Positions 1 to 33,071 of a stretch of DNA of 33,071 bases are shown here, piece after piece (position 1 is the stretch's first letter; each line of letters opens with the position of its first letter). The notes beneath the pieces were generated by a model. The model searched no databases. It was not told the DNA's origin and saw nothing but the letters and a program-made list of their open reading frames with translations. Origin of the DNA: Betaproteobacteria bacterium RIFCSPLOWO2_02_FULL_62_17 (lineage in GTDB: Bacteria; Pseudomonadota; Gammaproteobacteria; Burkholderiales; SG8-39). The stretch covers positions 7,385-40,455 of the forward strand of contig MEQV01000212.1 in the NCBI GenBank assembly GCA_001770355.1, given 5' to 3'. Both the position numbers and the translations under genes were made by a program.

Positions 1-125
1 GCGAAGTGCGCAATTGGCTGGTGGTGGGCGGTGCCATGGGCGACTGCAAGGCTACCGTGGTCGATTACATGGCGGTGCATCACGTCATCACCGGCGTGGG
101 ATTCGCTTATTGGGAGCGCGCTTGA
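1..125 (+). CDS. 3' end of an unidentified upstream CDS (5'-partial)
   Basis: The frame starting at position 3 reads EVRNWLVVGGAMGDCKATVVDYMAVHHVITGVGFAYWERA*. Its TGA at 123-125 overlaps the TTG at 122-124 that best fits the ATPase start (TTGA coupling). Composition is protein-like. No family recognised. Confidence 0.35.
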   Translation, partial: EVRNWLVVGGAMGDCKATVVDYMAVHHVITGVGFAYWERA

Positions 126-958
126 CGGCGGCAGGGGACAGCAGCGCTGCGCCAGGCAGCGCGAAACTGCGCCTGCGCGACGTGCGCCGCCGCTTCACGG
201 TGGGCAAACGTTCTTTCGACGCCTTGGAGGGCGTGAGCCTGGATATCGCCGCCGGCGAGTTCCTCGCCATGGTGGGTCCCTCGGGTTGCGGAAAAACGAC
301 GCTGCTCAGGATTGTCGCGGGACTGGAGACGCCCACCGGCGGCACGGTCGAAGTGGCACGCGACCCGGCATCCACGCGCCCGGAAAACTCCATGGTGTTT
401 CAGCAGGAGTCGATTTTTCCCTGGATGAACGTGCGCGACAACGCCGCCTTCGGATTGAAGGCGCGCGGCATGGGCAAGCACGAGCGCTACGCGAATGTTC
501 AACCGATTCTTGAACTCGCCGGTCTCAAGGGTTTCGAGGCCGCGCTGCCGCACCAGCTCTCCGGCGGCATGAAACAGCGCGTGGCTCTGGCGCGCGCGTT
601 CGCCAACGATCCCGAGATACTGCTTATGGACGAGCCATTCGCCGCGCTCGATGAACAAAACAAGCTCATCCTTCAGTCGGAACTGCTGCGCATCTGGGAG
701 GCTTCGCGAAAAACCGTTTTGTATGTCACTCATTCGATCGATGAGGCGATCCTGCTCTCGGACCGGATACTGGTGATGAGCGCGAGGCCGGGAAGGGTGA
801 AGGATTTGATCGACGTGGCTTCCCTGTTTCCGCGGCCCCGCGACATCTCCACGGTGAAGTCCAGCCCTCGCTATGGCGAGTTGTTCGCGCGCATCTGGGG
901 TGAGTTGCGCAACGAGGTGCTTGCCTCCGCGCGCGAGTCGGGAGGCAAGGCGGCATGA
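122..958 (+). CDS. ABC transporter ATP-binding protein (NitT/TauT nitrate/sulfonate/taurine type)
   Basis: Walker A GPSGCGKTT, ABC signature LSGGMKQRVALARA, Walker B ILLMDEPFAALD and H-loop VTHS. I prefer the TTG at 122 because ORF residues encoded by 14-121 are Arg/Gly/His-rich junk. The exact start is uncertain. Confidence 0.88.
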   Translation: MTAAGDSSAAPGSAKLRLRDVRRRFTVGKRSFDALEGVSLDIAAGEFLAMVGPSGCGKTTLLRIVAGLETPTGGTVEVARDPASTRPENSMVFQQESIFPWMNVRDNAAFGLKARGMGKHERYANVQPILELAGLKGFEAALPHQLSGGMKQRVALARAFANDPEILLMDEPFAALDEQNKLILQSELLRIWEASRKTVLYVTHSIDEAILLSDRILVMSARPGRVKDLIDVASLFPRPRDISTVKSSPRYGELFARIWGELRNEVLASARESGGKAA

Positions 959-1713
959 GCCGCGCCGGCGTCAACCGCGCGATCTCCATCGCGACCCCCA
1001 TCCTGCTGCTTGCCGCCTGGGAGATCGCGGCGCGCGCCAGCGTACTCGATACCCGGTTTTTTTCCTCTCCGGCGAGCATCGGCAATGAGTTGTGGACCAT
1101 GGCGGCCTCGGGCGATCTGTGGAAGCACGCGTGGATAAGCCTCGCGCGCGTGCTGATAGGTTTTGCCATCGGCACCACGCTCGGCGTAGTCCTTGGCCTC
1201 GGCATTGGCCTCTCGCCGACCATCTCGGCGATCTTCAAGCCGCTGATCGACGCCACCTTCCCGATCCCGAAGGTGGGCCTGCTGCCGCTGGTGATCATCA
1301 TATTCGGCCTGGGCGAGGCGTCCAAGTACGCCATCATCGCGATCTCGGCTTTCTATCTGATCGTGATCAACACCGCGGCCGGCGTGCGCCAGATCGAGCG
1401 CATCTACCTCGACGTCGGCCGCAACTACCACGCGAGCCGCCTGATGATGTTCACCGATGTGGCATTGCCCGGTGCGCTTCCCTCGATCATCACCGGCATG
1501 AAGATCAGCATGGGCGTGTCCCTGATCATCATCGTTACCGCCGAGTCGCTCGCCGCCAAGAGCGGCGTCGGCTTCCTCATCTGGACCAGCTGGCAGGTGT
1601 TTGAAGTGGAAAAGATGTACGTGGGCCTGTTCATTTCCGCTGTGATGGGGTTTCTGCTGGCGGTGCTGCTGGATTGGGTGGAAAGAAGGCTGATCCCCTG
1701 GAAGGGCGCCTGA
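955..1713 (+). CDS. ABC transporter permease (NitT/TauT family, SsuC/TauC-like)
   Basis: 252-aa hydrophobic multi-helix protein of typical BPD-transporter length. Its ATG overlaps the ATPase stop (ATGA at 955-958). Confidence 0.88.
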   Translation: MSRAGVNRAISIATPILLLAAWEIAARASVLDTRFFSSPASIGNELWTMAASGDLWKHAWISLARVLIGFAIGTTLGVVLGLGIGLSPTISAIFKPLIDATFPIPKVGLLPLVIIIFGLGEASKYAIIAISAFYLIVINTAAGVRQIERIYLDVGRNYHASRLMMFTDVALPGALPSIITGMKISMGVSLIIIVTAESLAAKSGVGFLIWTSWQVFEVEKMYVGLFISAVMGFLLAVLLDWVERRLIPWKGA

Positions 1714-1778
1714 AAACCGGGGACGTACCACGGTTTAGGAATTTGAAACAGCGAAAACCGTGGTACGTCCCCGGTTTT
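1713..1778 (+). terminator. 24-bp perfect inverted repeat hairpin (terminator-like or attenuator) between the permease and the UbiD gene
   Basis: AAAACCGGGGACGTACCACGGTTT (1713-1736) is the exact reverse complement of AAACCGTGGTACGTCCCCGGTTTT (1755-1778), with an 18-nt loop. An A-tract opens and a T-tract closes the stem. The left arm starts in the permease stop codon, and the right arm ends 3 nt before the AAGGAGG RBS at 1782-1788. Confidence 0.45.
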
Positions 1779-1792
1779 CAAAAGGAGGCTCC

Positions 1793-3262
1793 GTGGTCAA
1801 TGACTTGAGGGCGTTTCTGGACAAGGTCCGGCGCGACACCGGTGATCTGGTCGAGGTCGAGCGCAGCGTGCGCCCGGCTGAGTTTGAAGCGACCGCGTTG
1901 CTGAAGCAGCTTGAGGAGCGCAAGGAATATCCCGCCGTGCTGTTTCGAAACCCACGGGACATGTACGGCAAACCCTCGCGTTTCCCCTTGCTTTCAAATA
2001 TGTATGCGACACGCGAGCGCTGCGCGCTTGCCCTGGGTGTCGATCCGGCCACGCCGAATTATGAAACGAGCCTCGCCTTCGGCCGCAAGTCGCGCGCGAA
2101 AATTGCGCCGCTTGTCGTCGATTCGGACCAGGCCCCGGTGCACCAGACCGTCTGGCAAGGCACCGAGGCCGATGTCGGCCGTTTGCCCATCGTGAAGCAT
2201 TTCGCCATGGACATGGGGCCGACGCTCACCATGACGCATGTGATGCGCGGGGGTGTGGAAAATTCGGAGGGTTTCTACAACGTTTCCTTCGCCAAGACCT
2301 TCTACAAGAAGAAGCCCGACGTAATGGTGGTGAGCCTGCATACGCGCGACATGAGCCGAATCGTGAAGGAGGCGCAACAGCGCGGAGAGCCGCTGCCCAT
2401 TGTCAATATCCTCGGTCATCACCCGGCATTTCATCTGGGGAGCCTGGCGCGCAATCCCTGGGGCGCGGACGACTATGAGACCCTGGGCGCGTTTCTCGAG
2501 GAGCCGCTGCGCCTTACCCCCTCGGTCACCTGGGGCGAAAAATTCATGGTGCCGGCCGACGCGGAGATCCTGGTCGAGGGCGAAATCGTGCCCGGCGAAC
2601 GGGACGTCTGCGACCCCTTCGGTGAAGTGGCGCGTCTTTACCAGGGGCAGTGTATGCGCCCGGTGTTCCGCGTGAAGGCGATCACATTCCGCAAAGGCGC
2701 GATCATGCAGGATATCTTCTCCGGTTTCCGCGACAGTTTTCCTTTGGGCGCGCTGGTCAAGGAAGGCGTGCTGGAAAATGCACTGCGCCCCCATATCCCG
2801 AACCTTCACCAGATTCATTCGCCGGATTCGTGTTGCGGCGTGTATGCGGTCTATGTCTCCCTCAGGGATGCGAAGGACGGCCAGGCGCAGGAATTGGGCA
2901 AGCGTATTTTCGAAGCCTTCAGCATCCTGCAATGCGTGGTGGTGGTCGACGCTCACATCGATGTCTTCAACGAAGAGCAGGTCCTCTGGGCCGTCCATAC
3001 CTACGCGAGCTTTGCCAAAGGCGTGCACACCCGCGGCGACTGGCCCGGCGGCCGCGCGGTGCAGCACGCCGGCGGTGCGGGGCCGCAGGCGGGCTTTGGC
3101 GCGACCAACTGGGGCAGCAAGGTGGTGATCGACGCGACGCGGCCGCGCGACTTCGCGTTCGGCTCGCGTTCCGAGGTTCCGGACGAAGTCATGAAACGGG
3201 TGCGGCTCGAGGACTATCTGCCCGAACCAGGCCGGCGCCGCATCGCCGCGGGCGTGGAATAA
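1793..3262 (+). CDS. UbiD-family (prFMN-dependent) aromatic acid (de)carboxylase
   Basis: The N-terminus VVNDLRAFLDKVRRDTGDLVEVERSV..EATALLKQLEERKEYPAVLFRNP is a classic UbiD start. Length is about 490 aa, and a PFGE motif follows EGEIVPGERDVCD. The GTG at 1793 lies 4 nt after AAGGAGG. The longer ORF from 1760 runs through the hairpin. Confidence 0.82.
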   Translation: MVNDLRAFLDKVRRDTGDLVEVERSVRPAEFEATALLKQLEERKEYPAVLFRNPRDMYGKPSRFPLLSNMYATRERCALALGVDPATPNYETSLAFGRKSRAKIAPLVVDSDQAPVHQTVWQGTEADVGRLPIVKHFAMDMGPTLTMTHVMRGGVENSEGFYNVSFAKTFYKKKPDVMVVSLHTRDMSRIVKEAQQRGEPLPIVNILGHHPAFHLGSLARNPWGADDYETLGAFLEEPLRLTPSVTWGEKFMVPADAEILVEGEIVPGERDVCDPFGEVARLYQGQCMRPVFRVKAITFRKGAIMQDIFSGFRDSFPLGALVKEGVLENALRPHIPNLHQIHSPDSCCGVYAVYVSLRDAKDGQAQELGKRIFEAFSILQCVVVVDAHIDVFNEEQVLWAVHTYASFAKGVHTRGDWPGGRAVQHAGGAGPQAGFGATNWGSKVVIDATRPRDFAFGSRSEVPDEVMKRVRLEDYLPEPGRRRIAAGVE

Positions 3263-3264
3263 GC

Positions 3265-3459
3265 ATGGAGCGCATCTTCTGGGCCGAATGCCCACATTGC
3301 CGCGGCAGGTTCTACTGCAATCATGGCGAGATGCGCCATGCGGGCGTAGAACTGGAGTGCCCGTTCTGCGCGGCGAAGTTCCTGCCCGAGCAGGCGGCTG
3401 CCCTGGACGAGCGCACCGAGGCGCCGGCCGATGCCGGCGGCAGGGAGCGGACCAAATGA
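3265..3459 (+). CDS. Small four-Cys zinc-ribbon protein, possible UbiD-associated D-type subunit
   Basis: 64 aa: MERIFWAECPHCRGRFYCNHGEMRHAGVELECPFCAAKF..., with CPHC and CPFC pairs. The ATG lies 2 nt after the UbiD stop, and its own stop overlaps the next ATG (ATGA at 3456-3459). Position and architecture resemble the small D subunits (BsdD/VdcD/LpdD type) of phenolic acid decarboxylases. Confidence 0.55.
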   Translation: MERIFWAECPHCRGRFYCNHGEMRHAGVELECPFCAAKFLPEQAAALDERTEAPADAGGRERTK

Positions 3460-4214
3460 ACCGCGCCGACCTGCAGGCGTCGCCCTATCCCGTGGTCGAC
3501 CTGGCCCAGCACGGCGCGCCGATCTATGTGCAGCTGGCGACGCTGTTCCGGCGTTTCATCGTCACCGGCCAGTGGCCGGTTGACCAGCAGATCCCGACGC
3601 ACGAGGACATCGCGGCGCAGTTCGAGGTCAACCCGGCTACGGTGCGCAAGGCAATGGCAATGCTCGAGGACGAGGGCCTGCTCAAGCGCTTCCGCCGGCG
3701 CGGCACCTTTGTCACGGCCAAGCCCTCGGGCGGTGCAAGCTTCCTGATACCGACGCGCTGGGAAGAAATGCTGGCCGCCTTCGACGCGCTTGCGGCGAAG
3801 ACACTCGCGGCACGCAAGGTCAAGCGGATTCCCGCGCCGTTTCACGGGAACGGCTCGCAGGCGAAGGCTTACAGCTTCGCGCGGAGGTTGTATCGCCGGG
3901 GAGGGAATGCCCTGGCTCTCGAGGACTCCTACCTGGACCAGTCAGTGCGGTCTGACATTCACGCCCATCCGCTGCGGCGCCTTGCGCGCTCCAGATCAAG
4001 CTCGATCGAACGCGCCGAGGAGACGCTGCGCTTCGGCATCGCCGATCGCGACGTCGCCTCGGCGCTGGACATTGCGCTCAATGCGCCAATCGCGGTGGCG
4101 CATATTTCCGTATTCGGCCGCGCCGGGGTGCTGTTGTTCGAATCGGTGACCTGCTTCCGCGGCGACATGGCGCGCGTGTCCGAGGCGATCCGTTTTCCGG
4201 TGCGCCGCGGATGA
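3456..4214 (+). CDS. GntR-family transcriptional regulator (HutC/UTRA-like)
   Basis: Winged-HTH signature PIYVQLATLFRRFIVTGQWPVDQQIPTHEDIAAQFEVNPATVRKAMAMLEDEGLLKRFRRRGTFV, followed by an effector domain of about 170 aa. Confidence 0.82.
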   Translation: MNRADLQASPYPVVDLAQHGAPIYVQLATLFRRFIVTGQWPVDQQIPTHEDIAAQFEVNPATVRKAMAMLEDEGLLKRFRRRGTFVTAKPSGGASFLIPTRWEEMLAAFDALAAKTLAARKVKRIPAPFHGNGSQAKAYSFARRLYRRGGNALALEDSYLDQSVRSDIHAHPLRRLARSRSSSIERAEETLRFGIADRDVASALDIALNAPIAVAHISVFGRAGVLLFESVTCFRGDMARVSEAIRFPVRRG

Positions 4215-4981
4215 TGCCGGCAGGCGCCACGGCGCGAGCCAAGACGGCAAATCGCGGGCGGGCGGGGCTGAGCAATGCAACCCCCATTTACGCGCAGCTC
4301 ATCATGCATTTCCGGCACCGCATTCAGACCGGGGTCTGGCGGCTCGGACAGACCATCCCCGCCCTCAACGATCTCGCCGCGGAAAACGGCGTGACGCGCG
4401 CCACGGTACGCCAGGCAGTCGGATTTCTGCACCGCGAGGGCTTGTTGTGCAGCCGGCGCGGGCGCGGCACCGAGGTGATCGGCGTGCCCAGGACCAACCT
4501 GTGGCAACAACTGCCGGACTCGTGGGAGGAACTGGTGCGCTCAGCCGACAGCATCGAGGGCGACATGCTGGAGCTGGCACGCCCGATGCGCCTGCCCGAG
4601 GCGCCGCAGACGGAAAAAGGCATCCTCGCGCCGGGCTACCATGTGGTGCGCAGGTTGCTCAAACGCGACGGCATTCCGTATCTCGTGGGAACATCCTATA
4701 TTGATCGGCGCATCATCGCGGAAGTGGGTGAGGCGGCCTTGCAGCGGGGCTCGGTGTACCGTGCCATGGAGGCGTCGCGGAAATTCCGGCCGGCCCGGGG
4801 CGACCAGCTATTTACTTTGGGCATGGCCGACGCCGAGCTCGCTTTTCTGCTGGAGATTCCGCTCAACGCCGCGGTGGTACAGGTGCTGCGCTGGGTGTTC
4901 GACGCGGGGGGCATTTTGATTTATCAGTCGGAGGGGCAGTTTCGAAGCGACTTTGTGCAGGCGAGGCGCCGGTTGATCTGA
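4211..4981 (+). CDS. GntR-family transcriptional regulator (HutC/UTRA-like), paralog of the preceding gene
   Basis: PIYAQLIMHFRHRIQTGVWRLGQTIPALNDLAAENGVTRATVRQAVGFLHREGLLCSRRGRGTEV. Start overlaps the upstream stop (ATGA at 4211-4214). Confidence 0.82.
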   Translation: MMPAGATARAKTANRGRAGLSNATPIYAQLIMHFRHRIQTGVWRLGQTIPALNDLAAENGVTRATVRQAVGFLHREGLLCSRRGRGTEVIGVPRTNLWQQLPDSWEELVRSADSIEGDMLELARPMRLPEAPQTEKGILAPGYHVVRRLLKRDGIPYLVGTSYIDRRIIAEVGEAALQRGSVYRAMEASRKFRPARGDQLFTLGMADAELAFLLEIPLNAAVVQVLRWVFDAGGILIYQSEGQFRSDFVQARRRLI

Positions 4982-5001
4982 TTTCATAGGAGGAGGGAAC
5001 C

Positions 5002-6030
5002 ATGTTGCGAGCATTGGTGAGAATGGCGGGCGCTCTGGCGCTCATTTCAGCGGCGGCCTTGCAGCCGGCGACGGCGCAGGACAAAAGAGTAATCAAGATC
5101 GGGGTCATCGGCATCCTTGCCGAGGCCGGCTTGTATGTGGCCGCCGAACGCGGATTCTTCGCGCAGGAAGGGCTGCAGGCCGAATTCCTCAAGGACATGT
5201 ATGGCCCGGACGGCTTTCCGGCGCTGGCCACCGGGCAGATCGACGCGATGGGCGGCGCTTTCGGGCCCGAACTCATCAATGCCGTCGCGCGCGGCATCAA
5301 TGCCAAGGTGGTGGCCGGGATGAGCAGCTACATCCCGGGCTGGGACTCCGGGTTCCTCACCGTGCGCAAGGAACTCATCGACTCGGGCCGCGTCAAGGAC
5401 TACAAGGATTTGAAGGGTCTCAAGGTCGCGCTCGCGCCGGCGCTGCCCAATCTCACCGATTATTTCGCCTCGCGCTACCTCGCGCTGGGCGGGTTGACGC
5501 TGAAGGATGTCACCATTGTCAATGTTCCGTTTGCGAACATGATTGCGGCCTTGAAGACCGGCGGCGTGGATTTCGCCCATACCTCCGAGCCGATGTCGAC
5601 CCTGACGGTGGGATCGGGCGTGGCGGTGAAATGGAAGCCGGTCACCTCGTACGCCCCGGTCGGCCTGACGGTGGCGATGCTGCAATTCGGCTCGAACATG
5701 CTGGAGAAAACGCCCGAGACCGGGGAACGCGTCCTCGCCGCCTACATTCGCGGCGCGCGCTATTACAACGACGCGCTCAAAAAGCCCACCGGCAGAGGCG
5801 AGATCGCCGATATTCTGATCAAGTACACACCGGTGAAAAGCCGTCCGCTCTATGACAAGCTTGCGTTCTCCTACTCCGACCCTGACGCGGCGATCAGCGT
5901 GGACGGCATGCAGGATATGGCCGGCTACTTTGCGCGCTCGACCGGCACCAAGCCGGTGGATGCGCGCACGCTGGTGGACGAGCGCTTCCGCCTGGCCGCG
6001 GTCAAGCGTCTTGGACCCTACCAGAAATAA
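5002..6030 (+). CDS. ABC transporter substrate-binding protein (NMT1/THI5-like, NitT/TauT family)
   Basis: Signal peptide MLRALVRMAGALALISAAALQPATAQ, then IKIGVIGILAEAGLYVAAERGFFAQEGL, typical of NMT1-type binding proteins. Strong RBS AGGAGGAGGG upstream. Confidence 0.82.
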   Translation: MLRALVRMAGALALISAAALQPATAQDKRVIKIGVIGILAEAGLYVAAERGFFAQEGLQAEFLKDMYGPDGFPALATGQIDAMGGAFGPELINAVARGINAKVVAGMSSYIPGWDSGFLTVRKELIDSGRVKDYKDLKGLKVALAPALPNLTDYFASRYLALGGLTLKDVTIVNVPFANMIAALKTGGVDFAHTSEPMSTLTVGSGVAVKWKPVTSYAPVGLTVAMLQFGSNMLEKTPETGERVLAAYIRGARYYNDALKKPTGRGEIADILIKYTPVKSRPLYDKLAFSYSDPDAAISVDGMQDMAGYFARSTGTKPVDARTLVDERFRLAAVKRLGPYQK

Positions 6031-6055
6031 TCTGTTCACCAGGAAAGGCAGCACC

Positions 6056-6769
6056 ATGGATACGCTTCAAACCGTCATCAAGAATCTTGTCGCCGGCAAC
6101 CGCATTCTTGCCAACGAAGGCATCGTCGACGCCATGGGGCATATCAGCGCGCGCCATCCGGACAACCCCAAACGCTATCTGCTTTCCTGGGCGCGCAGCC
6201 CCGGACTGGTGGAGGCCGGGGACATCATGGAGTTCGAGCTCGACGGCACGCCGGTGAAGGATAACGGCAAGCCCATCTATATCGAGCGCCCGATACACGG
6301 CGCGATCTACGAGGCGCGGCCGGAGGTCATGTCGGTAATCCACAACCATTGTTACGAGGTTCTTCCGTTCGCCATTACGCGCACCCCCATGCGCCCGGCG
6401 GTGCATAACGCGCGCCGCCTCGGCGAAAACGTTCCGGTGTGGGAGATCCGCGACAAGTTCGGCGATACCGACCTGCTGGTGACCACCATGGAGCAGGGCC
6501 GCGATCTGGCGAGCGTATTGCGGGCCAACAAGGCGGCGCTGATGCGGGGGCATGGCTGCGCCGTGACCGGCTTGACGATTCCCGACGCGGTGCAGTCCGC
6601 GATCTCGATGAAGATCAATGCGCGCGCCATTCTTGAAGGGATGCAGTTGGGCGAGATCTGCTATCTCACGCCCGGTGAGATCAAGGCGAAGCAGGCGGGC
6701 GCGGCGTCGTTGAAGGGCTTCGATCGCGCCTGGGATTATCTTTGCCGCAAGGCCGGCGTGAGCGTTTGA
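6056..6769 (+). CDS. Class II aldolase/adducin-family protein (aldolase or decarboxylase)
   Basis: GNRILANEGIVDAMGHISARHP, the metal-site-like IHNH and MRGHGCAV. About 237 aa, as expected for this fold. Confidence 0.8.
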   Translation: MDTLQTVIKNLVAGNRILANEGIVDAMGHISARHPDNPKRYLLSWARSPGLVEAGDIMEFELDGTPVKDNGKPIYIERPIHGAIYEARPEVMSVIHNHCYEVLPFAITRTPMRPAVHNARRLGENVPVWEIRDKFGDTDLLVTTMEQGRDLASVLRANKAALMRGHGCAVTGLTIPDAVQSAISMKINARAILEGMQLGEICYLTPGEIKAKQAGAASLKGFDRAWDYLCRKAGVSV

Positions 6770-6809
6770 ACCGCGAGGCCCGCAGCGGACTTCATTTCAT
6801 GAAAGAGCC

Positions 6810-7589
6810 ATGGCCATGTCAGAGCCCGGGGATATAGCACAGCGAATTCTGGATGCCTATGCCACCGGCGTCCCGATCAAGCCCGTCAGGGAAGAACTGG
6901 ACGGTGTCGCCGCCGCCTACGCGGTGCAACGTGAGACGGTTCGTCATTGGCTGGCGCAGGGCCGCCGGCCCGCCGGCCACAAGATCGGCTTGACTTCGAA
7001 AGCCATTCAGGCGCAACTGGGCGTGGATGAGCCGGACTTCGGCGTGTTGTTTGCCGACATGGTGCTGGCCGACGGTGCGGCGGTGTCGCGCGCCGCCATC
7101 CTGCAGCCGCGCATCGAGGGCGAGATCGCCTTCGTGCTGAAATCCGATCTGCGCGGGGAGCGCATCGCGCCAGCCGAGGTGATCGCGGCTACCGACTATG
7201 TCTGTCCCGCGATAGAAATCTGCGGCAGCCGCATTGCCGGCTGGGATATCCGCATTCAGGACACCATTGCCGACAATGCCTCGTCGGGGTTGATTGTTCT
7301 TGGCCGGCAAAAAGTGAAAGCGGATTTTGACGCCCTGGCGCAGGTGCCTTTGTCGTTGCAGCACAATGGCGTCGAAGCCGCCTCGGGAAAGGGGGAAGCC
7401 TGCCTGGGCAATCCTGCGCATGCCGTGGCATGGCTGGCGCAGACCCTGACGCGTTTTGGCGACGGGCTGCGCTCCGGAGATATCGTCATGAGCGGCGCCT
7501 TGGCAAAAATGCTGGCGGCGGCGCCGGGCGACCGTTTTCAGGCGGACTTTCCGGGTTTTGGCTCGGTGAGCGTTCGTTTCGAGGCTTAG
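6810..7589 (+). CDS. 2-keto-4-pentenoate hydratase / 4-oxalocrotonate decarboxylase family (FAH fold)
   Basis: AYAVQRETVRHWLAQGRRPAGHKIGLTSKAIQAQLGVDEPDFGVLFADMVL and IEGEIAFVL match MhpD/XylI/XylJ-type proteins as I remember them. An alternative ATG at 6816 has better spacing from the GAAAGAG RBS. Confidence 0.78.
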   Translation: MAMSEPGDIAQRILDAYATGVPIKPVREELDGVAAAYAVQRETVRHWLAQGRRPAGHKIGLTSKAIQAQLGVDEPDFGVLFADMVLADGAAVSRAAILQPRIEGEIAFVLKSDLRGERIAPAEVIAATDYVCPAIEICGSRIAGWDIRIQDTIADNASSGLIVLGRQKVKADFDALAQVPLSLQHNGVEAASGKGEACLGNPAHAVAWLAQTLTRFGDGLRSGDIVMSGALAKMLAAAPGDRFQADFPGFGSVSVRFEA

Positions 7590-7595
7590 ACGGGC

Positions 7596-8348
7596 ATGAA
7601 TGCCATCGATCTGCACGGCAAGGCCGCCGTGGTCACCGGCGGCGCGCGAGGCATAGGCTTGGCGTGCGCGCAGCGGCTGCTTGCTTCCGGCGCCTCGGTC
7701 ATGCTTTGGGATCAGGATGAAGCCGCCCTGAAGCAGGCGGTCAAATCCCTGTCGCGCGATGCTGCCGTGGCGTTCTCAGTGGTGGATGTTAGCGACGAAA
7801 AGATCGTCGGCGCGGCCGCCGCGGCGGCGGAGACCTGTTTCGGCAAGGTGGATATCCTGGTGAACAACGCCGGGATTACCGGCTCGAACAAACCGACCTG
7901 GGAATACGATCCCGCCGAATGGCGGCGCGTGCTGGACATCGATTTGACCGGCAGCTTTCTTTGCGCGCGTGCGCTGGTGCCGGGCATGATGCGCCGCGGT
8001 TATGGCCGGATCGTGAACATGGCCTCGGTGGCGGGCAAGGAGGGCAATCCCAATGCTCCGGCCTACAGCGCCGCCAAGGCCGGATTGATCGGGCTGACGA
8101 AGTCGCTGGGCAAGGAACTTGCCAATTCCGGCGTCGCGGTGAACTGCGTCACGCCGGCGGCGGCAAAGACCGATCTGTTCCTGCAGATGAGCGCTGCGCA
8201 TATCGAATACATGAAATCCAAAATACCGATGAACCGTTTTGTCGAACCCGCGGAGATAGCCGCATTGGTCGCATGGCTGTGTTCGGCCGAATGCAGTTTC
8301 AGCACCGGCGCGGTGTTCGATTTGTCCGGGGGGCGGGCGACTTACTGA
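7596..8348 (+). CDS. SDR-family oxidoreductase (FabG-like)
   Basis: TGGARGIG cofactor motif, NNAG, and the catalytic YSAAKAG. Confidence 0.88.
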   Translation: MNAIDLHGKAAVVTGGARGIGLACAQRLLASGASVMLWDQDEAALKQAVKSLSRDAAVAFSVVDVSDEKIVGAAAAAAETCFGKVDILVNNAGITGSNKPTWEYDPAEWRRVLDIDLTGSFLCARALVPGMMRRGYGRIVNMASVAGKEGNPNAPAYSAAKAGLIGLTKSLGKELANSGVAVNCVTPAAAKTDLFLQMSAAHIEYMKSKIPMNRFVEPAEIAALVAWLCSAECSFSTGAVFDLSGGRATY

Positions 8349-8370
8349 CTGGTAGCGTGCAGATTTTGTC

Positions 8371-8485
8371 AAAACCTGCACGGACGTTCCGTCCGCGCGG
8401 ATCGTTTCATAAAACTTGCACGGACGTTCCGTCCGCGCGGATCGTTTCATAAAACTTGCACGGACGTTCCGTCCGCGCGGATCGT
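8371..8485. repeat. 40-bp tandem repeat, about 2.9 copies, each with an internal GC hairpin
   Basis: Units are at 8371-8410, 8411-8450 and 8451-8485 (AAAAC[C/T]TGCACGGACGTTCCGTCCGCGCGGATCGTTTCAT). Units 1 and 2 differ at one base. Each contains CGGACG-TTC-CGTCCG. The array lies between convergent genes. Confidence 0.9.
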
Positions 8486-8533
8486 CGCTTGCGTGCGGAT
8501 GATGAAACTATCCACACGCAAACGACGATCTTT
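8480..8533 (+). terminator. Imperfect 16-bp stem hairpin followed by TTT, possible terminator of the SDR operon
   Basis: GATCGTCGCTTGCGTG (8480-8495) pairs with CACGCAAACGACGATC (8515-8530) with one mismatch and a 19-nt loop, then TTTAATAAA. The T-tract is weak. Confidence 0.35.
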
Positions 8534-8566
8534 AATAAACCCGCTTTCGTCTCTTTGAGACAGACT

Positions 8567-9565
8567 TTACGGCACGAGAATCAGCGACCCTGCGTACTTC
8601 CGGCTTTCCAGGTCGCGATGGGCCTGCGCCGCGTCGCTTAATGGATAGCTCCTGCTGATCTCCACTTTCAGCACGCCGCGCCTCACCAGATCGAAGAGTT
8701 CGCTGCTTGCGCTCTGGAATTCGCCCGGTTCTTCGATATAGGTGCTGAATGCCGGCCGCGACACAGAAAGAGAACCCTTCTTGGCGAGCAGCAGCAGATC
8801 GACCGGCGGCACATGGCCGGAGGCGTTGCCGTAGTTGACCAGCATGCCGAAGCGCCGCACGCAGTCGATGGAGGCCATGAAGGTATCCTTGCCCACGCCG
8901 TCGAACACCGCCGATACGCCGCGCGGCACGATCTTTTTCACCGCTTCGACGAAATTGGTTTCGCGATAGAGGATGGTGTGGTCGCAGCCGTGCGCGCGGG
9001 CGATGCGTGCTTTTTCCGGCGAGCCCACGGTGCCGATGACGGTGGCGCCCAGATGCTTCGACCACTGGGTAAGCAGCAGGCCGACGCCGCTCGATGCCGC
9101 GTGGATGAGCAGGGTGTCACCCGGTTTGGGCGTGTAGACGCGGTTGATGACCATGGCCGCGGTCAGGCCCTTGAGCAGCAGGGCCGCCGCGAGTGGCTCC
9201 GAGCTGCCCTCGGGGAGTTTCAACAGGCAGCGCGCCGGTACATTGCGTTCGTCGGCGTAGGAACCGGTGGCTTCATAAAAAGGCCCGCCGGTGCCGACAT
9301 AGGCAACGCGGTCGCCCGCGGCAACCCCCGTGGCACCGGTGCCGAGCGCCGTCACGACGCCGGCGGCTTCGTTGCCGAGAATGAGCGGATAACGCTGCGG
9401 ATTGGCTATGTAGAAGCCGCCGCGGCGCACATTGACATCCGAAAAATTAATGGCAATGGCGGTGTGGCGCACACGCGCCTCGCCGGCGGCGGGCGGCGGC
9501 AGTTCGCAATCCTCATAGCGCAGGACTTCGGGGCCGCCGTTTTCGTGGATGCGAATCGCCTTCAT
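8567..9565 (-). CDS. NADPH:quinone oxidoreductase / zinc-type alcohol dehydrogenase superfamily (Qor-like)
   Basis: MKAIRIHENGGPEVLRYEDCELP..., GNEAAGVV and AASSGVGL nucleotide-binding motifs. ATG at 9565 is preferred over the upstream TTG at 9580. Confidence 0.83.
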   Translation of the reverse strand: MKAIRIHENGGPEVLRYEDCELPPPAAGEARVRHTAIAINFSDVNVRRGGFYIANPQRYPLILGNEAAGVVTALGTGATGVAAGDRVAYVGTGGPFYEATGSYADERNVPARCLLKLPEGSSEPLAAALLLKGLTAAMVINRVYTPKPGDTLLIHAASSGVGLLLTQWSKHLGATVIGTVGSPEKARIARAHGCDHTILYRETNFVEAVKKIVPRGVSAVFDGVGKDTFMASIDCVRRFGMLVNYGNASGHVPPVDLLLLAKKGSLSVSRPAFSTYIEEPGEFQSASSELFDLVRRGVLKVEISRSYPLSDAAQAHRDLESRKYAGSLILVP

Positions 9566-9643
9566 GATCCGGGCTTTCAAAATGTCGGGCCTGCGGAGGA
9601 TAATGCGATCCGCGCGCGATCACAAACCACATGAGGTCAGTTC

Positions 9644-10441
9644 ATGAGTCTTCCGGACTATCAGGTCACCAACGACGCCGGCAAGGTGACGATCTACCTT
9701 CAGCATGGCATCTACGGTGCGAAGGAGTATTGGCGTTTCCAGGTGAAGCGCCTCGCGGAACGCGGCTACCGTGTTATCGCCCTGGACGCGCCGGGCTACG
9801 GTCTGTCGCCGCTGCCCGACAATTTAAGCTTCGATCTTATCGCCGAAGCCAGCGCCAGCCTGGTCCGAGCGACCGCCGGCGAACGCAACATCTTTTTCGG
9901 CCACAGCATGGGTGGGCAGATCACGCCGCGCATCATGGGGAAGGTTCCCGGCAGGATCCATGCGGCGGTCATCTGCGCCACCATCGGCTACTTCGGCAAC
10001 CGCACCAAGGAAGAACAGGAGGAGTTTGTCGCCAAGCGCACCGCGCCGCCACCGCCGGGCACCGATCCCATGACCGCGCAGTTGCTGGTGGTGAATTCGA
10101 TGATGGGACCGGGCGCCTCGGGAGCGGAAGTGGAGTTAGTGCGCGAAATCGCCGCCGCCACGCCGATCAAGACCGTGCAGGCCGCGGTGAAGGCGGTGCA
10201 GGCTTATCCGGAGTCCGAGGCGGTCGCCCACTTCAAGGCCATCTCGGTGCCGACGCTGCTGGTCGCCGGTGAAGTCGATCAGACCGGGCACGCCGCGGGC
10301 ATGAAGCGTGTTGCCGACATGATCAAGGGCGCGGAATTCGGCGTGGTCTCTGGGTCGGGGCACTATCCCTGGGCGGAGAATCCTGGAGAATTCAACAAGA
10401 TTTTCTTTTCGTTCCTCGATCGCAACGCACCGGCCCGTTAG
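9644..10441 (+). CDS. Alpha/beta-fold hydrolase
   Basis: GHSMGG nucleophile elbow, HG oxyanion-type motif (YLQHGIYG), and C-terminal GSGHYPWAENPGEF carrying the catalytic His. Confidence 0.8.
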   Translation: MSLPDYQVTNDAGKVTIYLQHGIYGAKEYWRFQVKRLAERGYRVIALDAPGYGLSPLPDNLSFDLIAEASASLVRATAGERNIFFGHSMGGQITPRIMGKVPGRIHAAVICATIGYFGNRTKEEQEEFVAKRTAPPPPGTDPMTAQLLVVNSMMGPGASGAEVELVREIAAATPIKTVQAAVKAVQAYPESEAVAHFKAISVPTLLVAGEVDQTGHAAGMKRVADMIKGAEFGVVSGSGHYPWAENPGEFNKIFFSFLDRNAPAR

Positions 10442-10464
10442 ATCCCCAGCGTTGACAGAACCCA

Positions 10465-10920
10465 ATGTTCAGAGCCTTTCTGACGATGTTTTGCCTCTGG
10501 ATGGCGCTCCTTCCGGCTTATGCCCAGGTGTACCGATGGGTGGATGAAAAGGGGGTGACGCACTACGGCGAGCGGGCGCCGCAGGGGCGCAAAGCCCAGG
10601 AAGTGCAAAACAAACTCGCCAATCCTGCCAGCGCGAAGTCCGCAAGCGCCAAACCGCCGAACTGGCAGGATCAGGAGTCTGAGTTTCAGGGCCGGCGCCT
10701 CAAGGCCGAACAGGCCGCGCAGGCCGAGGCGAAAAAGCAGGCACAGGAAGCCAATCAGCGCCAGGCCTGCAACGAGGCGCGCGACAATCTCGCGCGGATG
10801 AGAGCGTCGTCGCGCATGTATAAGCTGAATGAGAAAGGCGAGCGCGCGTACGAAAGCGAGCAGCAGCGCGATGCGACAATCGCCCGCTATGAACAGCTTA
10901 TCGCAACGCGCTGCCGGTGA
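10465..10920 (+). CDS. DUF4124-domain secreted protein
   Basis: A signal peptide, then VYRWVDEKGVTHYGERAP, the DUF4124 hallmark. The C-terminal half is Q/A/E-rich and coiled-coil-like. Confidence 0.72.
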   Translation: MFRAFLTMFCLWMALLPAYAQVYRWVDEKGVTHYGERAPQGRKAQEVQNKLANPASAKSASAKPPNWQDQESEFQGRRLKAEQAAQAEAKKQAQEANQRQACNEARDNLARMRASSRMYKLNEKGERAYESEQQRDATIARYEQLIATRCR

Positions 10921-11059
10921 TGGATAATCCCAATATTGAAATGGAAAACACCTATTTATATTTGATAATCCTTGTGTTTTAATCGGCAATCAGCAAAAAC
11001 CGGCACCGCGCCGAGAGTAGCCGGCTAGCCAGCGCGGACTACCTTGCTTGGCATCCTGT

Positions 11060-11464
11060 CTAAGGCACGATATCGAAGGGTCGTCCACGGGCTCGGTAGA
11101 CGGTGAAATCCTGCCGGTCTATCGTGACGATGCGCAAAATTCCCGTCAACTCCGCCGCCCAGACCAAGGATGCATCGGCGAGATCGATCGGGCGATCCGC
11201 GTACTGCTCCATCAACGCAATGATTCGAGTTATGCCGGGAGTAATATCGAGTACCTCCAGCCGCCCCCGTTCAATAAGCCGCATGACCGCGATTTCATGC
11301 CGGCGTTCGACCAAATGCACGGCCTCGGTCAGCGCGGGCCAAGTCGTTATTGCTTGTCCAAAAAATTCGTTGAAAAAACCCAGCAATGCCGCGTGTTCGC
11401 TATCACTTTTATTGAAATAAGCGATTAACGCGCCAGCATCAACGAGGACGCTGGTGCTTGCCAC
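11060..11464 (-). CDS. vapC: PIN-domain toxin (VapC-like), type II toxin-antitoxin
   Basis: 134 aa with acidic PIN positions in VLVDAGALIAY, TEAVHL, IDLADASLV and TIDRQDF. GTG start. Confidence 0.78.
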   Translation of the reverse strand: MASTSVLVDAGALIAYFNKSDSEHAALLGFFNEFFGQAITTWPALTEAVHLVERRHEIAVMRLIERGRLEVLDITPGITRIIALMEQYADRPIDLADASLVWAAELTGILRIVTIDRQDFTVYRARGRPFDIVP

Positions 11465-11663
11465 GAAGCAGCGCCTTTAAATACTTCTTGCGGTTGGTGG
11501 CCAGGTCTGGCGGTCCGCTGATGCATCCGACCAAGCGAAGCTTGCTTGCTTCCTCGCCAAAACTGGTCTTGAATGCGGCGCCCTCGGGCAATTTTCTCTT
11601 GGCGGTGACGGCAGTCATAGTGTTGACCCGGGTAAAGTTGTAGGAGGACGCAGGCAAATTCAT
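11439..11663 (-). CDS. Putative antitoxin, assigned by position upstream of and overlapping vapC
   Basis: Small ORF (74 aa, or 60 aa from the ATG at 11618) immediately upstream of the PIN gene and overlapping it by 26 nt. I recognise no family and see no clear RBS for either start. Confidence 0.45.
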   Translation of the reverse strand: MNLPASSYNFTRVNTMTAVTAKRKLPEGAAFKTSFGEEASKLRLVGCISGPPDLATNRKKYLKALLRGKHQRPR

Positions 11664-11761
11664 TTTATCATCGTAAGGAAAGTCCCGGCGGAACTCACTC
11701 GGGGGAACTCACCATGCCTGATCGTCGGTGGCGAATTCATAGTAAGACAGGAACTGAATGC

Positions 11762-11984
11762 TGCTGCGCGACCGGAATTGACCACCGTGCGCGAATTCCA
11801 CTGACCACCTATTTTCAACTAATTTTTTAGTGTAACTGTTGTTTGCACGGTCTAGATTGACCAGACTGCGCGTTTGGAATGACCAGGGCGAAGCATCTTC
11901 AAGCGTTTGGTTAAACTGGGAAACTGGCTGAACATGGCTGGTCAGCGCAATTCGCGCACGGTGGTCAATTCGGATTGCGCAGCA
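11762..11984. repeat. MITE-like element: 48-bp imperfect terminal inverted repeats around a 127-bp AT-rich core
   Basis: The left arm (11762-11809) matches the reverse complement of the right arm (11937-11984) at 42 of 48 positions by hand alignment, with a perfect 23-bp core GAATTGACCACCGTGCGCGAATT. A third partial copy of the arm motif (ATTGACCAGACTGCGCG) lies at 11856-11872. Confidence 0.6.
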
Positions 11985-12048
11985 ACAGTTGCGGTAACGG
12001 CGGAATTATCGCCAACTCGCAGCGCAGCAGACGTGACAACCGGCTCCA

Positions 12049-13020
12049 TCATTCAACCAGCGGCACTTTGGCGTCGCGGATGATTTTTGCGAAAACGTCG
12101 ATATCCGAGCGGTATTTCGCGCCGAATTCCTCCGGCGTGCCGCCCACCGGTTCATAGCCCCAGCCGGGCCATTTTTCCATCACATCCGGCAGGCGGATGG
12201 CCTTGATGAACTCGCCGCGGACCTGGGCGACGATATCGCGGGGCAGGTTGCCGGGTCCAAAGATGCCGATCCATCCGGCAATGTCGAATTCGCGCATGCC
12301 CGACTCCACCAGGGTTGGCACCTCCGGCAAGGCCGCGCCGCGTTTGGGTCCGGTGACGCCCAGCGCGCGCAACTTGCCCGAGCGCACGTGCTGGAGCGCC
12401 GCGGACAGCGGCAGAAATGCGAGCTGCACTTCGTCGGTCAGCAGCGCCGGGGTCAGCGGCGCATCGCCCTTGTAGGGAATATGCACGATGCGCGTGCCGG
12501 CGACGCTGTTGAACAGTTCCGCGGTGAGATGCGGTGGCGCGCCCAGGCCGGTGGAACCGAAGTTGAGCTTGCCCGGCTGTGCCTTCGCCATGGCGATGAT
12601 TTCCTTGACGCTGCCCGGCAGGCGCGGATGACCTACCAGCACCAGGTAGGATGAGGTCAACTGGACAATCGGCGTGAAATCCTTGATCGCATCGAACGGC
12701 AGTTTGCGGTACAGGCTGGCGCTGATCGACTGCCCTTGGATGTTGAGCAGCAGCGAGTAACCATCCGGGGCGGATTTCGCGACGGCGTCGGCGCCGATGT
12801 TGCCGCCGGCGCCGGCGCGGTTCTCCACCACCACCTGCTGTTTCCAGCTTTCGGTCACTTTTTGCGCCAGGGTTCGCGCCACCAGATCGGTCGCGCCGCC
12901 CGGCGGAAACGGGACCACCAGCCGCACCGGCTTTACCGGGTAGCTTTGCGCCTGGGCAAGCGCGGCGGCAAGGAAACACAGCGCTGCAAAGCTGCGGGAA
13001 ACAACGGCGAGGGTGGACAT
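12049..13020 (-). CDS. Bug/TctC-family tripartite tricarboxylate transporter substrate-binding protein
   Basis: A signal peptide, then AQSYPVKPVRLVVPFPPGGATDLVAR, the canonical Bug N-terminal motif. ATG at 13020 is preferred over the longer ORF. Confidence 0.85.
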   Translation of the reverse strand: MSTLAVVSRSFAALCFLAAALAQAQSYPVKPVRLVVPFPPGGATDLVARTLAQKVTESWKQQVVVENRAGAGGNIGADAVAKSAPDGYSLLLNIQGQSISASLYRKLPFDAIKDFTPIVQLTSSYLVLVGHPRLPGSVKEIIAMAKAQPGKLNFGSTGLGAPPHLTAELFNSVAGTRIVHIPYKGDAPLTPALLTDEVQLAFLPLSAALQHVRSGKLRALGVTGPKRGAALPEVPTLVESGMREFDIAGWIGIFGPGNLPRDIVAQVRGEFIKAIRLPDVMEKWPGWGYEPVGGTPEEFGAKYRSDIDVFAKIIRDAKVPLVE

Positions 13021-13039
13021 GTGATCACTCCTAAAAAAA

Positions 13040-14008
13040 TTATTCGGGTTTGACGCCCAGCCCGGCAAACACTTTCTGCCAGGTATCGTCGCGATCCTTC
13101 AGGTGCTGGCGCATCGACTCGGGCGTTCCCGCGTCATCGACGGTGAAGCCCATCTGCAGCAAGGCCTGATGGTAGCTCTTGTCGGCGATGATCTTGCTCA
13201 TTGCCGCGTGCGCCGTGCGGATCACCGCCTCTGGCGTGCCTTTGGGCGCGGCGAGCAGGCCGGTGCCGCTCAGGCGAAAGCCCGGAAAGGTTTCCGAGAT
13301 ATTGGGCACGTCCGGCCACAGAGGGAAGCGCTTGGAGCCGTCCACCGCCAGCACGCGCAGCTTGCCGGCTTTCATGAGCGCATCCACCGTCGGCGGCGAG
13401 GAGATGATCATGTTGATGCGTCCCTCGAGCACATCCTGGAACTGTTGCGCCGGCGACTTGTAGGCGACCGCCAGCATCTGGGTCCCCGCAAGCTGGTTGA
13501 GCCAGCGGCCGAAAAGAATGACGAAATTGACCGAGGTGGTGCCGTAGCTCAATTTGCCCGGGTCTTTTTTCGCCAGCGCGAAAAGCTCGGGCAGGGTCTT
13601 TGCCGGCACGCTCGGGTGCACCACCACCGAGAGCGAGCCTTCCTTGTAGATCATCGAGATGAGATCGAAATCCCTCTGCGGGTCGTAGCCCAGATCCTTG
13701 ACGGTATAGGGGTTGGTGACCAGCGTGTCCACGCCGCAGAAGAGCAGCGTGTAGCCGTCTGCCGGCGCCCTGGCTACGGTGCGCGGCGCGATGATGCCTC
13801 CCGCGCCGGTGATGTTCTCGGGAACGAACGGCTGCCCGAGGTCCTTGGAGAGGCGGTCCGCGACAATCCGGCCGATCCGGTCGGGACTGGTGCCTGAGCC
13901 CGTGGAGATGACAAATCGCACCGGTTTCGCCGGCCAGGATTGCGCGGCGACCAGGCCGGAGAACGCCAGCATGCCGGCGCAGCATAGGAAGTAAAGGATT
14001 CTGTGCAT
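13040..14008 (-). CDS. Bug/TctC-family substrate-binding protein (divergent subclass)
   Basis: A signal peptide, then AQSWPAKPVRFVISTGSGTSPDRIGRIVADRL. ATG at 14008. Close paralog of the next gene. Confidence 0.82.
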   Translation of the reverse strand: MHRILYFLCCAGMLAFSGLVAAQSWPAKPVRFVISTGSGTSPDRIGRIVADRLSKDLGQPFVPENITGAGGIIAPRTVARAPADGYTLLFCGVDTLVTNPYTVKDLGYDPQRDFDLISMIYKEGSLSVVVHPSVPAKTLPELFALAKKDPGKLSYGTTSVNFVILFGRWLNQLAGTQMLAVAYKSPAQQFQDVLEGRINMIISSPPTVDALMKAGKLRVLAVDGSKRFPLWPDVPNISETFPGFRLSGTGLLAAPKGTPEAVIRTAHAAMSKIIADKSYHQALLQMGFTVDDAGTPESMRQHLKDRDDTWQKVFAGLGVKPE

Positions 14009-14046
14009 TTTGTTATCCCCCGGGGTTGGTCCGCGCATGGTGCCGA

Positions 14047-15012
14047 TTATTCGGGCTTGATGGCCAGGCCGTCAAACACCTGCTTCCAGTAATCACGCCG
14101 TTCGCGGACCCGTTTTTGAATCGACTCCGGTGTGCCGGCGCCGTCGATGGTGAATCCCATGGTGAGCAGCGCATCCTGATACGTCTTGTCGTTGACGATT
14201 TTTTCCATGCCGCGTTGCGCGGCGCGGATAACCTCCTGGGGCGTGCCTCTGGGGGCGACCATCACCCCCATGCCGCTCAGCCTGAACCCCGGAAACGAGT
14301 CGGAGATATTGGGCACTTCGGGCCAGGCCGGGAAACGCCTGGCGCCGTCGACGGCAAGCACGCGCAGCTTGCCTGCTTTCATATGCGGTTCCAGCGTCGG
14401 CGGGGATGAAATCACCATCTGAATGCGGCCGGACAGAACATCCTGAAACTGCTGGGCCGGGCTTTTGTAGGCGACCGCGAGCATCTCGGTGCTGGCCAGC
14501 TTGTTTATCCAACGGCCAAACAGGATGATGAAGTTCACCGAGGTGGTGCCGTAACTCAGCTTGCCCGGTTCTTTTTTCGCCAGCGCCAGGAACTCGGGGA
14601 ATGTCTTGGCGGGAACGGACGGGTGCACGGCGATGCCCAGTGAGCCTTCCTCGTAGATCATCGAAATCGGCTCGAAATCGCGGTCCGCGTCATAGCCCGG
14701 ATCTTTTATCGTGAAAAGATCGGTCACCAGGGCGCTCACTCCGGCAAAGAACAGCGTGTATCCGTCCGCGGGGGCCCGCGCCGCTGTGCGCGTGGCGATA
14801 ATGCCGCCGCCGCCGGTGATGTTGTCGACGACGATGCTTTGCCCCAGGTCGCGGGAAAGCCGGTCGGCGACGATGCGTCCGATGCGGTCAGGGCTGGTTC
14901 CGCCGCCGGTGGAGATGATAAAGCGTACCGGCTTGTTCGGCCAGTTCTGAGCCGCCGCTTCGGCGCTGGCAAAGGCCAACGCGGCGCATAGCAGGCTTGC
15001 GATGATTTTCAT
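14047..15012 (-). CDS. Bug/TctC-family substrate-binding protein (divergent subclass)
   Basis: A signal peptide, then AQNWPNKPVRFIISTGGGTSPDRIGRIVADRL. ATG at 15012 is preceded by a GGGGGGAGG RBS. Collinear with the 13040-14008 product over its full length. Confidence 0.82.
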   Translation of the reverse strand: MKIIASLLCAALAFASAEAAAQNWPNKPVRFIISTGGGTSPDRIGRIVADRLSRDLGQSIVVDNITGGGGIIATRTAARAPADGYTLFFAGVSALVTDLFTIKDPGYDADRDFEPISMIYEEGSLGIAVHPSVPAKTFPEFLALAKKEPGKLSYGTTSVNFIILFGRWINKLASTEMLAVAYKSPAQQFQDVLSGRIQMVISSPPTLEPHMKAGKLRVLAVDGARRFPAWPEVPNISDSFPGFRLSGMGVMVAPRGTPQEVIRAAQRGMEKIVNDKTYQDALLTMGFTIDGAGTPESIQKRVRERRDYWKQVFDGLAIKPE

Positions 15013-15213
15013 GATGTTGCCTCCCCCCAGGGCGTGGATGACGTGCTGCGGCCCCAGTGTAGCCGCTGGTTGTCGGGTACCGCAACGATTTCCCATTGAC
15101 GGGATTTCGTGCCATTCCTGAAACTTTTGCGCACGGATGTTACCCTTGCGCGGCCCGCAAATCTGCCCGCGGCATTTCCGTCAACCCAAGACATCCGATC
15201 CAAGGAAAACTCC

Positions 15214-15828
15214 ATGGCGAGGCAGCGCGCACTTCCCGTCGATGTTCATCCCGAGACGCTGTCGCGACTTCCGCCCCTGCGGCGCGAGGACCTGGACGAA
15301 GCCCGGCAAAAAGCCTATGACGCGCTTAGCCGGCCGCCGCAAGGCGGACTGAATCTGGCCGGCATCAAAGGCCCGGGCGGGGTGCTTTTGCGCATGCCAA
15401 AACTGGGCAAATTCTTCGACGAGGTAAATCGCATTCTGCGTTCGGAGTTGGGCCTTGATCCGCGCCTGGTCGAAGTGGCCATCCTGGCCACGGCGCGCGA
15501 AATGTCCAGCCAGTTCGAATGGGCCATGCATGAGCCCGTGGCGATCGAAAAGGGTGTCGCGGCGAAAACCGTCGACATGATCAGGCGCCGCAAGCCGCTC
15601 TCAGGCGTGCCGGAAAAGGAAGCGGCTCTGGTTGAACTGGTGCGCGAAGCCGTGGGCGCGAAAAACGTCACTTCGGCGACTTACGCGCGTGCGCTCGCCT
15701 TGTTTGGCGAAGAAGGGCTGCTTCACTATGCGGCGTTGATCGGCAATTACGCGCAAACGGCGATCATCCTGGGCATAGTAGGCCAGCAACTGCACGATCA
15801 CCCGAGGCCAGCACCGCGCAGTCGGTGA
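15214..15828 (+). CDS. Carboxymuconolactone decarboxylase (CMD/AhpD-like) family protein with a replaced C-terminus
   Basis: RLVEVAILATAREMSSQFEWAMHEPVAIEKGV matches the CMD-family E(F/Y)EW..H motif. It is a paralog of the 32444-33071 gene up to QQLHD, after which the tail HPRPAPRSR* is read from the antisense of a hyuA fragment. Confidence 0.72.
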   Translation: MARQRALPVDVHPETLSRLPPLRREDLDEARQKAYDALSRPPQGGLNLAGIKGPGGVLLRMPKLGKFFDEVNRILRSELGLDPRLVEVAILATAREMSSQFEWAMHEPVAIEKGVAAKTVDMIRRRKPLSGVPEKEAALVELVREAVGAKNVTSATYARALALFGEEGLLHYAALIGNYAQTAIILGIVGQQLHDHPRPAPRSR

Positions 15829-15865
15829 ACGTTCCTCCGATATCAATGCCTATGTAGTAGGCCAT
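15764..15865 (-). pseudogene. Remnant 5' end of a hydantoinase-A (HyuA-like) gene
   Basis: The minus strand reads MAYYIGIDIGGTFTDCAVLASGDRAVAGLLCPG*. The intact HyuA at 25449 starts MSYFIGIDIGGTFTDCVVLDSDGRI. Convincing similarity covers about 22 codons (15800-15865). Confidence 0.7.
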
Positions 15866-15955
15866 TTCAGAAAAAGCCGCCGCTCGGCGCTCCTGAGCGC
15901 ATGCGCGAGCGCCTCCCGCGCCGCCTTTCAACGCGCGAAGCGACGGATGCCGCGC

Positions 15956-17131
15956 TCATACCACCCCTTTCTTCCGCCATTCCGCGATCGTATCCTCCAC
16001 ATAGCCCATGCTTTTCAGAATCTCCTCGCTGTGCTCTCCCGCGGTGGGCGGCGGCAGGCTCATGCGAGGCGGTGTCGCGCTCATCCGGATTGCGCTGCCC
16101 ACTAGACTCACATCGCCCATCCGGGGATGCACCATCTCGACCAGCATCCCCAAGTGCTTGACCTGCGGGTGTTCGAACACCTCGCTCATATTCAGCAGCG
16201 GTGCCGCCGGTACGTCGTGCTCATCCAGCAGTTTCAACCACCGTTCGCGCGTTCCGGAGGCGAATTTCTCTATCAAGATCGCCTGCAGCGCCGGGTAGTT
16301 CCTGACGCGCGCTTCACGGTTGACGAAGCGCGGATCGTCCTTGAGTTCGGGCCGAGCGATGGCATCGGCGAGGCCGTGCCAGAACTTCTGCGGCGAGGAC
16401 AGGTGAATGATGAAGGGCCGCCGGTCCGAGTCGAGGAACGCATACACCTGAGCCATGTGCAAGCGCGTCTCGCGCGTGGGTACGGGTCCGCCGGCAAGAT
16501 ATCGAACGGCATTTTCCGCGCAGAATGCGAGCGTGGCCTGGAGCAGCGAGGTTTCCACTTTCTGGCCCACGCCGGCGCGTTCCCGTGCCAGGAGCGCACC
16601 CTGCACCGCATAACAGGCATACATTCCGGTCAGCAGATCCGACAGGGAAGCGCCCATTCCCGTGGGCGCATCGACGTCGGTGAGCACGCTCAGCAAGCCT
16701 CCCAGAGCCTGCCCGATGGTGTCGTAGCCAGGCCGGTCTCGGTACGGGCCGTCGGACCCGTAGCCGGAAATCGAACAGTAAACGATACGTGGGTTACCGG
16801 CCCTCACCGCCTCGTAGCCGACGCCGATTCGATCAAGGGCACCCGGTCTCATGTTCTCGATGATCACATCGACGTCTCGCGCCAGCCGCCGGAGGACTTC
16901 CTTCCCCTCGGCCGACTGGATGTTGAGCGAGAGGCTGCGCTTGTTGCGGTTCATGCTGCAAAAGGTGGGGCTGTAGGGCGTGTCGCCCCAGCCGCGGAAG
17001 GCGTCCCCCTGCCCCGGCATCTCGATCTTGATGACCTCGGCGCCGAGATCGGCCAGCAGCATCGAGGCGAACGGGCCGGTGATATAGCTGGCAATCTCCA
17101 GGATCCTGATGCCTTCCAATGCTCCCGCCAT
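15956..17131 (-). CDS. Family III CoA-transferase (CaiB/BaiF/Frc type)
   Basis: GIRILEIASYITGPFASMLLADLGAEVIKIE is the family N-terminal signature. 391 aa. RBS AAAGGAAG. Confidence 0.88.
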   Translation of the reverse strand: MAGALEGIRILEIASYITGPFASMLLADLGAEVIKIEMPGQGDAFRGWGDTPYSPTFCSMNRNKRSLSLNIQSAEGKEVLRRLARDVDVIIENMRPGALDRIGVGYEAVRAGNPRIVYCSISGYGSDGPYRDRPGYDTIGQALGGLLSVLTDVDAPTGMGASLSDLLTGMYACYAVQGALLARERAGVGQKVETSLLQATLAFCAENAVRYLAGGPVPTRETRLHMAQVYAFLDSDRRPFIIHLSSPQKFWHGLADAIARPELKDDPRFVNREARVRNYPALQAILIEKFASGTRERWLKLLDEHDVPAAPLLNMSEVFEHPQVKHLGMLVEMVHPRMGDVSLVGSAIRMSATPPRMSLPPPTAGEHSEEILKSMGYVEDTIAEWRKKGVV

Positions 17132-17173
17132 GTTGCTTCCTTTCGATGAGCCTGCGGTTTGCGGCCGGCAGCG

Positions 17174-17581
17174 TCACGCGCGCGGCCGGAACTTGGGCAG
17201 TGAGATCTCTTCGTTGATCTTCTCGAACAGCACTTCCACCGCCATGTCGCACCGAATCCGTGCAGTTTCCACGCCGACAATGTTGCTCAGCAGACGGGGG
17301 CCTTCCTCGAGTTCCACGCAGGCAACCGCGTAGGGCAGGTCATTCGCAAAGGCAGGGTGGTAGGCGCGGTGGAATACAACGAAGGAGTGAACCCTGCCCC
17401 GACCCGACACGGGCACCCACTCGGAAGACGTGGAACTGCACTCCGGGCACAGCACGCCGGGCGGGAATCGGTATGAACTACAGTCCAGGCAGCGTTGCAG
17501 TCGCAGTTCCCCGTTGCGGGTGGCCTCCCAGAAGGGTTTGGAATCTTCCGATGGCGTCGGAATCGGCTTGGATGGCGTCAT
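17174..17581 (-). CDS. DUF35 Zn-ribbon/OB-fold protein
   Basis: SKPFWEATRNGELRLQRCLDCSSYRFPPGVLCPECSS (CxxC...CxxC rubredoxin-like), followed by an OB-fold-length C-terminus. The start lies 4 nt downstream of the upstream thiolase-like gene's stop. Confidence 0.85.
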   Translation of the reverse strand: MTPSKPIPTPSEDSKPFWEATRNGELRLQRCLDCSSYRFPPGVLCPECSSTSSEWVPVSGRGRVHSFVVFHRAYHPAFANDLPYAVACVELEEGPRLLSNIVGVETARIRCDMAVEVLFEKINEEISLPKFRPRA

Positions 17582-17585
17582 GGCT

Positions 17586-18725
17586 TCACTTCCTGAGGAT
17601 CAAGGTCGAGTGGCAGACCGCATTGCCGCCGTTGCCGCTCACTAGCGCCGTCTGCGCATCGGGCACCTGCCGGGGACCGCACTGACCCCGCAGCTGGCGC
17701 GTCGCCTCGACGATCTGCAGCATGCCTTCGACGTATCCTTCGGAAAGCATGCCCCCGGACGTATTGGTGGGCAGAGCGCCGCCCAGCTCCAGGCGCCCGC
17801 CCTGCACGAACGGGCCGCCCTCGCCTTTCTTGCAGAAACCGTAATCCTCCAAAGAGGCGAGCACGATGTAGGAATAGCAGTCGTAAATCTGTGCCGTATC
17901 AATGTCCGCGGGGGTCACGCCAGCCATGCGGAATGCCTTGGCGCCGGATTCCCGGGCGGCCAGCTCGGTCATGTGATTCCCATAGTTCCAGCCGCGCGAA
18001 TTGTTGGCGCGCCCCATCCCCATGACGAAGACCGGCGGCTGGCGCAGGTCCCTCGCGCGCTCGGCCGAGGTGACGATCACCGCGGCGGCGCCGTCGCTCA
18101 CCAGGCAGCAGTCGAGCAGGTGGAACGGCCATACGACCCACCGGGAACGATGGTAATCATCGAGTGTCATCGGTTCGCGCATCTGGGCCTCGGGATTGAG
18201 GCATGCGTGCTTGCGGAAAGCTACCGCGATGGCGCCCAACTGATCGTGAGTAGTGCCGTACTCGTGCATGTGCCGGGTCGCTCCCAGCGCATGTTGCGCG
18301 GTGGCCCCGAACATGCCGAACTCCGGTCCGAACTCCTGCACCGGCTCGTGGCCGTCACCGCTCTTGCGGGTCAGGCCCTTGTCACCATGCAGGCACAGCA
18401 CGGTCGAGCAGAATCCGGCCTCGATGGCGGCGGCCGCGAGCTGCACCATGAGGCAGGAGGTCGCACCGCCGGAGGACACCGACAGTCCGAAATCCGTGTC
18501 GATGCCCAGCCGCTCGGCCAAGCGCTGATGATGCACGCGCACGGCTCCCAGCAGGTGGCTGTGCGTGATGATACCGTCGATGTCCTGCTTCTTCAATCCC
18601 GCATCGTCGAGGGCGCTCTTCACCGCAGCGAGCTGCAAACCGTAGTCGCTCATTTCGGGTACGCGCCCGATGCGGCTCTGTCCCACGCCGACGATGGCGT
18701 ACTTGTCTCTCAGTGCCGCGTTCAT
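17586..18725 (-). CDS. Thiolase-fold protein (SCP-x/Ltp type), probably a non-thiolytic aldolase-like member
   Basis: KYAIVGVGQSRIG start and NTSGGMLSEG near the C-terminus place it in the thiolase superfamily. ATG at 18725 follows an AAGGAGAGG RBS, so the longer ORF to 19151 is rejected. See findings for the missing Cys and His residues. Confidence 0.8.
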   Translation of the reverse strand: MNAALRDKYAIVGVGQSRIGRVPEMSDYGLQLAAVKSALDDAGLKKQDIDGIITHSHLLGAVRVHHQRLAERLGIDTDFGLSVSSGGATSCLMVQLAAAAIEAGFCSTVLCLHGDKGLTRKSGDGHEPVQEFGPEFGMFGATAQHALGATRHMHEYGTTHDQLGAIAVAFRKHACLNPEAQMREPMTLDDYHRSRWVVWPFHLLDCCLVSDGAAAVIVTSAERARDLRQPPVFVMGMGRANNSRGWNYGNHMTELAARESGAKAFRMAGVTPADIDTAQIYDCYSYIVLASLEDYGFCKKGEGGPFVQGGRLELGGALPTNTSGGMLSEGYVEGMLQIVEATRQLRGQCGPRQVPDAQTALVSGNGGNAVCHSTLILRK

Positions 18726-18750
18726 GATCCTCTCCTTGGCGCTCAAGCTT

Positions 18751-18766
18751 AGCAATATTCTTTGCT
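18751..18766. promoter_or_regulatory. Palindrome AGCAA-N6-TTGCT in the divergent intergenic region
   Basis: AGCAATATTCTTTGCT sits in the AT-richest part of the 120-bp gap between the divergently transcribed thiolase-like and carboxyltransferase genes. A further TTGCT lies downstream. Confidence 0.25.
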
Positions 18767-18845
18767 TGTTGGTAGACTCGTTGCTTTCGTGAAGGTGTGT
18801 CTTGCACCGCGTCGGACGACGCGGCCTGCGGATCGGAGATCGTCC

Positions 18846-20300
18846 ATGGACACGGTGAAGTTTGTCGACACGACTCTGCGCGACGGGCAGATGAGTCTTT
18901 GGGCGACAAACATGACCACCGCCATGATTCTGCCGGTGGCCGAAAGCATCGACCAGGCGGGGTTCGAGGCGGCCGAGATCATTGCGGCTGCCTTTTTCAA
19001 GAAGTGCGTGCGCGAGCTGCACGAGGATCCCTGGGAGCGCATACGCCAGGTACGGGCGCGCATGCCCAACACCCCGCTGCGGGCCATTCGGGGCCGGTAC
19101 ATGAGCGCCTTCCAGATCACGCCCGCTTCGATTACCGAACTCTGGCTGCAAAGACTGGCCGCCAACGGCATCCGCGAGATCCGGATATCCGATTCGTCCA
19201 ACACTCCGGCAGTGTGGCGCGATCAGGTGTCCAGCGCCCGCGCCGCCGGAATGTCAACCATCGTCAACCTGATTTTCTCGATTTCTCCCAAGCATACGGA
19301 CGCCTACTATGCCGAGAAGGCTGCCGCGGCCGCGCGGCTCGGTACCGACCGGATGTGCCTGAAGGACCCCGGCGGGCTGCTGACTCCCGAGCGCACGCGC
19401 ACATTGGTGCCGGCAATACTTCGAGAGGCGGGTGAGGTGCCGATCGAGTTCCATACTCACTGCAATTTGGGTATGGGCACGCCGTGCTGCGTCGAAGCCA
19501 TAAAGCTCGGAATCAGGTCGGTCAATACCGCCATCCCGCCGCTCTCGGACGGATCCTCGAACCCTTCGGTGTTCGACGTTGTTCGCAACGCGCGCGTCCT
19601 GGGCTACTCCTGCGACCTGGAGGAGGAGCCGCTCGCGGCGGTCGAGCAGCATTTCTCCGCCATCGCCCGGCGCCAGCGTCTGCCCGTGGGCGCGCCGGTG
19701 CGCTACGACTGCTCCAACTATCTCCACCAGGTGCCCGGTGGCATGATCTCCAATCTGCGCCACCAGCTGGCCAACCTGGGATTGGATGGGAAATTGCAGG
19801 AGGTACTCGATGAGACGACCCGAGTGCGCGCGGACCTGGGTTATCCCATCATGGTGACGCCCTATTCCCAGTTCGTGGGCGCTCAGGCGGTGATGAACGT
19901 CGTTCTTGGAGAACGCTACAAGAGCGTATCCGACGAAGTCATTCAATACACCCTGGGTTTCTGGGGCGAGGAAGAAAGTACATCGATCGATCCGGATATA
20001 AAGGGGCGCATCCTCGGCAATCCGCGTGCGAAGGAACTGGCCGCCTGGCGGCCTCCTCAACCGACTTTGAAAGAACTGCGCCAACAATACGGGGGGGTGT
20101 CCGATGACGATCTGCTGCTGCACTATTTTGCCGGAGGGAGCGACGTGGCGGCCATGCGCGCCGCCGGCCCCCGCCAGGAATCCGGCGACGGTGTGCCCAC
20201 CCTCGCGCGGCTGATCGAGGCGTTGAACGTGAGCGGCCAATGCCGGCACATTCAGGTGCGCAAGAGCGGCATGTCGTTCACGCTGCAGCGTCGCCGGTGA
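18846..20300 (+). CDS. Carboxyltransferase, oxaloacetate decarboxylase alpha / pyruvate carboxylase B / transcarboxylase 5S-like, without a biotinyl domain
   Basis: VKFVDTTLRDGQMSLWATNM is the HMGL-like/PYC_OADA N-terminal signature. At 484 aa it ends ...VRKSGMSFTLQRRR with no (A/V)MKM biotin attachment motif. RBS GGAGA lies 6 nt upstream. Confidence 0.78.
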   Translation: MDTVKFVDTTLRDGQMSLWATNMTTAMILPVAESIDQAGFEAAEIIAAAFFKKCVRELHEDPWERIRQVRARMPNTPLRAIRGRYMSAFQITPASITELWLQRLAANGIREIRISDSSNTPAVWRDQVSSARAAGMSTIVNLIFSISPKHTDAYYAEKAAAAARLGTDRMCLKDPGGLLTPERTRTLVPAILREAGEVPIEFHTHCNLGMGTPCCVEAIKLGIRSVNTAIPPLSDGSSNPSVFDVVRNARVLGYSCDLEEEPLAAVEQHFSAIARRQRLPVGAPVRYDCSNYLHQVPGGMISNLRHQLANLGLDGKLQEVLDETTRVRADLGYPIMVTPYSQFVGAQAVMNVVLGERYKSVSDEVIQYTLGFWGEEESTSIDPDIKGRILGNPRAKELAAWRPPQPTLKELRQQYGGVSDDDLLLHYFAGGSDVAAMRAAGPRQESGDGVPTLARLIEALNVSGQCRHIQVRKSGMSFTLQRRR

Positions 20301-20313
20301 GCAGGAGCGGCCG

Positions 20314-21063
20314 ATGACGACCACGCAGACAGTGCTGGTGACTGGTGCGGCCAGCGGAATCGGCAGGGCATGCGCCGCCAGGCTGCTCGACCAGGGGCAC
20401 GAGGTGGTGGCCATGGACGTGAATGGTGAGGCACTCGCCGCGGCGCTGCGTCCGGAGGGTTCGCGCCTGATGCTGCAGCAGTGCGACGTCTCGCAGGCGC
20501 AAAGCTGCGCGGATGCGATCGCCGCAGCGATCGCACGATTCGGCAAGGTGGACGCGTTGATCCACTGGGCAGCGATCCATTCCAGCACCTTCTGGACCGA
20601 TCTGGGCGCGGATGAATTCAACCGCGTGCTCTCAACCAATGTCACCGGGTCCTTTCTTATCGCGCAGGCTGCCGGACTGCACATGAAGACCCGCGGCAAG
20701 GGGGCGATCGTGCTCGCCTCATCGACGTCGATGCTGGCCGGGTCGACTGGCGGGCAGACTGGAAGCGGCGGCGCAGCCTACGTCGCCTCAAAGGCGGCGA
20801 TCATCGGCTTGGTGCGCTCACTCGCCAACGCCCTCGGGCGCTATGGCGTACGGGTGAACGCGGTGGCCCCCGGGGTGGTCGACACCCCCATGATCGGCGG
20901 CTACTCGGCCGAGCACCGCGCGGCGCAGCCCGCCCGCGTGCCGCTCGGCCGGATCGGCTCGCCGGATGAGATCGCCGACGTGGGCTGCTTTCTGATCTCG
21001 CACGAATCCAGGTACATCCACGGCGAGACCATTATCGTCAACGGCGGTGCCAATTTCGGCTGA
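20314..21063 (+). CDS. SDR-family oxidoreductase
   Basis: VLVTGAASGIGRA and YVASKAA motifs. Confidence 0.88.
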   Translation: MTTTQTVLVTGAASGIGRACAARLLDQGHEVVAMDVNGEALAAALRPEGSRLMLQQCDVSQAQSCADAIAAAIARFGKVDALIHWAAIHSSTFWTDLGADEFNRVLSTNVTGSFLIAQAAGLHMKTRGKGAIVLASSTSMLAGSTGGQTGSGGAAYVASKAAIIGLVRSLANALGRYGVRVNAVAPGVVDTPMIGGYSAEHRAAQPARVPLGRIGSPDEIADVGCFLISHESRYIHGETIIVNGGANFG

Positions 21064-21087
21064 ACGATGGAGCAAAGGGGGTAACAG

Positions 21088-21771
21088 ATGATGCGATTGA
21101 GGGTCATTTTTCCTTCGGCGCGCAAGGTCTATCCGGACAAGGAAGTCGAATTGCGCACCGCCACCTTGCGCAATTTCTGCGGGCCGAATACCCAATTGGA
21201 ATTCAGCTATCCCGACGAAGGCGAAACCTTCAAGCAGAATCTGACCTGGGACGATTTCATCAAGGCCATACCGCATTTCGTTCTGGCCGCGAAACAGGCC
21301 GAAGCCGAAGGCGTTGACGCGATCATGATCCATTGTGTCTACGATCCGGGCTATGAAGAAATCCGCCGGGCCGTGAAGATCCCGGTGGTAGGCTTTGGCC
21401 AGGCGGTGTTCAACGCCGCGCTGCAGATCGCGCCACGCTTCGGCATCATCGCGCCCAATGATTCCCTCTTGAAGGAAGCCAACGACGTCATGGACCAGTA
21501 TCGTGTGCGCGACCGGCTCGCCCATATGGAACCGCTGAACGTCCAGCTGCCCGAAGCGCACCTGCGCGGGGAAGAGCTTCGCAGGCGCTCCGTGGATATC
21601 GCCCGCCGCTGCAGGGAGAAGGGCGCGGGCGTGGTGATTCCTTTTGGCATGGCGCTGATTCCCACCCACCTTCGCACTGAGGACATTCGAGAGAGCGCCG
21701 GCATCCCGGTGCTCAACCCGGCGCAAATCGGCATACGCGAGGCGGAAATCATCATGGAAGCCGTCGCCTGA
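21088..21771 (+). CDS. Asp/Glu/hydantoin racemase superfamily protein (atypical active site)
   Basis: VDAIMIHCVYDPGYEEIRRAVKIPVVGFGQA resembles the first catalytic-Cys block of hydantoin racemases (CFGDPG). The second block reads VVIPFGMA and has no Cys. Confidence 0.65.
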   Translation: MMRLRVIFPSARKVYPDKEVELRTATLRNFCGPNTQLEFSYPDEGETFKQNLTWDDFIKAIPHFVLAAKQAEAEGVDAIMIHCVYDPGYEEIRRAVKIPVVGFGQAVFNAALQIAPRFGIIAPNDSLLKEANDVMDQYRVRDRLAHMEPLNVQLPEAHLRGEELRRRSVDIARRCREKGAGVVIPFGMALIPTHLRTEDIRESAGIPVLNPAQIGIREAEIIMEAVA

Positions 21772-23171
21772 TGTCGCAGGCCGCTGATGTAGTGGTCGTT
21801 GGCGCCGGATGCGCCGGCCTGTGTGCCGCGGTCGAAGCCGCAGAACTGGGTTTGTCGGTGGTGGTCGTCGAGAAGCTGGAATCTTCGCTGTTGAATTCCA
21901 CCGTGGCATCCGGCGGCTATTTCGCCTTCGTCGACACCGACCTGCAACGCCGGCAGCGCATCCTCGATTCCGAGACCGCGTTCCGCCGGGACATGGCCAT
22001 GACGGGCGGTGGAAAATCCGATCCCGCCCTGGTCGATCTTTTTCTTGAGCATCAGCTGGATACCTACTATTGGCTGCAGGAGCGGGGCGTCAATTTCTCG
22101 CAGGTGGAAATGGGCATAGGCATGAACGTGCCGCGTTGTCACGCCAGTGACGGGCAACGAATTGTGGAAATGTTGTTGCGTGCTGCCAGGAAGTTGAAAC
22201 TGGATATTCGTTATCGATGGCCGGCAAAGTCACTGACGCGTGATGGCAATGGATTCAGCGTATCAGGGCCTGGTGACGAGGCGCTTTGCGCGCGTGGCGG
22301 TGTAATACTTGCCACCGGCGGCTTTTCCCGCAACCCCTCGCTGCTTGCGCGTCTGGCGCCGGGCCTGGAGCGGGTGCGGATCATCGATGGCGGCCTGGGC
22401 AGCAACGGCGATGGCATAGCCATGGCTGAGGCGCTGGGCGCACAGCTTTGCAGCATGGAGAGTGTTAAGCCCAATTTCTATGCCTATGCATTCCGGGAAG
22501 AGCGCCAGGGTGCGCTGGAGCGATTTCATCACGACGCCCCGGTGGGCATGGTGTACCATCTGGGTGGAATTCTGGTGACGCAGTCGGGTCGCCGATATGT
22601 TCGCGAGGACATCAATGCCAAGAGTATTGCCTTGGCCACTCTCAAACTGCCAGAGGCAATGTCCTGGGGAATTTACGACGATTCGGTTCGGCGCCGGGCT
22701 GCCGAGGAAAAGACCATTTACATCAATCCGCTTGCCCTGGAAAAATCGCTTCGCGGCGATTCACTCGAGGGTCTGGCGCAGCTCGCCAATATTCCACCGG
22801 ACGCGCTGGTCGAAACCGTCAATGCCTATAACGCAGCCTGCCGCGCAGGGCAGGCCGACCCCATGGGTCGCGAATATCAGACCGCAAAAGTGGGAAAACT
22901 GTTTGCGCTGGAGTCGCCGCCATATTTTGCCTTTGCGACAGCGCCCAATCTGGCGACTACTTTTTCCGGCGTGCGCATTAACACCCAGGTTGAGATTTTG
23001 AACCGCGACGGCAAGGCAATCGAGGGCTTGTATGCTTGCGGCGAACTGGTCGGCGGATTTCACGGAATGAACTTCATGACCGGCGCGGGATTGAGTCAGG
23101 CGGCAATATTTGCAAGAGTGGCGGCGCAGCACATCGCGAAATCGCGAAGTGAATTGCAAAGGGGAAGCTAA
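21771..23171 (+). CDS. FAD-binding oxidoreductase (fumarate reductase flavoprotein / KstD-like FAD_binding_2 family)
   Basis: DVVVVGAGCAGLCAAVEAAELGLSVVVVEK dinucleotide fold and C-terminal GLYACGELVGGFHG. Start overlaps the upstream stop (TGATG). Confidence 0.83.
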   Translation: MSQAADVVVVGAGCAGLCAAVEAAELGLSVVVVEKLESSLLNSTVASGGYFAFVDTDLQRRQRILDSETAFRRDMAMTGGGKSDPALVDLFLEHQLDTYYWLQERGVNFSQVEMGIGMNVPRCHASDGQRIVEMLLRAARKLKLDIRYRWPAKSLTRDGNGFSVSGPGDEALCARGGVILATGGFSRNPSLLARLAPGLERVRIIDGGLGSNGDGIAMAEALGAQLCSMESVKPNFYAYAFREERQGALERFHHDAPVGMVYHLGGILVTQSGRRYVREDINAKSIALATLKLPEAMSWGIYDDSVRRRAAEEKTIYINPLALEKSLRGDSLEGLAQLANIPPDALVETVNAYNAACRAGQADPMGREYQTAKVGKLFALESPPYFAFATAPNLATTFSGVRINTQVEILNRDGKAIEGLYACGELVGGFHGMNFMTGAGLSQAAIFARVAAQHIAKSRSELQRGS

Positions 23172-23269
23172 ATCAAGGATAGGTGAGGGGGCAACACGCC
23201 AGGCAATTATGCGATGCTCTCCGAGCGAAGGTGCAGAATGACCACAAAGCCGAGTGCGAGGAGGATGTC

Positions 23270-24247
23270 ATGAGAAACGCGCGCAATCTGAACTTACTTG
23301 TTTCGATGTTCGTATCACTGTCGCTGGGGTGGGCGAGCGCCGCGATGGCACAGAACTGGCCGAATAAGCCGGTCAGGATCGTCGTCGGATTCGGTGCCGG
23401 CGGTACGGCGGACGTGCTTGCGCGACTGCTGATCCCGGATCTCACGAAGGCCTTTGGTGAGCAGTTCATCGTCGAGAACAGGCCGGGAAGTGGCGGTGCG
23501 GTCGGGTCAGCCGTCGTTGTGCGTGCTGAGCCGGACGGGTACACGCTGCTGATCGGGGGCGCCGGGCCGCACTTGGTGGGACCCGCGGTCAATAAGAACA
23601 TAGAGTATCAGACGATGCGCGATTTCACGCACGTCGCAATGATCGCCGGCGACAGCGCCATGCTTGCGGCGAGTCCGTCACTTGGCGTGAATTCGCTGGC
23701 GGAGCTGATCAAAATGGCGCGCGACAAGGACGTGACCTGCGGCACCCCGGGGGTCGGGTCGCAGGGGCACCTGATCATGGAACTGATCAATCAGACGCTT
23801 AAAATCCGTTTGGTGCCCGTGGCCTACAAGGGTGCCGCCGAGGCGATGTCGGACCTGATCGGAAATCACGTCTCGCTGGCGTTGCAGCCGGCGATATCGG
23901 TCGGGGCGCACGTGCAGGCGCGAAAGGCGGTTGGGTTGGGGGTGACTTCCCCGGCGCGCAATCCTGTCTTTTCCAGTGTCCCGACCTTCGCGGAACTCGG
24001 ATACCCGCAGGTCCGTGGCACCGCATGGTTCTGGCTCACCGGGCCCGCCAATATGCCGGCGCCGGTCGTGGAGCGCCTCAACCGCGAAGTCAGGAAGATA
24101 ATCAATTTGCCGAACATCGAAAAACAGTTCGCCAAACTCGCTCTTCAGAAACTGGATCTGGACGTGCCGGCTTTGAACAAGTTCCTCGCGGAGGAAGTCG
24201 CACTTTGGGGCGGGCTTGCGGAGAAAGTCGGCCTTAGGGTCCAGTGA
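23270..24247 (+). CDS. Bug/TctC-family substrate-binding protein
   Basis: A signal peptide, then AQNWPNKPVRIVVGFGAGGTADVLAR. ATG at 23270 follows GAGGAGGA. Confidence 0.85.
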   Translation: MRNARNLNLLVSMFVSLSLGWASAAMAQNWPNKPVRIVVGFGAGGTADVLARLLIPDLTKAFGEQFIVENRPGSGGAVGSAVVVRAEPDGYTLLIGGAGPHLVGPAVNKNIEYQTMRDFTHVAMIAGDSAMLAASPSLGVNSLAELIKMARDKDVTCGTPGVGSQGHLIMELINQTLKIRLVPVAYKGAAEAMSDLIGNHVSLALQPAISVGAHVQARKAVGLGVTSPARNPVFSSVPTFAELGYPQVRGTAWFWLTGPANMPAPVVERLNREVRKIINLPNIEKQFAKLALQKLDLDVPALNKFLAEEVALWGGLAEKVGLRVQ

Positions 24248-24421
24248 TCGGCGCCAGCGCGGCGATGCGCGAGTGCCGGGTCATTCTCGATGAAAGAGCG
24301 CGGGCGACGATACGGGCATTCGACCGGGGGTAATTCACCTGGCGTCGTGTTGCAGCATGACCCCCATCCTTAGGGGCACCGATGATTGTTCGGATTTGGG
24401 AATCACGAAGAGGAGACATTC

Positions 24422-25396
24422 ATGAAAAACGCCAGAAACCATATTGAAATGGCCGTCGCAATGTTGGCAGCTATCGTTGCCTTCGACATTCATGCCCAGA
24501 GTTTTCCCAGCAAACCGATACGCATGGTAGTGCCATTTCCTCCGGGAGGTCCCGGGGAGGTTATCGCGAGACCGGTTGCCGATGGCTTGCAGGCGGTGAT
24601 CGGGCAGCCGGTGGTCGTCGATTTCAAGCCCGGCGCGGGTGCGATTCCAGGCATGCAGTCTTTGATGAGCGCGCCCGCTGATGGCCATACGCTGTTCGTA
24701 GGCAGCAATGTGCTGGTGCTCTCGAAGTGGTTGTTCAAGAATCTTCCCTACGATCCTCAGCGGGATCTGCGCGGCATCGTGGAACTGGCGAACAGCCCGT
24801 ACCTGGTGCTGGTGTCCTCGTCCTTTCCGGGTTCCTCAATCGCCGATCTAATCAATGCGGCCAAGGCGGCGCCCGGAAAGCTCAACTACGCCTCCTCCGG
24901 GGCCGGTACCCAGTCGCATATTTCGGCCGAAATGTTCAGCGACGCGGCGGGAATCAAAATGACCCAGGTGCCCTACAAAGGCGCCGGGCCCGCGTACCCG
25001 GCGCTGATGTCGGGTGATGTAACGGTATTTTTCGACAATGTTTTTTCCTCGGTGGGTCAGGTCAAGGGCGGGCGAATCAAGCCGCTGGGTGTGACGAGTC
25101 TTGCGAGAGTGTCTCAGTATCCGAGCCTGCCGACCGTCGACGAGCAGGGACTGAAAGGTTTTGAGACCTCGAGCTGGTTTGGCATCGTCGCGGCCAAAGG
25201 GGTTCCCGATGCGATCGTGGCGCGCTTGAACGAGGCCTTGAACAAGGCGCTGCAGGCCCCCGAGGTTCGGGAGCGTTACGGCAAACTCGGCCTGATGCCT
25301 ACCGGCGGCAGTGCCCAGGGGTTTCAGAAATTGATAGACGGCGAGCTCGATCGGACCGGCAAGGTGGTGCGATCAGTCGGCATTACCATCAACTGA
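24422..25396 (+). CDS. Bug/TctC-family substrate-binding protein
   Basis: A signal peptide, then AQSFPSKPIRMVVPFPPGGPGEVIAR. ATG at 24422 follows GAAGAGGAGA. Confidence 0.85.
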   Translation: MKNARNHIEMAVAMLAAIVAFDIHAQSFPSKPIRMVVPFPPGGPGEVIARPVADGLQAVIGQPVVVDFKPGAGAIPGMQSLMSAPADGHTLFVGSNVLVLSKWLFKNLPYDPQRDLRGIVELANSPYLVLVSSSFPGSSIADLINAAKAAPGKLNYASSGAGTQSHISAEMFSDAAGIKMTQVPYKGAGPAYPALMSGDVTVFFDNVFSSVGQVKGGRIKPLGVTSLARVSQYPSLPTVDEQGLKGFETSSWFGIVAAKGVPDAIVARLNEALNKALQAPEVRERYGKLGLMPTGGSAQGFQKLIDGELDRTGKVVRSVGITIN

Positions 25397-25448
25397 GGCG
25401 GGGTAGACCAATGGCCTGCGCGGCCCCGGATGAGACGGCCGCCATAGA

Positions 25449-27566
25449 ATGAGTTATTTCATCGGCATCGACATCGGCGGCACGTTCACGGATTGCGTCG
25501 TACTGGATTCCGACGGTCGGATCGCCGCGATCGCGAAGTCGCCAACGCGGCGCGCCAAACCCGATGAAGGGGTGATCAACTCGGTTGCCGCGGCGGCGAG
25601 GCGCATGGGAATCGAGCCCGCTGCGCTACTGGGAGACTGCCGGTTTTTTGTCCACGGCTGCACCGTGGCGACCAACGCCATTGTGGAAAGGAAAGGCGTG
25701 CGCACGGCCCTTGTCACCACGCGTGGCCACGAGGACGCGATCTTCATCGGCAAGGCATCGCAGAAAGTCGCCGGGCGCACCGAGCGCGAAATGAATCATC
25801 AGTCGCACCTGGACAAGGCCGATCCGCCCATCGTCGCGCCGCGGGACGTGCACGGCATATCCGAGCGCATCGATTCGCGCGGCGATGTCGTGGTCGAATT
25901 GAATGAAGACGATGTCTCGCGCGCGGTCGAGGCGTTGCGTCGCGACGGCATCGAGTCGGTGGCGATTTCTTTTCTCTGGTCGTTTCAGAACGGCGATCAT
26001 GAGCGGCGCGTACGCGAACGCGTGGAGCGGGAACTTCCCGGCGTCTATGTATGCGCGTCGCACGTGCTCGCCCCGCTGATCGGCGAGTACGAGCGCACCG
26101 CGACCACCGTGGCCAATGCCTACGTCGGGCCCAGGCTGATCGGCTACCTTGATCGTCTGGGCGACCGGTTGGCCGCAGGCGGTTATCGCTATCCCCTGCT
26201 GCTTGCCCATTGCATGGGCGGGCTCACGACAATGGAGGAAATCCGCCTGCGGCCTTTGCTGACGCTGGATTCGGGCCCCGTCAGCGGCGTGCTGGGGGCG
26301 CGCTACTTCGGCGCCGTCTATGGCGAACCCGACATCATCTGCGCCGACATGGGCGGCACCACCTTCGATGTGGCCTTGATCGAAGACGGCCAGTACATTC
26401 TTGATGAAGAGCCGGTCATTGACCGCTACACCTGCCTGATCCCCAAGGTGGCGGTGGAGTCTGTCGGCGCCGGCGGGGGGAGCATTGTATGGTGCGACGA
26501 CAACAAGCTGCTTCGCGTCGGGCCGCACAGCGCCGGGGCGGAACCCGGCCCCGCCTGCTATGGCTCAGGCGGGGCCGCGCCCACGGTTACCGATGTCAAT
26601 CTGGTGCTTGGCTATCTCAGTCCGGAGGCATTTCTCGGCGGTGAAATGCGCCTGGACCGGGCCGCCGCCGAACGCGCGGTCCAAGCCGTGGGCGCGAAGC
26701 TCGGCCTGGATTGCCTGCAGGCGGCGGCGGGCGCGTTCAGGATAGTCAACGCCAATATGGCCGACCTGATCCGGCGCTCCAGCATCGATCGCGGACGCGA
26801 CGCGCGCGATTTCGTTTTGTTCGCCTATGGCGGGGCCGGCGCGCTGCACATTGCGTATTTGGCGCGCGATCTGGGCGTCAGTAAGGTTTATGTGCCTTCG
26901 TTTGCCACGGTATTCTCGGCGCTGGGCATGCTTACCGGGGGAATCGTGCACGCGTCGGAACGATCCAGCCTCGCCGCGTTTCCGATGGAGCCCGGGCGAT
27001 GGCGCGAGTTGGGCGGCATGTTCCAAGAACTCGAACAAAATCTGGGCAAGCTGTTCGAGCGCGAGGGAATCGAACCCGATGCGCGCCGGCACGCCCGCTT
27101 CGCGCATGTGAAATACCGTTTGCAGCCGCGCGCGCTGGCCGTGCCGGTGACCGCTGACTTCGCGCAAGCGGATTCGCAGGACCGCTTGCTTGCCGCGTTT
27201 CAGAAACAGTACGCGGCTCTCTACGGCGAGAATTCGGGCTATGGCGCCGCGAGCATCGAGATTGTCAAGTGCCGGGTGGAAGCGTCGGCGGACATGGTGC
27301 TGCCGCGGCTCGCCGCGGCCCCGGCCATTGGGCCCCGCGATGCGTCGCCGGCGAAAAAGGGCGAGCGCGACATTTATCTTGCCGAGCTGGGCGCCAGGGT
27401 GCCGGCGTCCATTTACGATGGCGAGCGTCTTGCGCCGGGAATGACGCTTGGCGGGCCGGCTGTGATCGAAAGAATGGGCGACACCATCCTCCTGCCCGGA
27501 TTTGCCGGGGGCGTGGTGGATGGTTTCGGCAATATCGTCATCGAACTGCAAGCGGTGGCAAAATGA
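25449..27566 (+). CDS. Hydantoinase/oxoprolinase A-type subunit (HyuA / acetone carboxylase beta-like)
   Basis: MSYFIGIDIGGTFTDCVVL N-terminus, a second ATPase-fold motif ICADMGGTTFDV, 705 aa. Confidence 0.88.
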   Translation: MSYFIGIDIGGTFTDCVVLDSDGRIAAIAKSPTRRAKPDEGVINSVAAAARRMGIEPAALLGDCRFFVHGCTVATNAIVERKGVRTALVTTRGHEDAIFIGKASQKVAGRTEREMNHQSHLDKADPPIVAPRDVHGISERIDSRGDVVVELNEDDVSRAVEALRRDGIESVAISFLWSFQNGDHERRVRERVERELPGVYVCASHVLAPLIGEYERTATTVANAYVGPRLIGYLDRLGDRLAAGGYRYPLLLAHCMGGLTTMEEIRLRPLLTLDSGPVSGVLGARYFGAVYGEPDIICADMGGTTFDVALIEDGQYILDEEPVIDRYTCLIPKVAVESVGAGGGSIVWCDDNKLLRVGPHSAGAEPGPACYGSGGAAPTVTDVNLVLGYLSPEAFLGGEMRLDRAAAERAVQAVGAKLGLDCLQAAAGAFRIVNANMADLIRRSSIDRGRDARDFVLFAYGGAGALHIAYLARDLGVSKVYVPSFATVFSALGMLTGGIVHASERSSLAAFPMEPGRWRELGGMFQELEQNLGKLFEREGIEPDARRHARFAHVKYRLQPRALAVPVTADFAQADSQDRLLAAFQKQYAALYGENSGYGAASIEIVKCRVEASADMVLPRLAAAPAIGPRDASPAKKGERDIYLAELGARVPASIYDGERLAPGMTLGGPAVIERMGDTILLPGFAGGVVDGFGNIVIELQAVAK

Positions 27567-29836
27567 ACGCAGGCAAGCGCATTTCAGCCATTCCTTCGAC
27601 CTCACGGCGGCTTGATCCCATCACGCTGGAGGTGCTGCGCAACCGCCTTGCCATGATCAACGACGAGCAGGGACGCGTGGCCTCGCAGCTGTCGGGTTCG
27701 CCGGTGGTGTACGAGGCCAAGGATTTCAACAGCGCGCTGCTGACGCCCGAGGGGGAGGGCTTGTTCGTCGGCATTTACATGACGCGCCTTTCGCTGTGCC
27801 TCAACGGCTTTGCCAAGACCGTGATCGCAAGCTTCAAGGACAACGTCGGCTACGCCGAGGGCGATGCCTTCGTCACCAACGACCCCTGGGCGGGCGCGGC
27901 GCATATGAACGATTTCCTGATGATCGCGCCGATATTTCACCAGGGCACGCTGGTGTGCTGGACCGGCCTCGCGATGCACGAAGTCGATGTCGGCGGCCCC
28001 AATCCAGGCAGTTTCACCGTGGGCACGCCGGACGTATTCGGCGAAGCGCCGCTGATTCCGCCGGTCAAGATGGTGGAGCGCGGAACGATTAGAAACGACA
28101 TCGAGGCGCTGCTGATCCGCAATTCGCGCACCCCGAGGCTCAACGGCCTGAACATGCGCGCGCGGATCGCAGCGATCAACCGAACTCGCCAGCGGATCGG
28201 GGAAGTGATCGCCGAGTACGGCCTTGAAACCGTGATGGAGGCGCAGCGCGGCATTCTCGATCTGGCGCACTCGTCGTTTGCGCGACGCTTGCGCTCGCTG
28301 CCCGATGGAACCTGGAAAACGGAGGGTTTTCTCGATCACGACGGCAATCAGAATCGCCTGTATCGGATTTGCCTTGCGATGACCAAGCGCGCGGAGCGCC
28401 TGTGCTTCGATTTTACCGGCACCGACGCGCAGGCGCGCGGGGCGATTAACTGCACCAAGACCGGCCTGGAGAGCGGCATACTGTCGGCGGTCTTGCCCAT
28501 GCTGTGCTACGACATTCCGTGGACCACCGGCGGCATCATGCCGATGATCGATATCATTTCCGAAGAGGGGACGATCAATAACGCGCGCCATCCGGCGGCG
28601 GTCAGCATGGCCACCGTCTCCGGCATTTTTGCCACTTCCCATGTGACCTCCGGAACCATCGCAAAAATGCTTGCGTGCTCTTGCCTGCAGGGCGAGATTC
28701 AGGCGAACTGGGCGCCCGCGTGGCAGGGTGTCACCATAGCGGGCCACTTCGCGGGTGGGAGGCCGTTTACCGCGGTGCTGCTCGATGAGACCGGCGGAAG
28801 CGGTGCGCGCGCCTGGAAGGACGGCATCGATGCCGGCGGATTGCCCGGTTCGCCAGCCATGGCAATCGCCAATGTCGAGGTGTACGAGAAAGAGTATCCG
28901 ATACTCTATGTGTATCGCCGTCAGTCGCCCGACACCGGCGGGCAGGGCATGACTCGCGGCGGGGTGGGCACCGAGGGCATGATGGTTGCGCATCGTAACG
29001 AAGGTCCGATCGACCTCACGCGTCTGGCGCATGGCGTGAGCCAGCCGGAAGCGCAGGGCCTCTATGGCGGCTATCCTTCGAGCGTCCAGGTCACGCTGCT
29101 GTTGCGCGAGTCGGATCACAAGCGCCAATTCGCCGATCGCCGTATACCGGTCGGCGTCGAAGCGCTGCAGGCGAGGAGCATCGAACCCATGCAGGCCAAG
29201 CAACGCATCCTGCTCGATCCCGAGGACGCGATCGTCATCGTGTGCGCGGGCGGGGGCGGCTATGGCGACCCGCTGCGGCGCGAGCCTGAGGCGGTTAGGG
29301 CCGATCTCGGTGCTGGATTGGTGAGCGCAAAAGTCGCGCGCGACGTCTATGGCGTGGCGATGCGCGAAGCCGATGGCGGGGGATCGACTTGCGGAGCCGG
29401 TCGCGGCGAATCGACTCGAATTGACACAGAACGGACCGCGCAATTGCGCAAAGCCATCCGCGAGCGGCGTCTGTCAGAAGGGAGGCGATCGCCTGCTCGC
29501 CCCCGGCGCGAGGTCGCGAACCAGGACAACTCCGCGGTGCTGGCGCAGAGCATAGGCGCGGCCCTGGACAGGGTCGAGACGAATGGCCGGGCGCAATACC
29601 TGTGCCGGCAATGCCGCCGCCCGATCTGTGGCGCGAACGAAGATCCCAAGTCCGGCGCCCTCGCGCGCTTGACCAGGATGGAATCGCTCAGTCCATGGAA
29701 TAAATACGGCCTGGTCGATGAGATCGTGGTGCGCGAATTCTGTTGTCCCGGCTGTGCCCAACTCATCGCGGTTGAAGTGCGGCGCAAGGACGATCCGGTG
29801 CTCTACGACACCGGTCTGGGTTGTCCGGCATCCTGA
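27563..29836 (+). CDS. Hydantoinase B/oxoprolinase-type subunit fused to a C-terminal acetone-carboxylase-gamma-like zinc domain
   Basis: DPITLEVLRNRLAMINDEQG is the HyuB start. ATG overlaps the HyuA stop (ATGA at 27563-27566). After the normal HyuB end (...VSAKVARDVYGVAM...TAQLRKAIRERR) come about 120 extra residues containing YLCRQCRRPIC and VVREFCCPGCAQLIAVEV. Confidence 0.82.
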   Translation: MNAGKRISAIPSTSRRLDPITLEVLRNRLAMINDEQGRVASQLSGSPVVYEAKDFNSALLTPEGEGLFVGIYMTRLSLCLNGFAKTVIASFKDNVGYAEGDAFVTNDPWAGAAHMNDFLMIAPIFHQGTLVCWTGLAMHEVDVGGPNPGSFTVGTPDVFGEAPLIPPVKMVERGTIRNDIEALLIRNSRTPRLNGLNMRARIAAINRTRQRIGEVIAEYGLETVMEAQRGILDLAHSSFARRLRSLPDGTWKTEGFLDHDGNQNRLYRICLAMTKRAERLCFDFTGTDAQARGAINCTKTGLESGILSAVLPMLCYDIPWTTGGIMPMIDIISEEGTINNARHPAAVSMATVSGIFATSHVTSGTIAKMLACSCLQGEIQANWAPAWQGVTIAGHFAGGRPFTAVLLDETGGSGARAWKDGIDAGGLPGSPAMAIANVEVYEKEYPILYVYRRQSPDTGGQGMTRGGVGTEGMMVAHRNEGPIDLTRLAHGVSQPEAQGLYGGYPSSVQVTLLLRESDHKRQFADRRIPVGVEALQARSIEPMQAKQRILLDPEDAIVIVCAGGGGYGDPLRREPEAVRADLGAGLVSAKVARDVYGVAMREADGGGSTCGAGRGESTRIDTERTAQLRKAIRERRLSEGRRSPARPRREVANQDNSAVLAQSIGAALDRVETNGRAQYLCRQCRRPICGANEDPKSGALARLTRMESLSPWNKYGLVDEIVVREFCCPGCAQLIAVEVRRKDDPVLYDTGLGCPAS

Positions 29837-29907
29837 TCGGAACGGCTTTTCCCCCGTATTTGAAAGTGTGACAAACCCGGCGCCTCAGGATCAAGGGAGA
29901 ATAAAGC

Positions 29908-30858
29908 TTGGACACTGTCGGATTCATTGGACTCGGAAAAATGGGCGGCCCGGTGGCCGAATGCATTCAGGTGGCGGGTTTTCCCATGGTGGTCTTCGAC
30001 ATCAACGCCGATGCCCAGGCGCCTTTTATCGAGCGCGGTGCTCGCGCCGCGGACTCCGCGGCCGCGGTCGCGCGCCTCTCCGATGTCGTCTACACCGCGC
30101 TGCCGACACAAGAGGCGGTTGAGAAGACCGCCCTGGGTTCCGGGGGAATTCTCGATGGCATCGGGAAAGGCGGCATCTATGTCGATATATCCACCGGCGG
30201 GCCTGATCTGATTCGGCGCATCGCGGCGCGTTTTCGGGAAAGGGATGCCTGGGCAGTGGATGCGCCGGTCAGCATCGGTCAACCAGGCGCCGCGCCGGGC
30301 GTGCACGAGATCATGATAGGCGCGGACCGCGAGGTATTCGAGCGCCTCATGCCGGTGTTGAAGGCCTATGGCGATCAGATCATTCATGCCGGCCCGGTCG
30401 GCAACGGATGCATCTGCAAGCTCGTGCATCAACTGATAGGTGCCGGCTGCTCCCAGGCGATAGCGGAAGGTTTGAGCCTGGGAGTGAAGGCGGGCGTGGA
30501 TGTCAAGGTGCTGTGGGAAGCGGTGCGCAGGGGACTGGTCGGGCGCATGGTCATGATGCACGATCATATTCCGACTTCGGTATTTTCCGGAAAGTACCAG
30601 CCGACAGTGTTTACACTCACGTTGTTGCGCAAGGACGTGGGAATCGCCAACGAGCTTGGACGGAAACTGGGCGTGCCCTTGCTGGTGGGCAATATCGCCG
30701 AACAGGTGATCACGCATTCGATCAACCGGGGCTGGGGCAATGGCTCGGGCTACGTGGTTACCTACCGCCTTCAGGAGGAAGCCGCCGGGGTGAGTCTTCG
30801 CGCCTCGGGGGTCGATCCCGCGAAAGCCAAAAAATACATCAGCACCCATCCTGACTGA
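29908..30858 (+). CDS. NAD(P)-dependent dehydrogenase, 3-hydroxyisobutyrate/6-phosphogluconate dehydrogenase-like
   Basis: VGFIGLGKMGGPVA Rossmann motif, DAPVS, and GPVGNGCICKLVHQ. TTG start at 29908 follows AGGGAGA. Confidence 0.82.
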   Translation: MDTVGFIGLGKMGGPVAECIQVAGFPMVVFDINADAQAPFIERGARAADSAAAVARLSDVVYTALPTQEAVEKTALGSGGILDGIGKGGIYVDISTGGPDLIRRIAARFRERDAWAVDAPVSIGQPGAAPGVHEIMIGADREVFERLMPVLKAYGDQIIHAGPVGNGCICKLVHQLIGAGCSQAIAEGLSLGVKAGVDVKVLWEAVRRGLVGRMVMMHDHIPTSVFSGKYQPTVFTLTLLRKDVGIANELGRKLGVPLLVGNIAEQVITHSINRGWGNGSGYVVTYRLQEEAAGVSLRASGVDPAKAKKYISTHPD

Positions 30859-30869
30859 AGGAAAATTCG

Positions 30870-31301
30870 ATGTCCATGCAAAACCTGGCCGGGCAGAACA
30901 AGAATCTGGTCCGCCGCTTCTATGATGAGGTGGAAAATCAAGGCAAACTCGAGTTGGTCGATGAGCTTTTCGCGGTTGACTTCAAGGACGTCTACAACAC
31001 GGCGTCGCCGTTTCCGGTTAAAGGCATCGATGGCGTCAAGAAACTGGCGGCGGCGTTGCATGACAACCTCGATTTGAAAATCGAAATCGAGGACCTGGTA
31101 GCCGAAGGGGACATGGTTGTGGCCAGGGTCACCTCCACCACCACGCACAAGATGCCCATGATGGGAGTGCCCCCGACCGGACGCGTGTATGCGACCCGAG
31201 GGGTGGAAATATTTCGCGTGATCGAGGGCAAACTCGCGGAGCGTTGGGTGTATTTCGACCGGATTCCCATGCTTCGCGATCTTGGCCTTATCCCCAAATA
31301 G
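30870..31301 (+). CDS. SnoaL-like / ester cyclase (NTF2-fold) protein
   Basis: NKNLVRRFYDEVENQGKLELVDELFAVDF and GVPPTGRVYATRGVEIFRVIEGKLAERWVYFD are typical of the ester-cyclase/SnoaL family. 143 aa. Confidence 0.75.
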   Translation: MSMQNLAGQNKNLVRRFYDEVENQGKLELVDELFAVDFKDVYNTASPFPVKGIDGVKKLAAALHDNLDLKIEIEDLVAEGDMVVARVTSTTTHKMPMMGVPPTGRVYATRGVEIFRVIEGKLAERWVYFDRIPMLRDLGLIPK

Positions 31302-31315
31302 CTGGAGAAATTGTC

Positions 31316-32266
31316 GTGAAAGTGCTCGTCACCGGCGCCGGCCTGGTCGGCTGCAATGTTGCCCGCCTTCTCAGGGAACGCGGCCATGAAGCGATTCTCT
31401 ACGACCGCGCGCCCGATCAGGCTTACATCGACAGCGTGGCGAAATCGGTTCCCGTTGTCACAGCCGACGTGCAGGAATTGTCCGCGCTGATCGAAACCCT
31501 GCAAGCGCATGACGTGGATACGATAGTGCATAGCGCCTACCAGATCGGCGGCAGCCTGCGAGCGCGCCCCTATGCGGGGGTGCGTGCCAATGTCGATGGC
31601 TGCCTGGCGCTTGTCGAAGCGGCTCGCCTTTGCAAGGTCCGCCGCTTCCTTTTCACCAGCAGCTTCGGGATCTACGACTGGAACCGGCTTCCGCGAGCGC
31701 CATTGACCGAGGACTTTCCCCTGGCCGGCGACAACCCCTATATCGCCAGCAAGATCGCTTGCGAGAAGCTTCTGGAGAGTCTGGCCAAGTCTTACGGACT
31801 CGAATTCGCGATACTTCGCCTCGCGCAAGTCTACGGACGCGGCCATTATCTGGGCGGCGATTTCGCGGGAGGCGCCGTGCACGAGGCCATAGCCTTGGCG
31901 CTGTCGGGCAATCCCGCCAGGATCGATCCGGGCGTGCTGACCGTCAACGACTATGTTTATGCGAAGGACGTGGGCCAAGGCGTAGTGCGCGCCTGTGAAA
32001 AGCCATTGAATCACCTTATCTACAACATCGGCTCGGGTGTTCTTGCAAGCACGCAAGACGTCGCGGCGGCCATCCAGAAGGCGGTGCCTGGGGCCAAGGT
32101 CGAAATTCTTGCCAGGCCGTTGATCGGTCCCATCTGGCGCCATGAACAGATGCTCGATCTCGACCGATCAAGGAAGGAATTGGGCTATCGGCCGCGATTC
32201 GATCTCGCCGACGGGGTCGCGGATTTCGCCGCGGAATTGGCGGCTGGCCGCGTGCCGCCGCCTTGA
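31316..32266 (+). CDS. NAD-dependent epimerase/dehydratase-family (extended SDR) protein
   Basis: VKVLVTGAGLVGCNVARLL Rossmann start and a YIASK catalytic motif. GTG at 31316 follows GGAGA. The longer ORF from 31244 overlaps the previous gene. Confidence 0.8.
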   Translation: MKVLVTGAGLVGCNVARLLRERGHEAILYDRAPDQAYIDSVAKSVPVVTADVQELSALIETLQAHDVDTIVHSAYQIGGSLRARPYAGVRANVDGCLALVEAARLCKVRRFLFTSSFGIYDWNRLPRAPLTEDFPLAGDNPYIASKIACEKLLESLAKSYGLEFAILRLAQVYGRGHYLGGDFAGGAVHEAIALALSGNPARIDPGVLTVNDYVYAKDVGQGVVRACEKPLNHLIYNIGSGVLASTQDVAAAIQKAVPGAKVEILARPLIGPIWRHEQMLDLDRSRKELGYRPRFDLADGVADFAAELAAGRVPPP

Positions 32267-32443
32267 TCATCGTTCAATTCCTGGAATAGCCGGAGGAGTT
32301 GCCCGGTATTTACCATCTGTTTTCTCCAATACCGCGTTGATACCCAGTAAACACAGGTCCGATCACCGCCCATCGCCCGGCATTGGACATAATTGGCATT
32401 GCGCGTCAATTTCAAGGCCCGAAACATAACCGAGGCCAGAAAT

Positions 32444-33071
32444 TCATGCGCCGCCATACGTCACGCCCGGCATTGGCTCTCCTATCGTTTCCGGCAGCAG
32501 CGGCGCCTGACCGTCGTGTAGCTGCTGGTCGAACACGCACAGCGTGATCGCGGTCGTGGCGTAGCTCGCGATCAGGGCGACGATGTTCAGAAGGCCGCGC
32601 TCGCCGAAAACCTTCAGGACCCGTGCATGGGTCCGCGAGCAGACCTTGTGGGCTCCGAGCGACCCCCTGGCGAGCTCGATTACGGCGGCTTCGTGCTCGG
32701 GAATGCCCGCGAGCGCTTTGCCATGCTTGATGAGATCGATTGTCCGCTGCGGGATGCCCTTGCGCCGCGCCACCGGTTCATGCATGGTCCACTCGAACTG
32801 GCTGTCCATTTGCCTCGCCGTGGCGAGTATCGCGATCTTGACCAGCAGCGGATCGATGCCCGCCTCGCTGCGCAGGTACCGATTGATTGCGCCCAAGTGC
32901 TTGCGCAGTTCCGGCATGCGCAAGAAAACTCCGCCCGGACCCTGAAGGCCGGCGAGATCCGGGCCGCCATCGCGGGGCTTGGCCAGCACGTCGTACGGGG
33001 CCTTTTCCAGCTCGCCCAGTTCTTCGCGGCGAATCGGCGACGGTCGCGAACGGCTCTCCGGACTGACGTCG
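32444..33071 (-). CDS. CMD/AhpD-like family protein (5'-partial, runs off the window)
   Basis: KIAILATARQMDSQFEWTMHEPVARRKGI motif. The reading frame stays open upstream of the GTG at 32989 (DVSPESRSRPSPIRREELGELEKAPYDVLAK) and aligns with residues 10-41 of the 15214 paralog, so the true start is outside the window. Confidence 0.72.
   Translation of the reverse strand, partial: DVSPESRSRPSPIRREELGELEKAPYDVLAKPRDGGPDLAGLQGPGGVFLRMPELRKHLGAINRYLRSEAGIDPLLVKIAILATARQMDSQFEWTMHEPVARRKGIPQRTIDLIKHGKALAGIPEHEAAVIELARGSLGAHKVCSRTHARVLKVFGERGLLNIVALIASYATTAITLCVFDQQLHDGQAPLLPETIGEPMPGVTYGGA

Follow-up and report, generated by a model that had tools for sequence, protein, structure and literature searches.

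Four uncharacterised enzyme systems, namely a thiolase-fold aldolase with a DUF35 protein, a CaiB-type CoA-transferase, a carboxyltransferase lacking a biotinyl domain (CT5S) and a HyuA/HyuB-gamma enzyme, lie side by side in a 33,071-nucleotide stretch of DNA (the window). We tentatively read the locus as a mosaic catabolic set of an uncultured Burkholderiales-type bacterium from soil or water, in which the four systems would act on one family of carboxylic-acid substrates. The 14 genes and a 27-codon hyuA relic lie where the initial annotation had put them, separated by short gaps or with stop and start codons that overlap, and its identification of every gene matches the Pfam assignment (Table 1). 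Calculated from the coordinates, the gaps are 4 and 42 nt in the minus-strand operon and 13, 24, −1, about 98, about 174, 52, −4, 71, 11 and 14 nt in the plus-strand operon, where the gap of about 98 nt shrinks to 11 nt if translation starts at the GTG at 23183. Promoter and terminator consensus scans found sites no more numerous than in shuffled sequence, and no consensus promoter was detected in the divergent region, so the operon boundaries are drawn from spacing alone.

Table 1 Features of the locus, in window coordinates
Feature	Position	Strand	Basis
Relic of a second hyuA	15785..15865	−	N-terminal ATPase motif kept for 27 codons, followed by 6 unrelated ones and a stop
CoA_transf_3 (CaiB)	15956-17131	−	Pfam 383 bits, full length
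Stand-alone DUF35	17174-17581	−	Pfam zf-ChsH2 + OB_ChsH2_C
SCP2-thiolase-fold protein	17586-18725	−	Pfam Thiolase_C_1
Divergent intergenic region, aldolase gene/carboxyltransferase gene	18726-18845		120 nt, from coordinates
CT5S, 5S/OadA/PycB-type carboxyltransferase	18846-20300	+	Pfam HMGL-like + PYC_OADA, no biotinyl domain
Classical SDR	20314-21063	+	Pfam adh_short_C2
Racemase-fold protein (Asp/Glu/hydantoin)	21088-21771	+	Pfam Asp_Glu_race
Flavoprotein (flavocytochrome c/TcuA/KstD-like dehydrogenase)	21771-23171	+	Pfam FAD_binding_2
TctC/Bug periplasmic carboxylate-binding protein 1	23270-24247	+	Pfam TctC
TctC/Bug periplasmic carboxylate-binding protein 2	24422-25396	+	Pfam TctC
HyuA-type ATPase subunit	25449-27566	+	Pfam Hydant_A_N, Hydantoinase_A, Hydant_A_C
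HyuB-type metal subunit with fused gamma	27563-29836	+	Hydantoinase_B 385 bits; Acetone_carb_G weak, 20.7 bits
Beta-hydroxyacid dehydrogenase (HIBADH/tartronate-semialdehyde-reductase family)	29908-30858	+	NAD_binding_2 + NAD_binding_11
SnoaL-like (NTF2-fold) protein	30870-31301	+	Pfam SnoaL
Extended SDR (NAD-dependent epimerase/dehydratase, 3-beta-HSD-like)	31316-32266	+	Pfam Epimerase

The aldolase trio and the carboxyltransferase

Among PDB entries, the thiolase-fold protein matches 4u4e (302 bits), TcLtp2 (6ok1, 219 bits) and CtSal (9myr, 208 bits). It has Gly87 in place of the nucleophilic Cys, a YDCY motif at residues 281–284 that is the counterpart of the catalytic Tyr302/Cys304 of CtSal, and Tyr331 at the position of Ltp2 Tyr344; the catalytic roles of these residues are established for CtSal and TcLtp2 (PMC12329534). 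Of the 78 family members, 76 have glycine where the nucleophile would be, and at least 75 carry YDC(F/Y). These features agree with the earlier call of an Ltp2-like aldolase: judged by its sequence, the protein is a Sal/Ltp2-type retro-aldolase, with an active site of the aldolase rather than the thiolase type. The DUF35 protein (zinc ribbon plus OB fold) is presumed to be its partner, and its gene adjoins that of the thiolase-fold protein in 72 of 80 related loci. The predicted CoA-transferase belongs to family III (CaiB/Frc-type); its best NCBIfam models, all below cut-offs, are dicarboxylate transferases (succinate-glutarate, formyl-CoA, mesaconate), and in 33 of 80 metagenome loci an orthologue with 52–81% identity adjoins the aldolase pair.

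CT5S matches the solved structures of PycB (5ks8, 246 bits), OadA (2nx9, 220 bits) and 5S (1rqb, 206 bits) and scores below all NCBIfam cut-offs. The RD, KDPGG and HTH motifs of the metal site are kept, and the canonical pyruvate-binding motifs are changed, HQS to QMS and RGQNLLGY to RGRYMSAF.

Recurrence and rearrangement of the gene families

Co-occurrence of the window's enzyme families in other genomes is real but patchy, and it is described here locus by locus. The initial annotation had proposed that the four families travel together; all four do so in L114, the layout of the window recurs in P0122, and subsets occur in L110, L107 and L014, but the association is not general. In L114 (one MAG), a single operon encodes TctC, aldolase (57% identity), DUF35 (50%), HyuA, HyuB plus gamma and CaiB (55%) and adjoins CT5S (66%); the HyuAB within it is only 30–37% identical to that of the window, which also weighs against a shared pathway. 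The 6-kb contig P0122 (CT5S 72%) has the CaiB, DUF35 and aldolase genes divergent from CT5S and SDR, as in the window, and L110 combines CaiB, aldolase and DUF35 with CT5S (68%). In L107, SDR (78%), the FAD protein (71%), HyuA (79%) and HyuB-gamma (80%) are divergent from CT5S (66%), and L014 holds HyuA, HyuB-gamma, the racemase-fold protein (64%), CaiB (42%), CT5S (56%) and BCCP. The closest HyuB relatives are found in L001 and L009 (84%) and L005 (81%); the block from SDR to HyuB is kept in L001 and L009 and the HIBADH–SnoaL–epimerase block in L001 and L005, with CT5S, aldolase, DUF35 and CaiB absent from the DNA seen at these three loci (for L001, about 10 kb in each direction). Across 80 aldolase-centred metagenome loci, a carboxyltransferase was found in none and hydantoinase genes, of a different subfamily, in only two (L065 and L077).

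It is possible, if somewhat unlikely, that the functional unit is the trio plus CT5S, forming a citrate-lyase- or oxaloacetate-decarboxylase-like route for a hydroxy-polycarboxylate, and that the HyuAB-gamma operon (SDR to epimerase) is separate and fused to it here by chance. TctC would then import a citrate- or citramalate-like acid, CaiB would make its CoA ester, the aldolase (elsewhere a short citryl-CoA-lyase-like protein) would release acetyl-CoA and an oxaloacetate-like oxo-dicarboxylate, and CT5S would decarboxylate the latter. Among nine CT5S loci, seven contain a CoA-transferase and seven a beta-hydroxyacyl-CoA lyase. In the window, P0122, L110 and L114 the lyase is aldolase/DUF35; in L014, L109, L110 and L112 it is a short Citrate_synt/citryl-CoA lyase. 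PycB, OadA and 5S as the closest solved relatives of CT5S, the dicarboxylate transferases as the best models of CaiB, and the resemblance of the flavoprotein to TcuA all point the same way, as do recurrent TctC or TRAP carboxylate transporters in CT5S loci, MmgE/PrpD genes next to CT5S in L109 and, at other loci, next to relatives of HyuAB or the aldolase, and the existence of the HyuAB operon without CT5S or trio in L001 and L009. However, the loss of HQS and RGQNLLGY removes the canonical pyruvate/oxaloacetate-binding motifs from CT5S, HyuAB-gamma-type genes lie within the trio operon in L114 and adjoin the trio in L065 and L077, and in the window the hyuA relic follows caiB and only 13 nt join CT5S to the SDR gene, an SDR also following CT5S in the P0122 contig.

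The relic itself, which reads MAYYIGIDIGGTFTDCAVLASGDRAVA from 15865 down to 15785 on the minus strand, is genuine, as first annotated: by tblastn within the window, it is 70% identical to residues 1–27 of HyuA (E 1.5e-6). It is 74–77% identical to the HyuA N termini of the HyuB-gamma subfamily at other loci and only about 73% identical to the window's own hyuA at the DNA level, and is thus the remnant of a paralogue rather than of a fresh copy. It reads into the 3′ end of a convergent gene of the carboxymuconolactone-decarboxylase (CMD) family (15109–15828, plus strand), which marks the joint as a truncation. A relic of a hyuA of the same subfamily directly after caiB speaks for a shared pathway, and the fact that this caiB-adjacent gene is dead speaks against one. 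The further suggestion that hyuA was once a member of the CoA-transferase operon is weakened, as close relatives carry a TctC or ADH-like gene after caiB, not hyuA.

Such scars also bear on the unlikely case that there is no common pathway and that the genes became neighbours merely through shuffling in the Bug/TctC-rich catabolic islands of Burkholderiales, which hold multiple copies of CoA-transferases, of thiolase-fold/DUF35 pairs and of hydantoinase pairs that often land close together. Each of the three families occurs in widely varying gene contexts, the window bears a truncated hyuA and, at its two ends, inverted CMD paralogues, an IS240-family transposase directly follows hyuB in L009, and in Variovorax SRS16 a distantly related aldolase/DUF35 pair and a HyuAB that lacks gamma and belongs to another subfamily are 3.6 kb apart. 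Yet the co-located partners are orthologous subfamilies (50–80% identity) rather than random paralogues, and they recur in at least five independent contigs in differing orders and orientations, including the single operon of L114.

HyuA/HyuB-gamma and its neighbours

HyuB ends in a fused gamma-like zinc ribbon (CxxC...CPxC, about residues 655–757). The likening of HyuB-gamma to acetone carboxylase was upheld by a family profile of this C-terminal domain, which matched significantly only ApcB (E 1.4e-7) and AcxC (E 6e-7), small subunits of acetophenone carboxylase and acetone carboxylase respectively. The HyuB metal tetrad D54/H114/D117/H139 aligns with CapB D41/H99/D102/H124, both DxGGT (ATP) motifs are visible in the HyuA translation, and most of the 120 HyuB relatives listed are about 720–770 aa long. 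The predicted architecture of HyuAB-gamma is that of a three-part carboxylase. This HyuAB subfamily constantly has SDR or ADH genes beside it, in parallel with the acetone and acetophenone pathways, which pair an alcohol dehydrogenase with the carboxylase. The SDR is the most constant of all, with orthologues (61–78% identity) beside HyuA/HyuB-gamma in L001, L006-8, L009, L012, L017, L025 and L107.

HyuA scores similarly against CapA, N-methylhydantoinase, ApcC and AcxB (306–374 bits), and neither subunit reaches a curated NCBIfam family cut-off, which places HyuAB inside no characterised lactamase or oxoprolinase family, in line with the initial annotation. Compared with hydantoin racemase 2eq5, the racemase-fold protein keeps the first catalytic Cys (IHCVYDP) and has Met for the second, a one-Cys pattern conserved in L001, L009 and L014; because the second Cys is missing, this neighbour, once taken as a pointer to a hydantoin or lactam substrate, is weak evidence for one. 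It is quite improbable that HyuA/HyuB-gamma uses ATP to open the ring of a cyclic amide or imide with carboxylates, as an amidohydrolase of the hydantoinase, lactamase or oxoprolinase type, with the racemase-fold protein handling a stereocentre and the remaining genes processing the opened product. In favour of this reading, HyuA scores highest with caprolactamase CapA (374 bits; NCBIfam CapA 539 bits) and N-methylhydantoinase (371 bits), a racemase-fold gene accompanies HyuAB here and in L001, L009 and L014 (a relic in L107), and an Amidohydro_3 gene lies upstream in L014; the metal tetrad, common to lactamases and carboxylases, does not discriminate. Against it, carboxylases are the only known source of the fused gamma zinc ribbon (profile matches, PDB naming), HyuB has its top score (176 bits) with a subunit of acetophenone carboxylase, scores fall short of every curated lactamase cut-off by a factor of 2–5, the second Cys is absent from 4 of 4 racemase-fold orthologues, and the genes constantly found alongside encode alcohol dehydrogenases rather than carbamoylases or aminotransferases.

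The flavoprotein, which scores below cut-off with both NCBIfam flavocytochrome c (240 bits) and TcuA (195 bits), has orthologues in L001, L009 and L107, TctC protein 1 in L001 (93%) and TctC protein 2 in L001 and L009 (79–83%). Orthologues of the HIBADH-like dehydrogenase (NCBIfam matches below cut-off), the SnoaL-like protein and the extended SDR occur in L001 and L005, and a 30% homologue of the last follows transporter genes in L006-8.

A candidate carboxylic-acid route

Of the single chemical scheme first proposed, the family calls and co-occurrence stand, together with the observed motifs and architecture; that all parts serve one pathway, in what order and on which substrate, we infer. 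Most likely, a hydroxy- or oxo-carboxylic acid would be bound by the two TctC proteins and taken up, and the beta-hydroxy acid would receive CoA from the CaiB-type transferase. The Cys-less thiolase-fold protein, held by DUF35, would cleave the beta-hydroxyacyl-CoA by retro-aldol reaction into acetyl-CoA and a carbonyl compound, after which the SDR, HIBADH-like enzyme, extended SDR and flavoprotein would interconvert alcohol, ketone and enone. A ketone that cannot be oxidised further would be carboxylated by HyuA/HyuB-gamma with ATP and bicarbonate to a beta-keto acid, which the transferase would return to the CoA level for housekeeping enzymes to finish. CT5S, without a biotin domain, would add or remove a carboxyl group beside the carbonyl of one intermediate. 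Counting against this route, the window encodes neither a biotin carrier for CT5S nor a thiolase to finish the beta-ketoacyl-CoA, and it also lacks any hydratase or acyl-CoA dehydrogenase that would produce the beta-hydroxyacyl-CoA. Because the same systems occur together in several unrelated genomes, the four side-by-side uncharacterised enzyme systems probably form an undescribed route of carboxylic-acid breakdown.

Layout of the two gene sets and their surroundings

The genes in question form two divergent sets, between 15.7 and 32.3 kb of the window, that are separated by 120 nt. The minus-strand set encodes an SCP2-thiolase-fold protein without the nucleophilic cysteine (a predicted aldolase, hereafter the aldolase), a stand-alone DUF35 protein and a family III CoA-transferase (CaiB), which we refer to collectively as the trio. 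The plus-strand set opens with a 5S/OadA/PycB-type carboxyltransferase (CT5S) and includes a HyuA and a HyuB that carries a fused C-terminal zinc ribbon (HyuB-gamma). Gaps measure 4–42 nt in the minus set and mostly 11–71 nt in the plus set, with about 98 and 174 nt on either side of the first TctC gene and two overlaps; a scan of the window for consensus promoters and terminators gave no signal above shuffled controls. Every protein-family assignment in the initial annotation was confirmed by Pfam, and its account as a whole, a ketone-carboxylation module proposed from the sequence, stands as an observation and is supported in part only as an interpretation. CaiB matches CoA_transf_3 over its full length (383 bits, profile positions 1–366 of 366) and reaches no NCBIfam equivalog cut-off.

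Two CMD-family paralogues bracket the whole module, inverted and inward-facing, with 56% protein identity to each other; the right-hand copy seems to extend past the end of the window. They were considered as possible ends of a mobile element, but their identity is low and no transposase was found among the scanned ORFs. Three tandem TctC/Bug genes lie directly upstream of the module and bring the total, with the two inside it, to five in 33 kb. Further upstream is a separate gene set that includes an ABC ATPase and permease, an NMT1-type binding protein, a class II aldolase, a FAA-hydrolase-family protein, an SDR, a Zn-ADH-like gene and an alpha/beta hydrolase, as well as a UbiD-family decarboxylase and two adjacent GntR/UTRA regulators; UbiD, NMT1 and MmgE/PrpD genes recur near HyuAB or CT5S relatives elsewhere. 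A PIN-domain gene within the lowest-GC kilobase of the window may be a toxin–antitoxin remnant between two catabolic regions.

Coordinates of features in the window and in the loci compared with it
Feature	Sequence	Position	Strand	Assignment or remark
Separate upstream gene set	window	1–10441		
UbiD-family decarboxylase	window	1760–3262		in the upstream set
Two GntR/UTRA regulators	window	3288–4981		in the upstream set
Lowest-GC kilobase	window	11001–12000		54.5% GC against about 62%
PIN-domain gene	window	11060–11464	-	
Three tandem TctC/Bug genes	window	12049–15096	-	
Left CMD-family gene	window	15109–15828	+	carboxymuconolactone decarboxylase / AhpD-like
CaiB, family III CoA-transferase	window	15956–17131	-	Pfam CoA_transf_3
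DUF35, stand-alone	window	17174–17581	-	Pfam zf-ChsH2 + OB_ChsH2_C
Aldolase, thiolase-fold	window	17586–18725	-	Pfam
CT5S, no biotinyl domain	window	18846–20300	+	Pfam HMGL-like + PYC_OADA
Genes after CT5S, in order: SDR, racemase-fold protein, FAD_binding_2 flavoprotein, TctC, TctC, HyuA, HyuB-gamma, HIBADH-like, SnoaL-like, extended SDR	window		+	Pfam
Right CMD-family gene	window	32444–33071	-	carboxymuconolactone decarboxylase / AhpD-like
Racemase-fold relic	L107	5614–5820	-	C-terminal 64 residues, 43% identity
IS240-family DDE transposase gene	L009	11992–12567	-	
ApaLI-like restriction endonuclease and DNA methylase genes	L021	7991–9923		between hyuA and hyuB
Biotin-dependent cluster	L113, NZ_CP047312.1	199493–218947		Pseudomonas putida YC-AE1 plasmid
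Aldolase-type and HyuAB genes	L115, NZ_LR594668.1	256854–275984		Variovorax sp. SRS16 plasmid 3

Sequence features of the predicted enzymes

To our knowledge, the only role described for thiolase-fold aldolases is the cleavage of steroid side chains. In alignments to solved structures, Gly87 of the window's protein falls at the nucleophilic Cys of the archaeal thiolase 7yvy and at the corresponding Gly of Ltp2, residues 281–284 read YDCY, and Tyr331 occupies the position of TcLtp2 Tyr344. Among 78 collected relatives, the Gly is present in 76, the Tyr in 77 and the Cys in 75. Mutagenesis of CtSal (2025) identifies the YDCY tyrosine and cysteine as the catalytic pair; in Ltp2 the catalytic residues are the YDHF tyrosine and Tyr344, and a Gly at the nucleophile position excludes thiolysis (PMC12329534). 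The adjacent DUF35 gene, which combines zf-ChsH2 and OB_ChsH2_C and is not fused to a hydratase, completes the set of features, and the earlier call of an Ltp2-like aldolase holds. Judged by these residues, the thiolase-fold partner should cleave beta-hydroxy rather than beta-keto thioesters. A true thiolase that follows the carboxylase, on the model of acetone and acetophenone degradation, was rejected, the nucleophilic Cys being replaced by Gly in all but two of the relatives. Because its best structural relative is the uncharacterised protein 4u4e (302 bits, against 219 for Ltp2 and 208 for Sal), among other features, the window's aldolase represents a separate branch of the aldolase-type group with a free-standing DUF35 partner. 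It shares with the steroid systems Sal–Shy(DUF35) of Comamonas testosteroni and Ltp2–ChsH2(DUF35) of actinobacteria the SCP2-thiolase fold, the Gly at the nucleophile position and a zinc-ribbon/OB DUF35 partner; its YDCY is identical at the positions of CtSal Tyr302 and Cys304, and the Tyr344 of Ltp2 is also Tyr here. In contrast to these systems, its DUF35 has no MaoC fusion, its constant partner is a CaiB-type CoA-transferase (33/80 loci), and the window holds no steroid ring-degradation genes. Neither MaoC hydratase nor acyl-CoA dehydrogenase genes, which mark the steroid side-chain context, were found among the window ORFs scanned; a CoA-transferase stands there instead.

HyuA contains the three HyuA-type Pfam domains and, in translation, both DxGGT motifs (DIGGTFTD and DMGGTTFD), and the metal tetrad D54/H114/D117/H139 of HyuB aligns with D41/H99/D102/H124 of CapB; the phosphate-binding motif definition and the metal residues follow PMC8453981. 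By these residues both subunits look catalytically intact. The tetrad was discarded as a carboxylase marker, since it is common to carboxylases and lactamases and is therefore silent on which reaction is catalysed. More informative are the C-terminal 100 residues of HyuB, which form a CxxC...CPxC pattern with four Cys invariant in the family. As a single sequence this domain scores 20.7 bits against Pfam PF08882 (Acetone_carb_G; cut-off 21), and a profile built from 16 family members matches acetophenone carboxylase ApcB (E 1.4e-7) and acetone carboxylase AcxC (E 6e-7); no other family gave a full-length match to the profile, the rest being generic zinc fingers of about 20 residues. Given these matches to the small zinc subunits of ApcB/AcxC type, the domain points to a carboxylase architecture with gamma fused to a HyuB-type subunit. 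The same profile finds the gamma domain in related loci and sampled relatives. The two-part (A+B) architecture of lactamases, hydantoinases and 5-oxoprolinases, which lacks the gamma zinc ribbon, thus does not apply here.

The initial annotation had staked its reading on HyuAB being no ordinary 5-oxoprolinase or caprolactamase, and all curated NCBIfam cut-offs are indeed missed: CapA 539 against 1000 bits, CapB 199 against 1000, ApcC 395 against 1500 and ApcD 198 against 1500. No acetone carboxylase model is among the NCBIfam matches listed for HyuA/HyuB, and scores against solved family members are all similar. On these scores HyuA/HyuB-gamma lies outside every characterised clade. Its HyuB relatives number 747 at E ≤ 1e-20, mostly of about 720–770 aa among the matches listed, and are named only 'hydantoinase B/oxoprolinase'. 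We know of only two types of ATP-dependent ketone carboxylase, for acetone and for acetophenone. AcxABC and the Apc pathway of Aromatoleum aromaticum (which consists of the Ped SDR, Apc, a benzoylacetate-CoA ligase and a thiolase) resemble the window in several respects: an ATP-dependent enzyme of the hydantoinase/oxoprolinase superfamily combines an ATPase of HyuA type, a metal-binding subunit of HyuB type and a short zinc ribbon, the gene of an SDR or alcohol dehydrogenase lies alongside, and a CoA-activating enzyme is encoded nearby. The window differs in that the zinc ribbon is fused to HyuB, whereas in Apc and Acx it is a separate subunit, and in having neither a second HyuA-like subunit nor an AcxR-type regulator; compared with the Apc pathway, its CoA step belongs to a family III transferase instead of a ligase, and its thiolase-fold partner lacks the nucleophilic Cys.

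In the racemase-fold protein, alignment to 2eq5 shows that the first catalytic Cys is kept and the second is Met; the position is Met or Leu in the four orthologues compared, including those of L001, L009 and L014. Without the second Cys it was rejected as a canonical racemase. A two-base racemase is unlikely on this alignment, and a one-base isomerase or decarboxylase is possible.

The closest solved structures to CT5S are PycB 5ks8 (246 bits), OadA 2nx9 (220) and 5S 1rqb (206). Its RD, KDPGG and HTH motifs align with all three and are conserved in 120 relatives; we take the RD, KD and HxH residues to be the metal ligands and the carbamylated lysine. The canonical HQS and RGQNLLGY, which we assume to bind pyruvate or oxaloacetate, are replaced by QMS and RGRYMSAF (RDxHQS becoming RDGQMS), and these positions vary across the 120 relatives, so that we take the substrate pocket of CT5S to be changed. 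CT5S misses all NCBIfam cut-offs, and carboxyltransferase relatives exceed 7,000 at E ≤ 1e-30. Like 5S (transcarboxylase), OadA and PycB, it has an HMGL-like TIM barrel with PYC_OADA and keeps the RD/KD/HxH ligands; unlike them, it lacks a biotinyl domain and is accompanied by no carrier gene within the window, its family has replaced the pyruvate motifs, and it is paired with the aldolase/CoA-transferase trio and HyuAB-gamma rather than with a biotin carboxylase. The window ORFs scanned with Pfam, CT5S included, yielded no biotinyl domain, no biotin carrier and no biotin carboxylase. The carboxyltransferase subunits of biotin-dependent aryl methyl ketone carboxylases (Xcc/Acv/Hpe type) are also comparable. 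Relatives of CT5S at 44–65% identity adjoin separate biotin carrier and biotin carboxylase genes (L109 and L112), and a carrier gene also adjoins the relative in L014. In the P. putida plasmid locus L113, a 40% relative lies amid a biotin carrier, a biotin carboxylase, a Tm-1-like ATP-binding protein, a HAD hydrolase, an amidohydrolase and an acetoacetate-CoA ligase, a cluster that presumably resembles those for biotin-dependent carboxylation of 4-hydroxyacetophenone or acetovanillone.

Conservation of gene neighbourhoods

Neighbourhoods were sampled from three directions: HyuB-gamma, the aldolase and CT5S. Clustering of greedily picked ORFs from related loci is noisy in GC-rich DNA and served as a guide only, backed by tblastn and Pfam.

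Neighbourhoods of CT5S relatives in other genomes and metagenomes
Locus	CT5S identity	Gene arrangement
P0122 contig (JGI 3300056388)	72%	CaiB<-DUF35<-aldolase divergent from CT5S->SDR, the window's layout; cut gene after caiB
L110	68%	CaiB, aldolase, DUF35, CT5S, short citrate-synthase-like gene
L107	66%	SDR (78%), 3-hydroxyacyl-CoA dehydrogenase, racemase relic, flavoprotein (71%), HyuA (79%), HyuB-gamma (80%), divergent from CT5S
L114	66%	one operon of TctC, aldolase (57%), DUF35 (50%), HyuA, HyuB with fused gamma (profile E 2e-9), CaiB (55%), convergent with CT5S
L109	65%	CT5S, biotin carboxylase, biotin carrier, CoA-transferase, citryl-CoA-lyase-like gene; no HyuAB
L108	64%	none of the partners
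L112 (Sulfitobacter plasmid)	44%	same combination as L109; no HyuAB

CT5S is the hub of the association. Across nine CT5S loci including the window, a CoA-transferase is present in 7/9, a beta-hydroxyacyl-CoA lyase in 7/9, gamma-bearing HyuAB in 4/9 and a biotin carrier in 3/9; these are raw counts without a background rate, and the association is by no means general. The genes that occur together belong to orthologous subfamilies and stand in differing orders and orientations, which argues against a single inherited accident. In L107, a 3-hydroxyacyl-CoA dehydrogenase gene takes the place of the racemase-fold gene in the operon, and a relic of the latter persists between it and the flavoprotein gene.

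Around CT5S, biotin carboxylase and carrier occur without HyuAB (L109 and L112), and HyuAB-gamma occurs without biotin carboxylase or carrier (the window, L107 and L114); L014 has HyuAB-gamma and a carrier near CT5S, with no biotin carboxylase seen. This complementary distribution, over six loci and without statistics, hints at a hybrid carboxylation system in which the hydantoinase-type enzyme replaces biotin carboxylase as the ATP-using half (for example through a phosphoenol-ketone or carboxyphosphate) and the 5S-type protein transfers the carboxyl group, an arrangement that we consider very improbable.

The HyuB-gamma search returned 18 loci in a species-representative genome collection, and every relative above 40% identity belongs to a MAG or an uncultured-isolate assembly from the Beta- or Alphaproteobacteria. 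In L001 and L009 (HyuB 84%) the order SDR, racemase-fold, flavoprotein, TctC, TctC, HyuA, HyuB is kept, with a luciferase-like monooxygenase and a hydrolase upstream of the SDR; HIBADH–SnoaL–Epimerase follows HyuB in L001 and in L005 (81%; cut within hyuA). None of CT5S, aldolase, DUF35 and CaiB occurs in the DNA seen of L001 and L009. In L009 a transposase gene immediately follows hyuB-gamma, in the place taken by HIBADH–SnoaL–Epimerase in L001 and the window; this suggests a recent operon truncation in that MAG. At 60–76% HyuB identity only the SDR stays (61–67% in L006–8, L012, L017 and L025), alongside Zn- or Fe-dependent alcohol dehydrogenases and LIV-type ABC or MFS transporters; SDR, HyuA and HyuB-gamma therefore form the stable core. 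The alphaproteobacterial MAG locus L014 combines HyuA, HyuB-gamma, the racemase-fold protein (64%), CaiB (42%), CT5S (56%) and a separate biotin carrier, with a short citrate-synthase-like gene upstream. In the Chloroflexi MAG locus L021, a true SCP2-thiolase (with Cys and HDCF) paired with DUF35 is divergent from hyuA, and restriction and methylase genes lie between hyuA and hyuB.

Relatives of the aldolase gave more than 500 metagenome hits. Among 80 aldolase-centred metagenome loci, DUF35 is adjacent in 72, and a CaiB orthologue lies within 4 kb in 33, or in 13/22 when at least 2.5 kb is available on both sides; the trio is conserved as a unit by itself. CT5S was found in 0/80 of these loci, and hydantoinase genes, of a different subfamily (31–38% identity), in only L065 and L077. 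Co-occurrence across genomes, which the initial annotation had put forward as the test of its module, is thus borne out at several CT5S loci, where the neighbours include the trio or HyuAB-gamma, and fails in L001 and L009, which have neither CT5S nor the trio in the DNA seen, and at the 80 aldolase loci without CT5S.

A hyuA remnant of 27 codons after caiB, noted earlier, is real. It ends inside the 3′ end of the convergent left CMD gene, which abuts it with zero intergenic space, and this end is therefore a truncation joint. The relic belongs to the HyuB-gamma-associated HyuA subfamily, sharing 74–77% identity with the HyuA proteins of other loci. Recent copying from the intact hyuA in the window was rejected as its origin, as DNA identity to that gene is only about 73% and the other loci are closer. 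From its subfamily, a second hyuA of that kind once followed caiB, an arrangement that would fit L114 in kind, though not in subfamily. In the close relatives no hyuA was found after caiB; the position is taken by a TctC gene in L032 and by an ADH-like gene in L086. On the P0122 contig the cut gene after caiB encodes 266 aa.

A search of PLSDB plasmids with HyuB-gamma, CT5S and the aldolase found no relative above 50% identity. The Variovorax locus L115, from a cultured isolate, encodes an aldolase-type protein (49%), DUF35, MaoC, four CaiB-type genes (one double-length), a pcaC/CMD gene and MmgE/PrpD, and about 3.6 kb away TctC, HyuA, a gamma-less HyuB of another subfamily and CaiB; a 69-aa neighbour of this HyuAB is not a gamma domain. 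The strain is a possible, though distant, experimental proxy.

Proposed pathway and its alternatives

The reading that we rank first, with moderate confidence, is essentially that of the initial annotation, retro-aldol cleavage plus carboxylation. The aldolase would release a carbonyl compound from a beta-hydroxyacyl-CoA beside a ketone-acting carboxylase-type enzyme, a chemically sensible pairing, since a ketone that comes from a tertiary or secondary alcohol can be metabolised further only by carboxylation or oxygenation. CaiB could act at two points, on the incoming beta-hydroxy acid and then on the beta-keto acid product; the dehydrogenases would interconvert alcohol and ketone, and the TctC proteins would handle a carboxylate substrate. 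The weak points of the scheme are that it has no enzyme to finish the beta-ketoacyl-CoA, that CT5S has no clear place in it and that the closest HyuAB operons lack the trio.

The main rival is that the trio and CT5S may form a unit resembling citrate lyase and oxaloacetate decarboxylase, for a hydroxy-polycarboxylate, with the HyuAB operon belonging to a fused but separate pathway. Short citryl-CoA-lyase-like genes recur beside CT5S, the best-scoring NCBIfam models of CaiB are dicarboxylate transferases, the flavoprotein is TcuA-like and carboxylate transporters are nearby. Citrate fermentation (citrate lyase/citryl-CoA lyase plus oxaloacetate decarboxylase) also resembles the window in CoA transfer, an acetyl-CoA-releasing beta-hydroxy thioester lyase, an OadA-like protein and tricarboxylate-type binding proteins. 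It differs in its acyl-carrier-protein-bound lyase complex, where the window would use free CoA esters and a family III transferase; in the window, moreover, a thiolase-fold aldolase replaces CitE/Ccl, the membrane protein OadB is absent and the carboxyltransferase pocket appears altered. A lactam or hydantoin substrate for HyuAB, the main alternative in the initial annotation, for which the racemase-fold neighbour was the hint, is weakened by the gamma domain and by the loss of the second Cys from that same neighbour. L114 and the P0122 contig make adjacency by chance alone less likely.

In composition the module differs from acxRABC, apc-bal, capAB and steroid side-chain clusters alike, as the initial annotation had stated, and the literature searched contained no paper linking these enzyme families; the link among them is a bioinformatic association only, in uncultured organisms. 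Under the retro-aldol and carboxylation scheme, the module would be a variant of the ketone-carboxylase pathway theme, with a gamma-fused HyuB, an aldolase for the thiolase, a transferase for the ligase and a 5S-type carboxyltransferase with an altered pocket. Both the carboxylase and the aldolase families are large and occur at high identity only in metagenomes and MAGs. They are associated with one another, with a family III CoA-transferase and with a carboxyltransferase of 5S type whose pocket is apparently changed. If the link is functional, it would mean oxygen-independent breakage of a C–C bond beside a tertiary or secondary alcohol, together with salvage of the resulting ketone. The enzymes would also be of interest for biocatalysis, both for CO2 fixation onto ketones and for aldol chemistry on CoA esters, and the link would offer a function for thousands of genes whose present annotation is 'hydantoinase B/oxoprolinase', 'acetyl-CoA acetyltransferase' or 'oxaloacetate decarboxylase alpha subunit'.

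Follow-up and report, generated by a model that had tools for sequence, protein, structure and literature searches.

The gene at 17586..18725 of the window, by which we mean the whole 33,071-nucleotide stretch of DNA that was analysed, is annotated by similarity as a thiolase, and the question is whether its product can work as one. An earlier note, made from the letters alone, had described a thiolase-fold protein with an Ltp2-type aldolase signature, and this description is upheld by the match of its tyrosine pair, 47/47 invariance among close relatives, a DUF35 partner, fold matches and membership of a common second-Tyr clade. The product is probably an Ltp2-type (Tyr/Tyr) thiolase-superfamily retro-aldolase that works in complex with the adjoining free DUF35 protein. 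Thiolysis was excluded because the nucleophile is absent.

The aldolase candidate (P0001, 379 aa; Pfam Thiolase_C_1, E 1e-52) is encoded on the minus strand, from an ATG at 18725 to a stop at 17586; the strand was absent from the earlier note. Its Shine-Dalgarno site, AAGGAGAGG, was read from the sequence a few bases 5' of the ATG, within the divergent intergenic region (18726..18845) that separates the aldolase operon from a plus-strand operon. A 521-aa ORF with a TTG start (17586-19151) was dropped and the 379-aa ATG start preferred, because of the Shine-Dalgarno site, because its homologs are co-linear with it from the first residue and because the TTG extension overlaps the divergent gene.

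Residue equivalences were based on pairwise HMMER alignments to solved structures. A large MAFFT alignment slid the archaeal thiolase by ~3 residues at the nucleophile block, and the nucleophile position was therefore read from the HMMER pairwise alignment and from the equivalence to Gly89 of CtSal. The key residues of the 379-aa protein are Gly86-Gly87, His145, Tyr281-Asp-Cys283-Tyr284, Tyr331 and Gly366-Gly367. Three blocks picked out in the earlier note were found in the translation where it had placed them, namely LSVSSGGATSC at residues 81-91, IYDCYS with Tyr281 at residues 280-285 and SEGYVEG with Tyr331 at residues 328-334, and the two tyrosines are indeed 50 residues apart. Its hand alignment had put a glycine at the thiolase cysteine position, which HMMER bore out: Gly87 (codons of Gly86-Gly87 at 18465..18470, minus strand) aligns with the Cys that serves as nucleophile in the Pyrococcus thiolase 7yvy (KIEAACASGG) and also with CtSal Gly89, the equivalent of the thiolase nucleophile in that enzyme (PMC12329534).

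The YDCY motif (codons 17874..17885, minus strand; Tyr281 at 17883-17885) stands in place of the HDCF/NEAF loop by alignment to TcLtp2 and CtSal, so that Y281-D-C283-Y284 is found where SCP2-thiolases have HDCF, with Cys283 at the Cys position of the loop. In the alignment, Tyr331 (codon 17733..17735, minus strand) takes the place of the His in the GHP block of thiolases (SEGY--VEG vs ARGHPVG), and the catalytic His is without counterpart. Tyr281 falls on TcLtp2 Tyr294 and Tyr331 on TcLtp2 Tyr344 in the HMMER alignment, without gaps nearby, and Tyr281 also aligns with CtSal Tyr302. The Ltp2 residue numbers given in the earlier note are correct, Tyr294 being the catalytic base and Tyr344 the catalytic acid (PMC12329534). 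In these alignments both tyrosine positions match the TcLtp2 catalytic pair. The earlier note had named a nucleophile position occupied by Cys and a base position occupied by His as evidence against an aldolase, and both are missing. Judged by alignment, Tyr331 is at the Ltp2 acid position.

A phmmer search of the PDB returned 4u4e (3.7e-89), TcLtp2 (6ok1_A, 6.9e-64) and CtSal (9myr_A, 1.6e-60). The AF2 model of the 379-aa protein (pLDDT 86.5, pTM 0.91) had 4u4e, 6ok1 and 9myr as its best Foldseek matches, all ahead of true thiolases. In the model, a helix (89-103) begins directly after Gly86-Gly87. The loop just before Tyr331 (326-330) has a pLDDT <50, and the model therefore does not confirm where the Tyr331 side chain lies in the active site.

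Conservation was assessed in 47 homologs with 72-90% identity to the candidate. Gly86, Gly87, His145, Tyr281 and Tyr331 were retained in 47/47, and Cys206 and Cys207 are likewise invariant in this close clade. The Cys91 position was replaced in 29/47 (G23/C18/P3/A2/N1) and the Cys283 position in 18/47 (C29/S16/A1/P1). As Gly86, Gly87, Tyr281 and Tyr331 are invariant while Cys91 varies, the motif pattern exceeds chance. Among the 250 nearest relatives sampled, the nucleophile position was Gly or, occasionally, another non-Cys residue. The nearest relatives that bear a name are Betaproteobacteria and Binatia MAGs, which backs the proteobacterial label of the earlier note only indirectly; the source is an uncultured groundwater organism.

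An IQ-TREE phylogeny recovered a 72-row clade holding all 43 second-Tyr sequences, TcLtp2 and the candidate included (UFboot 99, SH-aLRT 95), with Tyr inferred by parsimony at its base. The candidate lies in another subclade than TcLtp2, and its own sister clade is His-type, with His at the position of residue 331 in 67/67 sequences. According to this phylogeny, the second Tyr has a single origin and later gave way to His repeatedly. The candidate scored 303 bits against the curated family NF005892, below the cut-off of 469. Being below the NCBIfam cut-offs, in a different subclade and next to a His-type sister clade, it is on sequence grounds not an Ltp2 ortholog.

YDCY is literally the Sal motif (Tyr302/Cys304), and the candidate carries both published dyads. 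It could thus be an aldolase in which Tyr281 is the base and Cys283 the acid, with Tyr331 only in support: Tyr302 and Cys304 are both essential in CtSal (PMC12329534), and Cys283 is kept in the candidate and in most of its close relatives. However, the change to Ser, Ala or Pro at this position in the remaining relatives, all of which retain Tyr331, is hard to reconcile with a cysteine acid, given that C304S and C304A abolish the activity of CtSal (PMC12329534). CtSal, moreover, has Gln at the second position and, like 4u4e, falls outside the 72-row Tyr clade. A Tyr/Cys dyad is accordingly an unlikely assignment, and the Tyr/Tyr pair is favoured because Cys283 is replaced in those 18 clade sequences.

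The surroundings of the gene bear on the substrate. The third gene of the operon encodes a family III CoA-transferase of 391 aa (15956..17131, minus strand; Pfam CoA_transf_3, E 2e-114), with a succinate-hydroxymethylglutarate CoA-transferase as best PDB match (4.7e-77). A CoA-transferase adjoins or is near the aldolase pair in related loci L005, L006, L007, L009, L010 and L017, and is confined to loci of betaproteobacterial type; the Binatia loci lack it and have a small molybdopterin-oxidoreductase domain (Oxidored_molyb) and a UbiD-like gene as neighbours. Since the Binatia neighbours differ, coupling to a CoA-transferase is not universal and substrates may differ. Downstream of the aldolase operon genes and on the same strand are three tandem genes for TctC/Bug periplasmic carboxylate-binding proteins (12049..15096, minus strand, at 14047-15096, 13040-14038 and 12049-13068; Pfam TctC, E 1e-39 to 5e-65), whose position suggests that they may share the substrate of the aldolase.

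The context had been called non-steroid-looking in the earlier note, and it remains so: among the main ORFs of the window, no MaoC/ECH hydratase, acyl-CoA dehydrogenase (ACAD) or steroid-ring gene was found, nor ChsE1E2, the ChsH1H2 MaoC hydratase or a DUF35 domain fused to MaoC. As far as the window shows, the substrate is not a steroid. Molybdopterin aldehyde-oxidase-type genes were present in L001, L005 and L007, while hydantoinase A/B, SDR and epimerase genes recurred in L009 only, and no single pathway emerged from the neighbours across the related loci. A plasmid search gave short CoA-transferase fragments only, and a mixed DNA/RNA search listed 22 runs, with no RNA run among them. For non-steroid DUF35 aldolases, such as the ibuprofen ipfDE system, a limited literature set yielded nothing usable.

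Some of these neighbours would also fit another CoA-thioester reaction or the condensing direction, for example a decarboxylation of the acyl-/malonyl-CoA type or a hydrolysis. An OadA/5S-like carboxyltransferase without biotin domain is transcribed divergently from the aldolase operon, and HyuA/HyuB (hydantoinase/acetone-carboxylase-like) genes lie nearby, as also in L009; a tie to either is conceivable; TbSLP, a relative lacking the Cys, slowly decarboxylates malonyl-CoA. That activity is weak, though, its kcat of 0.005 per s being very low, and the authors of that work now lean towards an aldolase; CtSal is without such decarboxylase activity. Furthermore, no other related locus has the carboxyltransferase, and the invariant residues of the candidate are those of the aldolase acid/base pair. 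We regard a reaction of this kind as improbable, slightly more so than the Tyr/Cys dyad.

The retro-aldolase reading gains from the adjoining gene. As had been pointed out, a free-standing DUF35 gene follows immediately, with a 4-base gap from the stop of the candidate. Its product (P0122, 135 aa; 17174..17581, minus strand; Pfam zf-ChsH2 and OB_ChsH2_C) combines a C4 zinc ribbon (Cys31, 34, 45, 48) with an OB fold, and its best PDB matches are ChsH2(DUF35) (6ok1_B, 4.5e-27) and 9myr_B (1.4e-24), with BbsA at 2.6e-7. A DUF35 gene was directly downstream in 16/16 related loci, and it is the sole universal neighbour among close relatives. Genetic work in C. testosteroni found DUF35 to be indispensable to Ltp2 aldolase activity (PMC12502768). 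P0122 is presumed to be the obligatory partner of the aldolase, with which it would form a complex.

DUF35 proteins also link thiolase-fold subunits to other enzymes, as they do in PhlABC and in the archaeal complex of thiolase and HMG-CoA synthase, and the candidate might by analogy be a catalytically inert subunit that serves as scaffold in a larger complex, where a partner enzyme does the chemistry. This is very unlikely, as the operon is without a partner of KAS III or HMG-CoA synthase type, and active-site residues strictly invariant in 47 relatives would be unexpected for a pseudo-enzyme. A true thiolase using Cys91, one helical turn past position 87, or the clade-invariant Cys206 or Cys207 as nucleophile is scarcely credible, since Cys91 is mostly replaced, the DCC motif also occurs in the proven aldolase TcLtp2 (HLLDCC), the nucleophile position is Gly and the activating His of the GHP block is Tyr.

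For the preferred Tyr/Tyr retro-aldolase, we infer the activity, its direction and the class of substrate along the following lines, the target being most likely a non-steroid beta-hydroxyacyl-CoA / hydroxy-acid. A carboxylic beta-hydroxy acid would be caught by the TctC binding proteins and converted by the family III CoA-transferase to its CoA thioester without ATP, the CoA donor plausibly being succinyl-CoA or the acyl-CoA product of the aldolase. Tyr281 would then serve as the base for the beta-hydroxyl, with the backbone NH of Gly87 keeping this group in place. The C-alpha/C-beta bond would be cleaved, the conserved oxyanion region (His145, Gly366-Gly367) would stabilise the enolate, and protonation of C-alpha by Tyr331 would give an aldehyde or ketone and a short acyl-CoA.

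A broader and more speculative proposal is that the Tyr/Tyr site, so far known from steroid Ltp2 alone, is the mark of a large group of DUF35-dependent beta-hydroxyacyl-CoA lyases that radiated from a single origin and are mostly non-steroid. The clade of groundwater Betaproteobacteria and Binatia might then be central to a 'CoA-shuttle' module that needs no ATP. There, a small polar beta-hydroxy (di)carboxylate would receive its CoA from a family III CoA-transferase of succinate/hydroxymethylglutarate type and then be split by the aldolase; of the two products, a carbonyl compound and an acyl-CoA, the latter would serve again as CoA donor. Such an enzyme, built on the thiolase fold, could be analogous in function to the HMG-CoA, malyl-CoA or citramalyl-CoA lyases; this proposal as a whole is possible but doubtful.

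To our knowledge, the biochemically characterised thiolase-fold aldolases (Ltp2, Sal) are all enzymes of steroid side-chain cleavage whose DUF35 partner is supplied by a hydratase. The clade described here, from uncultured groundwater bacteria, has kept the catalytic pair and the partner, but differs in its free-standing DUF35, in the absence of a hydratase and in the presence of a CoA-transferase. The locus is a good enzyme-discovery lead and not a new kind of system. Should the predicted activity be true, this type of aldolase would have a known substrate range wider than steroids, the names 'acetyl-CoA acetyltransferase' and 'thiolase family protein' would have to be corrected in many database entries, and a new scaffold for biocatalysts that form and cleave C-C bonds would be available. 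The single origin of the second Tyr and its repeated replacement by His offer a natural experiment on how Tyr, Cys and His can take over the acid role from one another.

Among known systems, the benzoylsuccinyl-CoA thiolase BbsAB (7pxp) and the archaeal acetoacetyl-CoA thiolase/HMGCS/DUF35 complex (6esq) share with the candidate an SCP2-type fold and a DUF35 zinc-ribbon partner, but are much more distant (E about 1e-34 for the catalytic subunit, 1e-7 to 1e-11 for DUF35). They work as thiolases through a nucleophilic Cys and a catalytic His, both of which the candidate lacks. The best match in sequence (E 3.7e-89, about 45% identity) and in fold, 4u4e, is a putative Sphaerobacter thermophilus thiolase from structural genomics. 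It resembles the candidate in its Gly-Gly at the nucleophile position and its YD motif, and differs in reading YDSF, in having His (SYTHPG) at the Tyr331 position and in its place outside the Tyr clade.

The bile-acid C5 side-chain aldolase CtSal-CtShy(DUF35) of Comamonas testosteroni (PDB 9myr) has the YDCY motif in common with the candidate, Tyr302/Cys304 lying on Tyr281/Cys283 and Gly89 on Gly87; its oxyanion Gly391 aligns with Gly367, and it also requires its DUF35 partner. It has Gln352 where the candidate has Tyr331, and the Cys that is essential in CtSal appears dispensable in the candidate's clade by conservation. The CtSal DUF35 has a zinc finger of C3H1 type and is joined to a MaoC hydratase (Shy), whereas that of the candidate is C4 and free-standing.

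TcLtp2-ChsH2(DUF35) of Thermomonospora curvata (PDB 6ok1) is a steroid C3 side-chain aldolase with counterparts in M. tuberculosis and C. testosteroni. It differs from the candidate in sequence (about 36-40% identity; 303 bits for the candidate against NCBIfam PRK07855 (Ltp2), with a cut-off of 469 bits), in its subclade of the common second-Tyr clade and in its YDHF motif in place of YDCY. Its type of DUF35 is the C-terminal domain of a MaoC hydratase, in contrast to the separate 135-aa protein of the window, and the candidate, in a window lacking ChsE/ChsH genes and a steroid context, is accompanied by a family III CoA-transferase and TctC proteins. The two nevertheless share the thiolase fold, the Gly at the nucleophile position, two tyrosines 50 residues apart and the HLLDCC motif, and the C4 zinc-ribbon DUF35 of the TcLtp2 complex is the best solved relative of P0122.

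The putative aldolase gene (17586-18725, minus strand) was read from the ATG at 18725 to the stop at 17586, giving the 379-aa thiolase-fold protein (the query) for which an earlier note had proposed an Ltp2-type function. AAGGAGAGG sits a few bases 5' of the ATG. A 521-aa reading from a TTG start was unsupported, with homologs of 72–90% identity co-linear from residue 1. Using Pfam, the thiolase C-terminal domain alone was detected (Thiolase_C_1, E 1e-52). Against the curated NCBIfam models for thiolases and 'lipid-transfer proteins', the query stayed under the cut-off throughout, scoring highest with PRK06158 (355 bits, cut-off 421) and PRK07855 (303 bits, cut-off 469).

The query was searched against all PDB chains using phmmer. 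An uncharacterised 'putative thiolase' from Sphaerobacter thermophilus (4u4e) ranked first (3.7e-89), followed by the Thermomonospora curvata steroid aldolase TcLtp2 (6ok1_A, 6.9e-64), the Comamonas testosteroni bile-acid aldolase CtSal (9myr_A, 1.6e-60) and the Pyrococcus thiolase 7yvy (2.1e-42); at ~1e-34 came BbsB and the thiolase from the archaeal HMGCS complex. Reference sequences were rebuilt from the alignments, and the rebuild is valid, since all residues named in the Sal paper match their letter at the chain number minus 24.

In gap-free parts of the phmmer alignments, query Gly87 lies opposite the nucleophilic Cys of 7yvy (KIEAACASGG), and query Tyr281 and Tyr331 lie opposite Tyr294 and Tyr344 of TcLtp2. 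CtSal Gly89, the equivalent of the thiolase nucleophile (PMC12329534), also aligns to Gly87, its oxyanion-hole Gly391 to Gly367, and its Tyr302 and Cys304 to Tyr281 and Cys283. The earlier note had placed a Gly at the thiolase Cys position and two Tyr at the Ltp2 catalytic positions, within LSVSSGGATSC (81-91), IYDCYS (280-285) and SEGYVEG (328-334); both placements hold and the motif positions are exact. Its Ltp2 numbering is likewise correct, as PMC12329534 names Tyr294 as the base and Tyr344 as the acid. Of three thiolase catalytic features, the two tested are both absent from the query, which, judged from its sequence, is not a thiolase.

Both published dyads occur together in the query, namely the Sal motif YDCY and the second Tyr of Ltp2; the CtSal dyad is Tyr302 and Cys304, with Gln352 replacing the second Tyr (PMC12329534). 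A large protein search returned a close clade of 47 sequences (72–90% identity), followed by a gap down to ~60%. Residues G86, G87, H145, D205, C206, C207, Y281, D282, E329, Y331 and E333 are invariant in 47/47, and variation is found at position 283 (C 29, S 16, A 1, P 1), at position 284 (Y 30, F 16, S 1) and at position 91 (G 23, C 18, P 3, A 2, N 1), where Cys91 is the sole cysteine near the nucleophile position. The C304S and C304A changes abolished CtSal activity (PMC12329534), and as the close clade tolerates Ser and Ala at 283, it would not be reliant on that Cys. Conservation in the clade favours Tyr/Tyr, the strictly conserved Tyr281/Tyr331, over Tyr/Cys as the probable dyad.

A sister clade of 67 sequences (55–62% identity) carries His at 331 in 67/67 and YDCF in most. 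Its members (P0049-P0121, loci L018-L060), mostly from Alphaproteobacteria, Chloroflexota and Actinomycetes MAGs, have a Cys-less thiolase fold that combines Tyr, Cys and His in the active site, a third arrangement distinct from those of Ltp2 and Sal; six of them have NDPF, the first Tyr thus also being absent there.

For phylogenetic analysis, 1.84 billion cluster representatives were scanned exhaustively with HMMER (1,402 at E 1e-30 or better), and the best matches were aligned with four structural references (251 sequences). The nucleophile position is Gly, occasionally another non-Cys residue, in the 250 relatives; the first Tyr is present in nearly all of the alignment, and at the second position 125 sequences have His, 99 have Tyr and 27 have a different residue. 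A tree of 99 rows was inferred using IQ-TREE (LG+C20+F+G4 by PMSF), where the query clade, and this clade together with its His-type sister, were each supported at 100/99. A 72-row clade (support 99/95) holds every one of the 43 sampled second-Tyr sequences, TcLtp2 and the query among them, with CtSal and 4u4e outside it; a FastTree run of the whole 251-row set is in agreement (194-tip clade, support 0.98). Fitch parsimony reconstructs Tyr as the basal state of the 72-row clade, with His at deeper nodes, and well-supported branches force at least ~10 changes at the second position. Provisionally, from parsimony on a query-centred sample, the second Tyr would have arisen once, in the common ancestor of steroid Ltp2 and the query, with many later replacements.

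An AlphaFold2 model of the query, built from a 38-sequence alignment, had a mean pLDDT of 86.5 and a pTM of 0.91, falling below 50 only at residues 326-330, the loop directly before Tyr331; the predicted placement of Tyr331 in the active site rests on the sequence alignment. The modelled helix 89-103 begins directly after Gly87, the site of the nucleophile in thiolases. Foldseek against the PDB ranked 4u4e first, then the Ltp2-ChsH2(DUF35) and Sal-Shy(DUF35) aldolases, with archaeal thiolases, SCP2-thiolases, TbSLP, BbsB and PhlC lower, all at TM-scores of ~0.8–0.87.

A free-standing 135-aa DUF35 protein with a ChsH2-type zinc ribbon (Cys31, 34, 45, 48) and an OB fold is encoded from four bases past the aldolase stop. 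Among solved structures it is closest to the DUF35 domains that accompany Ltp2 (ChsH2(DUF35), 4.5e-27) and Sal (Shy DUF35, 1.4e-24), with weaker matches to an archaeal DUF35 (1e-11) and BbsA (2.6e-7). Gene disruption in C. testosteroni found the DUF35 domain indispensable for Ltp2 aldolase activity (PMC12502768). The third gene encodes a family III CoA-transferase (Pfam), whose best solved relative is succinate-hydroxymethylglutarate CoA-transferase (4.7e-77) and whose best NCBIfam model is succinate-glutarate CoA-transferase, at a score far under cut-off; three genes for TctC carboxylate-binding proteins (Pfam) lie downstream. No MaoC/crotonase hydratase, acyl-CoA dehydrogenase or steroid-ring enzyme was found among the window's main ORFs.

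From the residue roles of TcLtp2 (PMC12329534) we infer each step of the following mechanism. The CoA-transferase would provide the thioester independently of ATP, and the DUF35 protein would bind the aldolase dimer, completing the substrate cleft. The beta-hydroxyl, held by the Gly87 backbone NH, would be deprotonated by Tyr281 and the C-alpha/C-beta bond cleaved, the thioester enolate being stabilised by the conserved region near His145 and Gly366-Gly367. Protonation of C-alpha by Tyr331 would yield a short acyl-CoA, which could be reused as donor, and an aldehyde or ketone. A polar (di)carboxylic beta-hydroxy acid is suggested by the transferase's likeness to dicarboxylate-specific enzymes and by the TctC proteins, but only weakly, because TctC proteins bind many carboxylate kinds.

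Sixteen related loci, each with a 72–84% identical aldolase homolog, were examined in metagenome contigs and in genomes of GTDB species. The DUF35 gene lies directly downstream of the aldolase in 16/16 (53–71% identical to the window DUF35) and a CoA-transferase gene is next to the pair or nearby in six (L005, L006, L007, L009, L010, L017), so the conserved unit is the aldolase-DUF35 pair and the CoA-transferase is a lineage-specific yet recurrent companion. These six loci, several of which also have TctC genes, are of the betaproteobacterial type; the CoA-transferase is absent from the Binatia loci (L001-3, L011-16, L061), where a small Oxidored_molyb gene (158 aa) lies upstream of the pair and, in L011-16 and L061, a UbiD-like decarboxylase gene directly follows DUF35. 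The Candidatus Binatia pair otherwise sits among housekeeping genes (dnaK, dnaJ, lon, purM, purE, archease). L001, L005 and L007 carry molybdopterin aldehyde-oxidase-type genes, and L007 shares an amidohydrolase with L017. Gene context points to no single substrate. At L006, downstream of an 84% identical homolog, the CoA-transferase is called as three fragments (11598-12768) and the DUF35 gene is uncalled yet found by tblastn, reflecting either a decaying locus or contig indel errors. Several metagenomes from groundwater, the subsurface and freshwater contain the window sequence itself; in the mixed DNA/RNA search, 0/22 runs listed were RNA.

The divergent operon (plus strand) opens with a biotin-less OadA/5S-like carboxyltransferase (18846-20300; HMGL-like and PYC_OADA domains). 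It lacks a biotinyl domain, the window ORFs examined include no BCCP or OadB gene, and the carboxyltransferase gene does not adjoin the aldolase in any related locus checked. It is followed by genes for an SDR, an Asp/Glu-racemase-fold protein, a flavocytochrome-c-like FAD enzyme, two further TctC proteins, hydantoinases A and B (25449-29836, plus strand, with the B ORF called at 27269-29836), a 3-hydroxyisobutyrate-dehydrogenase-like protein, a SnoaL protein and an epimerase-family protein. At its C-terminus, the hydantoinase B ORF is weakly similar to the gamma subunit of acetone carboxylase (E 5.8e-4). Recurrence of hydantoinase A/B, SDR and epimerase-family genes is limited to L009, with HyuA/HyuB (29–37% identity) directly upstream of the aldolase homolog. 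Two inverted CMD-family (carboxymuconolactone decarboxylase-like) ORFs, 15109-15828 (plus) and 32444-33070 (minus), flank both divergent operons. About 15 kb separate the aldolase operon from a UbiD-family decarboxylase gene that is followed by two consecutive GntR/UTRA regulator genes (1760-4981, plus). A PIN-domain protein, likely a VapC-type toxin, is encoded in the interval that divides the catabolic genes from the TctC array (11060-11464, minus).

The observation of Gly87 at the nucleophile position, of Tyr281/Tyr331 and of DUF35 four bases downstream was confirmed, and the Ltp2-type interpretation is supported with refinements: the query is not an Ltp2 ortholog, it also carries YDCY, and its retro-aldol activity is a prediction. 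Like Ltp2, it has the predicted catalytic Tyr pair, the Gly, a DUF35 partner on which it would depend, and a place in the same Tyr-type clade. Unlike Ltp2 orthologs, it scores under the curated-family cut-off and belongs to a different subclade, with no steroid context in the window and a DUF35 not fused to a MaoC hydratase. YDCY is common to the query and CtSal, Sal's other defining features being absent from the query. On this comparison, the query is a putative Ltp2-type thiolase-fold aldolase of a non-steroid kind, coupled to a CoA-transferase and with its DUF35 free.
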